Part shown: in pieces, positions 1 through 64,000 of the stretch | Layout of the letters: every line of letters starts with the position of its first letter | Position numbering within the stretch: position 1 is the stretch's first letter | Source of the DNA: Bosea sp. (in: a-proteobacteria) | GTDB taxonomy: Bacteria > Pseudomonadota > Alphaproteobacteria > Rhizobiales > Beijerinckiaceae | NCBI RefSeq assembly: GCF_030694325.1 | Contig: NZ_JAUXYO010000053.1 | Location: forward strand, 2,806 to 66,805 | Reading direction: 5' to 3' | DNA: 64,000 nt | The notes under the pieces: generated by a model | The model's input: the letters and a program-made list of their open reading frames with translations, nothing else | Told to the model about the DNA's origin: nothing | Databases searched by the model: none | Program-made: the position numbers and the translations under genes

Positions 1-46
1 AGCCTTCGCCGAGGAGGTCGAACTGCTGGTCGAGGCGCGCTGAGGC

Positions 47-961
47 TCAGGCGGGGCGATAGCGGCTGGACAGCCCGGGCACCGCCTCGTCGCAGGTGAC
101 GATCCCGCGCGCCACGAGATCCTCGAGCTGCGCCAGCACGGAGAGGGCCGCCGCCCTGTGCAGCGCCGGCGGCAGCCCCTGATAGATCGGCGGCACCATC
201 TCGGCGATCCGCTCGTCGCCGGCCCGCAAACGGCCGAGGATCGCCGCCTCGCGCTGCCGCCGGTGCTGCACCAGCCCGCGCAGAAAGCGCTGCGGCTCGG
301 TCACCGGCCCGCCATGGCCCGGCCGGTAGAGCGCATGCTCCATCCCGCGCAGCGTCTCGACAGAAGCCATGTAGGCCGCCATCGATCCGTCCGGCGGGGC
401 GACGATGGTGGTCGACCACGCCATGACATGGTCGCCGGAGAACAGCGTCTCCTCCTCGGGCAGCGCGAAGGCGAGATGATTGGCGGTGTGGCCGGGCGTC
501 TCGATCGCGACGAGGCTCCAGCCCGGCCCCGTCACCGCATCGCTCCCGGCCATGACCTGGTCCGGCGCATGCTCGGCATCGGCGGCGGCGTCGAGGCGGG
601 TCGCCTCGCCTGCCGCGAGCTCGCGGAAAGGCCGGTGCGGCCCGCAGCCGACGATCGGAGCGCCCGTCGCCGCCTTCAGCGCCCGCGCGCCGGGCGAATG
701 GTCGCGATGGGTGTGCGTGACGACGATATGGCTGACCGTCTCGCCGGACACCGCCGCCAGCAGCCCCGCCAGATGCGCCTTGTCCTCGGGCCCCGGATCG
801 ATGATCGCGACTTTGCCTCGCCCGACGATGTAGCTGCAGGTGCCGGTGAAGGTCATCGGCCCGCCATTTCCGGCGATCAGCCGCCGCACCAGCGGCGACA
901 GTTGCACCACCTCGCCGGGAGGAGCCGTCGCGCTGCGGTCGAATTCGATCTCGTCGCTCAT
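47..961 (-). CDS. MBL-fold metallo-hydrolase (beta-lactamase-like)
   Basis: ORF 47..1027 carries the HTHRDHSPGA (HxHxDH) zinc motif. The start is probably MSDEIEF (ATG at 961); the upstream ORF extension is Arg/Ala-rich. Confidence 0.8.
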   Translation of the reverse strand: MSDEIEFDRSATAPPGEVVQLSPLVRRLIAGNGGPMTFTGTCSYIVGRGKVAIIDPGPEDKAHLAGLLAAVSGETVSHIVVTHTHRDHSPGARALKAATGAPIVGCGPHRPFRELAAGEATRLDAAADAEHAPDQVMAGSDAVTGPGWSLVAIETPGHTANHLAFALPEEETLFSGDHVMAWSTTIVAPPDGSMAAYMASVETLRGMEHALYRPGHGGPVTEPQRFLRGLVQHRRQREAAILGRLRAGDERIAEMVPPIYQGLPPALHRAAALSVLAQLEDLVARGIVTCDEAVPGLSSRYRPA

Positions 962-1087
962 GCCTGTTTCCGCAGGGCCGCCGGGCAAGCCTGCGCGGGC
1001 CGCGCGGCTTGTGGGGCTTTGTCGCATTTTCTATAGACGGAAAAGCCGGCCGCGCAGCGCGGCCTTCGCAGACAGGACGACACGCCC

Positions 1088-1714
1088 ATGGCGCAGATGC
1101 TTCCCCTCCAGGCTCCGACGCTGGCCCATGCGGCCCTTCCCGCCGTCTCCGGCCCGCGCGCCGCGCTCCTGCGCAACATCGCGCTCGCCGTCGCCGGCAG
1201 CCTGCTCCTCGTGCTGGCCGCCAAGATCAAGGTGCCGTTCTGGCCGGTGCCGATGACGCTGCAGACGCTCGTCGTCTTCGGGCTCGGCGCGGCCTATGGC
1301 TCGCGGCTCGGCGCCGCCACCGTCGCGCTCTACATCGCCTATGGCCTCGCCGGCCTGCCGGTCTTCACCAACACCCCGCCGGTCGCCGCCGGCCCGCTCT
1401 ACCTCGTCGGCCCGACGGGCGGCTTCCTGGTCGGCTTCGTCGCCGCTGCCGCCATCGCCGGCTGGGCGGCCGTTCGCGGCGCCTCGCTGCCGCGCCTCAT
1501 CGGCGGGCTCGTCGTCGCCGAAATGGTGATGATGGCGCTGGGCTTCGGCTGGCTGGCGCTGGGCGCGCAGATGGCCGCCGGCACCACCGGCATCGGCTTC
1601 GCCAAGGCCTTCGCCTACGGCGTGCAGCCCTTCATCCTCGGCGATCTGCTCAAGCTCGCGCTGGTCGCCTGCCTTGCCCGCGCCGGCTGGTCGGTCCTGC
1701 AGCGCCGCGGCTGA
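1088..1714 (+). CDS. bioY: BioY-family biotin transporter S component
   Basis: 208 aa polytopic protein with BioY-like segments (KIKVPFWPVPMTLQTLVV, GPTGGFLVGF). Confidence 0.8.
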   Translation: MAQMLPLQAPTLAHAALPAVSGPRAALLRNIALAVAGSLLLVLAAKIKVPFWPVPMTLQTLVVFGLGAAYGSRLGAATVALYIAYGLAGLPVFTNTPPVAAGPLYLVGPTGGFLVGFVAAAAIAGWAAVRGASLPRLIGGLVVAEMVMMALGFGWLALGAQMAAGTTGIGFAKAFAYGVQPFILGDLLKLALVACLARAGWSVLQRRG

Positions 1715-1739
1715 GCGCTCCGCAGCGACAAACGATCGA

Positions 1740-1764
1740 GGCCGGGCTCGCGCCCGGCCTTTTT
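1740..1764 (+). terminator. Rho-independent terminator after bioY
   Basis: GGCCGGGC-tcgc-GCCCGGCC hairpin followed by TTTTT, 26 nt after the bioY stop. Confidence 0.6.
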
Positions 1765-1792
1765 CATGCCCGCTTGATTCGGGCGGCGGAGA

Positions 1793-1930
1793 TCAACCCT
1801 GCGGCGTCGAACTCGTGCAGGTCTTCTGCTCCGGCCCCGTGAAGAACGGGCCGAGATTGCCGCATTTGTCGCAACCCGCGAGCAGGGTCGCGAGGCCGAG
1901 AATGCCGAGGAACTGGAAAGCGCGCTTCAT
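1793..1930 (-). CDS. Small putative lipoprotein (45 aa)
   Basis: Not in the ORF track because it is under 60 aa. Translation is MKRAFQFLGILGLATLLAGCDKCGNLGPFFTGPEQKTCTSSTPQG, a signal peptide plus an LLAGC lipobox. Third codon positions are GC-rich. Confidence 0.45.
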   Translation of the reverse strand: MKRAFQFLGILGLATLLAGCDKCGNLGPFFTGPEQKTCTSSTPQG

Positions 1931-2275
1931 GATCGATTCCGCTTGTCGTGGCCGACGATCCTAGAGCCATCGAACCCGCAAGACCACAACCCCGTCCGGC
2001 GAACGCGGCCGCCGTCAGGAGCCAGCGGGAACGGGCGGGAAACATCGCTGGCGAACCTTGGCGCCAAGCTGCTGAAAAGCCTGACTCTTGGCAGTCCCTT
2101 CCGGGAAAGCCTCGGTTTCGAGTGCGAGCGGCGGTAGCGGATAGAAAACTAGCTCGGTGAGTTTTGAATGATGATTTGCAATGGAACGATTTTTTAAGAA
2201 TGACGTTCCAAATTGCGTCCACTCATGAACGTGCCTCTTGACGAGCGCTTGTTATTGGGCACATAAGCGATCATG

Positions 2276-2296
2276 AAAAAGGGGGCCGAAGCCCCC
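2276..2296 (-). terminator. Rho-independent terminator (minus strand)
   Basis: The minus strand reads GGGGGC-ttcg-GCCCCC followed by TTTTT, 29 nt downstream of the stop of ORF 2325..2582. Confidence 0.65.
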
Positions 2297-2324
2297 TTAG
2301 TCGTTGCTTTGAGGCTGGCACCTC

Positions 2325-2582
2325 TCAGCGGATGAAGAACCAAATCATAATCTGGCGACCGGTGCGCAGCAGCCCCGGAATGCAAGCGAAGAGGGTCTCT
2401 TTGTAGATCCTCCGCTTGGCCTCTGCTCGCCCTTTCGAGGCGAGTGTCGCGTTGTAATTGCGCAGCAAGCATTCTTCGAAGCCTGCTGCCTCGGATGGCC
2501 TGGGATAGGCCACCCGAGTAGCGACCCGCAGGAGGAGCGGCAAACTTGCCGGATCCTCCATAGGGGGACCATGATCGCTCAT
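2325..2582 (-). CDS. Hypothetical 85 aa protein in the low-GC islet
   Basis: ORF located downstream of the wHTH regulator gene and followed by an intrinsic terminator. No family recognised. Confidence 0.4.
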   Translation of the reverse strand: MSDHGPPMEDPASLPLLLRVATRVAYPRPSEAAGFEECLLRNYNATLASKGRAEAKRRIYKETLFACIPGLLRTGRQIMIWFFIR

Positions 2583-2631
2583 GGTATTCTCCTAGCGCCG
2601 TATCTTCATGAGCGAGTCCATACGCCGCGCG

Positions 2632-2976
2632 TCACGCATGGGCTGCTTCCAATTGGGAGTTGGCGATCTCTTCACCAAGTGTGAGGGCCAGGTTCCCAGT
2701 TGATGTGATCGAAAAGAGACGACGGGGCCTCCCTCCATTGTCAGCTGAAGAAGAACCGCTTGTTTTGATCAGCCCCTTCTTCTCCAAATCAAGAACCGTA
2801 TTGTAAACAGTTGCTAGCCTGATCTCCTTTCCAGTCTCTTTTTCGATCATCGCTAGGATGTCGGCAGTGCAAATGCCCGACCGACCCCTCTTGACAGCCT
2901 CAAGGATTGCGATGTCCCGCCCATCAAGCGAGATTTTTGACGCCTTGTCGCTGCCGAACAGCTTCATAAGGCTCAC
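2632..2976 (-). CDS. Winged-helix transcriptional regulator (PadR/MarR-like)
   Basis: 114 aa. Pattern DIAILEAVKRG...LATVYNTVLDLEKKGLIKTS...GGRPRRLFSITSTGNLAL matches a wHTH fold. GTG start at 2976 is preceded by AAGAGG. Confidence 0.6.
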   Translation of the reverse strand: MSLMKLFGSDKASKISLDGRDIAILEAVKRGRSGICTADILAMIEKETGKEIRLATVYNTVLDLEKKGLIKTSGSSSADNGGRPRRLFSITSTGNLALTLGEEIANSQLEAAHA

Positions 2977-3404
2977 GGTATACCTCTTACGTTACATTTC
3001 CTTTCGGGTTGCGTCGCATTGGTCCCTAGTGCGACGGAGGGTCCAATTCTAAGTCACTTCGGACCTCAGGCGGGGCTTCATCATGGTGACTCTCCTCTGG
3101 CAGGCTTTTCGTTTGCATAGGCCCGCGTTTAGAGTGGCCTGCCGTACGCCACACCAATTCACGGGCAAGCGTTATTTACACTAATCCGACAAAAACAGCA
3201 AGGGAGCCCGTTTGACGCATCGGCGCAGTCAGCTCGACGTAGGACTGAAACGAGTTCGGCCGCTCCCAGTTGATCGGGAATGCGCCGTCCCGCCGCCAGC
3301 GGGCATCCGGGTGCATGGCTGCAAACTGTCGGTATTTCTGTCGGTCAAAGAAAAAGGCCCCGAAGGGCCTGATCCGTAACATCTTCAAATATCACGGGAA
3401 ATTT

Positions 3405-3481
3405 TGGTCGGAGTGGCAGGATTTGAACCTGCGACCCCCTCGTCCCGAACGAGGTGCTCTACCAGGCTGAGCCACACTCCG
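3405..3481 (-). tRNA. tRNA-Pro (anticodon CGG)
   Basis: The minus strand reads CGGAGTGTGGCTCAGCCTGGTAGAGCACCTCGTTCGGGACGAGGGGGTCGCAGGTTCAAATCCTGCCACTCCGACCA. It folds as a cloverleaf with anticodon loop TTCGGGA, a GTTCAAATC T-loop and an encoded CCA. Confidence 0.92.
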
Positions 3482-3684
3482 ATCAACTGGTGGCGGGCTT
3501 ATAGCCAGCGTCGCGGCGCGGCGCAACAGGCGCGGCGGCCTTGCGTGACGAATTATCCGCACGCCCTCTCCCAGCGGCCACCCGCGCGGGCATCGAGCTC
3601 CCGCCCAGCCCGGCACAGGAGGCGTCTCGCGACGATCTGGCCGGTTGCACGCGCCCCCGCCGCGTTCTAGAAGGCGCGGCACGT

Positions 3685-3759
3685 TGGGGCGTCGCCAAGC
3701 GGTAAGGCAGCGGTTTTTGGTACCGCCATGCGGAGGTTCGAATCCTCCCGCCCCAGCCA
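3685..3759 (+). tRNA. tRNA-Gln (anticodon UUG)
   Basis: TGGGGCGTCGCCAAGCGGTAAGGCAGCGGTTTTTGGTACCGCCATGCGGAGGTTCGAATCCTCCCGCCCCAGCCA. Acceptor stem is TGGGGCG/CGCCCCA, anticodon loop is TTTTGGT, and CCA is encoded. Confidence 0.92.
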
Positions 3760-4007
3760 GCCTCCCGGTTGCTGACATGAGAGCTGATCGGATCGCCCGA
3801 TCGACAGCTCATCGGTTGGGCCGCGGGCCGCTCCGGCACCGGTCGGCAGAAGATGGCGACGGCGCGGCCGAACATGAGTGTCGCTGCCTTTGATGGCTCA
3901 GTCCGGCGATCAGTGACCGGCCGTCACGCCCCTCTCCTCGCAGGTCGCTTCCGCCCCCCCTTCCGGGTCATGGCGGATCGCACCTGCGCCGACGGCGCTG
4001 AGTGGTC

Positions 4008-4019
4008 AATGTATCCAAA
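4008..4019. promoter_or_regulatory. Candidate operator, copy 1 of recurrent TGnATACA motif
   Basis: The minus strand reads TTTGGATACATT. Lies about 90 nt upstream of the S1/amidase A1 operon and 52 bp from copy 2. Confidence 0.35.
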
Positions 4020-4059
4020 AACAGGCCAATATCCCCCGCGCGCCATCTCAGGCATGTGG

Positions 4060-4071
4060 TTTGCATACAAT
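4060..4071. promoter_or_regulatory. Candidate operator, copy 2
   Basis: TTTGCATACAAT, 39 nt upstream of the ATG at 4110. Confidence 0.4.
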
Positions 4072-4109
4072 TCTCGTCATCCCTGTCGGGATTCGGAGAG
4101 GAGAGAGCT

Positions 4110-4316
4110 ATGCAGACCCCCTTGCGGGATATCGTCGCCGTCCAGGCGCGGACATGGTCGGGCATCGAGCAGCCCAATGAGGCGGCCGGCATCATGGCCG
4201 ATGCGCTGGCCGCGACCATCGCCGGATTCGAGGCCCTGCGCGGGCAGCTCGCCTTCGAGGACGAGCCCTCCAGTTTCGAGGCCGCGCTCCAGGCGACGAA
4301 GGAGCCGCAGCCATGA
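4110..4316 (+). CDS. Small amidase partner protein S1 (68 aa, GatC/AtzG-like by context)
   Basis: RBS GGAGAGGAGAG precedes the ATG at 4110. The stop overlaps the amidase start (ATGA). C-terminal ...FEDEPSSFEA motif resembles the other four small partners. Confidence 0.65.
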   Translation: MQTPLRDIVAVQARTWSGIEQPNEAAGIMADALAATIAGFEALRGQLAFEDEPSSFEAALQATKEPQP

Positions 4317-5746
4317 ACGCCGCCGCGAAAAGCTCGCTCCTGCATCTCTCGCTGACCGACGCCGCCGATGCGCTGAAGGACGGCTCCGTCACGGCCCTGG
4401 AGCTCACCACCGTCGCGCTCGAGGCCTTCACCCGCGTCGACAAGGCGATCAATTCGGCGATCTGGCTGGAGGGCGCGGCCGCGCTCGAAGCCGCCGAGGC
4501 GCTCGACAAGAAGCGCAAATCCGGCGCGGCGCTCGGCCCGCTCCACGGGCTGCCGCTGGCCCATAAGGACATGTACTACAAGGCCGGCAAGCTCTCGACC
4601 TGCGGCTCGGCCATTCGCAAGGATTTCCGCCCGACCTACACCGCCACCGTCATGGAGCGGCTGGAGGAGGCCGGCTCGGTGACGCTCGGCGGCCTGAACA
4701 TGGCCGAGTTCGCGCAGAACCCGACGGGCCACAACCAGCATTACGGCCATTGCCGCAATCCCTGGCACACCGACTACTGCACCGGCGGCTCCTCCTCCGG
4801 CTCGGGCGCGGCGGTGGCGGCGCGGCTGGTCTATGGCGCGCTCGGCTCCGACACCGGCGGCTCGATCCGGCTTCCGGCCGCGATCTGCGGCGTCACCGGC
4901 ATCAAGGCGACGCAGACCCGCGTCTCGCGCCACGGCGTCATGCCACTCTCCTTCTCGGCCGACAATGTCGGTCCGCTGACGCAGACCGCCCGCGATGCGG
5001 CCCGCTTCCTCGGCGTGATCGCAGGCCATGATCCCAAGGACCCGACCTCGTCCGCCGAGCCGGTGCCGGACTACGAGGCGGCGCTGACCGGCGACATCCG
5101 CGGCATGCGTATCGGCGTCCCCACCAACTACTTCTTCGACGGCATCGACCCCGAGGTCCAGGCCGCCTTCGACGCCGTGGTCGCCGTGCTGCAGGCCCGC
5201 GGCGCCGTCATCGTCCCGGTGACGATCCCGCATATGGACGCGGTGGCGACCTATGGCGGCATCGTCTCGCGCGTCGAGGGCGGCACGATCCATGCCCAGT
5301 GGATGCGCGAGCGCCCGCAGGACTATGCCGTGCATCTGAGCGGCCGGCTCTATCCGTCGCAGGGCATTCCCGGCACCTATTATCTCGAGGCGCTGGCCCG
5401 GCGCGGGGCGATCCTGAAGGCGGTGGCAGCGGCGGTGTTCGGCGTCTGCGACGCCTTCATCACGCCGACGCTGCGCATGAAGGTGCCGACGCTGCTGGCG
5501 ACCGACATCGATGCCGGCACGCCGGGCGCGATCGAGACCTTCCAGGACGTTTCGATCAACACGCGGCCGATCAACTATCTCGGCCTGCCCTCGGTCAGCG
5601 TGCCCTGCGGACTGGATTCCAACGGCCTGCCGATCGGCTTCCAGATCCAGGGCCGCCCCTTCGCCGAGGCGCGTGTGCTCAACATCGCCGACGCCTATCA
5701 GCGCGACACGGACTGGCACCGCCGCCTGCCGCCCAACGTCTCCTGA
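4313..5746 (+). CDS. Amidase-signature family amidase A1 (GatA/AtzE-like)
   Basis: 477 aa with AS motifs GLPLAHKD (Lys), GGSSSGSGAAVA and GSDTGGSIRLPA (Ser nucleophile). Confidence 0.9.
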   Translation: MNAAAKSSLLHLSLTDAADALKDGSVTALELTTVALEAFTRVDKAINSAIWLEGAAALEAAEALDKKRKSGAALGPLHGLPLAHKDMYYKAGKLSTCGSAIRKDFRPTYTATVMERLEEAGSVTLGGLNMAEFAQNPTGHNQHYGHCRNPWHTDYCTGGSSSGSGAAVAARLVYGALGSDTGGSIRLPAAICGVTGIKATQTRVSRHGVMPLSFSADNVGPLTQTARDAARFLGVIAGHDPKDPTSSAEPVPDYEAALTGDIRGMRIGVPTNYFFDGIDPEVQAAFDAVVAVLQARGAVIVPVTIPHMDAVATYGGIVSRVEGGTIHAQWMRERPQDYAVHLSGRLYPSQGIPGTYYLEALARRGAILKAVAAAVFGVCDAFITPTLRMKVPTLLATDIDAGTPGAIETFQDVSINTRPINYLGLPSVSVPCGLDSNGLPIGFQIQGRPFAEARVLNIADAYQRDTDWHRRLPPNVS

Positions 5747-5791
5747 GATGGCGCAAGGATCTGTCGCCGACCCGGCGGCGGCAGATCACTC

Positions 5792-6571
5792 TCAGCGGAT
5801 CGAGGGCCGCCGCTGTCCACCATCGACATGGATGTCGGCGGCATTGATCCCCGCTGCGCGCGGCGAGACCACGAAGGCGATCGCGTCGGCGATCTCCTGG
5901 ACGGTGCTCAGCCGCTGCGCGGGAAAATCCTCCGCCTCGAACTTGGCGAAATCCTCCGGGCGCTCCGCCCGGATCCGCTCCCAGCCGCCGCCGGGGAAGA
6001 GCGTCGAGCCCGGCGACACCGCGTTGACGCGGATGCCGTGGGGCCCTAGCTCCCAGGCGAGCGAGCGCGCGGCATGGATCAGCCCGGCCTTGGCCGCGGC
6101 ATATTGCGCGCCGCGCGCGGCCGGAGCGCGCCCCGAGATCGAGGCGACGAAGACGGCGTTGCCGATCTCGCTGCGGGCGAGCGCCGGCGTCGCCTCGCGC
6201 AGTGCCGCGATCGCATGGCCGACATTGAAGCGGAAGGTCTCCTCCCAGTCGGCGTCGCTGGCGCTGACCAGCTCGCGCTCGCCGAAGCTGCCGCCGGCAT
6301 TGGCGATCAGGATGTCGAGACCGCCATAGGTCGCCACGGTCTCCGCCACCGCCCGCGCCGATTCGGCGGGGCTGCGGAAATCCGCCTGGATGGTCCGCAC
6401 CTCGCCGCCGACCGCCCTGATCTCGGCTGCGGTTGCGGCGAGCGTGTCCGCCCCGCGCGCGGCGATGGCGAGGCGGGCGCCCTCGCCGGCGAGCAGCAAT
6501 GCGGTGGCCTTGCCGATGCCGCGGCTGCCGCCGGTGATCAGCGCGATCCGTCCCTTCAGACCCAGATCCAT
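5792..6571 (-). CDS. SDR-family oxidoreductase
   Basis: 259 aa with TGGSRGIG cofactor motif and YAAAK (YxxxK) catalytic motif. Confidence 0.85.
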   Translation of the reverse strand: MDLGLKGRIALITGGSRGIGKATALLLAGEGARLAIAARGADTLAATAAEIRAVGGEVRTIQADFRSPAESARAVAETVATYGGLDILIANAGGSFGERELVSASDADWEETFRFNVGHAIAALREATPALARSEIGNAVFVASISGRAPAARGAQYAAAKAGLIHAARSLAWELGPHGIRVNAVSPGSTLFPGGGWERIRAERPEDFAKFEAEDFPAQRLSTVQEIADAIAFVVSPRAAGINAADIHVDGGQRRPSIR

Positions 6572-6572
6572 C

Positions 6573-7526
6573 TCAGGCTGCCTTCGGCGAGAGAAGCTTT
6601 TTGGCGAGCATGCAGTGGATGCCCTTGGAGCCGTTCACCGTCTGCGTCACTCGCAGATCGGCGGCGATCGAGCACAGCGTATAGGCATCCTCGCGCGACA
6701 GCCCCGCCACCTCGCCGATCAGCACGATCATGTCGCGCAGCGCCATCTCGGCGCAGCGGTCGAGATCGGGGTCCATGCCCATGGTCAGGTAATGCGTCGG
6801 CGTCTCCGCCCGCGGATAGGCGAAGGTGAGGTCCTCGCGCAGGATGAAGGTGAAACGGCCCTGCAGCGCGGTCTCGATCGCGGTCACGCAGACTTCGCCG
6901 TCGCCCTGCGCGGCGTGGCCGTCGCCGCAAGAGAACAGCCCGCCGTCGACGAAGACCGGCAGGAAGATCGTCGCGCCCGCCACCATCTCCTTGTTGTCGA
7001 GATTGCCGCCGAAAGCGCGCGGCACGATCGAGGTCACGCGGCCCCAGGCCGGCGGCGGCGCCGTGCCCATCACCCCGAAGAAGGGCGCGAGCTCGAGCTC
7101 CAGCCCCCAGGGCAGCTTGGCGACCTTGGCGTTGAGGTCGAGCGGGATGTGCAGCAGCCGCGTCGCGTGGAAATCGCTCTGCAGCGTGCCGGCGAGCGGA
7201 CGGATGACATTGTAGCCCCAGTCCTGCCGGAGCTGGATGTCCTCGATCCGCACCTCCAGCACATGGCCGGGCTTAGCACCCTCGACGGCGATCGGCCCGG
7301 TCAGGATATGGCCCGGCAGGGTCTTCTCGGCATGGGCATGGACATCGGCGATCTCGGGCGGGGTGGAAAAGCCGCTGCCCGGCTTGGGATGGACTTCCGG
7401 AGCACCGGTCACCGTATCGACCGTGACCGTGTCGCCGCTAGCGATCACCAGCTTCGGCTTCAGCGCCGCGTCGAAGAAGCCCCAATGGCAGGTCGCGCCG
7501 CTGGCTTTCAGGTGGTGATGGGTCAT
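6573..7526 (-). CDS. Acetamidase/formamidase-family amidohydrolase
   Basis: 317 aa. N-terminus ...CHWGFFDAALKP... and overall pattern resemble the FmdA/AmdA family (recognition from memory). Abuts the SDR gene with a 1-nt gap. Confidence 0.7.
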   Translation of the reverse strand: MTHHHLKASGATCHWGFFDAALKPKLVIASGDTVTVDTVTGAPEVHPKPGSGFSTPPEIADVHAHAEKTLPGHILTGPIAVEGAKPGHVLEVRIEDIQLRQDWGYNVIRPLAGTLQSDFHATRLLHIPLDLNAKVAKLPWGLELELAPFFGVMGTAPPPAWGRVTSIVPRAFGGNLDNKEMVAGATIFLPVFVDGGLFSCGDGHAAQGDGEVCVTAIETALQGRFTFILREDLTFAYPRAETPTHYLTMGMDPDLDRCAEMALRDMIVLIGEVAGLSREDAYTLCSIAADLRVTQTVNGSKGIHCMLAKKLLSPKAA

Positions 7527-7556
7527 GGCAGGCGTCCGGTTCGAGGGTGGAGATCG

Positions 7557-8663
7557 TCAGGGAGGCGGATTGTCGGGCAGCGGCGCGGCGGCGAGGCGCC
7601 GCGCGCCGGCATTGTGGCGCATCGTGTAGATCGTGCCGCCGGCGACCAGCGCAGCGCCGACGATGGTGACGAGGTTGGGCAATTCGGCGAAGACGAGATA
7701 GCCGCTCAGGGTCGCCAGCAGCAGGCGGACGAAGTCGAGCGGCGCCAGCGCCGAGGCCTCGCCCATCTGGTAGGCGCGGGTGACGAGCCATTGCCCGGCC
7801 GTGCCGACCACGCCGATGCCGATCATCAGCGCCCATTCGGTCGGCGTCGGCGGCGTCCACAGGAAGACGGCTGGTGCACCGAGTGCGATCAGCACCACCG
7901 CGCCCTGCCAGAACAGGATCGTCTCCGTCCGCTCGGACTGGCCGAGTACGCGCACCGAAATGGTGATGCCGGCCCCGAACAGCGCGCCGAGGATGGCGAG
8001 CAGCGCATAGCCGTTCATCGCCTCGCCGCCTGGCCGCAGCATGACGAAGACCCCGGCGAAGCCGATCGCCAGCGCAATCCAGCGCCGCCGATCGACCACC
8101 TCGCGCAGGATCAGGATGGCGAGCAGCGTCACGAACAGCACCTGCGCGAAGCCCAGCGCCGTCGCCTCCGCCATCGGCAGATGGATCAGCGCCGTGAAGC
8201 CGCAGAGCATGGCCCCGAGCGAGAACATCCCCCGCAGGAGCTGCAGCCCGGGCCGGCTGGTCTGCATGATCCGCGGCAAAGCGCGCCCGACCACGAACGC
8301 TAGAATAAGCGTCATCACCAATTGCCGGACGATCAGGATCTGCGGCAGCGGGATGCGCCCGCCGGCCAGCTTGATCAGCGTCATCATCACCGCAAAGGCG
8401 GTGAAGGCGGCGATCATCAAGAGCGAGCCGCGCAGATTGGGCGTCGCCGCCCGCCACCAGCCCCGCGCCCGCACCAAGGGCGTTGGCCGCGCCGCGGGCA
8501 GGGCGTTGGCGGCCGCCGGGAGGGCGGTCGCAGCAAGGATCGAGGCGGCTGCCGCGAGGTTGTCCGCCGAGACCTCGACAGCAAACGGCACCGCGACGGG
8601 CTCCCGTGGCACCTCGTCGGGCATTAGGACGATGGCGCGCGCCCCGGCATCATCCTCGCTCAT
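7557..8663 (-). CDS. EamA/DMT-family transporter
   Basis: About 10 TM segments and a two-EamA-repeat pattern. The ~80 aa Ala-rich N-terminal extension makes the true start uncertain. Confidence 0.7.
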   Translation of the reverse strand: MSEDDAGARAIVLMPDEVPREPVAVPFAVEVSADNLAAAASILAATALPAAANALPAARPTPLVRARGWWRAATPNLRGSLLMIAAFTAFAVMMTLIKLAGGRIPLPQILIVRQLVMTLILAFVVGRALPRIMQTSRPGLQLLRGMFSLGAMLCGFTALIHLPMAEATALGFAQVLFVTLLAILILREVVDRRRWIALAIGFAGVFVMLRPGGEAMNGYALLAILGALFGAGITISVRVLGQSERTETILFWQGAVVLIALGAPAVFLWTPPTPTEWALMIGIGVVGTAGQWLVTRAYQMGEASALAPLDFVRLLLATLSGYLVFAELPNLVTIVGAALVAGGTIYTMRHNAGARRLAAAPLPDNPPP

Positions 8664-8698
8664 GGGTCACCGGGCGCGGCCCTCGGCGCACCGGCGCC

Positions 8699-10129
8699 TC
8701 ATGCCGCCTGCCTGAGCGCGGCTGTCGCCGGCCGCAGCCCCGTCAGGGCCAGCGCCGTCTCGATCTGCGCCCCGATGCGCAGAACCGTAGGCTCGTCGAA
8801 GGGCCGCCCGACGATCTGTACCGACAGCGGCAGGCCAGACGCGGAGAACCCGGCCGGCATCGACATCGCCGGGTTGCCGGTGACGTTGAACGGCATGGTC
8901 TGGATCGGCCAGTTCGGCGGGAGGGCGTCGGACATGCTGTCGAAGCGCGCCGCCGGCGCCAGCGCCGAGGCGCAGAGGATCGCGTCATACCGCTTGAGCA
9001 GCTGGTGGTTGACCGCGACCGCCAGTTCCCGGCGCAGGCGATAGGCTTGGGTCAGGTCGGCGGCACTGAGCGTCGCCCCCAGGATCATCCGGGTGAAGGT
9101 CAGACGGCCGAAATCGAGCGGCCGCTCGCGGTAATCCTTCTCATGGATGGCGAAAGCCTCCGAGAACATGATCACCCGCCCGACCGCGTTGAACAGCTCG
9201 TAATCGGGGATCGTCACCTCCTCGACGATCGCGCCGGCCTTGGCCAGCAGGGCGGCGGCGTTGTCGATCGCCGCGACGACCTCGGGCGAGACGCCTTCGG
9301 CCTGTGCGAAGAAGTGGCGCGGCAGTGCGATCTTCAGCCCGCTCACATCGCCGCCCAGCCCGCTGCGGAAGTCGGGGGCGGGCACGTCGGCGCTGGCGGG
9401 ATCGAGCGGATCGTGGCCCGAAATGACCTCCATGGTGATCGCGGCGTCCTCGACCGTCCAGCTCAGCGGGCCGCAATGGTCGAGCGTGTAGGAGAGCGGA
9501 AAGACGCCGCGCCGCGACACCAGCCCATAGGTGGGTTTGAGCCCGACCGTACCGCAATAGGCGGCCGGCCCGCGAATCGAGCCGCCGGTGTCGGACCCCA
9601 TCGCCATGCGGCAAAAGCCCGCCGCAACCGCGGCGCCCGATCCGGAGGACGAGCCGCCGGGAATGTGCTCGGGGTTCCAGGGGTTGCGGGCCGGGGGAAA
9701 CGGCAGGTCGAAGCTCGGGCCGCCCAGCGCGAATTCATGCGTCGAGAGCTTGCCGAGCAGAACCCCTCCCCCCGCCTTGAGCTTAGCCGCCACGACGGAG
9801 TCGGCGGCGGGCACATTGTCGACCAGCAGCTTGGAGTGGCAGGTCGTGCGAATGCCGGCCGTGTCGTAGATGTCCTTCAGCGCATAAGGCACGCCCTGCA
9901 TGGGGCCGGCATCCGTGCCCGCCTTGAAGGCGGCGTCGGCCGCTGCGGCATCGGCAAGGGCGCGTTCGGCGGTCACAGTGATGAAGCTGTTGAGCGCGCC
10001 ATCCAGCGCAGCGATCCGAGCCAGCGCGTCCTGGGCGAGTGCGGTCGCGGTCACCTGGCCCGTACGCAGGGCGGCGCCGGCCTCGGCGATGGAGAGCTCG
10101 TGCAGAGGCTTCGTCATGGCTGCGGACAT
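8699..10129 (-). CDS. Amidase-signature family amidase A2
   Basis: 476 aa with ALKD (Lys), GGSSSGSGAAVAAG and GSDTGGSIRGPA motifs. Confidence 0.9.
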   Translation of the reverse strand: MSAAMTKPLHELSIAEAGAALRTGQVTATALAQDALARIAALDGALNSFITVTAERALADAAAADAAFKAGTDAGPMQGVPYALKDIYDTAGIRTTCHSKLLVDNVPAADSVVAAKLKAGGGVLLGKLSTHEFALGGPSFDLPFPPARNPWNPEHIPGGSSSGSGAAVAAGFCRMAMGSDTGGSIRGPAAYCGTVGLKPTYGLVSRRGVFPLSYTLDHCGPLSWTVEDAAITMEVISGHDPLDPASADVPAPDFRSGLGGDVSGLKIALPRHFFAQAEGVSPEVVAAIDNAAALLAKAGAIVEEVTIPDYELFNAVGRVIMFSEAFAIHEKDYRERPLDFGRLTFTRMILGATLSAADLTQAYRLRRELAVAVNHQLLKRYDAILCASALAPAARFDSMSDALPPNWPIQTMPFNVTGNPAMSMPAGFSASGLPLSVQIVGRPFDEPTVLRIGAQIETALALTGLRPATAALRQAA

Positions 10130-10130
10130 G

Positions 10131-10340
10131 TCAGACCCCCTTCATCAGGGTGACGAGGGAGAAAATGTTTGAGGGCTCGGCGGCGGCCGTGCGCGGCTGG
10201 CGCAGTAGCGCGCACATGCGCTTGAGATCGCCATAGCCAGCCAGGACGGCGTCCATCCGGTCCGCCGGAACCGTTACCTCGGCGCGCCGCAGCAGCACCT
10301 CCAGTTCGAGCTTCAGATCGACCATGCTCGTTTCGCTCAT
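10131..10340 (-). CDS. Small amidase partner protein S2 (69 aa)
   Basis: Internal ATG (MSETSMVDLK...) of ORF 10131..10475. The stop lies 1 nt from the amidase A2 start. C-terminal ...AAAEPSNIFS motif. Confidence 0.6.
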   Translation of the reverse strand: MSETSMVDLKLELEVLLRRAEVTVPADRMDAVLAGYGDLKRMCALLRQPRTAAAEPSNIFSLVTLMKGV

Positions 10341-10404
10341 CGCCCTGTCCCCTGGTCCGCTTTTGCCGGCCCCGCCGATGCAACCGCCATGCCATGCCCG
10401 CTTC

Positions 10405-10416
10405 ATTGTATCCAAT
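10405..10416. promoter_or_regulatory. Candidate operator, copy 3
   Basis: ATTGTATCCAAT (ATTG-N4-CAAT inverted repeat), 65 nt upstream of the S2 start. Confidence 0.4.
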
Positions 10417-10599
10417 AACGCTTGGCGTTTAGCGTGCGGGTCAAGACAAATCCCCGGCCGGCCTGCAGGCTTCAATCGACCGAGGCATGCACGGGCGCAA
10501 TAAAGCAGCAGAACTGTCTTGCTTGACGAGCGCGAAAGCCGCTCATCTGACGCTGAGGCTCACGCCAGCGCGAAGCGTCCATTTTAGCGGCAGCGCTGC

Positions 10600-10611
10600 A
10601 TTGAATACAAT
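10600..10611. promoter_or_regulatory. Candidate operator, copy 4
   Basis: ATTGAATACAAT, 108 nt upstream of the isochorismatase-like gene start at 10719. Confidence 0.4.
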
Positions 10612-10718
10612 CAGCCCGTTTTGGCACAGGGCTTGCTGCGGCGGCGGGGCTATCGTCGGCGCGGTCCGAAGCGGGGCCGCGCCGTCGCGACCCGCATCCC
10701 GTCGATCAGGAGCATCCC

Positions 10719-11426
10719 ATGCACACCATCGCGATCCCGGATTACGTTCTCCAGCGCGTCGTCGAGCGGCGCGGCAAGGTCCGTCTGTTCAAGACGCTCG
10801 ATCCGGCGCGCACGGCGCTGATCGTGGTCGATCTCCAGAACGGCTTCATGGCGCCGGGCCAGCCGGCCGAGATTCCCTATGCGCGCGAGATCGTGCCCAA
10901 CGTCAACCGGATCGGGCAGGCGCTGAGGGCCGCCGGCGGCCTCGTCGTCTACATCCAGAACACGATCACCGAAGAAACGCAGGCGCAGTGGTGCGTCTGG
11001 TTCGACAACTTCACCAAGGGCGAGTTCAAGCAGCGCATGGTCGCCGCCTTCGCGCGCGGTAGCTTCGGCCATGCGATCTATCCGGAGCTGGAAATCCTCC
11101 CAGGCGACTGGACGGTCGAGAAGCAGCGCTTCGGTGCCTTCGTCGAGGGCTCGTCGACGCTCCATGCGCAATTGCAGGAGCAGGGCATCGACACGCTCAT
11201 CATCGTCGGCACCGCCACGAATGTCTGCTGCGAGTCGACCGCGCGCGACGCGATGATGATGAACTACAAGGTCGTCTTCGTCTCCGACGCCAATGCCTGC
11301 CGCACGGACGAGGAGCACAACGCGACGCTCGGCAACATCCTGGCACTCTTCGGCGACGTCCAGTCGACCGACGAGGTTATCGCCGCGATCGGCGCCGGCG
11401 CAGCCGTCCTGCAGGCCGCGGAATAG
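10719..11426 (+). CDS. Isochorismatase-family cysteine hydrolase I1
   Basis: 235 aa with ALIVVDLQNGF (Asp) and GTATNVCCESTARDA (Cys nucleophile). Confidence 0.85.
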   Translation: MHTIAIPDYVLQRVVERRGKVRLFKTLDPARTALIVVDLQNGFMAPGQPAEIPYAREIVPNVNRIGQALRAAGGLVVYIQNTITEETQAQWCVWFDNFTKGEFKQRMVAAFARGSFGHAIYPELEILPGDWTVEKQRFGAFVEGSSTLHAQLQEQGIDTLIIVGTATNVCCESTARDAMMMNYKVVFVSDANACRTDEEHNATLGNILALFGDVQSTDEVIAAIGAGAAVLQAAE

Positions 11427-11458
11427 GCGGCGCCGCCGGCCGTGGCGCGGTACGAGGG

Positions 11459-11472
11459 GCACAATATTGTGC
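11459..11472. promoter_or_regulatory. Perfect 14-bp palindrome GCACAATATTGTGC
   Basis: Lies in the 364-nt gap upstream of the binding-protein gene. A second element, ATTG-tgtg-CAAT, is at 11536..11547. Confidence 0.3.
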
Positions 11473-11789
11473 AGCGCAGCAGATCGGGGCCTGCGCAATC
11501 ACCATATCGCCGCCTCGGCCGGCGAGCGTGGCATAATTGTGTGCAATACGCAGCGGGCACCACGCTGATGCTCCACCGCCGGCATGCGGCCATTGCCCCT
11601 CTTTCATCCAAAAACACTGTCGCCATGGCGCAATCTGGACCGACGGGATCGACCGTCATCATTTCCGCTGCCGGGCACCCAGCAAGACCCGATCAGGATT
11701 GGACACAATCGAGCCGGCTTGGCACGGCCTTTGCAAAAATCCCGGACGCCGCCGCACACGACCTCACTTGCATCCCGGAGGGAGCCCGC

Positions 11790-13406
11790 ATGCCTCACCA
11801 ATGTCAGATGTTTCGGAAAAGCGCCGCGCGCCTCGCGGCCGGTTTGTCGTTTGCGATCGTAGCGGCCTTCACGGCTGCCGCGCCGGCCCAGGCCCAGACG
11901 ACGCTGCGCGTCGCGATGACCGCCGGCGATATTCCGGATGTGACGGGGCAGCCTGATCAGGGCTTCGAGGGCTACCGCTTCGTCGGCTACACCCTCTATG
12001 ACTCCCTCATTCTCTGGGATCTCTCCCGCTCCGACGTCGAGGCCTCGCTGACGCCGGGCCTCGCCACGAAATGGGAGATCGATCCGAAGGACAGCAAGCG
12101 CTGGATCTTCACCCTGCGCAAGGATGTGAAGTTCCATGACGGGTCGGACTTCAACGCCGACGTCGTGCTCTGGAACATCGCGCGCCTGACCGACGAGAAG
12201 GTCCCGCATTTCAACGCCAAGCAGTTCGCGGCGATGCGCACCCGCACCGTCAACATCGACCGCGCCGAGAAGATCGACGACCACAGCGTCGCGATCATCA
12301 CCAAGGAGCCGGATTCGCTGTTCTACATCCAGATGAGCTTCTGGATGATGATCTCGAAGGCCCAATTCGAGAAGGCGGGCTCCTACGAGAAATACGCCCA
12401 GATGCCCTCGGGCACCGGGCCCTACCGTTTCGCCGGGATCGTTCCGCGCGAGCGCCTGGAACTGACCCGCAACGAGACCTATTGGAACCCCAAGCGCATT
12501 CCCAAGCATGACCGGCTGGTGCTGCAGCCGATGCCGGAGGCGACGACGCGCGCCGCCGCGCTCCTCTCCGGCCAGGTCGACTTCATCGAGGCGCCCTCTC
12601 CGGACACGATCGCGAGGCTGAAATCCTCGGGGATGCAGGTCATCACCCTGCCTTACCCCCATAACTGGCACTACCAGTTCAACTTCGTCGACGGCCCCTT
12701 CAAGGACAAGCGCGTGCGCCAGGCGGCGAACTACGCGATGAACCGCGGCGAAATGGTCGAGATGCTCAACGGCCTCGCCCAGGAAGGCTATGGCACCGTG
12801 CCGCCGAGCTCGCCCTATTTCGGCAAGCCGGTCCTCTACAAGCTCGACCAGAAGAAGGCGACCGCGCTGCTCAAGGAGGCCAAGTGCTTCCCCTGCGAGG
12901 TCACGCTCGCGATCTCGACCTCCGGCTCGGGCCAGATGCAGCCGCTGCCGATGAACGAGCTGGTCAAGTCGCAGCTCGAGGCGGTGGGCTTCAAGGTCAA
13001 GCTCGAGGTGATGGACTGGAACGCGCTGCTCGACGTCACCTTCAAGGGCCGCGAAAAGTTCCCCGCCTATCACGCCGTCAATGTCAGCCGCGCCACGCAG
13101 GATCCCTTCTCCGGCATCTTCCGCTTCGCCATGCGCAAGCAGTGGGCGCCGGCCGGCGGCAACTGGGGCCATTACGAGAACCCCGAGATCGAGAAGCTGA
13201 TCACGGAGATCTACAACACCTTCGAGCAGACGAAGCGCGACGCGATGATCACCCGGGTCCACGAGATCATGAACGAGGACGCCGCCATGCTCTTCGTCAC
13301 CCATGACCTGAATCCGCGGGCGCTCTCGCCCAAGGTGAAGGGCTTCGTCCAGGCCCAGAGCTGGTTCCAGGACCTGACGCCGATCACCGTCGGCACCACG
13401 AACTGA
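11790..13406 (+). CDS. ABC transporter substrate-binding protein SBP1 (family 5, peptide/nickel type)
   Basis: RBS GGAGGGA and ATG at 11790. Signal peptide ends ...AAPAQAQT. Length and pattern are Dpp/Opp-like. Confidence 0.85.
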   Translation: MPHQCQMFRKSAARLAAGLSFAIVAAFTAAAPAQAQTTLRVAMTAGDIPDVTGQPDQGFEGYRFVGYTLYDSLILWDLSRSDVEASLTPGLATKWEIDPKDSKRWIFTLRKDVKFHDGSDFNADVVLWNIARLTDEKVPHFNAKQFAAMRTRTVNIDRAEKIDDHSVAIITKEPDSLFYIQMSFWMMISKAQFEKAGSYEKYAQMPSGTGPYRFAGIVPRERLELTRNETYWNPKRIPKHDRLVLQPMPEATTRAAALLSGQVDFIEAPSPDTIARLKSSGMQVITLPYPHNWHYQFNFVDGPFKDKRVRQAANYAMNRGEMVEMLNGLAQEGYGTVPPSSPYFGKPVLYKLDQKKATALLKEAKCFPCEVTLAISTSGSGQMQPLPMNELVKSQLEAVGFKVKLEVMDWNALLDVTFKGREKFPAYHAVNVSRATQDPFSGIFRFAMRKQWAPAGGNWGHYENPEIEKLITEIYNTFEQTKRDAMITRVHEIMNEDAAMLFVTHDLNPRALSPKVKGFVQAQSWFQDLTPITVGTTN

Positions 13407-13499
13407 CGCGGCCCCGCCTTCGGGATGCCGCCCGTCGCGGCCGCATCCCCCTCAAAGCCCAAAGCGATCCAGGACCCGAGCCGACCGAAGGAGACCTCC

Positions 13500-14456
13500 A
13501 TGTGGCACTATATCGCCCGTCGCATCGTCTACGCGATCCCGATCGCCATCGGCGTTACGGTCTTCTGCTTCGCGCTGGTCTTCCTGGCGCCGGGCAACCC
13601 CGTCCAGATGCTGCTCCCGGCCGATGCGAGCCAGGAGGTCGTCGATCTCATCATGAAGACCTACGGCTTCGACCGGCCACTGCCCGTCCAGTACTGGACC
13701 TGGCTGACACGGGCCGTCGTCGGCGATCTCGGGGTCTCGATCCAGTCCAACCGGCCGGTGATCGACGAGGTATTGCGGGCGCTGGGCAACACCGTCTTCC
13801 TGTCGCTCGGCGCGGTGGCGCTCGCGTTCACCATCGCCTTCGTACTGGGCACGTTGGCGGCCTATTACCGGGGCAGTGCGACCGACCGCAGCGTCACCGC
13901 CCTGTCGATCGTCGGCGTCTCGATCCCGAACTACTGGCTCGGCATCGTGCTGGTCATCATCTTCGCTGTCGAGCTGAACTGGCTGCCGGCGACCGGCATG
14001 GGCCCGCGCGGCTCGGAGACGTTCAACCTCTTCGAATGGTCCCATTTCAAGCATGTGATCCTGCCGATCGTCACGCTCTGCATGGTGCCGGTCGGGATGA
14101 TCACCCGCACCACGCGCTCGGCCGTGTCCGAGGTGCTGGGCAACGACTTCGTCAACACGCTGCGCGCCAAGGGCCTCGGCGAACTCGCAGTGATCCGGCA
14201 CGCGCTCAAGAACGCCATGCCCCAGATCCTGGCCGTGATGGGGCTGCAGTTCGGCTACCTGATGGGCGGCTCGATCCTGGTCGAGACGATCTTCAACTGG
14301 CCGGGCACGGGCTTCCTGCTGAACAAGGCGATCCTGACGCGCGACATCCCGGTCCTGCAGGGCACGATCCTGGTCCTCGCCCTCGTCTTCGTCTTCACCA
14401 ACCTCGTCGTCGACCTGTTCCAGACCGCGGTCGACCCGCGCATCAAGCGTTCCTGA
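13500..14456 (+). CDS. ABC transporter permease (DppB-like)
   Basis: Starts MWHYIARRIVYAIPI after RBS GGAGA. About 6 TM segments. Confidence 0.85.
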   Translation: MWHYIARRIVYAIPIAIGVTVFCFALVFLAPGNPVQMLLPADASQEVVDLIMKTYGFDRPLPVQYWTWLTRAVVGDLGVSIQSNRPVIDEVLRALGNTVFLSLGAVALAFTIAFVLGTLAAYYRGSATDRSVTALSIVGVSIPNYWLGIVLVIIFAVELNWLPATGMGPRGSETFNLFEWSHFKHVILPIVTLCMVPVGMITRTTRSAVSEVLGNDFVNTLRAKGLGELAVIRHALKNAMPQILAVMGLQFGYLMGGSILVETIFNWPGTGFLLNKAILTRDIPVLQGTILVLALVFVFTNLVVDLFQTAVDPRIKRS

Positions 14457-14466
14457 GGAGTCGGCC

Positions 14467-15369
14467 ATGACCGATTTCACCACGGCGACACGCCTCCTCG
14501 CGGCGGAAGAAGAGGCCCCGGCCACCAAGGTCCGCGGCTACTGGCAGAATGTCGGTTACCGCCTGCGCTACGACTACGTCACGCTCGCCTTCGCGCTGGT
14601 CATCGTCCTGATCGTCGCGATGGCGGTGTTCGCGCCCTGGATCGCCCCGAAAGATCCCTACAAGACCTCGATGGCGTTCCGGCTGCGCCCGGTCGGCTTC
14701 CGCGACTTCCATCTCGGCACCGACGAACTCGGCCGCGACATCCTCTCCCGCCTGATCCATGGCGGGCGCATGTCGCTGCTGATGGGCGTGGTGCCGGTGG
14801 TGTTCGCGACGCTGATCGGCGGCTTCCTCGGCGTGCTCGCCGGCTTCATCGGCGGCAAGCTGAACATGGCGATCATGAGGACCATGGACGTCTTCTACGC
14901 CTTCCCCTCGATCCTGCTGGCGGTCGCGATTTCCGGCGCCATGGGCGGCGGCATGGCCAATGGCATGGTCGCCCTGACGCTGGTCTTCATCCCGCCGCTC
15001 TGCCGCATCGCCGAGACGGCGACCACCCAGGTCCGCGGGCTCGATTTCGTCGAGGCGGCGCGGGCCTCCGGCGGCTCGACCGGCTCGATCATCGCCACGC
15101 ATATCCTCGGCAACGTGCTCGGGCCGATCTTCATCTACGCCTCGGGCCTGGTCTCGGTCTCGATCCTGATCGCTTCCGGCCTCTCCTTCCTCGGCCTCGG
15201 CGTCGAGCCGCCGCATCCCGACTGGGGCCTGATGCTCTCAACCCTGCGCCAGTCGATCTACGTCAACCCGATCGTCTGCGCGCTGCCGGGTGTGATGATC
15301 TTCGTCACCTCACTCGCCTTCAACATGGTCAGCGACGGGCTGCGCCAGGCGATGGACGTCAGACTGTGA
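14467..15369 (+). CDS. ABC transporter permease (DppC-like)
   Basis: 300 aa polytopic protein, adjacent to the first permease. Confidence 0.85.
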   Translation: MTDFTTATRLLAAEEEAPATKVRGYWQNVGYRLRYDYVTLAFALVIVLIVAMAVFAPWIAPKDPYKTSMAFRLRPVGFRDFHLGTDELGRDILSRLIHGGRMSLLMGVVPVVFATLIGGFLGVLAGFIGGKLNMAIMRTMDVFYAFPSILLAVAISGAMGGGMANGMVALTLVFIPPLCRIAETATTQVRGLDFVEAARASGGSTGSIIATHILGNVLGPIFIYASGLVSVSILIASGLSFLGLGVEPPHPDWGLMLSTLRQSIYVNPIVCALPGVMIFVTSLAFNMVSDGLRQAMDVRL

Positions 15370-16568
15370 AAGGGCCCGCCATGTCCATGACACCCACGTC
15401 CATGACACCCACCTCGATGACACCCGCGTCCACGACACCCGCGCCGACCACCCGTACGCCGCAGCTCTCTTCGGTCCCGGAGGGGGACATCCGCGACCGT
15501 GGCGGCCCCTCTCAGCCGATGCTGATCGTCTCCGACCTGAAGAAGCATTTCGCGATCAAGGGCGGGATGCTGAACCGCACCCAGGGGCATGTCCGGGCCG
15601 TCGACGGCGTCTCCTTCAGCGTGCTCAAGGGCGAGACGCTCGGCGTCGTCGGCGAGTCCGGCTGCGGCAAGTCCACTTTGGCGCGGCTCTTGATGCACCT
15701 CATTCCCTATGACGCGGGTGAGGTGCTGTTCGACGGCGAGTCGATCGGCGGCGTGCGCGGCCTCACCATGAAGGAGTTCCGGCGCGCCATGCAGATGGTG
15801 TTCCAGGACAGCTACTCCTCGCTCAACCCGCGCCTGCCGGTCGAGGAATCGATCGCCTATGGCCCGCGGGTCCATGGCATGCCGGCCGCCAGGGCCAAGG
15901 AGATCGCCCGCGAACTCCTCGCCAAGGTCGGCCTGAAGCCTGATCTCTTCGCCCAGCGCTATCCGCACGAACTCTCCGGCGGCCAGAAGCAGCGCGTCAA
16001 CATCGCTCGGGCACTGGCGCTGGAGCCGCGGCTCCTGATCCTGGACGAGGCAGTCTCGGCGCTCGACAAATCGGTCGAGGCCCAGGTCCTGAACCTGCTG
16101 CGCCAGCTCAAGCGCCACTTCAACCTCACCTATGTCTTCATCAGTCACGATCTCGACGTGGTGCAGTACATTTCCGATCGCGTGCTGGTGATGTATCTCG
16201 GCGAGATCGTCGAGATCGGCCCGGTGGATGCGATCTACGAGCATCCCAAGCACCCCTACACCCGCGCGCTGCTGGCATCGCGGCTGTCCTTCGATCCCGC
16301 CGAGCGCGTCCACGAGGCGCCGCTGACCGGCGATCCGCCCAACCCGATCAACCCGCCCTCCGGCTGCCGCTTTCGAACCCGTTGCCCGATGGCGGAAGGC
16401 GTCTGCGCGGAAACCTCGCCCCGGCTCGAAGGCGCCGTTGCGGCCGACATCCATGTCGCCGCCTGCCACGTCCAGAACCCGGGCTCCGGCCACAGCCTCG
16501 CCGGCAAGGCGCCTGTGCTGGTCGCCAGGCCGAAAGCCGGCGCCGCACCGCTCGCCGCCACTGCGTGA
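15366..16568 (+). CDS. ABC transporter ATP-binding protein (oligopeptide/dipeptide type)
   Basis: Walker A GESGCGKST, signature LSGGQKQRV, C-terminal CRFRTRCP motif. The GTG start overlaps the permease stop (GTGA). The N-terminus carries an MTPTS repeat, so the true start is uncertain. Confidence 0.85.
   Translation: MKGPAMSMTPTSMTPTSMTPASTTPAPTTRTPQLSSVPEGDIRDRGGPSQPMLIVSDLKKHFAIKGGMLNRTQGHVRAVDGVSFSVLKGETLGVVGESGCGKSTLARLLMHLIPYDAGEVLFDGESIGGVRGLTMKEFRRAMQMVFQDSYSSLNPRLPVEESIAYGPRVHGMPAARAKEIARELLAKVGLKPDLFAQRYPHELSGGQKQRVNIARALALEPRLLILDEAVSALDKSVEAQVLNLLRQLKRHFNLTYVFISHDLDVVQYISDRVLVMYLGEIVEIGPVDAIYEHPKHPYTRALLASRLSFDPAERVHEAPLTGDPPNPINPPSGCRFRTRCPMAEGVCAETSPRLEGAVAADIHVAACHVQNPGSGHSLAGKAPVLVARPKAGAAPLAATA
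15387..15446 (+). repeat. 15-bp tandem repeat, 4 units (ATGACACCCACGTCC-like)
   Basis: Units at 15387, 15402, 15417 and 15432 encode MTPTS/MTPTS/MTPAS/TTPAP in frame. Three units begin with ATG. Confidence 0.8.
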
Positions 16569-16578
16569 GGATGATCCG

Positions 16579-17613
16579 ATGACGACAGCCACCGCACCAT
16601 CCACGGTTCCCGGCCCCGTCGCTCTCGCCGCGGTAAGGCCGCTGGTCGAGGTCGAGGATCTCTCGGTCAAATTCGTCAGCCGGGAAGCGACCGTCGCCGC
16701 CGTGAACGGCGTCTCCTTCTCGATCCAGCCGGGCGAGGTGCTCTGCATCATCGGTGAGTCCGGCTCCGGCAAATCCGTGACGATGCGCGCTCTGATGCGG
16801 CTCCTGCCCAAGGGCCGGGCCAGGATCGGCGGCAAGATGCGCGTCGGCGAGCACGACATCATGGCGCTCAGCGACAAGGAGCTTACGCAGATCCGCGGCT
16901 CGACCATCTCGATGATCTTCCAAGAGCCGATGACGGCGCTCGACCCCGTCTACACGATCGGCCACCAGATCGCCGAGACGGTGGTCAAGCACGAGGGCTG
17001 CTCCTACGCCGACGGGCTGAAGCGCGGGCTGGAGCTGCTCGAATTCGTCAAGGTGCCTTCGCCGGAGCGGCGCCTGAAGGCCTATCCGCACGAGCTCTCC
17101 GGCGGCCTGCGCCAGCGCGCCATGATCGCCATGGCGCTGTCCTGCCGGCCGCAGCTCCTTCTGGCCGACGAGCCGACGACCGCGCTCGACGCCACCGTGC
17201 AGATCCAGGTGCTGGTGCTGCTGCGCAAGCTCCAGCGCGACATGGGCATGAGCGTGATCTTCGTCACCCATGATCTCGGCGTCGCCGCCCAGATCGCCGA
17301 CCGGGTCGCGGTGATGTATGCCGGCCGCGTCGTCGAATCCGGCCCGGTGCGCGACGTGCTGATGAACCCGCAGCACCCCTATACCCGCGGCATGCTCGCC
17401 TCCTCCGTCCATGGCAGCGCGCGCGGCGTCGACATCGAGGCGATCCCCGGCTCGCCGCCCGACATGCGCCGCCTGCCGCCGGGCTGCGCCTTCGCGCCGC
17501 GCTGCAAATTCGCCGACGAGGGCTGCCGTGCGGCGAGCCCGCCGGAAACCGTGCCCGCGCCCGACCGCACCGTCTGCTGCTTCAAGGTCGGCTCGCCCGC
17601 CTTGTCCTCCTGA
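16579..17613 (+). CDS. ABC transporter ATP-binding protein (second ATPase)
   Basis: Walker A GESGSGKSV, signature LSGGLRQRA, C-terminal CAFAPRCKF motif. ATG at 16579 follows the previous stop by 10 nt. Confidence 0.85.
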   Translation: MTTATAPSTVPGPVALAAVRPLVEVEDLSVKFVSREATVAAVNGVSFSIQPGEVLCIIGESGSGKSVTMRALMRLLPKGRARIGGKMRVGEHDIMALSDKELTQIRGSTISMIFQEPMTALDPVYTIGHQIAETVVKHEGCSYADGLKRGLELLEFVKVPSPERRLKAYPHELSGGLRQRAMIAMALSCRPQLLLADEPTTALDATVQIQVLVLLRKLQRDMGMSVIFVTHDLGVAAQIADRVAVMYAGRVVESGPVRDVLMNPQHPYTRGMLASSVHGSARGVDIEAIPGSPPDMRRLPPGCAFAPRCKFADEGCRAASPPETVPAPDRTVCCFKVGSPALSS

Positions 17614-17636
17614 AACCCAGCACGAAAGAGCCCGCC

Positions 17637-18347
17637 ATGCACAAGGTCGAGATTCCCGCCTATGTCACCGAGCATGTCGTCGCCCGTCGCGGCGTCGAGC
17701 ATGTCTATGCCGATCTCGATCCCGCCCGCACGGCGCTGATCGTCGTTGATCTCCAGAACGGCTTCATGATGCCGGGCGTCGCCCATGCCCTCTGCGACAC
17801 CGCCCGCGAGATCGTCCCCAACGTCAACCTGATCGCCGACGCCGTGCGCCGCACCGGCGGCAAGGTGTTCTGGATCAAGAACACCCATGACGAGGGCTGC
17901 CTGACCTCCTGGTCGCATTTCCATCAGGATCTGACGCGGCCGGAGCGGCGCGCCGCGCGGGTCGAATCCATGTCGGAAGGCAAGCTCGGCCACGAACTCT
18001 GGGCCGATCTCGAGGTCGCTCCGGAGGACGAAATCGTCCAGAAGACGCGCTTCAGCGCCTTCATCCAGGGCTCGTCGGATCTTGAGGCGAGGCTGCGCGC
18101 GCAGGGCTACGATACCCTGATTATCACCGGCACCGTCACCAATGTCTGCTGCGAATCGACCGCCCGCGACGCCATGATGCTGAACTTCAGGACGATCATG
18201 GTGACCGACGGCAATGCCGCCAATTCCGATGCCGAGCACAACGCCTCGCTGATCGCCTTCTACCTCACCTTCGGCGACATCATGGACACGCAGATGCTGA
18301 TCGGCTGTCTGGAAAAGAACGCCCGCTTCCGCGAGGCGGCCGAATAA
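17637..18347 (+). CDS. Isochorismatase-family cysteine hydrolase I2 (paralog of I1)
   Basis: 236 aa with ALIVVDLQNGF and GTVTNVCCESTARDA. By eye roughly half the residues are identical to I1. Confidence 0.85.
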   Translation: MHKVEIPAYVTEHVVARRGVEHVYADLDPARTALIVVDLQNGFMMPGVAHALCDTAREIVPNVNLIADAVRRTGGKVFWIKNTHDEGCLTSWSHFHQDLTRPERRAARVESMSEGKLGHELWADLEVAPEDEIVQKTRFSAFIQGSSDLEARLRAQGYDTLIITGTVTNVCCESTARDAMMLNFRTIMVTDGNAANSDAEHNASLIAFYLTFGDIMDTQMLIGCLEKNARFREAAE

Positions 18348-18380
18348 CCCGGCGCGCGCGCCCGACACACTGAGAGAGAC

Positions 18381-19382
18381 ATGCCTGTTCTGCCCAAGGT
18401 CGCGGTCATTGGGACCGGCGGCACGATCTGTTCCATCGGCACCGGCCCCTTCGACATCCTCGACTATGGCGCCAATGAAACGATGCTCCATGCCGACGCG
18501 TTGGTGGCGATGTTTCCCGACGTCGCCCAGCTCGCCGAGATCATCCCCGTTCCATTCAAGGCAGTGCCGAGCCCCAACATCTTCTTCGAGGACTGGAAGG
18601 CGATCGTCCTGACCTGCGACCGGCTGGTCGCGGAGCATCCCGACCTCGCCGGCATCGTCATCCTGCACGGAACAGCCTCGCTGGAGGAGACGGCCTATTT
18701 CCTCAGCCTGACGGTGAAGGTGTCAGTGCCGGTCGTGGTCGTCGGCTCGCAGCGCCCGGCCAGCGCGCTCTCGACCGATGCGGGGATGAACCTCGCCAAT
18801 GCGCTCCGCACCGCGGCCTGCCCGCAGGCGCGCGGTCTCGGCGTTCTTGTCCTGCTGAACGACGAGATCCACGCCGCCCGCGACGTGACCAAGACCTCGA
18901 CCTTCAGGCTGCAGACCTTCCGCTCGCCCGATTTCGGCGTGCTCGGTCATGCCGATGGCGATGCCGTGGTGTTCTACCGGAAGCCGCTCCGGAAGGCGGG
19001 GCCCGACACGGAGTTCGACATCCGCAGCCTCGACGCCCTGCCGCGCGTCGACATCGTGCTGGCCTATACCGGCTCGGACGGCACGGCGGCGCGCGCCTTC
19101 GTTGCGGCCGGCGCCAAGGGCATCATCTCCGCCGGTTTCGCACCGGGCTTCGCCGGCCCTGCCGATTTCGAGGTGCTAAAGGAGGCCGTGGCAGCTGGCA
19201 TCGTGGTGATGCAGTCGACCCGCGCCGGCTCGGGTCGCACTTTCAAGGGCAAGCGCCTGCGGGATGCCGGCTTCCTGATCACCGACAATCTCACGCCGCA
19301 GAAAGCGCGGCTGCTGCTCGCGCTGGCGCTGACGGTCAGCGCCGATCCGTCCGAGATCGAACGCATCTTCCTGACCTATTGA
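18381..19382 (+). CDS. L-asparaginase/glutaminase family protein
   Basis: N-terminal VIGTGGTI (catalytic Thr motif) and HGTASLEETAYFL. Confidence 0.8.
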   Translation: MPVLPKVAVIGTGGTICSIGTGPFDILDYGANETMLHADALVAMFPDVAQLAEIIPVPFKAVPSPNIFFEDWKAIVLTCDRLVAEHPDLAGIVILHGTASLEETAYFLSLTVKVSVPVVVVGSQRPASALSTDAGMNLANALRTAACPQARGLGVLVLLNDEIHAARDVTKTSTFRLQTFRSPDFGVLGHADGDAVVFYRKPLRKAGPDTEFDIRSLDALPRVDIVLAYTGSDGTAARAFVAAGAKGIISAGFAPGFAGPADFEVLKEAVAAGIVVMQSTRAGSGRTFKGKRLRDAGFLITDNLTPQKARLLLALALTVSADPSEIERIFLTY

Positions 19383-19384
19383 CG

Positions 19385-20299
19385 ATGACCGTGATCCTGA
19401 ACGCGCCGGCCGGGGAGGAGCGCGACGCGCGACGCGGCGTCGTGATGATGCTGATCGGGCTGGCGCTGTTCTCGATCCTGAACGGCGTCGTCAAGGCGCT
19501 GGCGGAGAGTTTCGCGGTCAACCAGATCGTCTTCTTCCGCAACGGCTTCGCGCTCGTCACCCTGTTGCTGATGGCCCGCGGGCTCGGAGGCCTCGCCGCT
19601 CTGAAGGTCCATAACCGCTCCGGCATGGCGCTACAGGCGGTGCAGTTCACGGCCGTGCTGCTCTTCATCTTCGTGGCCTATCGCCACATGCCGCTCGCCG
19701 ACGCGACCGCGATCTCCTTCCTGCAGCCGGTCCTGGTGCTGCTGCTCTCGGCACCGCTGCTGGGCGAGAAGGTGACGCGGCTGGGCTGGCTCGCCCTGCT
19801 GCTCGGGCTCGGCGGCGTGCTGCTGATGGTCAAGCCGAGCGGCGGCGGCAGCCTGTTCGGGCTGACCATGTCGGTCATCGGCACGGTCTTCAGCGCGCTC
19901 TCGCTGATCCAGCAGCGCAGCCTCTCGCGCAACGAGACCTCGCTGTCGATCGCCTTCTGGACGCTGGCCGGCTCGGCGCTGCTCGTCCTGCCGAGCCTGC
20001 CCTTCAATTGGGTCCAGCCGACACCCGCGCAATGGGCTCTGCTGATCGGCAACGGCCTGGCCTCGGGCGCCTGCCAGTACCTTACCACGCGGGCGCTCTT
20101 TCATGCGCCCGTGGCGACGATCGCGCCCCTCTCCTACACCAAGATGCTCTGGGCCCTGATCGTCGGCTTCGTCTGGTTCGGCGACGTGCCGACCCTGCTC
20201 GTTCTCGCCGGCTCGGCGATCGTCATTGCCGCGAGCGCGCTGGTCTATCTGGCACCCAAGCCGGTGCCCGCCCCGGTTCGGCTCGAAGAAGCGCCATGA
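19385..20299 (+). CDS. EamA/DMT-family transporter
   Basis: About 10 TM segments. First ATG is at 19385; a TTG at 19379 overlaps the asparaginase stop. Confidence 0.75.
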   Translation: MTVILNAPAGEERDARRGVVMMLIGLALFSILNGVVKALAESFAVNQIVFFRNGFALVTLLLMARGLGGLAALKVHNRSGMALQAVQFTAVLLFIFVAYRHMPLADATAISFLQPVLVLLLSAPLLGEKVTRLGWLALLLGLGGVLLMVKPSGGGSLFGLTMSVIGTVFSALSLIQQRSLSRNETSLSIAFWTLAGSALLVLPSLPFNWVQPTPAQWALLIGNGLASGACQYLTTRALFHAPVATIAPLSYTKMLWALIVGFVWFGDVPTLLVLAGSAIVIAASALVYLAPKPVPAPVRLEEAP

Positions 20300-21450
20300 C
20301 CCGTCTGACATCACCCGTCGCGGCCTGGATCCTCGATGTCCGGGCCGGCTTGGCCGCCATGCAGCCGGCCCGCTTCCCCTACCCCCGCTTCGCCCTGGCC
20401 CTCGCGCTTGGCGTCGCAGGCGGCCTGCTGTTCCAACGCCTGTCGCTGCCGCTGCCCTGGATGATGGGCCCGATGGTATTCTGCACGCTGGCGGCGTCGC
20501 TGCGTGCACCGGTCGCCGCGCCGCCGGTCATCCGCCCGCCCATGACCATGGTGATCGGCGTCATGCTCGGCGCGGCCTTCAGCCCCGATCTCGTCGCCCG
20601 CATTCCGCAATGGTGGCCGGCGACGCTCGGGCTCGTCGCCTTCATCGCGCTCTGCGGCGGCTCGGTGGTCTGGTATTTCCGTACAGTGGGGGGCTATGAC
20701 CGCGCCACCGCCTATTTCGCCGGCATGCCGGGCGGCCTGGTCGAGATGATCAGCATTGGCGAGGAGCGCGGCGGCGACGGCCAGGTCATTGCACTGGTCC
20801 ATTCGGTCCGCATCCTGCTCATCGTCATGACGCTGCCCTTCGCCATCCAGTGGCTCGAGGGCGTTTCGCTGAACCGCATCGCGGGCGCCGTCTCCGTCTT
20901 CTCCACGCCGGCGACGGCGCAGCTCTGGCTGCTCGGCTGCGGGATGGCCGGCTGCCTCCTCGGCCATTGGCTGAACCTGCCCGCCAAATACCTGCTCGGG
21001 CCGATGCTGTTCAGCGCCGCCATCCATCTTGCGGGCTGGAGCGACTTCAAGCCGCCCTTCGAGATCGTCAACGCCGCCCAGTTGATCCTCGGCGTCGTGA
21101 TCGGCTGCCGCTTCGCCGGCACGGCGCCGCGCATCGTCGGGCGCATCATCCTGCTCTCGGTGGGGTCGACCGCGATCCTGCTGTTCTGGACCGGCGCCTG
21201 TGCCGCCCTCGTCTCCTGGCTCACCGGCTTCCGCGCGATCACGCTGATCCTGGCCTACTCCCCGGGCGGGCTCGCCGAGATGAGCCTGATCGCGCTCGCC
21301 GTCCATGCGGAGGTCGCCTTCGTCGCCGCGCACCACATCATTCGCATCTTCGTCGTGATGGTGGCCGCCGCGCCCGTCTATGCGGTGATCGCCCGCCTGG
21401 AGCGTATCCGACCCGGAACGGGCGCCGCGCGCGGGATGCCGGCCGAGTGA
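20296..21450 (+). CDS. AbrB-family membrane protein (AbrB duplication type)
   Basis: 384 aa polytopic protein. Segments LPWMMGPMV and GMPGGLVEM / SPGGLAEMS are typical of this family. ATGA overlap with the upstream gene. Confidence 0.65.
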   Translation: MTRLTSPVAAWILDVRAGLAAMQPARFPYPRFALALALGVAGGLLFQRLSLPLPWMMGPMVFCTLAASLRAPVAAPPVIRPPMTMVIGVMLGAAFSPDLVARIPQWWPATLGLVAFIALCGGSVVWYFRTVGGYDRATAYFAGMPGGLVEMISIGEERGGDGQVIALVHSVRILLIVMTLPFAIQWLEGVSLNRIAGAVSVFSTPATAQLWLLGCGMAGCLLGHWLNLPAKYLLGPMLFSAAIHLAGWSDFKPPFEIVNAAQLILGVVIGCRFAGTAPRIVGRIILLSVGSTAILLFWTGACAALVSWLTGFRAITLILAYSPGGLAEMSLIALAVHAEVAFVAAHHIIRIFVVMVAAAPVYAVIARLERIRPGTGAARGMPAE

Positions 21451-21460
21451 CGCTCGATTG

Positions 21461-21472
21461 GTTGCATACAAT
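21461..21472. promoter_or_regulatory. Candidate operator, copy 5, embedded in a 9-bp-arm inverted repeat
   Basis: GTTGCATACAAT lies inside GCTCGATTG-gttgcata-CAATCGAGC (21452..21477), 190 nt upstream of the GntR gene. Confidence 0.4.
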
Positions 21473-21661
21473 CGAGCTCAGCAGCGCTCATCATGCACAC
21501 TTTCTCGTCAACAGAGCCACATTAGCGTTGACGCAGCGACATTCAGCTCCTAACTGCCTGCCGACTGTACACGATCGAGACGATTCTGCCGCACGCATGA
21601 TCATCCTCGATGCGCGCGCAGAGCTGCCTTGACATCCGCCTTACCGACAGGACGACACATC

Positions 21662-22363
21662 ATGGCGACACGCGGCCTCTCGGTCACCAACAAGCTCAGG
21701 GAAGCCGTGCTCGGCGGCGACTATGCCGGCGGCACGCGCCTCAACGAGGTCGATCTCGCCGACGCGCTCGCTGTGTCGCGCACGCCGATCCGGGCCGCGC
21801 TGTCGACCCTCGCAGCCGAGGGCCTGCTCGAATACCGCCCCAACAGCGGCTACGCGGTGAAGAGTTTCGCCGCCAAGGACATCGAGGGCATCTATGTCGT
21901 GCGGGCCAATCTCGAGGGTCTCTGCGCGCGGCTGGTGGCGCAGCAGGGCCTGTCGGACGTTCACCGCGGCCTCCTGCACAAGGTGCTGGCGGAGAGCGAA
22001 GAGCTGCAGAATGTTGAGAGCTGGACCGACGAGGTTTCAGATCTCTGGCGCGATCTCAACGACCGCTTCCACAACACGTTGATCGAGGCCTCCGGCAACT
22101 CGCATCTTGCGATGATGCTGCGCAAATCCCGCGCCATTCCGCTGCTCAACCAGCTCAAGTTCCGCTGGTTCGACATGGGCACTTTGGCCCGTGCCCATGA
22201 TGACCACAGCCAGATCTTCGCCGCCATCACGGGTGGGCAGGTCGTGCGGGCCGAGAGCCTCGCCGAAGAGCATGTCTATCGCTCCGGCCAGCGCATCATC
22301 GAGCATTGGCGCAAGATGGATACGCGCAAGCCGGCCGTCGCCACCAAGGCCCGCGCCGCCTGA
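21662..22363 (+). CDS. GntR-family transcriptional regulator (FadR/FCD-like)
   Basis: N-terminal wHTH ...LNEVDLADALAVSRTPIRAALSTLAAEGLL... followed by a helical C-terminal domain. Confidence 0.85.
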   Translation: MATRGLSVTNKLREAVLGGDYAGGTRLNEVDLADALAVSRTPIRAALSTLAAEGLLEYRPNSGYAVKSFAAKDIEGIYVVRANLEGLCARLVAQQGLSDVHRGLLHKVLAESEELQNVESWTDEVSDLWRDLNDRFHNTLIEASGNSHLAMMLRKSRAIPLLNQLKFRWFDMGTLARAHDDHSQIFAAITGGQVVRAESLAEEHVYRSGQRIIEHWRKMDTRKPAVATKARAA

Positions 22364-22418
22364 TCTGCGAGCCCGCTGCCGCGGCACGGCCCGAAGGCCG
22401 CGCCGCGCCGGGGCCGCC

Positions 22419-23828
22419 TCAGGCGGCTTTTGCCAGGCCGAGCATGGCCGGGCGCCTGTGCCGCCAGGGCGTGGCCTGTTCGAAGGCATGCGCCGCCTGC
22501 AGCAGCACCGCCTCGCCGAAGGGCCGGGCCGCGAGCTGGATCGCGACCGGCAGGCCATTCGGGCCGAAGCCCGAGGGCACGCAGATCGCCGGCATCCCGG
22601 TCAGGTTGAAGGCCATGGTGAAGTTCGGCTTGTCGAGATTGTCCCAGCGCGGCACCTGGTCGATCGGCGGCGCCTCGTCGGGATTGCCGGCCGTCAGCAC
22701 CACATCGACGCCGGCCATCGCCGCCGCCATTTCCGTGATCAGCTCGCGCCGGCGCCGCAGCGCCTGAACATAGTCCATGCCGGTGCAGAGCGCGGCGAAG
22801 ACCAGGCGGTCGCGATAGCGCTGCCCGAACTTCTCGGGATTCTTCAGCATCATCCGCTCATAGGCGGCCCCGCGCTCGATGGTCGAGATGAAGAAGCCGG
22901 CGGCCGTGTATTCCTGCATGGCCGAGAGCTTGATCTCGACGATCTCCGCGCCGAGGCTCTCATAGGTCGAAAGCGCCGCGTCGATGCCGGCCTTGACCGC
23001 AGGCGCCACCGGCCTGTCGGTCTCGTGCCAGCGGCTGAGCACACCGACTTTCAGCCCCTTCGCCCCCTTGCCGAGCCCGGCGGTGTAGTCGGGCACCGGC
23101 CTGTTCGCGCTGGCGGGGTCGGCGGGGTCATGGCCCGCGAGTGCCTGCAGCATCAGCGCGCAATCCTCCGTCGTCCAGGCCATCGGGCCGATATGGTCGA
23201 GCGAATAGGCCGCTGGCGCGACGCCGGCGCGGCTGACAAGCCCATAGGTCGGCTTCAGGCCGACGATGCCGCAGAGCGCCGCAGGGCCGCGGATCGAGCC
23301 GCCGGTGTCGGTGCCGAGCCCGCCGAGCACGAGCCCGGCCGCAACCGCTGCCCCCGTGCCGCTCGAGGAGCCCGCGGTGAAGCGCTGCGTGTTCCAGGGA
23401 TTGCGCGAGGGCGGCCAGGGAAGGTCGAAGGAGGGGCCGCCATCGGCGAATTCATGCGTGGTCAGCTTGCCCATCAGCACGGTGCCGGCGGCATCGAGCG
23501 CCGCGGCGCAGGTCGCGTCGGTGTCGGGGACATTGCCGATGTTGTGGGCGGACTGGCAGGTGGTCAGGATGCCCTTGGTGTCGATGATGTCCTTGAGACC
23601 GATCGGGATGCCGTGCAGCGGCGATGTCGGACCCGAGGCCTTGATCTCGGCTTCCGCTTTCTTCGCGTCGGCCCGGGCGCGGTCCTCGGTCAGGGTGACG
23701 AAGGCGTGAAGCTCCGGCTCGAAGGCCTTGGCGCGGGAAAGGCACATCTCGGTCAGCTCGACCGGGGAGAGCTGGCCGGCCTTGATCAGGGCCGCGGCCT
23801 CGCTGATGGTCAGGATGTCCGTGCTCAT
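22419..23828 (-). CDS. Amidase-signature family amidase A3
   Basis: 469 aa with GLKD, AGSSSGTGAAVAAG and GTDTGGSIRGPA motifs. Confidence 0.9.
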   Translation of the reverse strand: MSTDILTISEAAALIKAGQLSPVELTEMCLSRAKAFEPELHAFVTLTEDRARADAKKAEAEIKASGPTSPLHGIPIGLKDIIDTKGILTTCQSAHNIGNVPDTDATCAAALDAAGTVLMGKLTTHEFADGGPSFDLPWPPSRNPWNTQRFTAGSSSGTGAAVAAGLVLGGLGTDTGGSIRGPAALCGIVGLKPTYGLVSRAGVAPAAYSLDHIGPMAWTTEDCALMLQALAGHDPADPASANRPVPDYTAGLGKGAKGLKVGVLSRWHETDRPVAPAVKAGIDAALSTYESLGAEIVEIKLSAMQEYTAAGFFISTIERGAAYERMMLKNPEKFGQRYRDRLVFAALCTGMDYVQALRRRRELITEMAAAMAGVDVVLTAGNPDEAPPIDQVPRWDNLDKPNFTMAFNLTGMPAICVPSGFGPNGLPVAIQLAARPFGEAVLLQAAHAFEQATPWRHRRPAMLGLAKAA

Positions 23829-24028
23829 CGGGCGCTCTCCTCGCTCGGGAAGCTGAAGACATGGGCCGGTTCGGCCATGTAGCTGCGCTCGCCGCGGATC
23901 CGGGCGGACATTTCGACGATGTAGCCATAGGCCTCGGCATATTCGGCGACCTGCTCCGGCGTCAGGCTGAAGCCGGCGCGCGCCAGGAAGGCGCCCATCT
24001 CGGCTTCGGATGCAATCGGTGTCGGCAT
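23825..24028 (-). CDS. Small amidase partner protein S3 (67 aa)
   Basis: RBS AGGAGA. ATGA overlap with amidase A3. ...RSYMAEPAHVFSF motif. Confidence 0.7.
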   Translation of the reverse strand: MPTPIASEAEMGAFLARAGFSLTPEQVAEYAEAYGYIVEMSARIRGERSYMAEPAHVFSFPSEESAR

Positions 24029-24091
24029 GGCTCAGATCTCCTTCGAGGGGCGGATGCCCGCAGCTCGCGGGCGGCGGAATGCCGACACCGG

Positions 24092-24970
24092 CTAAGCCGG
24101 CAGCCGGCGCTGCTTGCGATGCTCGTCCTGGAAGATGAAAAGGGTGGCGCTCATCACGATCGCGGCGCCAAACAACGCCCAGCGATCGGGAATCTCCTGG
24201 TAGGCGAGCCAGGCGAACAGCGCGATGAAGGGCAGGCGGGCGAAGTCGAACGGCATGACCGTCGAGGCCGGCGCGTTGCGCAGCGCCAGGAACAGCGTCA
24301 GCCGGCCGACGAACATCGCCACCGCCATCACCACCAGAAACAGCATCATGTCGAAGGACGGCGTCCGCCAGTAGAGCACGGCGGGGATCAGGCCGGTGAC
24401 CACCGGGATCAGGGTGGTCACGGCGACGATGCGGCTGGTGCTCTCGATCTGCGTGAGACGCTTCGAGATCAGGTACATCGAGGCCATCGACAGGGTCGAG
24501 ATCATCAGCGCGATCGTGCCGGCGTCGAGTGCGACGAAGCCCGGCCGCGAGATCACCATCACGCCGACGAAGCCGACCATCACCGCGACCCAGCGGCTGC
24601 GCGAGACGCTCTCGCCGAGCAGGACGCCGGCCAGCGCCGTCACGATGATCGGTGCCGCGAAGGTCATCGCGGTGGCCTTGGCCAGCGGCACATGGGCGAG
24701 CGCATAGAACCAGGTCAGGTTCGAGACGCAGCCGACCGCAGTCATGATGCCGTAGAGCCTTCGCTTCTCGCGCCGGTCCGGCATTCCCGCCCCGCCCCGC
24801 AACTGCGGCCAGACGAAGACGAGCATGATCAGGTTGGTCAGGAAGCTGATCTGGAACGGGTGCAGTTCGGTCGCGATCTGCCGGACCAGCGAATTGCCAC
24901 CCGCCAGGAAGGCCGTGCTCAGAATCATCCAGAGAATGCCGGCCTGAACGGTGTTACGGGCCTCGGCCAT
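24092..24970 (-). CDS. EamA/DMT-family transporter
   Basis: 292 aa with about 10 TM segments. Confidence 0.75.
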   Translation of the reverse strand: MAEARNTVQAGILWMILSTAFLAGGNSLVRQIATELHPFQISFLTNLIMLVFVWPQLRGGAGMPDRREKRRLYGIMTAVGCVSNLTWFYALAHVPLAKATAMTFAAPIIVTALAGVLLGESVSRSRWVAVMVGFVGVMVISRPGFVALDAGTIALMISTLSMASMYLISKRLTQIESTSRIVAVTTLIPVVTGLIPAVLYWRTPSFDMMLFLVVMAVAMFVGRLTLFLALRNAPASTVMPFDFARLPFIALFAWLAYQEIPDRWALFGAAIVMSATLFIFQDEHRKQRRLPA

Positions 24971-25038
24971 GGCGCGGCGAATTCCTCAGAGGGGTGGCAA
25001 GGGGAGCGGGCGGCCCCGGCGATTCGCCCAGCAAGGGA

Positions 25039-26445
25039 TCAGGCGGCGAGCAGGGCGGGCCGGGTCGCGCGCCACTGGGTCGCCTGCTCATAGGCGTGGC
25101 CGAGCTGGAACACGGTCGTCTCGGCGAAGGGGTGCCCCACCAGCTGCATCGCGACCGGCAAGCCCGTTCCCGGCTCGTAGCCGGCGCAAAGAGCCAGAGC
25201 CGGCAGGCCTGTGACGTTGAAGGGCATGGTGATCGAAGGCTTCTGGTACATCAGCCATTTCGGCACATTGTCGATCGGCTGCGCCGGGAAGGGCGAGCCG
25301 GCCGTCAGCAGCACGTCGACGCCGATCATCGCCTCGGCCACGGCGGCGCACAGCTCCTGCCGACGTCGCAGCGCCTGCACGTAATCCGCCCCCGTCAGCA
25401 GCCCGCCCATGCTGATCCGGTCGCGGGCGATCTCGCCATAAAGCTCCGGCGTCGCCCGCAGATCCGCCTCGTGGATCGCGAAGGCCTCCGATGACATGAT
25501 GATCAGCCCCACCGCGGCGAAATCCATCAGCGGCGGCAGTGTTACCTCCTTGATCACGCAGCCGAGAGATCGGTAGACCGCAATCGCCTGCTCGATCGCC
25601 GCCAGCACGGGCGGCGCCGCCTCATGGTCGGTCTCGTGGAAATGGCGGATTACGCCGATGGTCTTGCCCTTCACCGTCTCGTCGAGTTTTTCTGTGAAGT
25701 CGGGCACAGCCACATCGGCGCAGGCCGGATCGAGCGGATCATGGCCCACCATCGCCTGCAGCATCAGCGCCGCATCCTCGACCGTCCAGCACATCGGCCC
25801 GGCATGGTCCAGCGATTGCGACAGCGGCAGGATGCCCCTTCGCGAAAGCAGCCCATAGGTCGGCTTGATCCCGGCCAGCCCACAGAGCGAGGACGGGCTG
25901 CGGATCGAGGCGCCGGTGTCCGAGCCGGTCGCGCCCAGCACCATGCCGGCGGCGACCGCCGCGCCCGAACCGGAGGAGGATCCGCCCGTCGTGCGCGCCG
26001 GGTCCCAGGGGTTGCGGGCGGGCAGCGTGAACAAATCGAAGGAGGGCCCGCCGATCGCGAATTCGAAGGTCCCGAGCTTGCCGGTGATCACCGCGCCGCT
26101 CTCGCGCAGCTTCGTCACCGTGAAGGCGTCCTCGGCCGGCACGCGGCTCTTCAACAGGTTGGAGTGGGCCGTCGTCGCCACGCCCGCCGTGTCGTAGATG
26201 TCCTTGAGCCCGACCGGGATGCCGTGCATCGGGCCGCGCGGCCCGCTTGTCCCGATCTCGGCCTCCGCGGCCCTGGCCGCGTCCAGCGCCAGCTCCGGCG
26301 TGAAGGCGACATAGGTGCTCAAGGTCGCGTCCAGCGCCTCCGTACGGGCGATGCAGGCCTTGGTCAGCTCGACCGGCGAGAGTTTGCGCTCGGCGATGAG
26401 GGTCGAGGCCTCGCGGATGGTGAGCAGCGTGGGATCGCCGGTCAT
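25039..26445 (-). CDS. Amidase-signature family amidase A4
   Basis: GLKD and GGSSSGSGAAVAAG are present; the nucleophile motif is the variant GSDTGASIRSPS. Start taken as MTGDPTLL (ATG 26445), 1 nt after the S4 stop; the ORF extends to 26490. Confidence 0.85.
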   Translation of the reverse strand: MTGDPTLLTIREASTLIAERKLSPVELTKACIARTEALDATLSTYVAFTPELALDAARAAEAEIGTSGPRGPMHGIPVGLKDIYDTAGVATTAHSNLLKSRVPAEDAFTVTKLRESGAVITGKLGTFEFAIGGPSFDLFTLPARNPWDPARTTGGSSSGSGAAVAAGMVLGATGSDTGASIRSPSSLCGLAGIKPTYGLLSRRGILPLSQSLDHAGPMCWTVEDAALMLQAMVGHDPLDPACADVAVPDFTEKLDETVKGKTIGVIRHFHETDHEAAPPVLAAIEQAIAVYRSLGCVIKEVTLPPLMDFAAVGLIIMSSEAFAIHEADLRATPELYGEIARDRISMGGLLTGADYVQALRRRQELCAAVAEAMIGVDVLLTAGSPFPAQPIDNVPKWLMYQKPSITMPFNVTGLPALALCAGYEPGTGLPVAMQLVGHPFAETTVFQLGHAYEQATQWRATRPALLAA

Positions 26446-26446
26446 C

Positions 26447-26635
26447 TCAGCGGCCCATTGGCGCGAAGATATGAGCCGGTTCGGCATCATAGCCGCGGGG
26501 CTTGCGCACGCGCTCCCGCATCGCCTGCAGCAGCATAAAGGCGCTGCGCATCTCCTCCATGTGCTCGGGCTTTACGCGGATACCCGCCCGGTCGAGCAGC
26601 ACCTGGAAGGCTTCGGTCGAGATGGTCTCGCTCAT
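26447..26635 (-). CDS. Small amidase partner protein S4 (62 aa)
   Basis: RBS GGAGA. ...RGYDAEPAHIFAP motif. Tightly coupled to amidase A4. Confidence 0.7.
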   Translation of the reverse strand: MSETISTEAFQVLLDRAGIRVKPEHMEEMRSAFMLLQAMRERVRKPRGYDAEPAHIFAPMGR

Positions 26636-26668
26636 GATCGTCTCCGCGAAAGGGGGAAATGCACCGGG

Positions 26669-28102
26669 TCACTCGGCGGCGAGCGCCTGCTGCGCCCATT
26701 GGGCCGGGCGCAGGTCGCGGTAGCTGGTCGCCTTCTCGAAAGCGCTGCCGACCCGCAGCACGAGATCGTCCTGGAAGGGCCGCCCGACGATCTGCATGTT
26801 CAGGGGCAGCCCCGCCGTTGAGAAACCCGAACAGACCGATAGGGCCGGCGAGCCGGTGAGGTTGAAGACGCGGGTGAAGGAGGGCCGCGAGCGCGACATC
26901 ATGTTGCCGAGGTCGCCGAGCTTCGGCGCCACGCCCGGCATGGTCGGACAGATCAGCACGTCGACGCTTTCGAACACGCTCGCGATCTCGGCGATCAGCC
27001 GGCCGCGCTCGCGCAGCGCGTTGACATAGTCGCAGGCGCGGATGAAGGCGCCCATCATGATGCGCTGGCGGGCAAGCTCGCCATAAAGCTCAGGCGTCGC
27101 CATCAGCGTCTCCTCATGGAAGGCGAAGGCCTCCGAGCGCGAGATCAGCGCTGCCGCGTCGCCATAGGCCGAGAGCGGCGACAGCGTGACGTCCGTCACC
27201 GCGCAGCCCAGCTCCCGGAAGGTCACCAGCGCCGCCTCGATGCCGGCCTTGATCTCGGGATCGGTCTCGGCGTCGCTCTCGAAGAAGTGCCTGACCACGC
27301 CGATGCGCAGCCCCTTCACGTCCTTCTGCCGCGAACCGGCGAAATCGGGCTTCGCGACGTCGGCGCTGCCGGGGTCGAGCGGGTCGTGCTGCGCCAGCAC
27401 CTCCATCATCAGCGCGCAGTCCTCGCTGGTCCAGCACATCGGCCCGCCATGGTCGAGGCTGAAGGAGAGCGGCAGGATGCCCCGGCGGCTGACCAGCCCA
27501 TACGTCGGTTTCAGCCCGGAAATCCCGCACCAGGCCGCCGGCCCGCGGATCGAGCCGCCGGTGTCGGTGCCCATCGAGCCCATGGCGAGCCCGGCCGCGA
27601 TCGCCGCGCCAGACCCCGAGGAAGACCCCGCCGGATCATGGGCGAGGTTCCAGGGGTTCTTCGCCGGCGGCCAGGGCAAGTCGAAGGAGGTGCCGCCGAT
27701 CGCGAACTCCCAGGTCGAGAGCTTGCCGAGCAGGATGGTGCCGGCCTCGGCCAGCAGGCGCGTCGTCGTCGCGTCCTCTTCCGGCACATGGTCCTTGTAG
27801 AGGGCGGAATGGCCGGTCGTGGGAATGCCCTTCGTGTTGTAGATATCCTTCAGCCCGATCGGGACGCCATGCAGCGGCCCTTTGTAGTCGCCCCTCATGA
27901 TCTCGCCCTCGGCCTTGCGCGCGGCCGCCATCGCCTGCTCGGGCAACACGCGGATGAAGGCGTTGAGCTGCCCGTCGAAGGCCTCAATCCGGGAGAGATA
28001 GGACGCGGTCAGTTCGACCGGGGAGAGCTTCTTGGCCTTCAGCAGCGGAGCGGCCTCGGCGATGGTCAGATCGTGCAGCGCGGTCATGGCGGCCCCCTTC
28101 AC
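26669..28102 (-). CDS. Amidase-signature family amidase A5
   Basis: GLKD, AGSSSGSGAAIAAG and GTDTGGSIRGPA motifs. The GTG at 28102 overlaps the S5 stop (GTGA); an alternative ATG is at 28087. Confidence 0.9.
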   Translation of the reverse strand: MKGAAMTALHDLTIAEAAPLLKAKKLSPVELTASYLSRIEAFDGQLNAFIRVLPEQAMAAARKAEGEIMRGDYKGPLHGVPIGLKDIYNTKGIPTTGHSALYKDHVPEEDATTTRLLAEAGTILLGKLSTWEFAIGGTSFDLPWPPAKNPWNLAHDPAGSSSGSGAAIAAGLAMGSMGTDTGGSIRGPAAWCGISGLKPTYGLVSRRGILPLSFSLDHGGPMCWTSEDCALMMEVLAQHDPLDPGSADVAKPDFAGSRQKDVKGLRIGVVRHFFESDAETDPEIKAGIEAALVTFRELGCAVTDVTLSPLSAYGDAAALISRSEAFAFHEETLMATPELYGELARQRIMMGAFIRACDYVNALRERGRLIAEIASVFESVDVLICPTMPGVAPKLGDLGNMMSRSRPSFTRVFNLTGSPALSVCSGFSTAGLPLNMQIVGRPFQDDLVLRVGSAFEKATSYRDLRPAQWAQQALAAE

Positions 28103-28290
28103 TTGGTCCAGAGCCGGAGCGCGTGAATGGGCTCCTGCAGGTAGCTGCGCTTGACCCGGATGGTGCGGGCGGCGGCTTCGAGATCGGCGACGGAGCCCTT
28201 GAGCGACTCCAGCGTTTCCGGGCCGACCTTCAGGCCGTATTCGGCAAGCTTGGCCTCGATCGGGATCGGCGTGGCGGGCGTGTCGGTCAT
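28099..28290 (-). CDS. Small amidase partner protein S5 (63 aa)
   Basis: Internal ATG of ORF 28099..28500 with RBS GGAGG. ...RSYLQEPIHAL motif. Confidence 0.65.
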   Translation of the reverse strand: MTDTPATPIPIEAKLAEYGLKVGPETLESLKGSVADLEAAARTIRVKRSYLQEPIHALRLWTK

Positions 28291-28328
28291 GGCGGCCTCC
28301 GGGATTCGAATGAAAGGGCGGGCGGCGG

Positions 28329-29753
28329 TTATTCGGCGGCGAGACTCATCGGCGCGGCGGCCTCCGGGCTCGGCCGCCGTTCCCGCCAGGCGGTCGCGGC
28401 CTCGTAGGCCTGGGCGGCGCGGTAGATCGTCGCCTCGCCGAAGGCATGGCCGGCGATCTGGACCGAGAGCGGCAGGCCCGAGGCCGAGAAGCCGCAGCAC
28501 ATCGTCAGCGACGGCATGCCGGTGACGTTGAAGGGGAATGTCAGCGGCGGCTTGGCGAACAGGCCGAATTTCGGGATCTCGGTGATCACCGGTGCGGGCG
28601 TCGCGGTTGCGGCGCAGACGATGATGTCGTAGCGCGACATCGTCCTGGCGACAGCCGCGACCAGCTCCGTGCGCATCCGCAGCGCCTGGACATAGTCGCT
28701 GGCGTCGATCAGCCCGGCGAGCAGCAGCCGGTCGCGCAGGATCTCGCCATAGAGCTCGGGCCGCGCCTGGATGTTGGGCTCGTGGATGGCGAAGGCCTCC
28801 GAGAGCAGGATCATCATCCCGCAGGCGGCGAAATCGGCCAGCGGCGGCAGCGTCACCTCCTCGACTGTCGCCCCGAGGCCCGCGAGCGTCGTCGCGACGC
28901 CTTCGACCGCGCTTTGCACCTCATCCGTGGCCTCGGCCTGGGCCCCGAGCGAGGGCAGATAGCCGATGCGCAGACCTTTCACGCCAGCGCCCAGTAGCGC
29001 CTCGGGCGTGGGATCGGGCCGGTCGGCGCTGGCGGGGTCGAGCTGGTCGTGCCCGGCCAGAACCTTCATGAGGAGAGCGTTGTCCTCGACCGTCCAGGTC
29101 ATCGGGCCGATATGGTCGAGGCTTTGCGAGAGCGGCAGCACGCCGCGCCGCGAGACCAGCCCATAGGTCGGCTTCATCCCGACGATGCCGCAGAAAGCGG
29201 CCGGCAGACGGATCGAGCCGCCGGTGTCGGTGCCCAGCGCTGCCGGCACGAAGCCGGCCGCCACCGCGGCGCCCGAGCCCGAGGAGGAGCCGCCGGTGAA
29301 ATGCGCGAGGTTCCACGGGTTGCGCGCCGGCGGAAAGGGCAGGTCGAAGGAGGGTCCGCCCATGGCGAATTCATGGGTCGCGAGCTTGCCGAGGATGACG
29401 GCGCCCGCCGCCTTCAGCTTCTGGGTGACGAAGGCGTCGTCGGTCGCCCAGTTGTCGATGAGCTGGTGCGAATGGGCGGTGGTGCGCACGCCCTTGAGGT
29501 CGATGATGTCCTTCAGCCCGACCGGCACGCCATGCAGCGGACCGCGGCTGATCCCCGTCATCACCTCCGCCTCCGCCTTCTTCGCCTGGGCGAGGGCGAG
29601 GTCGGCGGTCACCTCGATGAAGGCATGCGTCATCCCGTCGAGCGCCGCGACGCGGGCGATCAGCGCCTTGGTCAGCTCGACCGGGGAGACGGTCTTCGCC
29701 GCGATCGCCTTGGCCAGGTCTGCGACGGTCATGAAATGCAACGGTGCGGACAT
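28329..29753 (-). CDS. Amidase-signature family amidase A6 (no small ORF immediately upstream)
   Basis: 474 aa with GLKD, GGSSSGSGAAVAAG and GTDTGGSIRLPA motifs. Confidence 0.9.
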   Translation of the reverse strand: MSAPLHFMTVADLAKAIAAKTVSPVELTKALIARVAALDGMTHAFIEVTADLALAQAKKAEAEVMTGISRGPLHGVPVGLKDIIDLKGVRTTAHSHQLIDNWATDDAFVTQKLKAAGAVILGKLATHEFAMGGPSFDLPFPPARNPWNLAHFTGGSSSGSGAAVAAGFVPAALGTDTGGSIRLPAAFCGIVGMKPTYGLVSRRGVLPLSQSLDHIGPMTWTVEDNALLMKVLAGHDQLDPASADRPDPTPEALLGAGVKGLRIGYLPSLGAQAEATDEVQSAVEGVATTLAGLGATVEEVTLPPLADFAACGMMILLSEAFAIHEPNIQARPELYGEILRDRLLLAGLIDASDYVQALRMRTELVAAVARTMSRYDIIVCAATATPAPVITEIPKFGLFAKPPLTFPFNVTGMPSLTMCCGFSASGLPLSVQIAGHAFGEATIYRAAQAYEAATAWRERRPSPEAAAPMSLAAE

Positions 29754-29852
29754 GGCACGGGCCTCCTGACGAGCGATGGGCGGCGGAACGTGGAGAGAAA
29801 GGGGTGGCGCGGAGGCGGGCCGGGGAGGAAACCGCCCCCGCGCCGGTGACGC

Positions 29853-31484
29853 TCAGTCGAGGCTGATCGTCACGAAGTCCTGCATCCAGCTCTGGGCCGG
29901 GACGAAGCCCTTGACCTTGGGCGACATGGCCCGCGGGTTCAGGTCGTGGACGATGAAGAGCCGGCCCGCCTGCTCGCTGACGATCTCGTGCAGGCGGATG
30001 AACAGCGCCAGCGACTTCTCCGGCTCGAAGGTGTTCATCGCCTTCTCGGCGAGTTCGTCGAACTCCTTGTTGTCGAACCAGCCCCAGTTCCACCCGCCCG
30101 GAGCCCGCCGCGAGGTGGCGAAATGGCCGATCATGCCGGAGACCGGGTCGACCGAGCCGAGCGAGATATTGATCGCGTCATAGCTCGGCGCGCGCTCCCA
30201 GCCCTTGAAGAACAGGTCGAGCAGGGCGTTCCAGTCGAGAACCTCGAACTTGACCCTGAAACCGACCGCCTCGAGCTGCGCCTTGACCAGCTCGTTCATC
30301 GGCAGCGGCTGCATTTGGCCCGAGCCCGAGGTCGAGATGCCGACCGTGATCGCGCAGGGGTAGCAACCGGCCTCCTTCAGCAGCGCGGTCGCCTTCTTGG
30401 GATCGTAGGGGTAGGTCTTGGGCTTGCCGTAGATCGCCTGGTGCGGCGTGAACAGCGCCTGGCTGGCCTCGGCAATGCCACCGAGCATGTCGACCATCTC
30501 CTGGCGGTCCATCGCGTGGTTGGCGGCCTGGCGGATGCGGAGGTCCTTGAAGGGCCCGCGCTGGAAGTTGAACTGGTAGTGCCAGTTGTGCGGATAGGTC
30601 AGCGTGGTCACGCGCATGCCGGCCGCCTTCAGCCGCGGCAGCGTGTCGGGCGACGGCGCCTCGATGAAGTCGACCTGGCCGGACAACAGCGCGGCCGCCC
30701 GCGTCGTCGCTTCCGGCATCGGGATCAGCACCATGCGATCATGCTTCGGGACGCGGGCGGGGTTCCAATAATCGGGGTTGCGCACCAGCTCGAGCCGCTC
30801 GCGCGGCACGACCGAGCCGAATTTGTAGGGCCCAGACCCCTGCGGCGAGAGCGCATAGACCTTGTAGTCGTAACCCGCCTTCTCCAGCGCGCATTTCGAG
30901 ATGACGAACCAGACGGCCATGTTGTAGGGGAAGACGGCCTCCGGGACCTTGGTGTCGACCGCGATGGTGTAGTCGTCGATCTTGACGGCACCCGCGACAT
31001 TGATCGTGCGCGAGCGGTTGCGCGCGTAATGGACGGGATTGAACTGCGGCACCTTGTCGTCGGTGATGCGGGCGATGTTCCAGAGCGCAGCCTCGGCGTT
31101 CCAGGGGCAGCCGTCATGGAACTTCACGTCGCGCCGCAGCTCGAAGATCCAGCGCCTGGTGTTGGTCGGGTCCGGATACCATTTCGAGGCCAGCCCCGCC
31201 GTCGGCACCGCCTCGCGGTCGGACCGCGTTAGGTCCCAGTTCAGGAAGCTGTCATAGAGCGAGAAGCCGACGAAGCGCTGGCCCTCGGCGCCCTGGTCGG
31301 GATGGCCCGTCCAATCGGGAATGTCGCCCGCGGTCATCGCCACCCGCAGCACCTTCTCCTGGGCGGATGCCGGCCCGGCCGCGCCGAACAGGAGGGTCGC
31401 ACCAACCACCAGCGCCGCGAGGGGACCGGAGATGCATCGTGGAAGGCTTAGGCAGGGCGACGAGAGCGAAACAGGGCGCTGCAT
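29853..31484 (-). CDS. Orphan ABC substrate-binding protein SBP2 (paralog of SBP1)
   Basis: RBS GGAGG and ATG at 31484. Signal peptide ends ...GPASAQE. Long runs identical to SBP1 (PMPEATTRAAALLSGQVDFIEAPSPDT, STSGSGQMQPLPMNELVK). No adjacent permease genes. Confidence 0.85.
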   Translation of the reverse strand: MQRPVSLSSPCLSLPRCISGPLAALVVGATLLFGAAGPASAQEKVLRVAMTAGDIPDWTGHPDQGAEGQRFVGFSLYDSFLNWDLTRSDREAVPTAGLASKWYPDPTNTRRWIFELRRDVKFHDGCPWNAEAALWNIARITDDKVPQFNPVHYARNRSRTINVAGAVKIDDYTIAVDTKVPEAVFPYNMAVWFVISKCALEKAGYDYKVYALSPQGSGPYKFGSVVPRERLELVRNPDYWNPARVPKHDRMVLIPMPEATTRAAALLSGQVDFIEAPSPDTLPRLKAAGMRVTTLTYPHNWHYQFNFQRGPFKDLRIRQAANHAMDRQEMVDMLGGIAEASQALFTPHQAIYGKPKTYPYDPKKATALLKEAGCYPCAITVGISTSGSGQMQPLPMNELVKAQLEAVGFRVKFEVLDWNALLDLFFKGWERAPSYDAINISLGSVDPVSGMIGHFATSRRAPGGWNWGWFDNKEFDELAEKAMNTFEPEKSLALFIRLHEIVSEQAGRLFIVHDLNPRAMSPKVKGFVPAQSWMQDFVTISLD

Positions 31485-31561
31485 GCGGACCTCCAACCCA
31501 GGATACACGGACCGCGGCGCGGCCCTGGGCAGCTCTGCAACGAGCATGCCAGCCCCGGTTA

Positions 31562-31573
31562 ATTGTATCCAAC
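31562..31573. promoter_or_regulatory. Candidate operator, copy 6
   Basis: The minus strand reads GTTGGATACAAT, 78 nt upstream of the SBP2 start. Confidence 0.4.
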
Positions 31574-31822
31574 ACGGCTGCGCGCGAGGTGGCGATCCGA
31601 CTCGAACAGCCGGCGCCTCCTTTGGACAGGCGCGGTCGGCCAGTCATTGCATCTGAGAAATCTTGTGGCGCGAAGCGCTTTCGACCGCAAACTCGACCCA
31701 GCCCCGCATCGTTTGAGACGATTATCGGACAACAGGCATGCGCCCAGCGCAGGCGGAATGACCGGATGGCCGCCGCGGCGGCCGCACCAGATCCCGGGCC
31801 CGACCTCCCCCCACTCCGATAA

Positions 31823-31834
31823 AATGGATACAAT
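31823..31834. promoter_or_regulatory. Candidate operator, copy 7
   Basis: AATGGATACAAT, in the SBP2/tspO divergent intergenic region. Confidence 0.35.
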
Positions 31835-32022
31835 TTGATCGCCTGAACCGAATTTGTGCAGGCACTTTAATCCCCGCTGGAGTTCGCCGGCATGGACCCG
31901 AGAAGGCAGCCCTCACCCGCCACGCGGTCGCTCGCGCCCCATTCCCAATTCGTGGCGGCGCAACGCATGGGCTATGCTAGCCTGTCTGCCTTGTCTTCGG
32001 ACGATCGAGTGGTGGCAGACTC

Positions 32023-32505
32023 ATGACGCTGACGGATGGCCTGGGCCTGGCGGGCTTCGTCGTCGCCTGTGTGGCGGCGGCGAGTTCGGGCGCGATCTTC
32101 AAGCCCGGCGCCTGGTATGAGGGCTTGGCGAAGCCCTGGTGGCGGCCGCCGAACTGGCTCTTCCCACCGGCCTGGACGCTGCTCTACTGCATGATCGCGG
32201 CATCCGGCTGGCTGGTCTGGCGCAAGGCGGGTTTCGCCGGCGCAGGGATGCCGCTGGCCGTCTACGGCATCCAGCTCGTCCTGAACGCGATGTGGTCGGG
32301 GATGTTCTTCGGCCTGCGCCGGATGGACTTGGCCTTCGTCAATGTCTGCGCGCTGTGGCTCTCGATCGCGGCGCTGATCATGTTGTTCTCGCCGATCGAT
32401 GCCCTCGCCGCCTGGCTGCTCGTCCCCTATCTCGCCTGGGTCAGCTTCGCGGCGTTCCTGAACTACACCGTCTGGCGGATGAACCCGAACACAGCGCGAA
32501 GCTGA
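32023..32505 (+). CDS. tspO: TspO/MBR tryptophan-rich sensory protein
   Basis: 160 aa with 5 TM segments and Trp-rich segments (WWRPPNWLFPPAWTLLY, LNAMWSGMFFG). Confidence 0.85.
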   Translation: MTLTDGLGLAGFVVACVAAASSGAIFKPGAWYEGLAKPWWRPPNWLFPPAWTLLYCMIAASGWLVWRKAGFAGAGMPLAVYGIQLVLNAMWSGMFFGLRRMDLAFVNVCALWLSIAALIMLFSPIDALAAWLLVPYLAWVSFAAFLNYTVWRMNPNTARS

Positions 32506-32513
32506 GGGCGGCT

Positions 32514-33458
32514 TCAGGCCCCGACATATTTGAAATGCGCGCCGACGCTGCGATAGGAGGCTTCCAGCACGTCGACGCCGCCCGCCAGCCGCAGCGCCTC
32601 GGCGGTCACGAGGCCGAGCTCGACCGCCTCGCGTCCCGGGCGGTCGTCGCTGGCGGTGATGCGCTGGGATCCGTCATGGGCGGTGATCTGAGCATGCAGG
32701 AACAGCCGGTCGCCCTGCCAGGTCGCGCTCGCGCCCACGGGCAGGCTGCAGCCGGCGCCGAGCGCATGCAGCAGCGCCCGCTCGCAATCGACCTCGGCGC
32801 GCGCCTTGGGGTCCTCGATGTCCTTGAGCATGGAAAGGATCGTCGGGTTGTCGTCCCGCGCCTGCACGCCGAGCGCCCCCTGCCCGATCGCGTAGGGAAA
32901 CAGGATCGGGTCGAGCAGCTCCGAGGTCGCACCTTCGAGGCCGAGGCGCTGCAGCCCGGCCTGGGCCAGGATCACCGCGTCCAACCCGTCATCGCCGTTG
33001 ATCTTGGCCAGCCGCGGCCCGACATTGCCGCGGATCGGCACCACCTCGACATCGGGCCGCAGGCTCAGGATCTGCGAGCGCCGGCGCAGCGAGCCGGTGC
33101 CGACGCGCGCACCCTCGCGCAGATCGGCCAGCGTCGAGCCGCAGAGCACGTCGCGCGGATCGACCCGCTCGGGCACCGCCGCCAGCACCAGCCCGTCGCG
33201 CAGCGTCGTCGGCAGGTCCTTCAGCGAATGCACGACGATGTCGACCTCGCCCGAGGTCAGCTGGTCCTCATGCTCGGTCGAGAACACGCCGATGATGCCG
33301 AACTGGTGGAATTCGGAGACGCGGTCCTTGTCGGCGATCGTCGCGATCGGGTGCAGCGAGAACTCCGTCTCGGGATGCTTCGCCTTGATCAGCGAGGCGA
33401 TGTAGTTCGTCTGCGCGATGGCGAGGGGGCTGCGGCGCGTACCGATTTTCAGGAGCAT
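32514..33458 (-). CDS. hemC: Hydroxymethylbilane synthase (porphobilinogen deaminase)
   Basis: Starts MLLKIGTRRSPLAIAQT. Contains VHSLKDLPT, GTGSLRR and CSLPVGA (dipyrromethane Cys). Confidence 0.9.
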   Translation of the reverse strand: MLLKIGTRRSPLAIAQTNYIASLIKAKHPETEFSLHPIATIADKDRVSEFHQFGIIGVFSTEHEDQLTSGEVDIVVHSLKDLPTTLRDGLVLAAVPERVDPRDVLCGSTLADLREGARVGTGSLRRRSQILSLRPDVEVVPIRGNVGPRLAKINGDDGLDAVILAQAGLQRLGLEGATSELLDPILFPYAIGQGALGVQARDDNPTILSMLKDIEDPKARAEVDCERALLHALGAGCSLPVGASATWQGDRLFLHAQITAHDGSQRITASDDRPGREAVELGLVTAEALRLAGGVDVLEASYRSVGAHFKYVGA

Positions 33459-33573
33459 GGACGAATGACCTAAGCCTGGGCCCCGAGGGCGCCTTCGTGA
33501 ACGATCGAAGTCTCTATCAGCCGAGCAAGTCGCCGAAGCAACGTCAACTGCTTTCCCGTCCCGGATCGCACCA

Positions 33574-35127
33574 TCAGCGCGCCACCAGCGGGAAGGTCGC
33601 GGCGATCGCCCAGGCGAAGGCGAAGGCATTGGCGATGCCGGCCATGAAGGGATGGCCGGAGCGCCGGAACGCCCAGGCGCTGAACAGCCCGTAGACGAGG
33701 AAGAACAGCACGATCACCGGGACGATGATCAGGAGGAAGAACAGCCGCTGGAAGTCGAGCGCGACCGCCAGCCCGAGCGAGATGAGGAAGGCGAGTTTCG
33801 AGGCGAGGAACGCCCCGCGCGCAGCGCCCTCCCCGCGCGTCAGCCACTCATCGGCGAGAAAATAGATCAGCGTCCCCGCCAGCGTCGCGGCAAAGAGCGG
33901 CAGGCGGTGGCCGGCCGGCACGAACGCCGTCACGAAGCTGTGGACCGGCCAGGCGAGCGCGACGAGCCCGAACAGCATCAGCGCCAGCGTCCCCACCGCC
34001 AGCCGGCCGGGCGACATCTCCGACTGCAGGCGGTCCCGCCCGCGCTGGACAAAGGCGACGCAGAGTGCCGTGAGGGCGCCATAGGCCGCAAAATGCACGG
34101 CGAGATAGTCGCCGACGATGACGGGCAGGAAGGTTGTCGGCACGAAGCGCAGCAGGATCGGCGTCAGCAGCGCCGGCAGGATCAGCGGCAGCGCGATGCG
34201 CCGCCAGCCCAGCCCTGCCCCGACCGGCGGCGAGGCCACGCGTGGCAGCAGCGCCGAGAGCGGCCAGGCCAGCAGGACGACGCCGGCGAGCAGCAGCAGG
34301 ATCCACACGCCCCGGCTGTCGAGATCGGGGTTTGCTGCAGCCGGCCGATCGAGGCTCGCATCGAGCCAGGCCAGCGCCTCGCGCAGGCTCGCCTCATTGT
34401 AGAGCACACCGACATGCTCGGCCCGGGGACTGACGGCGGCGCGCCTGGCGGTCCCCGCCGCGACGTCGCCATAGGTGACTCCCGCCTCGGGAGGGGCCGG
34501 CGCCGAGACCAGCCCGACCGCGCGCAGCGCCTCGCGCCGCAAGCCCCCTTCCCATTCCCCGGCGATGACCAGCAGGTTGCGCGGGCTGGTCGCGGTGACG
34601 GCGGGCGAGAACATCGAGACCGCGACCGTCGCCGCGATATCGGCCCGGCTCTGGGCGACGCGCACGATGATGTCGGTCGCCATCGAATGACCGAGGAGAG
34701 CGAGCCGCCCGTCGCCCAGCCCTTTGGCCCTGTCGACGACGTGCCCGCTCTCCTGGACCAGCCGGCGCGTCGCGCCGTCCTCGCGGGAAATGCTGCCTGT
34801 GAGCGGCACAGGATTGGCGCCATGGCCGGCGAAATCGAAGGTCACCGCGACGTAGCCGGCGCGTGCCAGCGTCACCGCGAAGGGCTGCATCAACTGCTGC
34901 GAGCCTGCGAAACCATGGGCGATCACGACCACGGGGGCGGGGGCCCCGCTCTGGACCGGGCGGAACACCGTCATCGGCGTGCCCTCCGCCGTCATCGCCT
35001 CGATGGTGACGCCGCGCCGCGCATCCTGCAATTGCACCAGGGCGACGCCGATCGCGACGATGGCCAGCCCGGCGATTGTCAGCCGGACCCATGCTTTGGC
35101 AGGCCAGCCCGGCTCGCGCTCCGTCAT
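33574..35127 (-). CDS. Alpha/beta-hydrolase domain fused to a C-terminal polytopic membrane domain (function unknown)
   Basis: 517 aa from MTEREPGW (ATG 35127), 20 nt after the bchG stop. N-terminal TM segment, then VVIAHGFAGS...LLGHSMA (nucleophile-elbow-like), then about 220 aa with 6 or more TM helices. Confidence 0.7.
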   Translation of the reverse strand: MTEREPGWPAKAWVRLTIAGLAIVAIGVALVQLQDARRGVTIEAMTAEGTPMTVFRPVQSGAPAPVVVIAHGFAGSQQLMQPFAVTLARAGYVAVTFDFAGHGANPVPLTGSISREDGATRRLVQESGHVVDRAKGLGDGRLALLGHSMATDIIVRVAQSRADIAATVAVSMFSPAVTATSPRNLLVIAGEWEGGLRREALRAVGLVSAPAPPEAGVTYGDVAAGTARRAAVSPRAEHVGVLYNEASLREALAWLDASLDRPAAANPDLDSRGVWILLLLAGVVLLAWPLSALLPRVASPPVGAGLGWRRIALPLILPALLTPILLRFVPTTFLPVIVGDYLAVHFAAYGALTALCVAFVQRGRDRLQSEMSPGRLAVGTLALMLFGLVALAWPVHSFVTAFVPAGHRLPLFAATLAGTLIYFLADEWLTRGEGAARGAFLASKLAFLISLGLAVALDFQRLFFLLIIVPVIVLFFLVYGLFSAWAFRRSGHPFMAGIANAFAFAWAIAATFPLVAR

Positions 35128-35147
35128 GCCGCGCGCGGGCCCATCGT

Positions 35148-36074
35148 CTAGAATCCCGCGGGCAGGCTGCGCACAGCGACCGCGCTCGCCATCATGCCGA
35201 AGACGAAGAGCGGCACGCCAAAGCCGCTGTAGAACAGGGCCTTGCCGACCGGATCGCGCAGGAAGCGAACCATCAACGCGAGCTGCCCTGTCAGGAAGGC
35301 GCCGACCACGATGGCCTCGATCGGCCGCTGCCACTGCAGCAGCAGCGCGACGACGCCGAACTGCGGCGCAGCCATGATCGCGCAGGCGACCCGCGCCGCG
35401 CCCTGCGCCCCGAGCATCACCGGCAGCGAGCGGATGCCCATTTGCCGGTCGCCCTCCATCGCCTTGAAGTCGTTGAGGGTCATGATGCCGTGGGCGCCGA
35501 GGCTGTAGAGCGCCGCCAGCGTCAGCACCGGCCAGGGTGGGAGCGCGCCGCCGAGCATCACCGCAGCACCCGTCACCCAGGCCAGTCCCTCATAGGAGAA
35601 GCCGCAGGCCGCATTGCCGAGCCAGCCATTGCGCTTCAGCCGCAAGGGCGGCGCGCTATAGGCCCAGGCCAGGAACAGCCCGAGGCAAGTCGCGATCAGC
35701 ACCCAGGAGCCGAGCAGCGAGGCGACCGCCAGCGACAGCCCGGTCCAGATCATCGCGATGTACAGCCCCCAGCGGCCGGGAATGCGGCCTGACGGGATCG
35801 GCCGGTGCGGCTCGTTGATCGCATCGACCTCGCGGTCGTACCAGTCGTTGATCGCCTGGCTCATCGCGCAGACCAACGGTCCCGCCAAGATGACGCCCGA
35901 CAGCGCGACGACGGGATTGTCGGCGATCGACATGCCCGACGACACCACCCCGCAGGCGAAGGCCCACATCGGCGGGAACCAGGTGATCGGCTTGAGCAGT
36001 TCGAGGACCGCCGATGGCGCGGGATAGGCCAAGGGCCCCGTGCCGGGCCTGAGCGTCGCCCCGGTCTCGCTCAT
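35148..36074 (-). CDS. bchG: Bacteriochlorophyll synthase (UbiA-family prenyltransferase)
   Basis: 308 aa with NDWYDREVDAINEPHRPIPSG and a second Asp-rich region LNDFKAMEGDR. ATGA overlap with bchH. Confidence 0.9.
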   Translation of the reverse strand: MSETGATLRPGTGPLAYPAPSAVLELLKPITWFPPMWAFACGVVSSGMSIADNPVVALSGVILAGPLVCAMSQAINDWYDREVDAINEPHRPIPSGRIPGRWGLYIAMIWTGLSLAVASLLGSWVLIATCLGLFLAWAYSAPPLRLKRNGWLGNAACGFSYEGLAWVTGAAVMLGGALPPWPVLTLAALYSLGAHGIMTLNDFKAMEGDRQMGIRSLPVMLGAQGAARVACAIMAAPQFGVVALLLQWQRPIEAIVVGAFLTGQLALMVRFLRDPVGKALFYSGFGVPLFVFGMMASAVAVRSLPAGF

Positions 36075-39000
36075 GCCGCCGCATCCATGCCGATGCCCTC
36101 GAGCCGGTCCTCCAGCTCGTCGCCGGCCTGCTGCAGCGCCGCCAGCGTCGCGGCGTCCGGCTGCCAGTACTGGCGGGCCTGCGCCTCGATCAGGCGGTTG
36201 GCCAGCTTGGCCGAGGCCGTCGGGTTGAGCGCCGCCAGCCGCTCGCGCATGGCGGGGTCGAGCAGATAGGTCTCGGTCAGCTTCTGGTAGACCCAGGGCT
36301 CGACCTGGCCCGTCGTCGCCGACCAGCCCATCGTGTTGGTGACATGGGTCTCGATCTGCCGCACGCCCTCATAGCCGTGCTTGAGCATGCCCTCATACCA
36401 TTTCGGATTGAGCATGCGGGTGCGCGTCTCCAGCGAGACCTGCTCGGACAGCGTACGCACCGTGCCCTCGCCCCGCGTCTGATCGCCGATATAGACCGGC
36501 GTTGCCACCCCGCCCTTGGCCCGGCGGACAGCTCGGCTGATGCCCCCCAGCGTATCGAAATAGTTGTCGACCGTGGTCACCCCGAGCTCGACCGAATCGA
36601 GGTTCTGATAGGCGAGTTCGACGCCGCCAAGCACGCTGCGCAGGAGGTCCGGCTGCTGCACCGCGCGCCCGCCGCGGCCATAGGCGAAACCCTTGCGGCG
36701 GCTATAGGTCTCGGCCAGCTCGTCCTCGTCCTGCCAGCGCCCGCTCTCGACGAGGTTGTTGACATTGGAGCCATAGGCGCCCTCGGCATTGCCGAAGACC
36801 CGCAGCGATGCCGTCTCCAGGTCGCAGCCATGCTGCGCCTGATAGGCCAGAGCATGCTTGCGCACGAAGTTCCGCTCCGGCGGCTCGTCGGCGCTGGCGG
36901 CGAGGAAAGCTGCTTCCGCCAGCAGCCTGATCTGCAGCGGCAGGAGATCGCGGAAAATGCCCGACAGCGACATCACCACATCGATGCGCGGGCGCTGGAG
37001 CTGGTCCTGCGGGATCAGCTGCGCGCCCGCGAGCCGGCCATAGCCGTCGAAGCGCGGCGCGGCGCCCATCAGCGCCAGCGCCTGGGCGATCGGCGCGCCC
37101 TCGGTCTTGAGATTGTCGGTGCCCCACAACACCAGCGCGACGGTCTCCGGCAGCGGGTTGCCGTCCGCCAGATGCCGGTCGAGCAGCCGGGCTGCCTGTT
37201 TCGCGCCATCCTGCACCGCATAGGCGCTGGGAATGCGGAAGGGGTCGAAGCCGTGCAGATTCCGCCCGGTCGGCAGCACCGCCGGTGTCCGCAGCAGGTC
37301 GCCGCCCGGCGCCGGGCGGATGAAGCGCCCGTCCAGCCCCCGCATCAGGCCTTGGATCTCATGATCCTGCGCCAGCAGCGCATCGGCGGCCGCCAGTTCG
37401 GTCAACATCGCCAGCATCGTGCCCTGCGGCTCGATGCCATGGGCCTTCATTGCCCGCTCCGGGCCCAGCCCTGCGACGAGATCTTCGATCAGCGTCCGGT
37501 CGGGCCGCAGGCCATGGCTCGATTCCGCCATCGCCAGCAGCATGTCGACGCGCTCTTCGGTCGACAGCGGCTCGCCGACCACATGCAGCCCATGCGGAAT
37601 CAGCGTGTATTCGAGCTCCAGCACCGTCTCGGTCAGCCGGGCGACGCGCGGCGGCAGGTCCTGGCGGCTCCAGGCCGGTTCGGCGAGCGCGAGATCGAGC
37701 GCAGCGGCCTGGGCCTGGACCAGCACGGCGAGTTCATCCCGTTCGCGCACCTCGTCCGGGGCGAGGCCCCGCCAGCGGTCGAGCGATCCCTTGAGCTCGA
37801 TCAGCCCGCGATAGAGCCCGGCCGAGGCCACCGGCGGCGTCAGATAGCTGATCAGCGTGGCAGCCCCGCGCCGCTTGGCGATCGCGCCCTCGGAGGGGTT
37901 GTTCGAGGCGTAGAGATAGATGTTGGGCAGGTCGCCGATCAGCCGGTCCGGCCAGCACTGGGCCGAGAGTCCGCTCTGCTTGCCGGGCATGAATTCGAGC
38001 GCGCCATGGGTGCCGAAATGCAGCACGGCATGAGCGGCGAAATCCTCGCGCATCCAGCGGTAGAAGGCCGAGAAGGCATGCGTCGGCGCAAAGCCCTTCT
38101 CGAAGAGCAGGCGCATCGGATCGCCCTCATAGCCGAAGCTCGGCTGGATGCCGACGAAGACATTCCCGAAGCGCTCGCCGAGCACGAAGATCGAGGAGCC
38201 GTCGCTCTGCTGGCGACCCGGCGCGGGGCCCCATTGGGCCTCGATCTCGGAGAGCCAGCGCTCGCGCCGGATATGCTCGCCCGCGCCGATTCGGACATGG
38301 ACATTCGCCATCGCGCCATAGCGCGAGGCATTGCCCTCGATGATCGCCTGGCGCAGCCCATCGACGCTGTCGGGAACCGCGACGCTGTAGCCCTCGGCCC
38401 GCATCGCCAGCAGCGTCCGGTGCAGCGATTCGAACACCGAGAGATAGGCCGCCGTCCCGGTGTTGCCGGCATTGGGCGGGAAGTTGAACAGCACGATGCC
38501 GACCTTGCGCTCGGCCCGGGCCGAGCGCCGCAGCGCCACCAGCTTCTCGGTCCGCGCCGCCAGTACCTCGGCGCGCTCGGCGCAGACATGCATGTCGCGC
38601 TGGCCCTCGCTGGGCGGGAACTGGCAGGAGCGGCTGCAGCCGGTGCAGTGCCCGGCCTGTTCCGTGCGCCCGCCGAAGATGATCGGCCCGGTCGCGCCGT
38701 CGAGCTCGGGAATCGCGACCATGATCGTCGATTCGACCGGCAAGAGGCCGCGATCCGACGGGCCCCACTGGTCGAGCGTTTGGAACTCGGCCGGGTGCGC
38801 CGCAAGATAGGGCACGTCGAGCCGCGCCAAGACGTCCTGCGCCGCCTGCGAGTCGTTGTAGGCCGGGCCGCCGACCAGCGAGAAGCCGGTCAGCGAGACC
38901 AGCGCGTCGATGACCGGGCGGCCGTTCTTGAAGAAGAAGGCATCGATCGCCTCGCGCGCATCGAGCCCGGTCGCGAAGACCGGCAGGACGTTGAGGCCCC

Positions 39001-39838
39001 GCGCCTCGAACGCCCGGATCACGCCGTCGTAATGGGCGGAATTGCCCGCCAGCACATAGGAGCGCAGGACCAGAAGCCCGACCGTGCCCTTGGCACCGGC
39101 CCGCGCGGGCACCTGCCCGGCCTCGGCGCTGACCCGACCGGGCATGGCCGGATGATAGACGCCGGTCTCGGGATACTCGGCCGGCTTGCCGACCTTGAGC
39201 GTGCCGCGCAGCACCCGCCTCTCGCCATCGGCATAACGGTCGACGAGGAAGCGCACGAGATTGGCGATGTTCTCTTCCGAGCCTGCCAGCCAGTATTGCA
39301 GCGTCAGGAAATAGGCGCGCACATCCTGGGCCGTGCCCGGAATGAAGCGCAGGATCTGCGGCAGCCGGCGCAGCATCTTCATCTGGCTGGCGCCGCCGCC
39401 GCCCGGCTTGCCCTTGTTGCCGCGCAGCCGCTTGAGCAGGGCCATCGGGCCGCTCGACGGGCCGTCCATCCTGAAGCGGCCCAGCCTGGTCATCTTGGTG
39501 ACCTCGCCGGCCGACATGATGCAGACCATCGCGTCGCAAGCCTCCCGCCGAGCCTGCAGCGCCGGCAGCAGCGGCAGGAAATGATCCTCCATGAACAGCA
39601 TCGTGTTGATCACGATGTCGGCGCCGGCGATCGCTTCGAGACAGCGGGCGAGCGTTCGCGGATCGGCGGACCATTCGGAGGCTGCGTGGACGCTGAGCTC
39701 GAGGCCCGGCAGATCCCGCTTCAGCGCCAGATGCGCCCGGGCCGTCGCGCTGGCGACATGGGTATCCATGGTGACGATGACGACGCGGATCCGCGTCGCA
39801 GTGCCGCCATTGACCTCGGCCCTGGGAGCTGCGGCCAT
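36071..39838 (-). CDS. bchH: Magnesium chelatase subunit H
   Basis: 1255 aa from MAAAPRAE...RVVIVTMDTHVASA. BchH/CobN-family architecture. Assigned as bchH from the N-terminal pattern and the photosynthesis-cluster context. Confidence 0.85.
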   Translation of the reverse strand: MAAAPRAEVNGGTATRIRVVIVTMDTHVASATARAHLALKRDLPGLELSVHAASEWSADPRTLARCLEAIAGADIVINTMLFMEDHFLPLLPALQARREACDAMVCIMSAGEVTKMTRLGRFRMDGPSSGPMALLKRLRGNKGKPGGGGASQMKMLRRLPQILRFIPGTAQDVRAYFLTLQYWLAGSEENIANLVRFLVDRYADGERRVLRGTLKVGKPAEYPETGVYHPAMPGRVSAEAGQVPARAGAKGTVGLLVLRSYVLAGNSAHYDGVIRAFEARGLNVLPVFATGLDAREAIDAFFFKNGRPVIDALVSLTGFSLVGGPAYNDSQAAQDVLARLDVPYLAAHPAEFQTLDQWGPSDRGLLPVESTIMVAIPELDGATGPIIFGGRTEQAGHCTGCSRSCQFPPSEGQRDMHVCAERAEVLAARTEKLVALRRSARAERKVGIVLFNFPPNAGNTGTAAYLSVFESLHRTLLAMRAEGYSVAVPDSVDGLRQAIIEGNASRYGAMANVHVRIGAGEHIRRERWLSEIEAQWGPAPGRQQSDGSSIFVLGERFGNVFVGIQPSFGYEGDPMRLLFEKGFAPTHAFSAFYRWMREDFAAHAVLHFGTHGALEFMPGKQSGLSAQCWPDRLIGDLPNIYLYASNNPSEGAIAKRRGAATLISYLTPPVASAGLYRGLIELKGSLDRWRGLAPDEVRERDELAVLVQAQAAALDLALAEPAWSRQDLPPRVARLTETVLELEYTLIPHGLHVVGEPLSTEERVDMLLAMAESSHGLRPDRTLIEDLVAGLGPERAMKAHGIEPQGTMLAMLTELAAADALLAQDHEIQGLMRGLDGRFIRPAPGGDLLRTPAVLPTGRNLHGFDPFRIPSAYAVQDGAKQAARLLDRHLADGNPLPETVALVLWGTDNLKTEGAPIAQALALMGAAPRFDGYGRLAGAQLIPQDQLQRPRIDVVMSLSGIFRDLLPLQIRLLAEAAFLAASADEPPERNFVRKHALAYQAQHGCDLETASLRVFGNAEGAYGSNVNNLVESGRWQDEDELAETYSRRKGFAYGRGGRAVQQPDLLRSVLGGVELAYQNLDSVELGVTTVDNYFDTLGGISRAVRRAKGGVATPVYIGDQTRGEGTVRTLSEQVSLETRTRMLNPKWYEGMLKHGYEGVRQIETHVTNTMGWSATTGQVEPWVYQKLTETYLLDPAMRERLAALNPTASAKLANRLIEAQARQYWQPDAATLAALQQAGDELEDRLEGIGMDAAA

Positions 39839-40151
39839 GTCACCACCCCTTCGTCGGCAGGACCTCGGTCGCGTCGCCGTCGCGCGCTTCAGATGGCACC
39901 GCCACCATGCGCCAGCCCAGCAGCCGGCGGGTCGGACAGGCATGGAGCGCGTCGTAGAGCGGCTCCCGGTCCGGGGCCGATCGCGCTGCGGCGGCCGGGC
40001 GGGAAGGAGAGGGCTTCGCATGCGCCCCGTGCCGCGATGCGGGCTGGGCCAGTTCTGCGTGAAACGTCATGGGCGACGCCTCCTGCCGACGCCGTCAACC
40101 GGGTGGCGGTTGCGCTCGTGGCCCCTCAAGGCTCGCTCCACCGAAGTGATA

Positions 40152-40204
40152 TGTCAAGTTTGATTGACGCTATAAAATCGCTTGGCTGTATATTTTACTT
40201 TACA
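40152..40204. promoter_or_regulatory. Pair of PpsR/CrtJ-type palindromes (TGT-N12-ACG and TGT-N12-ACA)
   Basis: TGTCAAGTTTGATTGACG at 40152..40169 and TGTATATTTTACTTTACA at 40187..40204, 35 bp start to start, in the AT-rich bchH/ppsR divergent region. Confidence 0.55.
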
Positions 40205-40530
40205 TAGTGACGCCGTGCGCTACCGTTCTGGAAACGGACCAGACGTGCGGACGTGGTTTCCGACGCCGCGTGGAAGGCGCGCGCCGGCATCCGTCACGAT
40301 CAGGCCATCCGATCCGGACCGCGTGGTTCCGGTTCTCATATCTGTCCCGGATGGAGCGTCAGGATCATGCCGACCTTGCCGGGCGCCACTGGCGGCCCGG
40401 TGGGTAGCTCGCAGGCTTCCTGCACCGCTCCGCACCAGGGCATCGCAGATGACGACGGTTCCGGTCTCGTCCGGTTCCGATGCAGCTCACATACATGCAG
40501 GCCGTCAACACGGAACGGGCCTTCGTCGCC

Positions 40531-41946
40531 ATGTCTTCTGCTCCGCCCCGGGACCAGACCGCCACGCCACAGGCCACGCCCTGGCCCGGTGGCCTGTCGC
40601 CCTTCTTGCGCGACGTCATCGCCTCGGCGGCAGACATCGCGTTGCTGCTCGATGGCGCCGGTGTCATCGTCGCCGCGATCGGGGATGGAGAGACCTGGAT
40701 CGGCCGCGCCTTCCCCGACGTGGTCTCGCCCGACAGCCGGGCCAAGGCGGTCGGGCTGACCGGCGACGACTCGGCCCTCGCGACGACAGCCAGCGAGATC
40801 AACCATCCGGGCCCCGACGGCACGCAGCGGTCGTTTCGCTACCACCGCGTAACCGATGGCGGCAGCGGCCTGCACTGTCTGATCGGACGTGACCTCTTCC
40901 GCGTCGCCGCGCTTCAGAACCGGCTCCTGGACGCCCAGCAGGCGATGGAGCGCGAATATGCCCGGCTGCGGCTCGCTGAGACGCGCTACCGAATCATCTT
41001 CCACTCCTCCCCCGAGCCGATCCTGGTCGCCGATGCCGCGACCCTGCGGCTGATCGAGGCCAATCCCGCTGCGCTCGCAGAACTCGACCTGCAGCCGGAT
41101 CGCCTCGGCCGGATCACGCTCCCCTCGCTGTTCTCACCGATGAGCAGCGATGCGCTGGAGACCATGCTCGCCTCGGCGCGCCATTCCGGTGTGGCGGGGG
41201 AGGTCGAGGTGTCGCGGCCCGGCACCGCGCATAAGACGGCGATTCGCGCCATCGCCTTCCGCCAGGAAGCTGCCCTGCATCTGCTGGTGCGCCTGCGCCG
41301 GCCGGAGATCGATGCAGTCGCGCTCGGCGCGGACGCGTCGCTGCGCCATGTCCATGGGATGGTCGAGCAAACCCCCGACGGTTGCGTCATCATGAGCCCC
41401 GAGCGCATCGTCCTGCACGCCAACCGGGCTTTTCTCGAACTGGCCCAGTTGGCCTCGCGCCACCAGGCGATCGGCGAGCCGCTCGACCGCTGGCTGGGGC
41501 GGCCCGGCATCGACCTGCCGCTGATTCAGGGCACGCTCACCGACCACGGCGTCATCCGCAACTTTCCCACCATCGTGCGCGGCGCCTTCGGCGGCGTCGA
41601 GGCGGTCGAGCTGTCGGCGGTCACGGCCTGGGCCGGCGAATCCGGCTCGGTCGGGCTCATCATCCGCAGCAAGGGCGCGCAGGCCGCCATGCCGCAGCAG
41701 CGCGGCGCCGCTTTGCCCCGCTCGGTGGAGCAGCTGGCGCAACTGGTCGGCAACGTGCCGCTGAAGGACATCGTGCGCGAGACGAGCGACGTCATCGAGC
41801 GGCTCTGCATCGAATCGGCGCTGGATTTGAGCCGCAACAACCGAGCCGCCTCCGCACAGATGCTCGGCCTCAGCCGCCAGAGCTTCTATGCCAAGCTGCG
41901 CCGCCACGGCCTCGGCGACCTCGCCGACCAGGACGAGCAGATCTGA
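40531..41946 (+). CDS. ppsR: PpsR/CrtJ-family photosynthesis gene regulator (copy 1)
   Basis: PAS-repeat architecture and C-terminal Fis-type HTH NNRAASAQMLGLSRQSFYAKLRRHGL. Start taken at MSSAPPRD; the ORF opens at 40480. Confidence 0.85.
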   Translation: MSSAPPRDQTATPQATPWPGGLSPFLRDVIASAADIALLLDGAGVIVAAIGDGETWIGRAFPDVVSPDSRAKAVGLTGDDSALATTASEINHPGPDGTQRSFRYHRVTDGGSGLHCLIGRDLFRVAALQNRLLDAQQAMEREYARLRLAETRYRIIFHSSPEPILVADAATLRLIEANPAALAELDLQPDRLGRITLPSLFSPMSSDALETMLASARHSGVAGEVEVSRPGTAHKTAIRAIAFRQEAALHLLVRLRRPEIDAVALGADASLRHVHGMVEQTPDGCVIMSPERIVLHANRAFLELAQLASRHQAIGEPLDRWLGRPGIDLPLIQGTLTDHGVIRNFPTIVRGAFGGVEAVELSAVTAWAGESGSVGLIIRSKGAQAAMPQQRGAALPRSVEQLAQLVGNVPLKDIVRETSDVIERLCIESALDLSRNNRAASAQMLGLSRQSFYAKLRRHGLGDLADQDEQI

Positions 41947-41976
41947 ACTGCGGGTACAGCCTTGGCGCGGCCGGCC

Positions 41977-42246
41977 TCAGCCGGTCGCGGAGCCGGCCCG
42001 CAGCCTGATTACGAGATCAGCCGCATGGGCTAGGCCGCCAAAGCTCAGCGCCGCCAGGGTCAGCCGCGGATCGGCTCCGGCGAGGGCCGAGCGCAAGGCG
42101 AGCAGCAGGCCGAGCCCCGACAGGATGGTCGGCAGCAGCGCCAGACTCCCGCCCCGCCGCCGGGCGAGCGCGATCGCCACCAGCTCCACCGCGATCACCG
42201 CCAGCGCCAGGTCCACGACGCTGGCGAGCGGGAAGCCGTCCATCAT
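41977..42246 (-). CDS. Small hydrophobic protein (89 aa) translationally coupled to bchP
   Basis: MMDGFPLASVVDLALAVIAVELVAIALA... has 3 predicted TM helices. Its ATG overlaps the bchP stop (ATGA). Confidence 0.45.
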   Translation of the reverse strand: MMDGFPLASVVDLALAVIAVELVAIALARRRGGSLALLPTILSGLGLLLALRSALAGADPRLTLAALSFGGLAHAADLVIRLRAGSATG

Positions 42247-43457
42247 CGCGCCATACCCAGGAGATGGCTGAGATCGTTGAAGAACACGCGGATATGGGCC
42301 ATGAACTTGCCGCGCACGAGCTGCTTGTTCATGTAGGATTCCCAGGTCAGCTTCTGGACGTCGGGATTGCGGCAGAGCTTGACGAACTGCTCGCGGCGCC
42401 GGTCGCTGCGGTACCAGATCCATTGCAGCAGGCCGAGGATGCGGAACACCCGCCCGTGCTCCGCCAGGAAGCGCTTGCGGGCCGTGGCGAGCGCGCGCGC
42501 ATCGCCGGTCTTGAGCGCGAGCTGCACGGCCTCGCCCGCCAGCCGCCCGCCCAGCATGGCGTAGTAGATGCCTTCGCCCGAGGCGGGCGCGACGACGCCG
42601 GCCGCATCCCCGGCCAGCAGCACGTCGCGGCCATTGTCCCATTTCCGCAGCGGCTTCATCGGGATCGGCGCACCCTCGCGCCGGATCGTCTCGGCGCCTG
42701 CGAGGCCCGCTTCGCGGCGCAGCACGCCGACGGCGTCCTTCAGCGAAAAGCCCTTATGGGCGCTGCCGGTTCCGATGCTCGCCGTCTCGCCATGGGGGAA
42801 GATCCAGCCGTAGAAATCCGGCGAAATGCGACCCTGATAGACGACGTCACAGCGCTTCGCGTCATAGCCGGCGCCGGCCTGGGGCGGCACGCGCACGATC
42901 TCGTGATAGGCGAAGACGAAGGGCGGCCGCTTGCTGCCGGGCATCGCGGCGCGGGCAAGGGGGGAATTGGCACCGTCCGCGCCGATCACCATCCGCGCCC
43001 GCAGGCTGACCGGCTCCTCGCCCTCCCGCGGCCGCAGATGCAGCCGCGCCGTCCCGTCGGGATCGCGCTCGAAGCGTTCGAAGGTTGCCGTGACGCGCCG
43101 CGCACCTGACTCGGCTGCCCGTTCGCGCAGCCACTCGTCGAAGGGCTCGCGATCGACCATGCCGACATAGCCGTCCTCGATCGGCATATCGACGCTGGTC
43201 TGCGATGGCGCGACCATGCGGGCACAGGCGATGCGCGCGACGATCTGCGACGGGGGAATTGCGAAGTCGCGGATCGCGCGCGGCGGGATCGCGCCGCCGC
43301 ACGGCTTGATCCGCCCGGCCCGGTCGATCAGGACGACGCTGTGCCCCGCGCAAGCCAGATCATGGGCCGCGGTCGCACCCGCCGGACCGCCGCCGACGAC
43401 GGCGACGTCATAGGTCATCTCGGGATCATCACGCAGAGGCGGCAGGGCCTGGTTCAT
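42243..43457 (-). CDS. bchP: Geranylgeranyl-bacteriochlorophyll reductase
   Basis: FAD motif VVGGGPAGATAA and GDAAGVVAPASGEGIYYAM. Start at MNQALPP (43457) or MTYDV (43418). The longer ORF extending to 44873 is spurious. Confidence 0.9.
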   Translation of the reverse strand: MNQALPPLRDDPEMTYDVAVVGGGPAGATAAHDLACAGHSVVLIDRAGRIKPCGGAIPPRAIRDFAIPPSQIVARIACARMVAPSQTSVDMPIEDGYVGMVDREPFDEWLRERAAESGARRVTATFERFERDPDGTARLHLRPREGEEPVSLRARMVIGADGANSPLARAAMPGSKRPPFVFAYHEIVRVPPQAGAGYDAKRCDVVYQGRISPDFYGWIFPHGETASIGTGSAHKGFSLKDAVGVLRREAGLAGAETIRREGAPIPMKPLRKWDNGRDVLLAGDAAGVVAPASGEGIYYAMLGGRLAGEAVQLALKTGDARALATARKRFLAEHGRVFRILGLLQWIWYRSDRRREQFVKLCRNPDVQKLTWESYMNKQLVRGKFMAHIRVFFNDLSHLLGMAR

Positions 43458-43462
43458 CGCGG

Positions 43463-44800
43463 TCACCCTGGGTTGGGAAGGAGGAGTCCGTCGGTGTCGT
43501 TCCGCGCGCGGCGATCGCGCTCCGATGCCTGCCGCGCCACGGCCAGCGCGAGCCCCGCCGCCACCACGAAGAGCAGCGCCTCGGCGGCGAAGACGGCGGC
43601 ATAGGCCGCAGCCGGTGTGGCCGCGAGGTGCCGCGCAAGGTCGGTCGCAGCCGCGCCGCACAAGCCTCCGAGCCCGAAGGCGACGCCCTGCGCCGCGCCC
43701 CACAGCCCCATGCGGACGCCCTGCCGCTCGGGCTTGCCCTGGCCGACCAGACGCATCATCGAGCCGATCGCCGCGACCGCATAGGCGCCGTTGGCGAGGC
43801 CGAGCGCGAAGACCGTCGTACGCAGCGGGAAACCCGGTCCCGCGAAGGCGGAGAGCGCCAGGCCGGTCAGCGCCAGCGCCGAGGCAAGGCAGCCGCCGAC
43901 CGCCCAGAGGCGCAGGGAACCCGCGCGCGAGCCGCCCAGCGTCGTCACCACCGCGACCAGCACCATGCCGGCAAGAACGCCGCCGTTCTGGACCCCGGCA
44001 AGCCGCGTGCTCTCTCCCGGCGTGAAGCCGAAGACCGTCCCCGCGAAGGGCTCGAGGATGAGATCCTGCGCGCTGTAGGCGATCATCGAGACGAAGATGA
44101 AGATGGCGAAGAGCCGGGCCTGCGGCTCGTCCCAGACCTCGCGCAGCGCCGTGCGGAAGCTTGTGTCGACGCGCAGGGCCCGGTCCGGCCTCGCCGCCGC
44201 ACCCTCGCCCTCGACGCCGCGCACGGCGAGCACCGTGATGGCCAGCGCCAGCGCGCTGACGACGCCGGACACGGCCACGAGTCGGCCCGTCGAGAACGGG
44301 TCGAGCACATGGCCGACGAGCCCCGTCGTGACGATGAAACCCATGATCATCATCACCCAGACCACGGTCGCCGCCGCCGGACGCCTCGCATCGGCGACTC
44401 GACGCGAAAGCAGGATCAGCAGGCAGGTCCCGCTCGCGCCGACGCCCATGCCGATGGCGGCGAAGGAAGCCGCCGCGAGCAGGACGCCGGGCCAGAAGGC
44501 CGTTTCCATCAGCGCCGTCGCCGCCGCGGCGCCGAAGCCGCCGAGCGCCAGCACTGCCATGCCGCCGGTGATCCAGGGGGTCAGCCGTCCGCCGACATCG
44601 GAGCCATGGCCCCAGCGCGGCCGCAGGATCTGCACCGCGTAATGCAGCGCGACGAGCAAGCCGGGCAGGATGGCGGGAAGCGCCAGTTCCACCACCATGA
44701 CCCGGTTGATGGTCGATGTCGTCAGCACGACGATCGCGCCGATCGCGGTCTGGACCAGCCCCAGACGCATGATGCCGAGCCAGCCCAGCGGCGTCGTCAT
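43463..44800 (-). CDS. PucC/LhaA-family (BCD) MFS protein
   Basis: 445 aa, 12 TM segments, LGLVQTAIGAIVVLTTSTINRVMVVEL signature-like segment, RBS GGAGAGAGG. Occupies the position upstream of bchP, as with orf428/pucC-like genes. Confidence 0.8.
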   Translation of the reverse strand: MTTPLGWLGIMRLGLVQTAIGAIVVLTTSTINRVMVVELALPAILPGLLVALHYAVQILRPRWGHGSDVGGRLTPWITGGMAVLALGGFGAAAATALMETAFWPGVLLAAASFAAIGMGVGASGTCLLILLSRRVADARRPAAATVVWVMMIMGFIVTTGLVGHVLDPFSTGRLVAVSGVVSALALAITVLAVRGVEGEGAAARPDRALRVDTSFRTALREVWDEPQARLFAIFIFVSMIAYSAQDLILEPFAGTVFGFTPGESTRLAGVQNGGVLAGMVLVAVVTTLGGSRAGSLRLWAVGGCLASALALTGLALSAFAGPGFPLRTTVFALGLANGAYAVAAIGSMMRLVGQGKPERQGVRMGLWGAAQGVAFGLGGLCGAAATDLARHLAATPAAAYAAVFAAEALLFVVAAGLALAVARQASERDRRARNDTDGLLLPNPG

Positions 44801-44912
44801 CGCCTCTCTCCGCCGGCCCGGCAGGCCGAATGAAGGCGGCTGCCCCGCAGTGAAACCGGAGAGGATCGATCAACGCGCGTCATGACGGGAGGCTAGGCGC
44901 AGCCTCGTCATG

Positions 44913-44965
44913 CGTCAATTAAAACTGACAGATGAGATATCAAAATGTGTCAGTTATTTTGGACA
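44913..44965. promoter_or_regulatory. Pair of PpsR/CrtJ-type palindromes upstream of the pucC-like/bchP operon
   Basis: CGTCAATTAAAACTGACA at 44913..44930 and TGTCAGTTATTTTGGACA at 44948..44965, 35 bp start to start. Confidence 0.55.
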
Positions 44966-44979
44966 GACGGTCAGGCTGG

Positions 44980-46425
44980 TCAGTTCAGCTCACTGCCGTC
45001 GTCATCGAGGTCACCGAGGCCGTGACGGCGCAGCTTGGCGTAGAAGCTCTGCCGGCTGAGGCCGAGCATGTTGGCGGCGGAGGCCCGGTTGTCCTTGCTC
45101 AGCTCCAGCGCCGCCTCAATGCAGAGCTTCTCGATCACGTCGGTGGTCTCTCGGACCAGATCGCGCAACGACACGCGCCCGACCAACTCCGTCAGGTCCT
45201 CGGCGGAGCGAGGCAGCAGACCGCCGCGCTGCCCGGCCAGCGCATTGCGAACGCCGAGGCTGCGGATGACGAAGCCATAGGACGGTGTGCTGCCGCTCAG
45301 CGCCGGAACGGCCGAGAGCTCGACCTCCTCGACCGTCCCGAACTGGCCGCGCATGATCGTGTTGAAGTTGCGAACGACACCGTGTTCCTTCAGCGTCACC
45401 ATCAGGAGTTGCAGGTCGATCCCGGGTCGGCCGAGCCAGCGGTCGAGCGGCTCGCCGAGCGCCTGATGCTTGCTCGAGAGCTGGGCTAGGTCGAGGAAGG
45501 CCCGGTTCGCTTCCAGCACCTTCAGCTCCGGGCTGATCACGACGAACCCGTCGGGCAACTGCTCCAGCACACCCAGGATGCGGCTTTCCGCGGCCGCACT
45601 CGCCGTGCTGTCGGCGGTGAGCGGCGTCAGCCGGATCAGCAGATAGGCCGCGTTGTCCTGCCGAAAAGACGACGCCATGGCCCGGAAGCGCTTCGCACCG
45701 GAGGCGAGCGCGATCTCCGTCTCGTCTGCCCGTCCGGTCGCCTGCACGGCCCGCAGCATCCCTTGCAGGGCTTCGCCGCTTTCAGGCACAAGCCCCGCCA
45801 GAATCGAGGTGTTGGTCAGCTTGTCGCCTGGCAGTTCGAGCTGGCTCTGCGCCGCGGGATTGGCCTCGACCACACGATAATTGGCGGCCTCGACGATCAC
45901 CACCGGCTCCGACGTGAGGTGAAATAGCATGCGATAGCGGGTTTCCGCCATCCGGAGCCGCGCATATTCGCGCTCCATCGCCTGTTGCGCCTCGACCAGC
46001 TGCTGCTGGAGGTGGGCGAGGTTACGCAGGTCGCGCCCGAGCGCGACGATGGTGCCGTCGGCGCCGACCTGCATCGCTGAATAGCGGACGGGGACGTCGG
46101 CGCCGCCCTCCGTCGGATGGTTCAGTTCGCGGAACTGGATGGAGGTCTCGCGTCCGGCATTCTCGAGCAGGTCCACGACCTTCGGCCGGCTCTCGACGGA
46201 GACGACATCGATCCAGTTGCGGCCGATCCAGTTGCGATGCCCTTCGCGCCGCAGTTCCTCCGTCCCGAGGGAGACGTCGAGGATGACGCCGTCGCGGTCC
46301 AACACGAGGGCGAGGTCGCAAGCCGCCGTGATCAGGCTCCCCGCCACATGGGGCGCGAGCCGTCCGAGCCATCCCGACTGACCCTTGAAGCCGAGTGTAG
46401 GAGCCTGGGGAGCGAAGACGTTCAT
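44980..46425 (-). CDS. ppsR: PpsR/CrtJ-family photosynthesis gene regulator (copy 2)
   Basis: 481 aa from MNVFAPQ. PAS repeats and C-terminal HTH DNRASAANMLGLSRQSFYAKLRRHGL. Confidence 0.85.
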   Translation of the reverse strand: MNVFAPQAPTLGFKGQSGWLGRLAPHVAGSLITAACDLALVLDRDGVILDVSLGTEELRREGHRNWIGRNWIDVVSVESRPKVVDLLENAGRETSIQFRELNHPTEGGADVPVRYSAMQVGADGTIVALGRDLRNLAHLQQQLVEAQQAMEREYARLRMAETRYRMLFHLTSEPVVIVEAANYRVVEANPAAQSQLELPGDKLTNTSILAGLVPESGEALQGMLRAVQATGRADETEIALASGAKRFRAMASSFRQDNAAYLLIRLTPLTADSTASAAAESRILGVLEQLPDGFVVISPELKVLEANRAFLDLAQLSSKHQALGEPLDRWLGRPGIDLQLLMVTLKEHGVVRNFNTIMRGQFGTVEEVELSAVPALSGSTPSYGFVIRSLGVRNALAGQRGGLLPRSAEDLTELVGRVSLRDLVRETTDVIEKLCIEAALELSKDNRASAANMLGLSRQSFYAKLRRHGLGDLDDDGSELN

Positions 46426-46498
46426 CACGACGAGTACCCGGTTCCTGCCTATGAGGGGCGGTCGAACGGCCTTGAGCAGATAAAGGCGTACCCGATCT

Positions 46499-47401
46499 TC
46501 AACAAGAACTCTTTTTCGTCTCGAGCATCCAATCGACACGACTGACGGCTTCCGCTGCGTCGCGCGCCCCGAGATCGGCGCCCAGCGATAACGCCAGCCC
46601 CGGATCCATGACGAACAGGTTCCCGCCCAGCATGACCCGGACGGAAGTGTTCAGCGAGGCCGCACGCACCGCCTTGACCACCGAGGCCACGCCGGCGGCG
46701 GAAACTTCGCCGCTGGCGGACAATCCCACCAGGTCGAACCATTCGGTCCGGACATGCTCGATCAGGATCGGTTTCGACGGCAGGAACTCGGACTGCACAT
46801 GCCAGCCGGCCCTTCGGAAGAACTCCTCCACCACCGCGAGCCCGAAGGTGTGCTGCTCACCGGGCACGACCGCCAGCAGGATTCGCCCACGCTCCACGAC
46901 CGGAGCGGGACTGACCTCGAAGGCCGGCCCATAGACCCGCAACAATTGCTGCAGCCGCGACAGCCCCACGGTAACGTCGACGAAGGTGCAGCGGTCCTGC
47001 TCCCAGAGCAGGCCGAGATGGCGCGCCGTCGCCGAGAGAACGCTCGTGATCACGGCCTCCGCGGAGAGGCCTCGGTCACGGAGCCCGTCGAGATGCGCGC
47101 GCGCCGCGCTCAGCGGCTGGTGCACGATCATGTCGGCGAATGCCGCGACATCGGCATCCGAGATCGTGACCGGCCCCTCGGCCACCTCGGTCGGCCGTAC
47201 CACGCCCGGCCCGCGATGCGCGAGCATCAGCCGCGGGATGATCTCCGTCTCGATCGTGCGGGCGAGGTCGGAGCGTAGCCCCGGCTGCTGCCCGACCGCA
47301 TCGAGAGGGCACCAATTGGCACCGGGAAGATCGGGCAGCCCGATCGTGTCTTCGGCATATGGCTTTCGCGCAGCCAGTAATCCGCGCCCCAAGTCAGGCA
47401 T
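46499..47401 (-). CDS. ppaA: PpaA/AerR-type cobalamin-binding antirepressor
   Basis: RBS GGGAGG. C-terminal B12-binding-domain-like LLAVVPGEQHTFGL...DLVGLSAS. Located immediately upstream of ppsR, as in other photosynthesis clusters. Confidence 0.7.
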   Translation of the reverse strand: MPDLGRGLLAARKPYAEDTIGLPDLPGANWCPLDAVGQQPGLRSDLARTIETEIIPRLMLAHRGPGVVRPTEVAEGPVTISDADVAAFADMIVHQPLSAARAHLDGLRDRGLSAEAVITSVLSATARHLGLLWEQDRCTFVDVTVGLSRLQQLLRVYGPAFEVSPAPVVERGRILLAVVPGEQHTFGLAVVEEFFRRAGWHVQSEFLPSKPILIEHVRTEWFDLVGLSASGEVSAAGVASVVKAVRAASLNTSVRVMLGGNLFVMDPGLALSLGADLGARDAAEAVSRVDWMLETKKSSC

Positions 47402-47502
47402 GAGGTCACCTCCCTCAGGCAACCGTCCGATCCAGCCAGGAACTCTGATGGTCCTGTTACGTAGTGGCCGCACCGCAGCCGACGGTCTGGAAGGCAGTTC
47501 CT

Positions 47503-47516
47503 TTGACCTATGTCAA
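47503..47516. promoter_or_regulatory. FNR/FixK-type box TTGAC-N4-GTCAA
   Basis: TTGACCTATGTCAA, centred about 108 nt upstream of the ppaA start codon. Confidence 0.4.
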
Positions 47517-47725
47517 AGAGTGAAGCACGACCTCCGCCGCTCCGCAATCGTGAAATTACTATCGATCCAATGAATACGCGCGAGAATTCAGCTGCAAAAA
47601 CAACAAAGGGACCAGCAAAACCAAGCTGATCGATGTCCCGCACCGCGAGGGCGAGACTACGGCGCCTGAGCGCATCGAGCCACTCACGAAGCGGCGATTG
47701 CACCCTAGCGCGCCTCGCTCGCCCG

Positions 47726-47777
47726 TGTCCAATAGAAATGACATCGACATGCGATAAAGTGTCATGATGAGTTGACA
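47726..47777. promoter_or_regulatory. Pair of perfect PpsR/CrtJ palindromes upstream of bchF
   Basis: TGTCCAATAGAAATGACA at 47726..47743 and TGTCATGATGAGTTGACA at 47760..47777, 34 bp start to start. The second contains a TTGACA -35-like hexamer, 80 nt from the bchF ATG. Confidence 0.65.
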
Positions 47778-47856
47778 CTCGCAGAAGCAGGCGCCAATCT
47801 CCCAGCCATCGACGCCGCGGCGATCCGCCAGCGGCGCAGCGGACCGGAGACGTCCG

Positions 47857-49661
<1,805 letters not shown>

Positions 49662-49663
49662 CA

Positions 49664-51283
49664 ATGCAGCTCACCGTCTGGACCTATGAAGGCCCCCCGC
49701 ATGTCGGCGCGATGCGGATCGCCACCGCGATGACCGACGTGCATTACGTGCTGCACGCGCCCCAGGGCGACACCTATGCCGACCTGCTCTTCACCATGAT
49801 CGAGCGGCGCGGCCAGCGCCCGCCCGTGACCTACACCACCTTCCAGGCACGCGATCTCGGCGGCGACACCGCCGATCTGTTCCAGCGCGCCGCTCTCGAC
49901 GCCTATGAGCGCTTCAGGCCGTCCGCCATGCTGGTCGGCGCCTCCTGCACCGGCGAGCTGATCCAGGACGATCCGGCCGGGCTCGCGCGAGCGCTGGGCC
50001 TGCCGATCCCGGTGATTCCGCTCGAGCTGCCCTCCTATCAGCGCAAGGAGAACTGGGGCGCGGCGGAGACCTTCTACCAGCTCGTGCGCAGCCTGGCGGG
50101 CCCGCATATGCCGGCGCCGGGCACCGCCCGCCCCGCCCGCGCGCCCGGCGAACCCGCTCGCTGCAACATCCTCGGCGCCACCGCACTCGGCTTCCGCCAC
50201 CGCGACGATGTCCGCGCCGTCAAGGATCTGCTGGCGCGGCTCGGGGTCGCCGTCAACGTCGTCGCACCCTGGCAGGCCGGCGCCGCCGACATCGCCCGGC
50301 TCGGCCAGGCCGATTTCAACATCGTGCTCTATCCCGAGATCGCGGGGCTCGCCGCGCAATGGCTCAAGCGCGCCTTCGGCCAGCCGACCATCGCCACCGT
50401 GCCGATCGGCGTCGGCGCCACCCGCGACTTCATCACCGAGGTCACCCGCCTCGCCGGCGTCGACGCCACGGAGGTCCTGGCCGACGAGACCTCGCGCCTG
50501 CCCTGGTATTCGCGCTCGGTCGATTCGACCTATCTGACCGCCAAGCGCGTCTTCGTCTTCGGAGACGCCACGCATGCCATCGCGGCGGCCCGCATCGCCA
50601 GCGACGAGCTCGGCTTCAAGGTCGTGGGCCTCGGCACCTATTCCCGCGAGCGCGCCCGCGACGTCCGCGAGGCCGCCGCCCGGCTCGGGCTCGAGGCCAT
50701 GATCACCGACGACTATCTTGAGGTCGAGGCGGCCTGCGCCGAGCTGCAGCCCGAACTCGTCCTCGGCACCCAGATGGAACGCCACATCGCCAAGCGCCTC
50801 GGCATCCCCTGCGCGGTGATCTCGGCCCCGGTCCATGTCCAGGATTTCCCGGCGCGCTACTCGCCGCAGATGGGCTTCGAGGGCGCCAACGTCATCTTCG
50901 ACGCCTGGGTCCATCCGCTGATGATGGGTCTGGAGGAACATCTGCTCGGCATGTTCCGCGACGATTTCGAGTTCAACGACGGCGCCGGTTCCTCGCATCT
51001 CGGCCACGGCGCCAAGCCTGTCATTCCGGGGCTTCGCGAAGCGAAGAACCCCGTCGTGGCCTCCGGGTTCGCCCCTGACGGGCCGCCCCGGAATGACAGC
51101 GAGAGCACAGACAGGCCGATCGTCCTCAGCTGGGCGCCCGATGCCGAACTCGAACTGAAGAAGATCCCGTTCTTCGTGCGCGGCAAGGCTCGGCGGAACA
51201 CCGAGAAATTCGCAGGCGAGCGCGGGATCAGCCCGATCACGGTGGAGACACTCTACGATGCCAAAGCCCATTTCGGCCGCTGA
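49664..51283 (+). CDS. bchB: Light-independent protochlorophyllide reductase subunit B
   Basis: Starts [23 protein letters not shown]...[13 protein letters not shown]. Confidence 0.9.
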
Positions 51284-52392
<1,109 letters not shown>

Positions 52393-52393
<1 letters not shown>

Positions 52394-53094
52394 TGGCGGA
52401 CGCCAATTACCTCCAGCGTCGCAGCGAACTGCAGACCTATTTCGACCGCACCGCGGTCGATGCCTGGGCGCGGCTGACCACGGACGCCCCCGTCAGCGGC
52501 ATCCGCGCCACGGTGCGCGCCGGCCGCGACGCCATGCGCAACAAGCTCCTGGCCTGGTTGCCCCAGGACATCCGCGGCGCCCGCATCCTCGACGCCGGCT
52601 GCGGCACCGGCGCGCTGGCCGTCGAATGCGCCCTGCGCGGCGCCCATGTCACCGCCATCGACCTGTCGCCGACGCTGGTCGCGCTGGCGCAGGATCGCAG
52701 CCCGCGCAAGCTCTGCGGCGGCTCGATCAATTTCCGCACCGGCGACATGCTCGACCCGGCGCTTGGTCGCTTCGACCATATCGTCGCGATGGACTCGCTG
52801 ATCCACTACAAGGCCGAAGACATTGTCGGCGCGCTCGCGCGGCTGGCCGAGCGGACCAGCGGCTCCATGCTCGTCACCCATGCGCCGCGCACGCCCGCGC
52901 TGACGCTGATGCACTGGGCCGGCCTTGCGTTCCCACGGGCGGACCGCGCACCTGCGATCGAGCCGGTCAGCACCCGCAGGCTCGCCTCGGCCATCGCCGG
53001 CGAACGCAGCCTCTCGCCCTGGCGCATCGGCCGCAGCGAGCGCGTGTCGAGCGCCTTCTACAAATCCCAGGCCCTGGAGCTCGTCGCCCGATGA
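52393..53094 (+). CDS. bchM: Mg-protoporphyrin IX methyltransferase
   Basis: Starts MADANYLQRRSELQTYFDRTA. SAM motif ILDAGCGTG. The start overlaps the bchL stop by 1 nt. Confidence 0.9.
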
Positions 53095-54524
53095 ACCCGG
53101 TCTCGGCCGCATTCGTGAAGGGTCTGACGCGGATCGGTCCGCGCTGGCTGCCCTTTGCCGATGCGGCCTCGCCGGAGCTTCCCCTCGGCCGGATCCTGCG
53201 CCTCTCGCTCTTCCAGGTGTCGGTGGGGATGGCGACCGTCCTGATGGTCGGCACCCTCAACCGGGTCATGATCGTCGAACTCAACGTGCCGGCGACGCTG
53301 GTGGCGGCGATGGTCTGCCTGCCCTTCCTCTTCGCACCTTTGCGCGCGCTCATCGGCCACCGTTCCGACATGCACCGCTCGGTGCTGGGCTGGCGCCGTG
53401 TGCCCTATATCTGGTTCGGCTCGCTGCTGCAGTTCGGCGGGCTCGCGATCATGCCCTTCGCGCTGCTGGTTCTTTCCGGAGATGGCGTCGGCCCGGTGCT
53501 CTACGGCCAGATCGGCGCCGCGCTCGCCTTCCTGCTCGTCGGGGCCGGGCTCCACACCACGCAGACGGCGGGCCTCGCGCTGGCTACCGACCTCGCCACG
53601 CCGGCGACACGCGCCCGCGTCGTCGCCCTCCTCTACGTGACGCTGCTGCTGGGCATGGTCGCGAGCGGACTGGTCTTCGCCTGGCTGCTCGCCGATTTCA
53701 CGCCCCTGCGCCTGATCCAGGTGGTACAGGGCGCCGCCGTCGTCACCATGGTGCTGAACGTCGTCGCGCTCTGGAAGCAGGAGGTCCGCAACCCCTCTCT
53801 GACCCGGGCCGATCGCGAGCGGCCACCCTTCGCGGTAACGCTGCGCCGCTTCGTCGCCCGGCCGGGAGCGACGCGCTTCCTCGTCACCGTGGCGCTCGGC
53901 ACGGCCGCGTTCAACATGCAGGACATCATCCTCGAGCCCTATGGCGCGCAGGTGCTGAAGCTCAGTGTCAGCGGCACCACGGTCCTGACCGCGCTGCTCG
54001 CCATCGGCGCGCTCGCCGCCTTCGCGCTGGCGGCGCGCGCCCTGAATGCGGGCTTCGATCCGCACCGGATCGCCGCGCTCGGGCTGGTCTGCGGCCTCGT
54101 CGCTTTTCCCAGCGTGATCTTCGCGGGCGCGATCGAGGCGCCCGGCCTGTTCCGCTTCGGCACGGTGCTGATCGGCTTCGGCGGCGGGCTCTTCGCGGTC
54201 AGCACGCTGACGATCGCGATGGATCTCGACGACGGCCCGCAGAACGGGTTGGCGGTCGGCATCTGGGGCGCCGTGCAGGCCACTGCGGCCGGGCTCGCCA
54301 TCGCGCTGGGCGGCGCCATCCGGGACGGCTTCGGCGCGCTCGCGGCCAGCGGCACGCTCGGCCCCGGCTTCTCGGACCCGGCCGCCGCCTACAATGCCGT
54401 CTACCACATCGAGGTCGCGCTGCTCTTCGCCACGCTGGTTGCCATCGGCCCGCTGGTGCGCAGCGCCGCCGTCGCGCGACCCGTTTCCTCGACCCGTTTC
54501 GGCCTGGCGGAGTTTCCAGGGTGA
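53091..54524 (+). CDS. lhaA: LH1 assembly protein LhaA (PucC/BCD family)
   Basis: 477 aa, 12 TM segments, LFQVSVGMATVLMVGTLNRVMIVEL. Lies between bchM and puhA. ATGA overlap with bchM. Confidence 0.85.
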   Translation: MNPVSAAFVKGLTRIGPRWLPFADAASPELPLGRILRLSLFQVSVGMATVLMVGTLNRVMIVELNVPATLVAAMVCLPFLFAPLRALIGHRSDMHRSVLGWRRVPYIWFGSLLQFGGLAIMPFALLVLSGDGVGPVLYGQIGAALAFLLVGAGLHTTQTAGLALATDLATPATRARVVALLYVTLLLGMVASGLVFAWLLADFTPLRLIQVVQGAAVVTMVLNVVALWKQEVRNPSLTRADRERPPFAVTLRRFVARPGATRFLVTVALGTAAFNMQDIILEPYGAQVLKLSVSGTTVLTALLAIGALAAFALAARALNAGFDPHRIAALGLVCGLVAFPSVIFAGAIEAPGLFRFGTVLIGFGGGLFAVSTLTIAMDLDDGPQNGLAVGIWGAVQATAAGLAIALGGAIRDGFGALAASGTLGPGFSDPAAAYNAVYHIEVALLFATLVAIGPLVRSAAVARPVSSTRFGLAEFPG

Positions 54525-54563
54525 CCGCGACCCGACCGAAGACCCTGCAAGGAGGGCTCTCTG

Positions 54564-55340
54564 ATGCGTGAGATCATGGGATATATCGACGTCGCCCAGG
54601 TCACGATCTGGCTGTTCTGGATCTTCTTTGCCGGGCTCGTGGTCTATCTGCGCCGCGAGGACCGGCGCGAAGGCTACCCCCTCGAATCCGACACCCATCC
54701 CGGTAAGTTCCTGTCGCCGAGCCTGATCTTCTATCCGGCTCCCAAGACCTTCCGTCTCTCCAACGGCACCTCGGTGCAGGCGCCGACCGGCCGGCCCGAC
54801 GGACGGGTCCTCGCCGCACGGCCGACCGCGAAGTTCCCCGGCGCGCCGCTGGCGCCGACCGGCACCAACCCCATGCTGGATTCGATCGGTCCCGGTTCCT
54901 GGGCCGAACGGGCCGACGCGCCGGAGATGACCTACGACAACCACATCAAGATCCTGCCCGTGCGGGTCGCCACCGGCTACGCCTGCTCGGCCTATGAGGA
55001 CCCGCGCGGCTACGACGTCATCGGCGCCGACATGAAGGTCGCCGGCAAGGTGGTCGATCTCTGGGTCGACCGCTCGGAGGCCCTGATCCGCTATTTCGAG
55101 GTCGCCCTGCCCGGCGGCGGCACCGTGCTGCTGCCCAACACCTTCTCCGACATCAAGCGTGGGGTGAAACCGGGCGTCGGCCGCATCAAGGTCGAGGCGC
55201 TGCTCGCGAGCCAGTTCGCCGACGTGCCCGCGATCCGCAAGCCCGATTCCGTCACGAGGCTCGAGGAGGAGAAGATCTGCGCCTATTACGGCGCCGGCAC
55301 CCTCTACGCGACGCCCCACCGCGCGGAGCCGCTGCTATGA
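54564..55340 (+). CDS. puhA: Photosynthetic reaction centre H subunit
   Basis: RBS AAGGAGG. N-terminal TM segment and LRREDRREGYPLE. PRC-barrel-like C-terminus. Confidence 0.9.
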   Translation: MREIMGYIDVAQVTIWLFWIFFAGLVVYLRREDRREGYPLESDTHPGKFLSPSLIFYPAPKTFRLSNGTSVQAPTGRPDGRVLAARPTAKFPGAPLAPTGTNPMLDSIGPGSWAERADAPEMTYDNHIKILPVRVATGYACSAYEDPRGYDVIGADMKVAGKVVDLWVDRSEALIRYFEVALPGGGTVLLPNTFSDIKRGVKPGVGRIKVEALLASQFADVPAIRKPDSVTRLEEEKICAYYGAGTLYATPHRAEPLL

Positions 55341-56002
55341 GCCACGACGATTTCGCCTTCGAGCCGATTCCCGGCCTGCCCGCTTGCCCTCCGGAGGGCG
55401 AGACCATCCTCTGGCAGGGTGGGCCCGACTGGCGCGGCCTCGCCTGGCGCGCCTTCCATCTGCGCGAGGTCGCCTTCTACTTCGCCGCCCTCGTTGCCGC
55501 CCAGCCGGTCCTGGCGCTGATCCAGGGCACGCCGCTCGCCGCCACGCTGCTGCCGATGACCTGGATCGCGCTGGCCGGCAGCGCCGCCTGCGGCGTGCTG
55601 GGGACGCTCGCCTGGCTCGCCGCCCGCGGCACCGTCTACACCATCACCAGCCGGCGGCTGGTGATGCGCTTCGGCATCGCCCTGCCGATGACGATCAACC
55701 TGCCTTTCACGCTCATAGCCGGGGCCGGCCTCAAGCTGCGTCGCAGCGGCGCGGGCGACATTCCGGTCGCCCTCGTCCCGGGGCAGCGGGTCTCCTACAT
55801 CGTGATGTGGCCGCATGCGCGGCCCTGGCGCCTGGCGCGGCCGGAGCCGATGCTGCGGGAACTGCCCGAGGCGAAGCGCGCCGCGGACATCCTGGCCCGC
55901 GCCCTTTCGGTCCACGCCGGCGCCGTCGTCCCCGCACGCCTGCCGGCTGCGGGCGCCGCGAACGACCAGCGCCTGCCGCAGGGCATGGCGGCGGCGGGTT
56001 GA
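55337..56002 (+). CDS. puhB: Photosynthetic complex assembly protein PuhB
   Basis: 221 aa. ATGA overlap with puhA. PuhB-like N-terminus FEPIPGLP...ILWQGGPDW. Confidence 0.8.
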   Translation: MSHDDFAFEPIPGLPACPPEGETILWQGGPDWRGLAWRAFHLREVAFYFAALVAAQPVLALIQGTPLAATLLPMTWIALAGSAACGVLGTLAWLAARGTVYTITSRRLVMRFGIALPMTINLPFTLIAGAGLKLRRSGAGDIPVALVPGQRVSYIVMWPHARPWRLARPEPMLRELPEAKRAADILARALSVHAGAVVPARLPAAGAANDQRLPQGMAAAG

Positions 56003-56015
56003 GGAGGCCGGGACG

Positions 56016-56489
56016 ATGAGCGACACCGCCCTTCCCCCGCCAACATCCGCCAGCCTGTCGCCACCGCGCTGGGCGCTGGTCGGCATGGCCCTGCTGGTGG
56101 TGGCGACGATCGCCATCGCCGGCCTCGCCCGGCAGACCGGCATCGGCGCCACCGGCATTCCCGACAGCCCGACCGTCGCCCGAGCCGATCTGCGCTTCGA
56201 GGACCGGGAGGACGGCTCCGTCCTGGTTCGCGACGGTTCCGGCCGGGTGCTCGAGACGATCGCCGTCGGGGCCGACGGCTTCATCCGCGGCACGATGCGC
56301 AGCCTGGCGCGCCAGCGCAAACAGGCCGGCCTGCCGCGGGACCTGCCCTTTCTTCTGGAGCGCCGCGAGAATGGCCGCCTCAGCCTGAGCGATCCCGCGA
56401 CAGGCGCCCGCATCGAGCTCGACGCCTTCGGCACCGGCAACGCCGCCACCTTCGCGCGCTTCCTGGCTTCTCGGGAGAACCGCTCATGA
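56016..56489 (+). CDS. puhC: Photosynthetic complex assembly protein PuhC
   Basis: 157 aa with RBS GAGGAGG, a single TM segment and FIRGTMRSLARQR. Confidence 0.8.
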   Translation: MSDTALPPPTSASLSPPRWALVGMALLVVATIAIAGLARQTGIGATGIPDSPTVARADLRFEDREDGSVLVRDGSGRVLETIAVGADGFIRGTMRSLARQRKQAGLPRDLPFLLERRENGRLSLSDPATGARIELDAFGTGNAATFARFLASRENRS

Positions 56490-56806
56490 CCGACTTCACT
56501 CTGACGGACAGAACCATGGCCGAGCCGAAACAGTTCGATGTCGGCTGCACCATCGAGGTGTCCCACACCTTCGAGAGTCTGCACGCCCATGTGACGCTCG
56601 ACGGCGACATCAAGATCCGCCCCGGCGACGAGGTCATCGTCCATGGCGAGCCGATCAAGGTTCCCTATGGCGAGGTCCAGACCTTCCGCCGCGTCGCGAC
56701 CGTCAAGCGCGCCGGCTGGCTCGAGCAGCTCTGGACCAGGATCACCGGCCGCGCCGAATTCATGGAGCTGCTCGAATTCAGCTTCTCGGAAAGGACCAAG
56801 CTATGA
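56486..56806 (+). CDS. Conserved photosynthesis-cluster ORF upstream of acsF (BciE-like cyclase accessory protein by position)
   Basis: 106 aa soluble protein with ATGA overlaps to both puhC and acsF. It occupies the position of the small ORF reported to be needed for AcsF activity in alphaproteobacteria; this is recalled from the literature, not aligned. Confidence 0.55.
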   Translation: MTDFTLTDRTMAEPKQFDVGCTIEVSHTFESLHAHVTLDGDIKIRPGDEVIVHGEPIKVPYGEVQTFRRVATVKRAGWLEQLWTRITGRAEFMELLEFSFSERTKL

Positions 56807-57882
56807 CCGCTGCAACCCTTTCGGCCGGCGCCATGCGCGCGGCCCCCAACGAAGCCACCCGCATGGCCCAGCAGGACACCATGCTGACGCCGCGCTTCTA
56901 CACCACCGATTTCGAAGAGCTCGACAAGATTGACGTCACGCCCGTCCGCGCCGAATGGGACCTGCTGATCGCCGAGATGAAGAGCGACCCCAACAAGGGT
57001 CACTTCACCCGCAACGCCGACTGGAAGCTCGAGCTCGAGAAGATCCCCGAACCCCTGCGCAAAGAGTTCATCGACTTCCTGGTCTCGTCGCTGACGGCGG
57101 AGTTTTCCGGCTGCGTGCTCTATGCCGAGATGCGCAAGCGCGGCACCAACCCCGACATCTGCGAGCTGTTCAAATAGATGCGCCGCGACGAGGCCCGCCA
57201 TGCCGGCTTCATCAACGACGCGCTCAAGGAATTCAGCATCGGCGTCGATCTCGGCTTCCTGACCAAGGCCAAGAAATACACCTTCTTCAAACCGAAGTTC
57301 ATCTTCTACGCGACCTATCTCTCCGAGAAGATCGGTTATGCCCGCTACATCACCATCTACCGGCACCTCGAGCGTAACCCCGACAAGTGCTTCCACCCGA
57401 TCTTCAAATGGTTCCGCGAGTGGTGCAACGACGAGTTCCGCCATGGCGAGGCCTTCTCGCTGCTGATGCGGGCGAACCCGCATCTGCTCACAGGCGGCAA
57501 CAAGCTCTGGGTGCGCTTCTTCCTACTCGCCGTCTACGCGACGATGTATGTGCGCGACCATGTCCGGCCGGAATTCCACAAGGCGCTCGACATCGATCCG
57601 ACGCAGTATGATTTCGAGGTCTACCGCATCACCTCGGAGATCTCGCGCCAGGTCTTCCCGGTCGTCCTCGACACCGACAATCCGAAGTTCCGCGCCGGGC
57701 TCGAGCGGGTCCGCATCCTCGCCGGCAAGATCGCAGAGGCCGCCGAGCAGGGCGGGCTCGCCGCGCAGCTCAGGATGCGCGCCTATCAGGCCCAGGTCGG
57801 CTACGTCCTGCTCAAGCTCTATCTGCTGCCGACGATCAAGAACGAGATCCCCCGCACCAGCCGGCTCCAGCCGGCCTATTGA
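56803..57882 (+). pseudogene. acsF: Aerobic Mg-protoporphyrin IX monomethyl ester cyclase AcsF interrupted by an in-frame TAG at 57175..57177
   Basis: ORFs 56803..57177 and 57178..57882 share one frame and read ...[47 protein letters not shown]... The combined length of about 358 aa equals an intact AcsF. Confidence 0.8.
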
Positions 57883-57894
57883 GGAGGCGGCGTC

Positions 57895-58758
57895 TTGGTC
57901 ACCTACGGGCTCCCGATCGTCGCGACACTGATCGCCTGGTGGTTCTCCACCGGCGCGATCCTCTATCTCGACGGTCTGCCCCGGGCGACCTTCCGCTGGA
58001 GCCTGGCGGGCGCCACGCTCGCTCTGCTCGCCGCCTTCTGGGGCCTGGCCGCCACGGCCGGAGACACTAGCGTCGCCGGCGCCTATCTCGCCGTGTTCTC
58101 CGCGCTCGTGGTCTGGGGCTGGAACGAGCTTGCCTTCCTGCTCGGCTATGTCGCCGGCCCGACGCGGGAGCCCTGCGCGCCCGGCCTGCGCGGCTTCGCC
58201 CGCTTCAAGGCCGCGACTCGCGCCATCCTGCATCACGAGCTGGCGCTGCTGGCTTCGCTGGCGGTCATCGCCCTCCTCACCGCCGACGGGGCGAACCTGT
58301 TCGGCCTCGCCACCTTCGCGCTGCTCTTCGCCATGCGCCTCTCGACCAAGCTCAATATCTATCTCGGCGTGCCCAACACCACGGTCGAGTTCCTGCCCGC
58401 GCATCTCGGCTATCTGAAGAGCTATTTCCGCCAGCGGCCGATGAACCTGCTGTTTCCGCTCTCGGTGACCGCCGCGACGCTTCTCAGCGCCTGGCTGGTG
58501 CACAGCGTCGTGCGCGCCGACGATCCCTTTGCGATCACGGGCTTCGTCCTGCTGGCGACCTTCGCCGTGCTCGGCCTCGTCGAGCACTGGTTCCTGGTGC
58601 TGCCGCTGCCGGTCGCCGAGCTCTGGGCCTGGGGCCTGCGCTCGCGTGACGAGGCCGCCCCTGCCGATCCCGCGCCCGTACGGTCCCCGGCGCCGCTCCC
58701 TTCCGCCACCGGCCTCGCGACACCGCGCGCCGTTCCCCCGCCAACCCTCGTCGCATAG
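57895..58758 (+). CDS. puhE: Photosynthetic complex assembly protein PuhE
   Basis: 287 aa polytopic protein. TTG start 7 nt after RBS GAGGAGG. Lies between acsF and hemA. Confidence 0.8.
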
Positions 58759-58787
58759 CGCGACAGCGCGCTCCCAGGAGGCCGCCG

Positions 58788-59999
58788 ATGGACTACGAGA
58801 TGTTCTTCCGCAAGGAAATCGACGGGCTCCACAAGGAAGGCCGCTACCGCGTCTTCGCCGATCTGGAGCGCAAGGCCGGGCAGTTTCCCCGCGCCACCTT
58901 CCATGGCGCCGATGGCCCGCGCGACGTCACGGTCTGGTGCTCGAACGACTATCTCGGCATGGGGCAGAATCCCGACGTACTCGCCGCGATGCATGGCGCG
59001 CTCGACGGCTGCGGCGCCGGCGCCGGCGGCACCCGCAACATCGGCGGCACCAACCATTATCATGTCCTGCTCGAGCGGGAGCTCGCCGATCTCCACGGCA
59101 AGGAAGCCGCGCTCCTGTTCAACTCCGGCTACATGTCGAACTGGGCCTCGCTCTCGACCTTCGCGGCGCGCATTCCCGACTGCGTGGTCCTGACCGACGG
59201 CCTCAACCACGCCTCGATGATCGAGGGCATCCGCCATTCGCGGGCCGACAAGGTCGTCTTCGCCCATAACGATCCCGACGACCTGCGCCGCAAGCTGCAG
59301 GCGATCGACCCGCGCCGGCCGAAGCTGCTCGCCTTCGAATCCGTCTATTCGATGGATGGCGACATCGCCCCGATCGAGGCCTTCTGCGATCTCGCCGACG
59401 AGTTCGGCGCCATGACCTATATCGACGAGGTCCATGCGGTCGGCCTCTACGGCCCACGCGGCGGCGGCGTCAGCGAGCGCGAGGGGCTGAGCCATCGGCT
59501 GGACGTGATCGAGGGCACGCTTGCCAAGGGCTTCGGCATCATGGGCGGCTACATCACCGGCAGCGCCGCCACCTGCGACTTCATCCGCAGCTTCGCCTCG
59601 GGCTTCATCTTCTCGACCTCGCTGCCGCCGGCGCTGGCAGCCGGTGCGCTGGCTTCGGTACGCCACCTCAAGGCGAGCCAGGTCGAGCGCGACGGCCAGC
59701 GCGATCGCGTCGCCGCGGTGCGGGCCGGGCTCGATGCGGCCGGCATCCCCCATCTGCCCAACCCCAGCCACATCGTCCCTGTCATGGTCGGCGATCCCGT
59801 GCTGTGCAAGCGCATCAGCGACGAGCTGCTCGAGCGCTTCGACATCTATGTCCAGCCGATCAACTACCCGACCGTGCCGCGCGGCACCGAGCGGCTGCGG
59901 ATCACGCCCTCGCCTCTCCACTCCGACGCCGATATCGTGGCCCTGGTCGGGGCGCTGACAGCGATCTGGCGCCAGGTCGGCCTGCGCCGCGCCGCCTGA
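58788..59999 (+). CDS. hemA: 5-aminolevulinate synthase
   Basis: Contains [20 protein letters not shown] and SMDGD...DEVHAVG (PLP enzyme of the alpha-oxoamine synthase family). Confidence 0.92.
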
Positions 60000-60026
60000 G
60001 ACGCATCCTCTCCGCCGAGATGACGA

Positions 60027-60053
60027 GGCCGGGCCCAGCGCCCGGCCTTTTTT
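60027..60053 (+). terminator. Rho-independent terminator after hemA
   Basis: GGCCGGGC-ccagc-GCCCGGCC hairpin followed by TTTTTT. Confidence 0.7.
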
Positions 60054-60135
60054 GTTGATGCTCCCACGCCGATTGGAGCGGTGGCCCGCTTTGCGCCGCG
60101 CGCCCGGCCGACGGACCGGCGTGCGCACGGCACAC

Positions 60136-60164
60136 AAAAAAGGGGAGGCCGTCGCCGGCCTCCC
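60136..60164 (-). terminator. Rho-independent terminator after pufM
   Basis: The minus strand reads GGGAGGCCG-gcga-CGGCCTCCC followed by CTTTTTTG, 43 nt after the pufM stop. Confidence 0.7.
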
Positions 60165-60206
60165 AGGGATCGTCCGCTCGGTCGCGGTCGAGGATGGTGC
60201 GCTTGC

Positions 60207-61175
60207 TCAGGGCCGCGTCGGGGGCACCGGCGTGGCCGGCCACATCGTCGGGTCGCTCGGGGCGAATTTGTGCTTGATCGCCCACTCGTACCAGTTGTCG
60301 ACGGCCGTGCCGGTGAGCAGGATCCCGATGCCGCCGGTCAGCGTGCACAGCACCGCGAACCACCAGGCCCAGCGATGGATCGATTCCATCGTCGCGTTGA
60401 AGCCCATCGTCCAGCGCCAGAACAGGGCGGCCCGTTCCGAGGCCGTGCCGCGGTCGACGATCTGCTCGATCTCGCGGTCGCCGCCATAGCGAGAGACCGC
60501 CAGGATCGTCGCGCCATGCATCGCGAAAAGCAGCGCCGAGCCGTAGAGGAAGGCGATCGAGAGCGCGTGGAAGGGGTTGTAGAAGAGGTTGCCGTAGCGC
60601 AGCGAGAAATTCTGCGTCCAGTCCAGATGCGGGAAGATCCCGAAGGGCACCGCCTCGCTCCAGCTGCCCATCAGCAGCGGCCGGATGAAGCCGAGCACGA
60701 GGTAGAGCCAGATCGCCGAGGCGAAGGCCCAGGCCACATGCGTGCCCATGCCGAGCGCCCGGGCCCGGTTATAGGTGCGCACCCACCAGAGCAGGATCGA
60801 GGTCGTCAGGAAGAAGCCGGCGAGCAGCCACCAGCCGCCCTCCTTCAGCGGGGGCAGGATGGTCAGCCCATGCTGCGGCAGCGGCGGCGCCAGCTGGAGC
60901 CAGAACAGCTCGCGCACGAAGCGGATCGGGTCCCAGTTCACCGAGGCCAGCATGTTCAGCCCGATGATCTCGAAGGCGATGATGCCGCAGACGATCGAGG
61001 TCACGCCGGTCCAGCCGAGATAGATCGGGCCGAGCTGGGCATCGCCGATCATCCCGAAGAGATTGACCGTCCGGGTCGCCGTGCCGCGGCGCGTGCCCCG
61101 GCTCGGGATCGGGACGCCCATATCCGGCGCGCCATGGATCTGAACCCGGGTGAAGATGTTCTGGTACGTTGCCAT
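60207..61175 (-). CDS. pufM: Photosynthetic reaction centre M subunit
   Basis: 322 aa starting [12 protein letters not shown]..., with [12 protein letters not shown] and HGATILAV. Confidence 0.95.
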
Positions 61176-61247
61176 CGCCTTGATCCTTGGAGAACCGGGA
61201 TGAGATTGGTGGCGGCGCGCGGGACGCCGCGCGTCGCGGGGTCGGCG

Positions 61248-62072
61248 TCAGCGCCAGATCGAGAAATGGCGCGACAGGTCCCACCACTCGGCCCAGCCCT
61301 CGCTCCAGTAGGGGCCGCTGATGATGATGCAGACCGCGCTCCAGAAGGAGGCCGACACCGCCAGGAACAGGCCGAGCCGGTGGATGCCGAGCGTGCCGAT
61401 CGAATAGCCGATCGTGTCGCGGAAGAAGGTGTTCTCGTGCTCGGGCGTCTTCACCGGCTCGCCGCGCTTGGGATTGGTCGCCGAGAGGATCAGGCCGCCA
61501 TGGAGCGAGAGCGCCAGCGCACTGGTGAAGAAGAACGTCACCGCGATCATATGTGCCGGATTGTAGTGGAACTGGAGATACTGGTAGCCGACGTTCGACA
61601 CCCATTCGAGATGGCTGAAGATCCCGTACGGAAAGCCATAACCCCAGGCGCCGAGCAGGAACGGCCGGAAGATCACCAGCGTCACATAGGCCAGAATGGC
61701 GAAGCCGAAGGCCACGGGCACGTGATAGCCCATGCCGAGCTTGCGGCAGATCTCGACCTCGCGCAGCGCCCAGGACACGAAGGAGCCGGTCGCGCAGATG
61801 GTGATGATCTGCCAGAGCCCGCCTTCCTTGAGTGGCGCGAGGCGCAGGCCGTATTCCGGCAGGGGCGGGTTGATCGAGATCAGCCAGGGATTCCAGGTCG
61901 GCCCGATCGCCGCACCGTAGAACACCAGCGCCGTGCCCAGCGCCGCGAAGAACACCGTCGCGACGCCGAAGAAGCCGACATAGAAGGGGCCGACCCAGAA
62001 GTCGAAGAGATCGCCCCCGATCAGCGTGCCGCCCCTGACGCGGTATTTGCGTTCGAAATTGAGCAAAGCCAT
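61248..62072 (-). CDS. pufL: Photosynthetic reaction centre L subunit
   Basis: 274 aa starting [36 protein letters not shown]. Confidence 0.95.
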
Positions 62073-62153
62073 CGTCGCATCCCTCCGCGGGCGCCGGCAT
62101 GCGTGGCCGCGCCTCGTCTGAACGGTTTGGTATCGGCGCGAGCCGATCGGATC

Positions 62154-62192
62154 GGCGGACGGGACCGGGACGAACCCTGCCCCCCGTCCGCC
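62154..62192 (-). promoter_or_regulatory. Intercistronic pufA-pufL stem-loop
   Basis: GGCGGACGGG-19 nt-CCCGTCCGCC, beginning 8 nt after the pufA stop. A second hairpin, ATCGGC-gcga-GCCGAT, is at 62132..62147. Confidence 0.55.
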
Positions 62193-62199
62193 AGTGTCG

Positions 62200-62400
62200 T
62201 CAGCCGATCCGCGAGATCGTCACATCCGAGGTCGGAGTCTCGATCTGCAGCACGGCGGCAGCCTTCCGCGGGCCTTCGATCCAGTTGAACCTGTTCGTCG
62301 AGAGCAGGATGAAATGGATCAGGATGGCGAGCCCGAACAGGAAGGTGAACAGCGCGATCAGCGTGCGACGCGGATCGAACAGCAGCCAGATTTTCCACAT
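62200..62400 (-). CDS. pufA: Light-harvesting 1 alpha polypeptide
   Basis: [40 protein letters not shown], with the BChl-binding His in LIHFILL. RBS AAGGAG. Confidence 0.9.
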
Positions 62401-62415
62401 GGTTCCGCTCCTTCG

Positions 62416-62634
62416 TTATGAGATCAGCGAAACGGCGGTGGTCAGGGCCGTCTTCACGCCTTCTTCCAGCGACGCATATCCGTTGGGTCCGGGCAGCCAG
62501 GGCCGCCACGACCAAACCAGGAAATGCGCGATCACGGCGATGACCGTGAAGCCGATGAAGCTCGTGATGAAGAAGCCGTGGAATTCCTTGGCTTCCGCTT
62601 CGGTCAACCCTGACAGTGAGTCTCTCTCTGTCAT
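62416..62634 (-). CDS. pufB: Light-harvesting 1 beta polypeptide
   Basis: 72 aa, [22 protein letters not shown]...[23 protein letters not shown]..., with an R. rubrum-type C-terminal extension. It is the internal ATG of ORF 62416..63396. Confidence 0.9.
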
Positions 62635-62762
62635 GATCTTCTCTCCTTTGGCCTTGCGGCCGTTACCGCACGAAGCCGTGCGGCTGGCTGTCGGGCTTCG
62701 ACCCCCGGCAGTTCCTCCCGCCCAAACCGGGCGAAAGCGCGTGACCTTCGCTGCTCGGGGCG

Positions 62763-63005
62763 TCAGCCCATGAACATGAAGGGAATGGTGGCGTTCGCGT
62801 TGGCGCGAGCCTGCGCGAATATCGAAAGCCGGTGTCCCCCGGTGGCGGGGCGGATCGCCCGCTGCACCAGCGTGGAGACGAGGAAGAAGGGCATCGACAG
62901 GGCTGTCAGCCGCCGGCACATCCGCCGGTCGGATTCCAGGGACTTCGCCCGGCGAACATGGTCCTGCTCCGAGTGGCGCGCCGTGAACTGCATGGTCATG
63001 GTCAT
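62763..63005 (-). CDS. Small ORF in the pufQ position (80 aa)
   Basis: [14 protein letters not shown]... preceded by GGGGAGA. One hydrophobic segment. The C-terminal [15 protein letters not shown] loosely resembles the PuQ tail recalled from Rhodobacter PufQ. Lies between bchZ and pufB. Confidence 0.4.
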
Positions 63006-63082
63006 GGTCTCCCCTTGGAAGGCTGTTCTGGTTGGCGAGGCAGCCGAAGGCCCCTCGCGGCGTCGAGACAGGGCGAGGCTCG

Positions 63083-64000
63083 TCACGCGAGAGCTCCTTC
63101 CCGGCTGGCGATGCTGTCGAGATGGTCGGGCTGGACGCGCTCGGCGCCGTCCCGTCGGGCACGCGCCTCGGCGGCGTCGCGCAGGCGCTTGGCGGCGGAA
63201 ATCCGCACCAGCACCGGCTGCTTGTCGAGCACCCCGTCGAGCAGGGCCTTGGCCTCGTCCGACCAGGGCAGTTCGCGATGCAGCCGCGCGGGCGTGGCCT
63301 CGACGGCGTCCATCTGCGTGCCCAGCGGCAGGATGTGGAAGAGCGCGTCGAACAGCGCGTTGCAGACCTCCTGGACCAGGTAGGTCGCGCCCGCATAGCC
63401 CATGAAGGGCGTGCCGGTGTGCCGGCGGATCACCGCGCCGGGGAATGAGGCGGGGATGTAGATCCCGCGCCCGCCGGCTTCCGCCATGTACATGCGCTCG
63501 TTGAAGGAGCCGAACAGCACCAGCGGCGGCTTCTCCCTGAGCGAGGCGCGCACTGCGTCGTTGTCGGATTTCTTGCCGGCGCAGCGCGAGGCCGAGAAGG
63601 TGCAGGGCAGCCCCATCTCGGTCTCGAGGAAGTGGCGGATGCCGCGCGCATAGGTCTCGTTGGCGACGATGGCGAAGGAGGCCGTGCCGAAGAAATCCTG
63701 CGTCACCGAGCGCCAGAGATCCCAGAGCGGCTTGATCGTCGTGTGCTTCTCGCGCTCGATGAAGGGCTCGGGGTCGAGCCCGAGCAGTTCGCCGAGCGAG
63801 CGCAGGAAGGCGGTGGTCGAATGCAGCCCGATCGGCGCCTGCAGATAGGGCCGCTCCAGCGCCTCGCAAAGCATGCGGCCATATTCGCGGTAGAGGCAGA
63901 CATTGACCTCGGCATCGGCCAGCCGCTGCACCTGCGACAGATGCGAGCCGAGCGGGAAGGTCATGTGGACCTCCGCGCCGATGCCTTCGATCAGGCGGCG
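63083..64000 (-). CDS. bchZ: Chlorophyllide a reductase subunit Z (C-terminal part; the gene continues beyond the window)
   Basis: ...[19 protein letters not shown]...[12 protein letters not shown]...[23 protein letters not shown] matches the BchZ pattern. Lies upstream of the puf operon. Confidence 0.85.

Follow-up and report, generated by a model that had tools for sequence, protein, structure and literature searches.

Predicted GntR-type operators in fixed register with sigma-54 promoter motifs in an amide-nitrogen gene cluster of Bosea sp.

In this study, we analysed a 64,000-nucleotide stretch of Bosea sp. DNA (the window, meaning the whole stretch), in which an AT-rich 12-mer recurs in the control regions of a large, uncharacterised amide-nitrogen scavenging cluster. 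The local GntR-type repressor is the protein that most likely binds this 12-mer. We consider it probable that an effector-released GntR protein of the VanR/FCD type, encoded at 21662-22363, represses five sigma-54 promoters through these 12-mers, and that an unlinked activator turns the promoters on.

The repeated 12-mer and its candidate regulator

The cluster contains seven AtzE-like amidases, most with a small-subunit ORF just before them, together with two RutB/BiuH-like hydrolases, an asparaginase and two peptide-type ABC binding proteins. A preliminary description had reported seven copies of the 12-mer in non-coding DNA, and rescanning the window returned all seven, with the same coordinates and strands. 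The pattern TGNATACA gave 7 matches against 0.69 expected in the window, a count reached by 0 of 100 dinucleotide shuffles, and 7 of 7 matches were non-coding in a window of which at least 81% is coding. The high-GC background (about 65-70% GC had been claimed) also held, with a window GC of 68.1%. When up to one mismatch was allowed, TTGNATACAAT matched 11 times in the window against 0.35 expected. A palindromised weight-matrix scan of the window separated nine sites, at 16-23 bits, from the next best at 12.5 bits; all nine (>=16 bits) were non-coding, as counted after two over-extended ORF starts had been corrected.

The shared core TGnATACA was present as described, but the true consensus is the palindrome ATTGnAYnCAAT, with the perfect form ATTGTATACAAT. 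The earlier site list had overlooked two invariant variant copies at the SBP1 promoter and a degenerate tenth copy. Its targets S1/A1, S2/A2, I1, gntR and SBP2 stood, with the SBP1 operon, also a predicted target, having been omitted. The distances to the start codons were accurate for S1 (39 nt) and gntR (about 190 nt). The predicted operators and the regulator gene are as follows.

4008..4019, minus strand: S1/A1 upstream operator TTTGGATACATT, 30 nt upstream of the -24 element, centre about -62.5; conserved in Bosea orthologues
4060..4071, plus strand: S1/A1 operator TTTGCATACAAT, overlapping the -12 element (about -16 to -5); motif scans, Bosea alignment
10405..10416, minus strand: S2 operator ATTGGATACAAT, 10 nt upstream of the S2 promoter, centre about -42.5; motif scans, Bosea alignment
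10600..10611, plus strand: I1 operator ATTGAATACAAT, 10 nt upstream of the I1 promoter and 195 bp from the S2 operator; motif scans, Bosea alignment
11536..11547, plus strand: SBP1 distal operator ATTGTGTGCAAT, 162 bp from the proximal one; motif scans, invariant in 5 Bosea, newly added
11698..11709, plus strand: SBP1 proximal operator ATTGGACACAAT, 10 nt upstream of the SBP1 promoter; motif scans, invariant across Bosea, newly added
21461..21472, plus strand: gntR operator GTTGCATACAAT, candidate autoregulatory site, 11 nt past the AbrB-family stop codon and 190 nt upstream of gntR; motif scans, copies at gntR orthologues
31562..31573, minus strand: SBP2 proximal operator GTTGGATACAAT, 10 nt upstream of the SBP2 promoter; motif scans
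31646..31657, plus strand: SBP2 middle operator, degenerate (ATTGCATCTGAG here, ATTGCATCCAT in other Bosea), 84 bp from the proximal one; Bosea alignment
31823..31834, plus strand: SBP2 distal operator AATGGATACAAT, 261 bp from the proximal one; motif scan, Bosea loci
21662..22363, plus strand: GntR/FCD (VanR-group) regulator gene, proposed binder; Pfam GntR and FCD, best PDB hit Atu1419

Every control region has one or two additional operators, at distances of 52-261 bp. The possibility that the copy at 31823 serves the adjacent TspO gene was rejected; this copy belongs to the SBP2 control region, and it is conserved even where the adjoining gene differs between species.

The gene at 21662-22363 is the sole regulator within the block, as had been noted, and Pfam assigned its product an N-terminal GntR winged helix (PF00392) and a C-terminal FCD domain (PF07729). 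The best PDB match was Atu1419 (6Z74; E 6.5e-25, full-length alignment), with 36% identity overall and 47% in the DNA-binding domain. The DNA-reading residues E29, R40, T41 and R44 correspond to E34, R45, T46 and R49 of Atu1419, and the zinc ligands N133, H137, H182 and H204 to N137, H141, H192 and H214; the wing Gly66 of Atu1419 is Asn here. Specificity cannot be read from the helix-turn-helix motif SRTPxRxAL, which many GntR proteins share. The 12-mer conforms to the TKGT-N2/3-ACMA consensus of the FadR subfamily, its perfect form reading TTGT-AT-ACAA, and the window copies retain ACAA and TTGn.

Orthologues of gntR (38-66% identity) carried a motif copy 100-250 bp upstream, with conserved synteny, at all seven of the retrieved loci in which intergenic DNA precedes the gene (L111, L112/L113, L116, L117, L118, L119 and L120; L114/L115 have none). 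At L118, there is a divergent sigma-54 promoter with an operator at gap 8. At the Roseinatronobacter locus (L120), operators were present and no recognisable sigma-54 promoter was found. The consensus fit, the orthologue copies and the likeness to Atu1419 together lend in silico support to the earlier proposal of a regulon operator for an FCD-type GntR with autoregulation.

Predicted sigma-54 promoters and operator spacing

Five predicted sigma-54 promoters accompany the operators.

4050..4065, plus strand: sigma-54-type promoter AGGCATgtggtTTGCA of the S1/A1 operon; GG-N10-GC kept in four Bosea
10379..10394, minus strand: sigma-54 promoter TGGCATGGCGGTTGCA of the S2/A2-EamA-FmdA-SDR operon; invariant in 7 Bosea
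10622..10637, plus strand: sigma-54 promoter TGGCACAGGGCTTGCT of I1, an isochorismatase-like gene; consensus match, Bosea alignment
11720..11735, plus strand: sigma-54 promoter TGGCACGGCCTTTGCA of the SBP1-ABC transporter-isochorismatase-asparaginase-EamA-AbrB operon; consensus match, Bosea alignment
31536..31551, minus strand: sigma-54 promoter TGGCATGCTCGTTGCA of the SBP2-amidase array operon; consensus match, Bosea alignment

The perfect form TGGCAY-N5-TTGCW occurred four times in the window against 0.10 expected. All four sites were correctly oriented, the start codon following the -12 element by about 40-85 nt, and each lay exactly 10 nt downstream of a 12-mer (4/4) centred at about -42.5; the composite motif-N10-TGGCA occurred 4 times in the window against 0.00 expected. 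The fifth promoter (S1) reads GGCAY-N5-TTGCA, and the 12-mer lies across its -12 element. The invariant GG and GC were found 10 nt apart, in every case upstream of a start codon. The SBP1 operon transcript probably reads through to gntR. The sequencing runs matching this sequence were DNA metagenomes only, with no RNA run among them.

We then compared 14 Bosea loci. The results showed that operators and promoters were invariant and that spacers and flanks diverged, with the -24/-12 elements conserved in the orthologous regions and one architecture shared by 41 of 41 sites in 110 kb. The operator-to-promoter gap was 10 nt at four window promoters and 9-11 nt across Bosea. The spacing between the S2 and I1 operators was 195-200 bp in six genomes, those with the standard intergenic layout, and within a promoter family the distances between paired operators differed by increments of about 10-12 bp. 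The pairing of operators and these increments lend indirect support to a tetramer that may bridge two palindromes. Sigma-54 promoters in fixed register with the operators were absent from the preliminary description.

Across 185,579 genomes, the gap from ATTGNATACAAT to TGGCAY-N5-TTGC peaked at 10 nt, a value seen in 38 of 114 matches and in 8 promoter families, with a second peak at 1 nt (16 matches) and 0-7 matches at other gaps. A divergent FCD-GntR gene lay 93-311 bp away both in the cases with gaps of 0-1 (Azospirillum, Opitutaceae, Xanthobacteraceae) and in those with gaps of 13-15 (Paraburkholderia, Caballeronia). In Nisaea, Asaia and locus L027, the composite was present and no GntR gene was found within the 8 kb examined; in Sphaerochaeta, it adjoins a PrpR-like activator gene, with a GntR gene nearby in one locus only. 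This survey shows putative FCD-type GntR repressors repeatedly wired to predicted sigma-54 promoters in fixed register.

The proposed circuit and alternative readings

In the circuit that we propose, the GntR protein would occupy the operators when its effector is absent, and, by analogy with Atu1419, it may form a tetramer that bridges two of them. Bound there, it would shut out sigma-54 RNA polymerase or block access of the activator ATPase at the S1/A1, S2/A2, I1, SBP1 and SBP2 promoters, which would drive uptake and hydrolysis of amide nitrogen compounds; its own gene would probably be repressed too. A small-molecule effector at the FCD metal site would release the protein, after which transcription would still depend on an enhancer-binding activator that is unlinked, the most plausible candidate being NtrC, the regulator of nitrogen limitation. 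Because both effector release and the activator would be needed, the operons would respond to nitrogen limitation and substrate presence together. The repressor role is supported by the operator that overlaps a -12 element and by the Azospirillum operators that abut -24.

Half of this circuit is missing, because no sigma-54 activator (AAA+) gene was found in the window, in any Bosea locus or in the alphaproteobacterial loci searched, nor was a second shared motif that might serve as the activator's enhancer. NtrC genes are usually unlinked to their targets, and the activator may likewise be unlinked to this block, which lowers confidence in the completeness of the circuit and does not weaken the promoter calls. 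The circuit turns a bare repeat motif into a testable two-input scheme for the cluster, with predictions at base-pair level for the promoters, start sites, nine or ten operators and the repressor. The recurrent pairing of FCD-type GntR repressors with sigma-54 promoters offers a natural setting in which to study the blocking of enhancer-dependent promoters by a conventional repressor, and the operator-promoter composite is a compact, portable part for AND-gate expression control.

An operator centred at -42.5 merely abuts the usual sigma-54 holoenzyme footprint, and simple occlusion does not explain the base-pair-exact spacing. A tentative reading, which we rate well below the circuit itself, is a phase-locked 'anti-enhancer': a tetrameric VanR-type GntR, with operators exactly one helical turn upstream of -24 or directly on it, would loop paired-operator DNA and insulate sigma-54 polymerase from the activator. 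Such a module would be found again and again in lineages that are unrelated (Bosea, Nisaea, Asaia, Azospirillum, Opitutaceae, Paraburkholderia and perhaps Sphaerochaeta) and, if true, would be a general means of adding substrate specificity to globally activated nitrogen promoters.

The same strict register could suit a GntR protein acting as a co-activator or architectural factor, whose IHF-like bending of the DNA at -42.5 would let the activator reach sigma-54 polymerase. IHF sites at many sigma-54 promoters occupy a zone that includes -42.5, and the gap peaks at 1 and 10 are about one helical turn apart. We nevertheless regard this role as unlikely, as the operators on -12 at S1 and against -24 in Azospirillum and Opitutaceae would both block polymerase, and most FCD regulators, Atu1419 included, are effector-released repressors (PMC7797058). 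A true IHF site was rejected separately: the asymmetric consensus WATCAANNNNTTR is unmatched, and the 12-mer is a symmetric palindrome without the ATCAA core.

More improbable still is a role for the 12-mers as the enhancer sites (UAS) that an unlinked sigma-54 activator ATPase (bEBP) would use, with GntR binding elsewhere in the block or nowhere. Every sigma-54 promoter here has extra copies 84-261 bp upstream, a typical enhancer distance, and no alternative shared enhancer motif was found. However, the copies at -42.5 and across -12 are too close for an enhancer, gntR orthologues carry upstream copies without any sigma-54 promoter, and the sequence is of the FadR type, TKGT-N2-ACMA, with the same core as the proven Atu1419 operator. 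A bEBP gene was linked in none of about 30 alphaproteobacterial loci; in Sphaerochaeta, where the composite does lie directly downstream of one, distinct repeats belonging to that bEBP, TGTTTCA/TGAAACA, are found further upstream.

Finally, there is very little to commend chance AT-rich promoter sequence, with TACAAT as an ordinary -10 box, or remnants of one duplicated promoter, with no operator involved: TACAAT is similar to the sigma-70 -10 hexamer, and the paralogy of the operons (identity of about 60% between SBP1 and SBP2, and several S/A pairs) means that their promoters may have a common origin, but on inspection gntR and S1 have no acceptable -35 at the right distance, a search at gntR found no sigma-70-type promoter, spacers and flanks are unrelated whereas the 12-mer and its spacing are constant across species and genera, and the palindromic symmetry and promoter-less distal copies are also conserved.

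Comparison with known systems

The closest homologue of the proposed repressor with a solved structure is Atu1419 of Agrobacterium fabrum, a tetrameric, autoregulated VanR/FCD GntR repressor (PDB 6Z74) with methylene-tetrahydrofolate as its effector (PMC7797058). Its operator is ATGTATACAT; palindromes 190 bp apart are looped in a divergent intergenic region, and a palindrome with a degenerate copy 109 bp away is also used (PMC7797058). This operator and the window 12-mers have the core TGTATACA in common, and the spacings of 190 and 109 bp compare with 195 and 84-162 bp in the window. The two systems differ in the flanking bases (TTG...CAA in the window, ATG...CAT for Atu1419) and in pathway, which is hydroxycinnamate catabolism for Atu1419 and amide-nitrogen uptake and hydrolysis here. 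Moreover, the Atu1419 operators overlap the -10 or -35 of sigma-70 promoters, whereas those of the window stand in fixed register with predicted sigma-54 promoters.

Operators of the FadR subfamily (DgoR, UxuR, GntR, HpxS) are TKGT/ACMA palindromes, and the survey describing them leaves sigma factors unmentioned, with 0 occurrences of 'sigma' (PMC4494728). They share with the window 12-mers an AT-rich palindrome with 2 nt between GT and AC; also alike are a regulator gene adjoining its targets and one site per divergent operon. In our literature search, neither sigma-54 targets nor a fixed register between operator and promoter came up for FadR-subfamily GntR proteins.

Repressors acting on sigma-54 promoters include AtzR at PatzR of Pseudomonas sp. 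ADP and CcpA at the levanase promoter of Bacillus subtilis. In both cases the promoter depends on an activator and a conventional DNA-binding repressor occupies its -24/-12 elements or the DNA immediately upstream, and they resemble the window in combining nitrogen control with a pathway-specific regulator in amide or s-triazine catabolism. AtzR belongs to the LysR family and CcpA to the LacI family, and each acts at a single promoter, whereas the window holds a predicted five-promoter regulon with one conserved register.

Predicted sigma-54 promoters and the 12-mer in the window

We constructed a gene map of the window from Pfam and NCBIfam scans. The enzyme matches in NCBIfam were all under the curated cut-offs, so that neither the substrate nor the effector can be named.

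Genes of the amide-uptake and amidase block (window positions, strand)
4111-5746 (+): small ORF S1 and AtzE-like amidase A1
5792-10343 (-): S2, amidase A2, EamA, FmdA-like gene and SDR
10719-11426 (+): I1, a RutB/BiuH-like isochorismatase-family hydrolase
11790-21450 (+): SBP_bac_5 binding protein (SBP1 operon), two permeases, two ATPases, second isochorismatase-like gene, asparaginase, EamA and AbrB-family membrane protein
21662-22363 (+): GntR + FCD regulator
22419-31484 (-): SBP2, four amidases, EamA and a fifth amidase, interspersed with small ORFs

The window proteins are 92-98% identical to those of Bosea assemblies, which assigns the window to a Bosea-like alphaproteobacterium, and the window sequence itself occurs only in groundwater DNA metagenomes. 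Most amidase genes are preceded by an ORF of 67-70 aa (4111-4316 (+), 10131-10343 (-), 23826-24026 (-) and 28099-28308 (-)) without a Pfam or NCBIfam match. Comparable small ORFs also lie next to amidases in orthologous loci; these ORFs probably encode GatC/AtzG-like small subunits for the AtzE-like amidases. The block starts immediately past tRNA-Gln (3685-3759, +), which together with tRNA-Pro (3405-3481, -) adjoins a PadR-like gene (2632-2976, -); these tRNAs were the only known RNA families found in the window. The PadR-like gene belongs to a low-GC patch (2630-3760), possibly the border of an inserted element. Directly after the block (32023-41946 and beyond) follows a photosynthesis gene cluster with TspO, HemC, a BchG-like UbiA prenyltransferase, BchH (CobN/Mg-chelatase, 1316 aa) and a PpsR-like PAS + HTH_8 regulator.

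The preliminary description listed seven copies of an AT-rich 12-mer, and all were confirmed at their positions. The pattern TGNATACA was found 7 times against 0.69 expected, a count reached by no dinucleotide shuffle of the window, and TTGNATACAAT with one mismatch allowed gave 11 matches against 0.35 expected, adding ATTGTGTGCAAT at 11536-11547 and ATTGGACACAAT at 11698-11709. We then scanned the window with a palindromised weight matrix derived from the seven sites. The results showed nine sites of 16-23 bits, the next best match in 64 kb reaching 12.5 bits; a 12-bit match at 24005 was left uncounted because it lies inside a putative small-subunit ORF. The window has a GC content of 68.1% and a coding share of at least 81%, and the claim that the copies are non-coding holds for all nine after correction of two over-long ORF calls. 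The longest SBP1 ORF (11442-13406) and SBP2 ORF (29853-31547) begin either inside their own promoters or farther upstream; the true start of SBP1 is likely ATG 11790, and that of SBP2 is probably ATG 31484, which has GGAGG before it.

The targets of these 12-mers, overlooked in the preliminary description, are predicted sigma-54 promoters. Four perfect matches to TGGCAY-N5-TTGCW were found in the window against 0.10 expected, each facing the first gene of an operon and each with a 12-mer exactly 10 nt upstream.

Predicted sigma-54 promoters
10379-10394 (-): perfect match
10622-10637 (+): perfect match
11720-11735 (+): perfect match
31536-31551 (-): perfect match
4050-4065: S1/A1 sigma-54-type promoter, AGGCATgtggtTTGCA

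The composite ATTGNAYACAAT-N10-TGGCA occurred 4 times in the window against 0.00 expected. Taking GG as -25/-24, the gap-10 operator covers -48 to -37 and is centred at -42.5. At the S1/A1 promoter, whose GGCAY-N5-TTGCA is kept in four Bosea species, the 12-mer TTTGCATACAAT overlaps the -12 element, and another copy is found 30 nt upstream of the -24 element. Neither a sigma-54 nor a sigma-70 consensus was found upstream of gntR. Read-through into gntR is likely, since the gene comes after the SBP1 operon in the same orientation and abuts the preceding gene in one orthologue.

Conservation within and beyond Bosea

We aligned the control regions of up to seven Bosea species per region. The 12-mers and the -24/-12 elements were invariant, while the 10-nt spacers and the flanks had diverged. 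In 14 Bosea loci, 110 kb in total, the 41 sites scoring 16 bits or more all fitted the same architecture, with proximal gaps of 9-11 nt. The distal copies at 11536 (SBP1) and at 31646 (degenerate) and 31823 (SBP2) were also retained. Since the 31823 copy persists in Bosea species that have a gene other than TspO beside it, it is assigned to the SBP2 region, and a role in regulating TspO was rejected.

In the six genomes that share the standard layout, 195-200 bp separate the S2-I1 operators; in L050 an insertion widens this distance to 332 bp, and a further operator-like copy lies between the two. The operator-to-operator distance is 149-152 or 162 bp at SBP1, and 239, 249 or 261-264 bp at SBP2 (386 bp in L013). 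Within one promoter family the distances shift in steps of about 10-12 bp, which in this small sample hints at helical phasing. Two further blocks are conserved in Bosea: GCGTCCATTTTAGCGGCAGCGCTGC (10575-10599), directly upstream of the I1 operator, and TGAACCGAATTTGTGCAGGCAC (31843-31864), 9 nt from the distal SBP2 operator. The palindrome GCACAATATTGTGC at 11458-11471 carries both operator half-sites in everted order, and its right half (AATATTGTGC) alone is conserved across Bosea; similar TTGTGC-N3-GCACAA palindromes occur in Nisaea control regions. Possible roles for the GCACAATATTGTGC palindrome are a third weak operator or a piece of the missing enhancer.

The pattern ATTGNATACAAT-N{0,30}-TGGCAY-N5-TTGC was scanned once over 185,579 species-representative genomes. 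Among 114 matches, 38 had a gap of 10 nt, 16 of 1 nt and 7 of 11 nt, and any other gap had 0-6. The 38 gap-10 matches reduce to eight promoter families: three Bosea promoters, Nisaea, L027 (unclassified Pseudomonadota), Asaia, Syntrophorhabdus, which may be a chance match, and one Sphaerochaeta locus, in whose orthologues the gap varies between 10 and 12. The Nisaea, L027 and Asaia promoters precede homologues of the window's binding-protein operons, and no regulator gene was found in the 8 kb covered at these three composites. In the gap 0-1 group, which comprises Azospirillum (about 14 species, two loci), Opitutaceae and Xanthobacteraceae, the palindrome has a divergently transcribed FCD-type GntR gene at a distance of 93-231 bp; in Azospirillum this distance is 176-188 bp, and the gene is on the opposite strand. 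In Paraburkholderia/Caballeronia, with gaps of 13-15, such a gene lies about 300 bp away. Given these FCD-type GntR genes beside the gap 0-1 and 13-15 composites, putative FCD-type GntR operators on sigma-54 promoters are a recurrent arrangement, not peculiar to Bosea.

In Azospirillum (L003, L040 and others) a perfect palindrome abuts the -24 element at gap 1, and the promoter drives a probable NMT1/SsuA-like binding-protein gene, as read from sequence. About 20 Sphaerochaeta loci besides L014 (3840-4050) carry ATTGTATACAAT followed after 10-12 nt by TGGCAC-N5-TTGC, ahead of an operon with a pdxA-like gene and, judged by sequence, probable tripartite-tricarboxylate-type transporter genes. This composite sits after a PrpR-like sigma-54 activator gene, whose enhancer is probably the separate TGTTTCA/TGAAACA repeats.

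The GntR regulator as candidate binder

A motif copy was found 100-250 bp upstream of gntR in every examined orthologue locus that has an upstream intergenic region. These orthologues are syntenic with binding-protein, ABC transporter, isochorismatase-like, asparaginase, EamA, AbrB and amidase genes.

Motif copies upstream of gntR orthologues (identity to the window GntR)
L111, 66%: ATTGGATGCAAT, ATTGCATACAAA
L117, 64%: GTTGTATGCAAT
L116, 60%: ATTGCATCCAAT
L112/L113, 51%: ATTGAATACATA (L112), ATTGAATACAGA (L113)
L120, 51%: AATGGATACAAT
L118, 45%: ATTGCATGCAAT; second copy ATTGCACGCAAT, 8 nt from a divergent sigma-54 promoter
L119, 38%: TTTGTATACAAG

The 12-mer also fits the FadR-subfamily operator form TKGT-N2-ACMA (PMC4494728). 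Among solved structures, the best homologue of the window GntR is Agrobacterium fabrum Atu1419 (6Z74, E 6.5e-25), with 36% identity overall and 47% within the DNA-binding domain. Its DNA-contact residues Glu34, Arg45, Thr46 and Arg49 and its zinc ligands Asn137, His141, His192 and His214 are conserved in the window protein.

Proposed mechanism and comparison with known systems

The sequence analysis establishes the 12-mers, the promoter matches, their fixed register and conservation, and a link to the GntR family and to the gntR of the window. Because one operator covers the -12 element and related systems have an operator against -24, we infer that GntR is a repressor. A GntR footprint of 20-24 bp centred at -42.5 would just touch the polymerase footprint at its upstream end. 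A tetramer may bridge paired operators; for the divergent S2 and I1 operators, the resulting loop would contain the 195 bp expected to carry the enhancer. An effector bound to the FCD domain would release GntR from DNA, and the nitrogen-limitation signal would come from an unlinked activator, most plausibly NtrC. No activator gene linked to the composites was found in the alphaproteobacterial loci examined, and a search of the five control regions for a second shared motif as activator enhancer returned GC-rich chance words only.

The fixed register would also be consistent with GntR as a co-activator or DNA-bending factor, but such a role clashes with the promoter-overlapping operators and with the known behaviour of the GntR family, and we regard it as unlikely. 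Still less probable is that the 12-mers are themselves enhancer sites, a reading that does not hold given the positions at -12 and -42.5 and the copies beside gntR genes without a sigma-54 promoter. Chance sequence, sigma-70 boxes or duplication remnants are highly improbable, being contradicted by the enrichment statistics, the symmetry and the cross-genus conservation. As single candidates, a reading of TACAAT at gntR and S1 as the -10 box of a sigma-70 promoter was rejected (no usable -35, promoter scan empty), as were an IHF site (the 12-mer is symmetric and has no ATCAA core) and NifA (TGT-N10-ACA), enteric NtrC (GCAC-N7-GTGC) and PpsR (TGT-N12-ACA) sites, whose spacing does not match.

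As operator and regulon, the proposed repressor system is an ordinary new addition to the FCD/VanR GntR class. Sigma-54 promoters are repressed by members of other families, AtzR and CcpA. In the literature we found no account of FCD/VanR GntR repressors on sigma-54 promoters in fixed register in several lineages, nor of a five-promoter regulon with GntR operators in register with sigma-54 promoters, and nothing relevant for the exact motif sequence. Atu1419 is a tetrameric, autoregulated repressor with the operator ATGTATACAT; within a divergent intergenic region it forms a loop between two palindromes spaced by 190 bp, and in a second arrangement a palindrome and a degenerate copy lie 109 bp apart (PMC7797058). 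Its DNA binding is lost on G-to-A and C-to-T exchanges in the operator. The TGTATACA core is common to this operator and the window 12-mer, and the Atu1419 operator pairs closely parallel those of the window.

Follow-up and report, generated by a model that had tools for sequence, protein, structure and literature searches.

Five small open reading frames (S1 to S5) in a 64,000-nucleotide stretch of Bosea DNA, which we call the window, probably encode small non-catalytic helical subunits that bind their cognate amidases, similarly to AtzG or GatC. Physical binding, at the stoichiometry proposed below, and dependence of the amidases on the S proteins are what we infer as most likely. This suggests that helper subunits are more common and more varied than the databases now show.

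Small ORFs and their amidases

The original prediction placed five small ORFs just before amidase genes, and all five are present at the predicted start coordinates. The window contains exactly six amidase ORFs (A1 to A6).

S1, 4110-4316, plus strand: 68 aa, of a divergent "S1-type" subfamily
A1, 4313-5746, plus strand: 477-aa amidase-signature enzyme, more divergent than the other five paralogs
A2, 8699-10129, minus strand: 476-aa amidase, behind S2
S2, 10340-10131, minus strand: 69 aa, small partner ORF of A2
A3, 22419-23828, minus strand: 469-aa amidase
S3, 24028-23825, minus strand: 67 aa, small partner ORF of A3
A4, 25039-26445, minus strand: 468-aa amidase, start ATG at 26445
S4, 26635-26447, minus strand: 62 aa, small partner ORF of A4
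A5, 26669-28102, minus strand: amidase of 477 aa from GTG 28102 or 472 aa from ATG 28087
S5, 28290-28099, minus strand: 63 aa, small partner ORF of A5
A6, 28329-29753, minus strand: 474-aa amidase, without a small ORF of its own

As predicted, the stop codons of S1 to S4 lie either 4 nt inside the amidase gene (ATGA overlaps, at S1/A1 and S3/A3) or 1 nt before it (1-nt spacers, at S2/A2 and S4/A4). The S4/A4 junction recurs in orthologs, and an in-frame alternative ATG for A4 at 26490 is not used in them. The S5/A5 junction is either a GTGA overlap (with GTG 28102) or an 11-nt spacer to ATG 28087, which has AAGGGGG ahead of it. Each small ORF was also thought to have its own Shine-Dalgarno sequence, and purine-rich motifs of this kind lie 5' of all five (GGAGAGGAGAG for S1 and GGAGG for S5), with that of S2 being weak.

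When we compared the family HMM to the 840 six-frame ORFs of the window, it identified exactly S1 to S5 (E = 1e-23 to 1e-32), and the best other ORF had E = 0.7. Because the HMM picks out just these five, the set goes beyond chance. In leave-one-out tests, S2, S3, S4, and S5 were recovered at E = 7.6e-11, 1.7e-14, 2e-17, and 6.4e-6, respectively. The homology that underlies the layout proposed for S2 to S5 is therefore clear, even for S2, but S2 departs from both of the motifs (it has AEVTVPAD and EPSNIF). By these profile comparisons, S2 to S5 form one unannotated family. A word-indexed search gave 1,101 matches, and the 120 listed were all named only "hypothetical"; none of the homologs among the matches listed had a precomputed Pfam domain. 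For instance, homologs of S3 from Bosea, Hyphomicrobiales, and Ramlibacter (69-93% identical) are all hypothetical proteins without Pfam domains.

In contrast, a profile that was built from the relatives of S2 to S5 did not recover S1 at E < 10, so the evidence that S1 shares the layout is weaker. By its sequence, S1 belongs to a different and more divergent subfamily, with the motif LRGQL(A/S)FEDEPxxFEAxL. An alignment of S1-type proteins does resemble the S family (hhalign, P = 4.3e-4), and it is not detectably similar to either AtzG (P = 0.14) or GatC (P = 0.65). Foldseek gave no match for the model of S1. Its partner A1 is 34-38% identical to A2 to A6 and 33% identical to AtzE, and its best NCBIfam model is the AtzE family (320 bits, versus a cut-off of 461). 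The S1-A1 pair is found as one unit amid differing flanks. Furthermore, plasmid amidases from Bosea, Agrobacterium, and Azospirillum that are 48-60% identical to A1 each have a small hypothetical ORF (68-76 aa) that overlaps the start of the amidase.

The coupling extends beyond this genome. We examined 42 cases: the five S ORFs of the window and 37 S-like ORFs from 29 loci elsewhere. In every one, an amidase ORF follows directly on the same strand, at a distance of -4 to +7 nt apart from locus L008 (-14 nt) and the frameshifted locus L024. The 29 loci are from Alphaproteobacteria (Bosea, Acetobacteraceae, Rhodopila, and others) and one Ramlibacter, and their flanking genes vary. The S proteins and the amidases co-diverge: their distances are correlated (Mantel r = 0.92), and none of 2,000 permutations gave as high a value.

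All six amidases retain the K / GGSSSG / DTG(G/A)SIR motifs (HKD, GGSSSG, and GSDTGGSIR in A1; LKD, GGSSSG, and GSDTGGSIR in A2; LKD, GGSSSG, and GSDTGASIR in A4). Their best NCBIfam models are AtzE, GatA, and PRK06169, and their best matches among solved structures are GatA and AtzE. A2 scores 317 bits against the AtzE family and 314 bits against GatA, A4 scores 286 bits against GatA (cut-off 481), A5 scores 326 bits against PRK06169 and 324 bits against GatA, and A3, whose NCBIfam scores are also all below the cut-offs, matches GatA (4wj3_A) at 274 bits and AtzE (6c62_A) at 213 bits in a search of PDB sequences. At the NCBIfam cut-offs, A1 to A6 are neither AtzE nor GatA. Of the proposal that these are AtzE- or GatA-like heteromers, the coupling to an amidase of the GatA/AtzE clade holds up, but the amidases fall short of the family cut-offs and S1 stands apart.

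Similarity to GatC and AtzG

The check that had been suggested for the small ORFs, a comparison to the Pfam models for GatC and AtzG-like (formerly DUF4089), gave nothing for S1 to S5 at E ≤ 10, nor did any NCBIfam model at that threshold. In the same test, genuine AtzG matches PF13318 at E = 7.9e-9. Searches of PDB sequences with S-family HMMs did not find GatC or AtzG either. Across the 148 members of the S profile, AtzG-like (PF13318) was the most common sub-threshold Pfam match (16 members, best E = 0.004).

In profile-profile comparison with hhalign, the 148-sequence S profile aligned to GatC over 59 columns (P = 2e-4, probability 47%; S residues 5-63 to GatC residues 3-62) and to AtzG over 54 columns (P = 6.5e-4, probability 28%). 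Both alignments cover the full length of the S family and share one register: RAG-L-x-L-x-PE of the S family pairs with LARL-x-L-S-EE of GatC and with IG-L-P-L-D of AtzG, while AEPAH-F pairs with VEP-x-x-H of GatC and with ELAEIY of AtzG. The real score to GatC was 27.7, as compared to 9.2 ± 1.6 for 100 column shuffles (maximum 14) and 13.5 for the reversed profile; for AtzG, the real score was 24.1, as compared to 10.1 ± 2.2 for 100 column shuffles (maximum 18.3) and 10.6 for the reversed profile. A lone GatC sequence from P. aeruginosa gave P = 0.076 against the S profile.

The AlphaFold2 model of S3 (pLDDT 79.8) has helices at residues 8-17 and 24-45. When we compared this model to 350,542 chains with Foldseek, the top three matches were GatC chains (2df4_C, 2dqn_C, and 2f2a_C), and other GatC chains (9a62_B, 3kfu_G, and 4wj3_C) appeared further down. 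The match has a TM score of 0.54 over 50 columns and is not significant (E of at least 1). EF-hand fragments had scores close to this, and the 50 matches listed do not include AtzG (6c62 chain B). Thus, the claim of likeness to AtzG or GatC is borne out by remote profile similarity and by the top fold match, but not by any HMM match or by a significant Foldseek score.

AtzG-AtzE, the 1-carboxybiuret hydrolase of Pseudomonas sp. ADP (PF13318; PDB 6C62), offers a parallel in its gene arrangement as well. The 68-aa non-catalytic AtzG is encoded directly upstream of AtzE, which like the partners of the S proteins is an amidase-signature enzyme of the GatA clade (about 460 aa), and AtzE depends on AtzG for solubility (PMC6219798). 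AtzG and the S proteins agree in length class and in helical layout, and neither system has a GatB-type partner. Unlike AtzG, S1 to S5 do not match PF13318, and the conserved motif is AEPAH-I-F in the S family versus ELAEIYRPAPFPA in AtzG. AtzE shares only 32-36% identity with the S partner amidases, which reach 265-320 bits where the cut-offs of the AtzE-family models are 426 and 461. Also unlike AtzG-AtzE, the S-amidase pairs form tandem arrays, and an atzH/HpxZ-like gene lies behind none of the amidases in the window.

GatC, from the tRNA-dependent amidotransferase GatCAB (PF02686; PDB 2DF4, 3H0L, and 4WJ3), is the best match to the S family by both profile and fold. The S proteins (62-69 aa) are shorter than GatC (about 95-100 aa): their length and helix-turn-long-helix-loop layout match the N-terminal part of GatC that binds GatA, and they lack the C-terminal third. 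In GatCAB structures, the C-terminal part of GatC touches GatB; none of the annotated genes of the window is a gatB. Against the GatA model, whose cut-off is 481, the amidases that accompany the S proteins reach about 290-320 bits, and their gene setting is catabolic, whereas GatCAB belongs to tRNA metabolism. In yeast mitochondrial GatFAB, GatF is described as a fungi-specific ortholog of GatC, with GatAB otherwise conserved (PMC4027206). By that description, the small partner of a GatA-type enzyme can vary greatly from lineage to lineage; unlike the S-amidase pairs, GatF is eukaryotic and acts within a tRNA amidotransferase that includes GatB.

The S proteins might instead bind and stabilize the amidases but have evolved independently, as a convergent helical clamp, with the profile similarity reflecting a shared helix-turn-helix composition. 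In its favor, all of the HMM-level tests against GatC and AtzG were negative, the hhalign probabilities were below 50%, and calmodulin, an EF-hand decoy, reached P = 0.0043 over 26 columns. Because AtzG and GatC are themselves mutually undetectable by profile comparison (P = 0.11), descent is not decidable by sequence. Nevertheless, we consider convergence unlikely: the S family aligns over its full length with GatC as well as AtzG, and the shared register takes in the conserved E-P/A-x-x-(F/Y) loop; the real scores are far above those of the shuffled and reversed controls; the partner enzymes are in the GatA/AtzE clade; the most common weak Pfam match is AtzG-like; and the top fold match is GatC.

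Coding signal and proposed role

We propose that each S protein would be translated together with the abutting amidase and would bind it as AtzG binds AtzE, and as the N-terminal two-thirds of GatC wraps around GatA, to give a stable and soluble heteromer, probably α2β2. The amidase would provide the Lys / cis-Ser / Ser triad and cleave an amide, while the S protein would act as a clamp for folding and solubility. The S2-S5 family would probably have branched off from the GatC/AtzG lineage, evolved fast, and been duplicated along with its amidase, and S1 would represent a second, more divergent subfamily that is paired with A1-type amidases.

In every pair, the stop codon of the S ORF overlaps the amidase start codon or lies very close to it, and the amidases' Shine-Dalgarno motifs lie within the S coding sequences, as would be expected if the S ORFs were regulatory and their translation, rather than their product, controlled the amidase by translational coupling or attenuation. 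Several observations make this very unlikely. An exhaustive HMM search gave 678 clusters of the S family at 50% identity, the G, R, and EP positions hardly vary, and the predicted folds are confidently helical (pLDDT 75-80). To our knowledge, conservation as a folded protein of 60-70 residues is unusual for a leader peptide. In-frame GC3 is 0.82-0.89 (0.88 for S1 and 0.83 for S2), and changes between orthologs are mainly at third positions and synonymous. In two comparisons of S1 with Bosea orthologs, differences by codon position were 7, 3, and 20 or 3, 6, and 28, with 18:9 or 21:8 synonymous to nonsynonymous codon changes; unlike S1 itself, the 120 nt upstream cannot be aligned. The small ORFs are genuine conserved protein-coding genes.

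Toxin-immunity pairs, such as the amidase-signature toxin Tse8 and its immunity protein Tsi8, likewise have a small protein encoded beside an enzyme, and there are weak matches to EF-hand-like motifs, but it is highly improbable that the S proteins are inhibitors or have a role unrelated to the amidases, such as EF-hand-like binding: the annotated genes of the locus point to catabolism and transport and include none for a secretion system or toxin, the S genes are upstream and translationally coupled like atzG-atzE, and the EF-hand matches span just 26-31 residues of proteins that lack a calcium-binding loop.

Gene neighborhood and the array

In our interpretation, the pairs lie in an island for uptake and hydrolysis of nitrogen compounds, which also encodes ABC importers, EamA exporters, isochorismatase-like hydrolases, a formamidase-like enzyme, and an asparaginase. 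The neighboring genes, as identified by Pfam or NCBIfam, are:

6571-5792, minus strand: SDR, downstream of S2-A2 (Pfam)
7526-6573, minus strand: FmdA/AmdA-family amidase, downstream of S2-A2 (Pfam)
8663-7557, minus strand: EamA transporter, downstream of S2-A2 (Pfam)
within 10719-22363, plus strand: two isochorismatase-family hydrolases, a Dpp/Opp-type ABC transporter, and a type II asparaginase (Pfam/NCBIfam)
within 10719-22363, plus strand: EamA transporter, AbrB-duplication membrane protein, and GntR/FCD regulator (Pfam/NCBIfam)
24092-24970, minus strand: EamA transporter, between A4 and S3 (Pfam)
29853-31547, minus strand: family-5 solute-binding protein (SBP_bac_5, Pfam), which heads the minus-strand array

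For the genes in 10719-22363, the specific NCBIfam models (RutB, BiuH, GsiB, and others) all scored far below their cut-offs. As in the original view, the sequence does not reveal the substrates of the amidases. The trio of EamA transporter, FmdA/AmdA-family amidase, and SDR also adjoins an S-amidase pair in a Ramlibacter contig (L004).

A6 has no partner ORF, and a search of the six-frame ORFs with the family HMM found no further S-like ORFs in the window. Just 99 nt separate A6 from the SBP_bac_5 gene upstream, and its stop codon is 38 nt from the start of S5. A6 is partnerless, so at least one of the paralogs may function unaided. From 22 to 32 kb, the minus strand has no terminator-like site.

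The expansion to five pairs was predicted to be unusual. The five pairs are indeed present, but the array is not exclusive to this genome: the order A6-S5-A5-S4-A4 is kept in Rhizobiales bacterium PAR1, where the ortholog of S5 is 72% identical and in the same position, and other Bosea keep the region that runs from the A5 end across S4-A4 and a further 1 kb or so to S3-A3. The expansion was therefore inherited.

Amidase genes with small partner ORFs

The original prediction placed five small ORFs (S1-S5, 62-69 amino acids) in the window. These positions are exact, and every one of the five adjoins an amidase-signature gene, giving the pairs S1/A1 through S5/A5. A sixth amidase gene, A6, has no such partner.

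Small ORFs and amidase genes in the window
4110-4316, + strand: S1, pairs with A1 (4313-5746, + strand); ATGA overlap
10340-10131, - strand: S2, pairs with A2 (10129-8699, - strand); one-base separation
24028-23825, - strand: S3, pairs with A3 (23828-22419, - strand); ATGA overlap
26635-26447, - strand: S4, pairs with A4 (26445-25039, - strand); one-base separation
28290-28099, - strand: S5, pairs with A5 (28102 or 28087 to 26669, - strand); two readings of the junction
29753-28329, - strand: A6, the sixth amidase, with no small ORF; S5 starts 38 nt past the A6 stop

A5 might start with GTG at 28102, which gives a GTGA overlap with the stop codon of S5, or with ATG at 28087, which is 11 nt past the S5 stop and has AAGGGGG ahead of it, spaced by 5 nt. 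The ortholog of A5 in Rhizobiales bacterium PAR1 has an ATG start 7 nt past the stop codon of its small ORF. Just 99 nt separate A6 from the solute-binding-protein gene upstream of it.

A local HMM search of the 840 six-frame ORFs of the window identified exactly six amidases and five S-like ORFs. The S-like ORFs had E values of 1e-23 to 1e-32 and the next best ORF had E = 0.7; the search found no sixth small ORF, either before A6 or anywhere else in the window. Given that there are only five S-like ORFs, with a clear gap to the next best, they are not the chance ORF noise of GC-rich DNA (the window is about 68% G+C). In the proposed frame, the GC3 of the small ORFs is 0.82-0.89, like that of neighbouring genes. 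When S1, S3, and S4 are compared with their orthologs from other Bosea, most of the differences are at the third position of a codon, and synonymous changes are at least as numerous as nonsynonymous ones. For S1 and two of its orthologs, 20 of 30 and 28 of 37 differences are at position 3 (synonymous to nonsynonymous, 18:9 and 21:8), and the 120 nt upstream of S1 cannot be aligned with these orthologs. The nearest relatives of the window's proteins are from Bosea, and S1 is matched at 100% identity by a protein from a Bosea MAG.

All six amidases have the catalytic lysine in (L/H)KD, the cis-serine motif GGSSSG/GSSSG, and the nucleophilic serine in (G/T)(S/T)DTG(G/A)SIR. By these triad motifs and their similarity to known members, they are amidase-signature proteins (PF01425). 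A2-A6 are 44-53% identical to each other, A1 is 34-38% identical to the others, and all six are 32-36% identical to AtzE (1-carboxybiuret hydrolase). Their best NCBIfam models (the AtzE family, GatA, and PRK06169) give 265-326 bits, versus cut-offs of 426-506. Specifically, scores against the AtzE-family models NF006631 and TIGR02715 are 265-320 bits, below the cut-offs of 461 and 426, and scores against the GatA model are below its cut-off of 481 bits. Among solved structures, A3 matches GatA at 274 bits and AtzE at 213 bits. Because the motifs are kept and the scores are below the cut-offs of the named families, we place A1-A6 in the GatA/AtzE clade as members without a family name, distinct from both AtzE and GatA.

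The small proteins and their relationship to GatC and AtzG

S2-S5 and their relatives form an unannotated family (the S family). A word-indexed search with a five-sequence S profile returned 1101 proteins, and among the 120 matches listed, there was no name other than "hypothetical protein" and no Pfam domain. With a 37-sequence profile, HMMER was run exhaustively over 1.84 billion cluster representatives and found 678 clusters (50% identity) at E ≤ 1e-3, of which 75 had E ≤ 1e-10; the matches listed from that search are almost all 55-120 amino acids long. The conserved features of the family are the glycine in (R)AG(L/F/I), a basic stretch R-x-(P)R, and an E-P motif (AEPAH-F). Two much longer matches of the S profile, P0167 (450 amino acids) and P0170 (2431 amino acids), were rejected as relatives: they match the N-terminal third of the profile only, in 8 and 12 repeated stretches. 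P0167, which is the one whose sequence we inspected, is built from near-identical tandem repeats that contain ELARAGLRSNPKKVAEVFL; it has the look of repetitive DNA in translation, not of a family member.

The small ORFs had been predicted to resemble GatC (the small subunit that works with GatA in GatCAB) or AtzG (the small subunit of AtzE), with an HMM comparison proposed as the check. In that comparison, S1-S5 had no match to Pfam's GatC (PF02686), to PF13318 (AtzG-like, formerly DUF4089), or to any NCBIfam model, even at E ≤ 10. As a positive control, authentic AtzG from plasmid pADP-1 scored 36.2 bits against PF13318 (E = 7.9e-9; the gathering score is 24 bits). An HMM from six GatC sequences gave E ≥ 12 for each of the small ORFs, and HMM searches of PDB sequences with 5-sequence and 148-sequence S profiles found neither GatC nor AtzG.

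At the level of the family, PF13318 was the commonest sub-threshold Pfam match of 148 S-family representatives (16/148, best E = 0.0041). Using hhalign, the 148-sequence S profile aligned to GatC with P = 2e-4 and a probability of 47% across 59 columns (S 5-63 to GatC 3-62). It aligned to a 16-sequence AtzG alignment with P = 6.5e-4 and a probability of 28% across 54 columns, which is nearly the whole of AtzG, and the two alignments have one common register. The real score with GatC was 27.7, while the maximum from 100 column shuffles was 14.0 and the reversed profile scored 13.5. For AtzG, the real score was 24.1, versus 10.1 ± 2.2 for 100 column shuffles (maximum 18.3) and 10.6 for the reversed profile. 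As a calibration, AtzG and GatC, which are evolutionarily related in the view of the AtzG authors (PMC6219798), were mutually undetectable by hhalign here (P = 0.11).

In an AlphaFold2 model of S3 (pLDDT 79.8), a short helix leads through a turn into a long helix, which is followed by a loop. When this model was compared with 350,542 PDB chains using Foldseek, the top three matches were GatC chains from S. aureus, of which the best was 2df4_C (TM 0.54, E = 1). Three further GatC chains were lower in the matches listed; all had E ≥ 1, and EF-hand fragments had nearly equal scores. We rejected a likeness of S to EF-hand proteins, calmodulin, or designed helices. We treat the EF-hand/calmodulin matches, which are weak, as a motif-level decoy because S has no Ca-binding loop. 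Calmodulin itself matched the S profile (P = 0.0043) over a 26-residue motif only, and the matches of the S profiles to PDB sequences were all short. The region involved is the N-terminal helix-turn-helix at approximately residues 5-31 of S3 (I-S-x-x-E-F-x-x-L-L-x-R-A-G-L-x-L-T-x-E-Q).

The predicted identity thus survives in part. None of the five proteins matches a Pfam or NCBIfam model, but the profile of the S2-S5 family is more similar to GatC and AtzG than shuffled controls are, and we think it likely, though well short of certain, that S2-S5 are homologous to the GatC/AtzG lineage. This does not extend to S1, whose relatives have no match to either.

In leave-one-out profile tests that excluded all relatives at 40% identity or above, S2 (E = 7.6e-11), S3 (1.7e-14), S4 (2e-17), and S5 (6.4e-6) were recovered and S1 was not recovered at all. 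Homologs of S1 among the matches listed are from Bosea only (88-100% identity). Amidases that are 48-60% identical to A1 are found on plasmids of Bosea sp. F3-2, Agrobacterium rubi, and Azospirillum, and each has an overlapping small ORF at its start (68-76 amino acids, labelled "hypothetical protein"). The closer of these S1-type ORFs share the motif LRGQLSF(E/D)(D/E)(E/Q)P-x-x-F(E/D)A. An alignment of four S1-type sequences matched the S family by hhalign (P = 4.3e-4 across 40 columns, in the same register) and matched neither AtzG (P = 0.14) nor GatC (P = 0.65). The model of S1 (pLDDT 75) has the same helix layout as that of S3; it had zero matches in Foldseek. In our view, S1 represents a second subfamily that has diverged further and shares the gene arrangement of S2-S5. 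In different Bosea, the S1-A1 module has varied neighbours.

In their arrangement, all of the S pairs resemble AtzG-AtzE: the gene for a protein of about 60-75 amino acids lies immediately upstream of an amidase-signature gene and is coupled to it. However, AtzE is often followed by atzH/HpxZ, whereas the genes beside A1-A6 encode an SDR, EamA transporters, or the next S ORF. GatC differs from the S proteins in being longer (about 95-100 amino acids, versus 62-69), in having a C-terminal segment for pairing with GatB, and in working with both GatA and GatB. We found no gatB among the annotated genes of the window. The lack of GatC's C-terminal third and of gatB in the window fits a GatB-free, purely hydrolytic enzyme. 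AtzG is a non-catalytic protein that assembles into an obligate heterotetramer with AtzE, which is insoluble without it, and this complex is thought to be derived from GatCA (PMC6219798). By analogy with AtzG, each S protein would be co-translated with its amidase and would clamp it into a stable heteromer; the binding, its stoichiometry, and the dependence of the amidase on S are what we infer.

Linkage across genomes and implications

Drawing in part on a genome scan with a 13-sequence S alignment, we examined 29 external loci from genomes and metagenomes of Bosea, other Hyphomicrobiales, Acetobacteraceae, Rhodopila, uncultured Alphaproteobacteria, and one Ramlibacter. All 37 of the external S-like ORFs, as well as all 5 in the window, are followed by an amidase ORF on the same strand. 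The gap is -4 to +7 nt with two exceptions, which are one case of -14 and one MAG with a frameshifted amidase. The partner amidases at the other loci have PF01425. In that MAG, which is from an uncultured alphaproteobacterium (L024:3001-4591), the S-like ORF is intact and the downstream amidase is split over three reading frames, by either pseudogene formation or an assembly error.

The flanks of the external pairs vary widely (DOPA dioxygenase and arginase; Rieske oxygenase and RraA; an HMG-CoA-lyase-like gene; and others), so the conserved unit is the two-gene module. Across 35 distinct pairs, distances between S proteins and between amidases were strongly correlated (Mantel r = 0.92, reached by 0 of 2000 permutations). 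Judging from their sequences, the S-amidase pairs have duplicated and diverged jointly. The order A6-S5-A5-S4-A4 is kept in Rhizobiales bacterium PAR1 (L025:1-4575) at 68-83% identity, and several Bosea loci keep a stretch that begins at the end of A5 and continues over S4-A4 and about 1 kb more to S3-A3. A6 may function without a partner or may use S5.

From GatC and AtzG, it is already known that a GatA-like amidase can have a tiny, GatC-derived partner. What is new, relative to the databases and literature that we searched, is a large partner family, with S1-type relatives, that goes unrecognised by the Pfam and NCBIfam models used here; the attachment of such partners to amidases other than AtzE and GatA; and their presence in conserved tandem arrays. 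We found no description of the S family in the literature searched, where a paper on GatF was the only relevant match for "GatC-like".

If the S proteins are required subunits, then at least 678 clusters (50% identity) of "hypothetical protein", along with the S1-type relatives, would gain a function, and the "vestigial complex" idea for AtzG/GatC would widen from one s-triazine pathway to a much broader clade of catabolic amidases. It would also be advisable to co-express the upstream small ORF in biocatalysis, bioremediation, and substrate discovery, because AtzE without AtzG is insoluble (PMC6219798). In practice, the finding matters mainly for annotation and for expressing amidases heterologously; we propose no new catalytic mechanism and identify no substrate. 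It is also conceivable, but we consider it unlikely, that the S and S1-type families, jointly hundreds of unannotated clusters of proteins of about 65 amino acids, mark a broad rule: most catabolic amidases of the GatA/AtzE clade would be obligate two-subunit enzymes whose small subunits evolve too fast for current models. As part of this same doubtful proposal, the small subunits in tandem arrays such as A6-S5-A5-S4-A4 might be shared between paralogs or might set the pairing (for instance, S5 might serve A6), with mixed multi-amidase assemblies. If the rule held, many "amidase" genes would be wrongly described as single-subunit enzymes and wrongly expressed in laboratory work.

Genomic context

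On the minus strand from 31547 to 22419, the genes are, in order, the solute-binding protein, A6, S5, A5, S4, A4, an EamA transporter, S3, and A3. The intergenic gaps in this run are at most 99 nt, and we found no terminator-like site on its minus strand. Downstream of S2-A2, at 5792-8663 (- strand), are genes for an EamA transporter, an FmdA/AmdA-family enzyme, and an SDR. A contig from the betaproteobacterium Ramlibacter (L004:284-2980) has this trio beside an S-amidase pair too, a hint that the module is larger and either conserved or spread by horizontal transfer. Between the two blocks are two isochorismatase-family hydrolases, a Dpp/Opp-type ABC transporter, a type II asparaginase, another EamA transporter, and a GntR/FCD regulator. 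Together, the island looks like one for the uptake and hydrolysis of nitrogen compounds, with no substrate that we can name. It had been anticipated that the substrates could not be read from the sequence, and indeed the neighbouring genes score far below the cut-offs of every specific NCBIfam model (RutB, BiuH, FmdA, and GsiB).

Just upstream of S1-A1, at 2000-4100, is a stretch of lower G+C (0.595, versus about 0.68), which could be the boundary of a genomic island.

Features in the low-G+C stretch
2976-2632, - strand: 114-amino-acid ORF with no NCBIfam match
3405-3481, - strand: tRNA-Pro(CGG)
3685-3759, + strand: tRNA-Gln(TTG)

The right half of the window (31981-62219) is a photosynthesis gene cluster, which the amidase island directly abuts.

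Genes of the photosynthesis cluster
31981-32505: TspO
33713-32514, - strand: porphobilinogen deaminase
40066-36071, - strand: BchH-type Mg chelatase
40453-41946, + strand, and 46650-44980, - strand: two PpsR-like regulators (PAS+HTH_8)
44869-43463, - strand: PucC
48036-49661: nitrogenase-like oxidoreductase subunit
51284-52393: NifH/BchL-like protein
61247-60207, - strand: reaction-centre protein

Given this cluster, the host looks like an aerobic anoxygenic phototroph.

Follow-up and report, generated by a model that had tools for sequence, protein, structure and literature searches.

Gene content and organization of the locus

The 64-kb stretch of DNA analyzed here (hereafter the window) carries a photosynthesis gene cluster with tspO, hemC, bchG, bchH, two copies of ppsR, bchP, pucC and a gene for an AerR-like B12-binding protein, together with bchFNBLM, lhaA, puhABC, a bciE-like ORF, acsF, puhE, hemA, pufML and bchZ. 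The operon order around acsF (puhABC, bciE-like ORF, acsF, puhE, hemA) is common to the intact Bosea AcsF loci. The stop of the bciE-like ORF (56804..56806) overlaps the acsF start in an ATGA, and a homologue of this ORF was found directly upstream of acsF in 81/81 of the related genome loci, while the ORF itself gave no match in Pfam or NCBIfam. A BciE-dependent class of alphaproteobacterial O2-dependent cyclases has been described (PMC7319587), and with a bciE-like gene upstream, acsF of the window appears by sequence to be of this BciE-associated type. On the other side of acsF, puhE has GGAGG before its start at 57895, no internal stops in comparison with the Bosea locus L004, and TAG as its terminator. 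The preliminary description of this DNA had taken the flanking genes to be intact on account of the ATGA overlap with the 106-aa ORF and the ribosome-binding site of puhE, and both are present. The coordinates of the features are collected in Table 1.

Beyond these two genes, bchF, bchN, bchB, bchL, bchM, lhaA, puhA, puhB, hemA, pufM, pufL and the part of bchZ that lies in the window were, like the bciE-like ORF and puhE, full length and free of stops when compared with L004. A loss of bchP was considered and rejected, as the gene is intact and contained in a longer ORF. No sign of cluster-wide decay was observed among the neighboring photosynthesis genes compared. Neither bchE nor a second acsF was found within the 64-kb window, in agreement with the preliminary description as regards bchE, or, in the other Bosea loci, at a distance of up to 10 kb from acsF, and we found no statement in the literature on the presence of bchE in Bosea. 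Isolates related to Bosea are reported to be aerobic anoxygenic phototrophs (PMC8146977).

Table 1. Features of the acsF region (positions are those of the window)
Feature	Positions	Strand	Basis or remark
bciE-like 106-aa ORF, intact, presumed O2-dependent cyclase auxiliary subunit	56486..56806	+	99% aa identity to L004
acsF N-terminal part, residues 1–124	56803..57174	+	TIGR02029; helix bounds from AF2 model of P0001
Putative ligand Glu100	57100..57102	+	N-terminal part, helix 1
Premature TAG replacing Tyr125	57175..57177	+	base 57177 = G; nearest relatives C (TAC)
acsF C-terminal part, residues 126–359, from native Met126	57178..57882	+	TIGR02029, Pfam Rubrerythrin
CGC (Arg127); relatives AGC/AGT/TCN (Ser), GCN (Ala) or Thr	57181..57183	+	
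Putative ligands Glu130-x-x-His133	57190..57201	+	C-terminal part
Putative ligand Glu175	57325..57327	+	C-terminal part
Putative ligands Glu211-x-x-His214	57433..57444	+	C-terminal part
puhE (DUF3623), intact, downstream in the same operon	57895..58758	+	PF12291 full length; 94% aa identity to L004

The interrupted acsF reading frame

The acsF frame runs from the ATG at 56803 to a TGA at 57880..57882 and is interrupted once, by the TAG listed in Table 1 (positions 57165..57189 read GCTGTTCAAATAGATGCGCCGCGAC). The TAG shares its frame with the ATG at 56803, the codon that follows it is an ATG at 57178, and a mechanical list of ORFs reports two of them, 56803..57177 (124 aa) and 57178..57882 (234 aa). 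Against the AcsF profile TIGR02029 of NCBIfam (cut-off 192.5 bits), the 124-aa ORF matched positions 1–111 with 140 bits, which alone is under the cut-off, and the 234-aa ORF matched positions 113–336 with 345 bits. The one profile position absent between the two ORFs is the stop, and the gene is otherwise collinear and full length; a Rubrerythrin/ferritin-like domain (PF02915) was recognized by Pfam in the 234-aa piece. The preliminary description had read the two ORFs as one AcsF in a single frame, broken by an in-frame TAG with an ATG behind it, and the DNA and the profile matches agree with it. By sequence, acsF thus belongs to its family (profile matched over the full length, 96% identity to the intact Bosea protein P0001), whereas the TAG at codon 125 leaves it without one unbroken polypeptide that holds the full ligand motif.

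Comparison with related loci and proteins

Codons 125–127 were compared across 81 loci from related genomes, and the corresponding residues across 163 AcsF proteins from databases. The loci come from a scan with one genome per species, in which the best 80 acsF loci were listed besides P0001, and in which a split gene would score lower, so that the genome of the window itself may have fallen outside the list. The best protein match was P0001, an intact Bosea AcsF of 359 aa with 96% amino-acid identity, and the nearest loci among those listed were all Bosea (L002, L004, L005 and L003, then AAP35, Leaf344 and others). Over 17 kb, the photosynthesis cluster has a DNA identity of about 90–94% to other Bosea, and since acsF itself reaches at most 94.7% DNA identity to the loci listed, the window belongs to a species or strain of Bosea without a representative among them.

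At the position of the stop, the codon was always a sense codon in the 81 loci (TAC in 42 and TAT in 32, i.e., Tyr in 74, and Leu, Phe, Val, His or Met in the other 7), and the residue in the 163 database proteins was Tyr, Phe, Leu or Met. Where the window has AAA TAG ATG CGC CGC, the sequence in the five nearest Bosea is AAA TAC ATG AGC CGC, so that TAC ATG AGC has become TAG ATG CGC by two substitutions, both of them transversions. One is a C to G change at 57177 (TAC to TAG, Tyr125 to amber), and the other, 4 nt downstream of it, an A to C change at 57181 (AGC to CGC, Ser127 to Arg). Residue 127 was Ser, Ala or Thr in 81/81 loci and 163/163 proteins, and Arg in none, while Met126 was invariant across every AcsF examined. 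The ATG after the TAG is therefore the native codon, neither a new start nor an adaptation. With regard to the preliminary description, the Leu- or Tyr-like residue that it had given for this position was indeed found in relatives, and the stop itself needs only the single base change that it had proposed. It had missed the second change at 57181, and its emphasis on a TAG with an ATG right behind it was misplaced.

Orthologues naturally encoded as two ORFs divided at this very site, a situation that the preliminary description had set against its own reading, were not encountered: acsF was split at codon 125 in 0/81 of the genome loci listed and 0/163 of the database proteins, and a metagenome scan with a degenerate pattern, which covered every stop at codon 125 and was run without a positive control, returned 0 contigs. 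An exact-DNA metagenome scan for the mutant allele gave no match, neither the two AcsF fragments (124 aa and 234 aa) nor HemA had an exact protein match in a large protein collection, and a search of the PLSDB plasmids for the mutant allele retrieved only a distant Sulfitobacter acsF.

Two database entries of 234 aa named AcsF (P0122 and P0149) begin at Met126 and were considered as candidate split alleles. Their contigs start 6–25 nt upstream of this codon and read AAA TAT ATG, and the entries are gene-calling artefacts of contig ends, not natural split alleles. Public metagenome gene calls (L082, L083, L084 1..60) also include an "AcsF" of 250 aa that begins at the conserved Met110.

Di-iron ligands and predicted structure

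The di-iron motif of AcsF is E-xn-ExxH-xn-E-xn-ExxH (PMC7319587), and the putative ligands are Glu100 and, in invariant columns, Glu130/His133, Glu175 and Glu211/His214. All six are encoded in the window, and the TAG parts Glu100, in the 124-aa piece, from the other five, in the 234-aa piece. No structure related to AcsF by sequence was found in the PDB. P0001 was modeled with AlphaFold2 (44 homologues, mean pLDDT 84). The predicted fold is all-helical, and its best matches in the PDB (aldehyde-deformylating oxygenase, RNR R2 and acyl-ACP desaturase) are ferritin-like di-iron enzymes, all of them weak matches (E ≥ 0.17, TM about 0.4–0.6). In the model, Glu130 and His133 are borne by a helix that spans residues 117–142, and residue 125 lies eight residues into this helix, outside the loop 114–116, so that helix 1 and the initial 8 residues of helix 2 would stay with the 124-aa piece.

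Selection on acsF and age of the lesion

Among the 359 codons of acsF, the residues absent from all 81 relatives number three: Leu54, whose position varies freely, then the stop and Arg127. The pairwise dN/dS of acsF against L004 was 0.073 (0.024 for the N-terminal and 0.087 for the C-terminal part), and the values for bchN, bchL, lhaA, puhA, the bciE-like ORF, hemA, pufM and pufL against the same locus were 0.027–0.103. Since acsF falls within the range of its neighbors, purifying selection acted on it until very recently, and by these substitution ratios practically all of its divergence arose under normal constraint.

Substitutions private to the window amount to ~1.1% (94 in 8.5 kb), and they are clustered about as much as expected (5 close pairs). 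At this rate, the chance of a second private change within 4 nt is ~9% even if sites are neutral, and an independent one this close, at a position that > 240 sequences conserve, is very unlikely. With the chance of two independent changes being very low, both are best read as one event, and the break looks like a very recent, local, two-base event. The lesion is a derived state, it is recent, and the genes on either side of it are intact.

The 8-mer that the two substitutions create, AGATGCGC at 57176..57183, recurs in direct orientation at 57128..57135, exactly 48 nt (16 codons) upstream, where it codes for E-M-R (GAG ATG CGC). A double substitution templated by this copy was considered and rejected, given a chance of ~5% and poor flanking microhomology: in a simulation of this G+C-rich region, 5.5% of random double substitutions gave a match of at least 8 nt within 100 nt, and the AGATGCGC match is probably a coincidence. 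A small inversion of CATGA or ACATGAG was likewise rejected, as by inspection it does not reproduce the observed bases. The literature on DnaE2/ImuB mutational signatures offered nothing usable.

Functional interpretation

The probable explanation is a single local mutation of two bases (Tyr125 to amber, Ser127 to Arg) that inactivated acsF very recently. Ribosomes would stop after residue 124, and the N-terminal product would have just one of the six di-iron ligands, the first, leaving no complete E...ExxH...E...ExxH site on one chain. The O2-dependent cyclase step, from MgPME to divinyl-protochlorophyllide, would then be lost. Some ribosomes may restart at the native ATG and thereby soften polarity on puhE and hemA, with a 234-aa restart product that would be expected to be inactive. 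The exchange of Ser127 for Arg alongside the stop makes a functional product still less likely. Aerobic bacteriochlorophyll synthesis would be impossible without a gene for BchE or for another AcsF elsewhere in the genome; it is the loss of cyclase activity and the resulting phenotype that we infer here from the lesion.

In being collinear over the whole profile, in its operon position and in encoding all six putative ligand residues, the gene resembles other acsF genes, and it differs from them in a frame broken at codon 125, in Arg in place of Ser127, and in a full ligand site that no single polypeptide carries. As in "internal stop" pseudogenes, one in-frame stop interrupts a gene that is otherwise conserved, the neighbors are intact and relatives show no recurrence, while the second substitution 4 nt off, indicative of a multi-nucleotide event, and the lack of further decay set it apart from typical ones. 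The lesion is located at the youngest end of pseudogene age. The case of acsF is an ordinary internal stop pseudogene situation and no new kind of system, and its unusual features are limited to the two-base event and its extreme youth.

The main competitor to a genuine null mutation is a local sequencing, consensus or assembly artefact, with a true genome that reads TAC ATG AGC and an intact acsF. We regard it as rather unlikely, though with an appreciable chance of being correct, since the observations pull in both directions: the two odd bases lie within 5 nt of each other in a stretch that otherwise matches relatives over > 100 nt, the remainder of acsF and of the cluster appears fully selected, and no independent copy of the allele was found in the collections searched (proteins, metagenomes), but Ns are absent from the 64 kb and no further disrupted gene was seen where genes were annotated or compared, which argues for a clean assembly, and both changes are substitutions and not homopolymer indels. 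A systematic base-calling error at CATGA was rejected, as this ancestral pentamer is unaltered at 169 sites in the window, which makes a motif-dependent error unlikely. Real pseudogenes are moreover common in bacterial genomes, and this also counts against an artefact.

An active enzyme could still be kept if chains 1–124 and 126–359 were made by termination and reinitiation at the TAG-ATG, or if near-cognate readthrough of the UAG at a low level gave the full-length protein. A stop and a start that adjoin favor reinitiation through translational coupling, both halves are otherwise pristine, and the TAGATG resembles the junctions of naturally split or translationally coupled genes. Such genes are nevertheless a poor parallel, as the split of the window occurs in no relative (none of the loci listed, database proteins or metagenome contigs mentioned above), its start is the ancestral internal Met and no new feature, no SD-like sequence precedes the ATG at 57178, and the 234-aa database entries from Met126 are contig-end truncations. 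The break also falls within a predicted core helix (117–142 in the AF2 model, pLDDT 84) and not in a loop or at a domain boundary, and either product would have Arg127 at a position that otherwise admits only Ser, Ala or Thr. According to the model, a two-chain enzyme would need to re-form the broken core helix while bearing this Arg127. We therefore give the retention of an active enzyme by either route little probability, and less again to a working two-chain AcsF that reassembles around the di-iron site or to a cyclase strongly down-tuned via UAG readthrough; if true, this would be the first case of an O2-dependent cyclase that is split or attenuated. A recoded TAG, whether by an amber suppressor tRNA, by pyrrolysine or by some other reassignment, has nothing more to speak for it than the in-frame TAG itself, and it is extremely improbable: TAG terminates 6 of the 50 genes of the window, including bchG, bchN and puhE, the tRNAs of the window are only Pro(CGG) and Gln(TTG), with no suppressor among these 2, and most relatives encode Tyr at the position of the stop. 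Of the three options in the preliminary description, the recent pseudogene has thus gained support and the error keeps a lesser probability, while expression in two pieces or by readthrough is argued against by the lack of a split relative and by the helix break.

If the null mutation is real, the window would capture the earliest visible step of phototrophy loss, with the other photosynthesis genes still under selection. A strain with a complete-looking cluster would then probably make no bacteriochlorophyll under oxic conditions, and calling its genome that of an "aerobic anoxygenic phototroph" would be wrong. Should bchE be missing from the rest of the genome as well, MgPME would be expected to build up in the strain and no bacteriochlorophyll to be made. 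The main value of the observation lies in annotation and in phenotype prediction, without bearing on any open mechanistic question about the cyclase, and as a caution, the presence of the cluster alone is no basis for inferring phototrophy of the strain.

Other features of the window

Several further features of the window were recorded. In bchB (49553..51283), a private in-frame deletion of 54 nt is located at ~51048..51051, in the variable C-terminal linker, in comparison with the Bosea loci L004–L007; L002 has different indels in the same stretch of the linker, and the BchB profile is still matched end to end in the window. Two PpsR/CrtJ paralogues (40480..41946 on the plus and 44980..46539 on the minus strand) are placed on either side of bchP and pucC, and the second of them is adjoined by the gene of a 323-aa AerR/PpaA-like protein with a B12-binding domain (46499..47473). 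One paper describes the Bosea PGC as lacking ppsR (PMC10569730), a claim that the two paralogues of the window do not fit. Between hemC and bchG, inside the pigment cluster, lies a gene for a 585-aa protein of the alpha/beta-hydrolase fold (33574..35334, minus strand), which has weak family matches and ~115 N-terminal residues without any match.

Directly abutting the photosynthesis cluster is a region (4313..29753) with an unusual concentration of amidase-signature genes (PF01425), of which six paralogues were found at 4313, 8699, 22419, 25039, 26669 and 28329. They are interspersed with two isochorismatase-family genes, an asparaginase gene, an acetamidase/formamidase-family gene, three EamA transporters and a peptide-type ABC transporter. 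The two tRNA genes of the window, tRNA-Pro(CGG) (minus strand) and tRNA-Gln(TTG) (plus strand), diverge from each other at a distance of ~200 nt (3405..3759), in a 2.3-kb stretch without a confident ORF (1714..4002).
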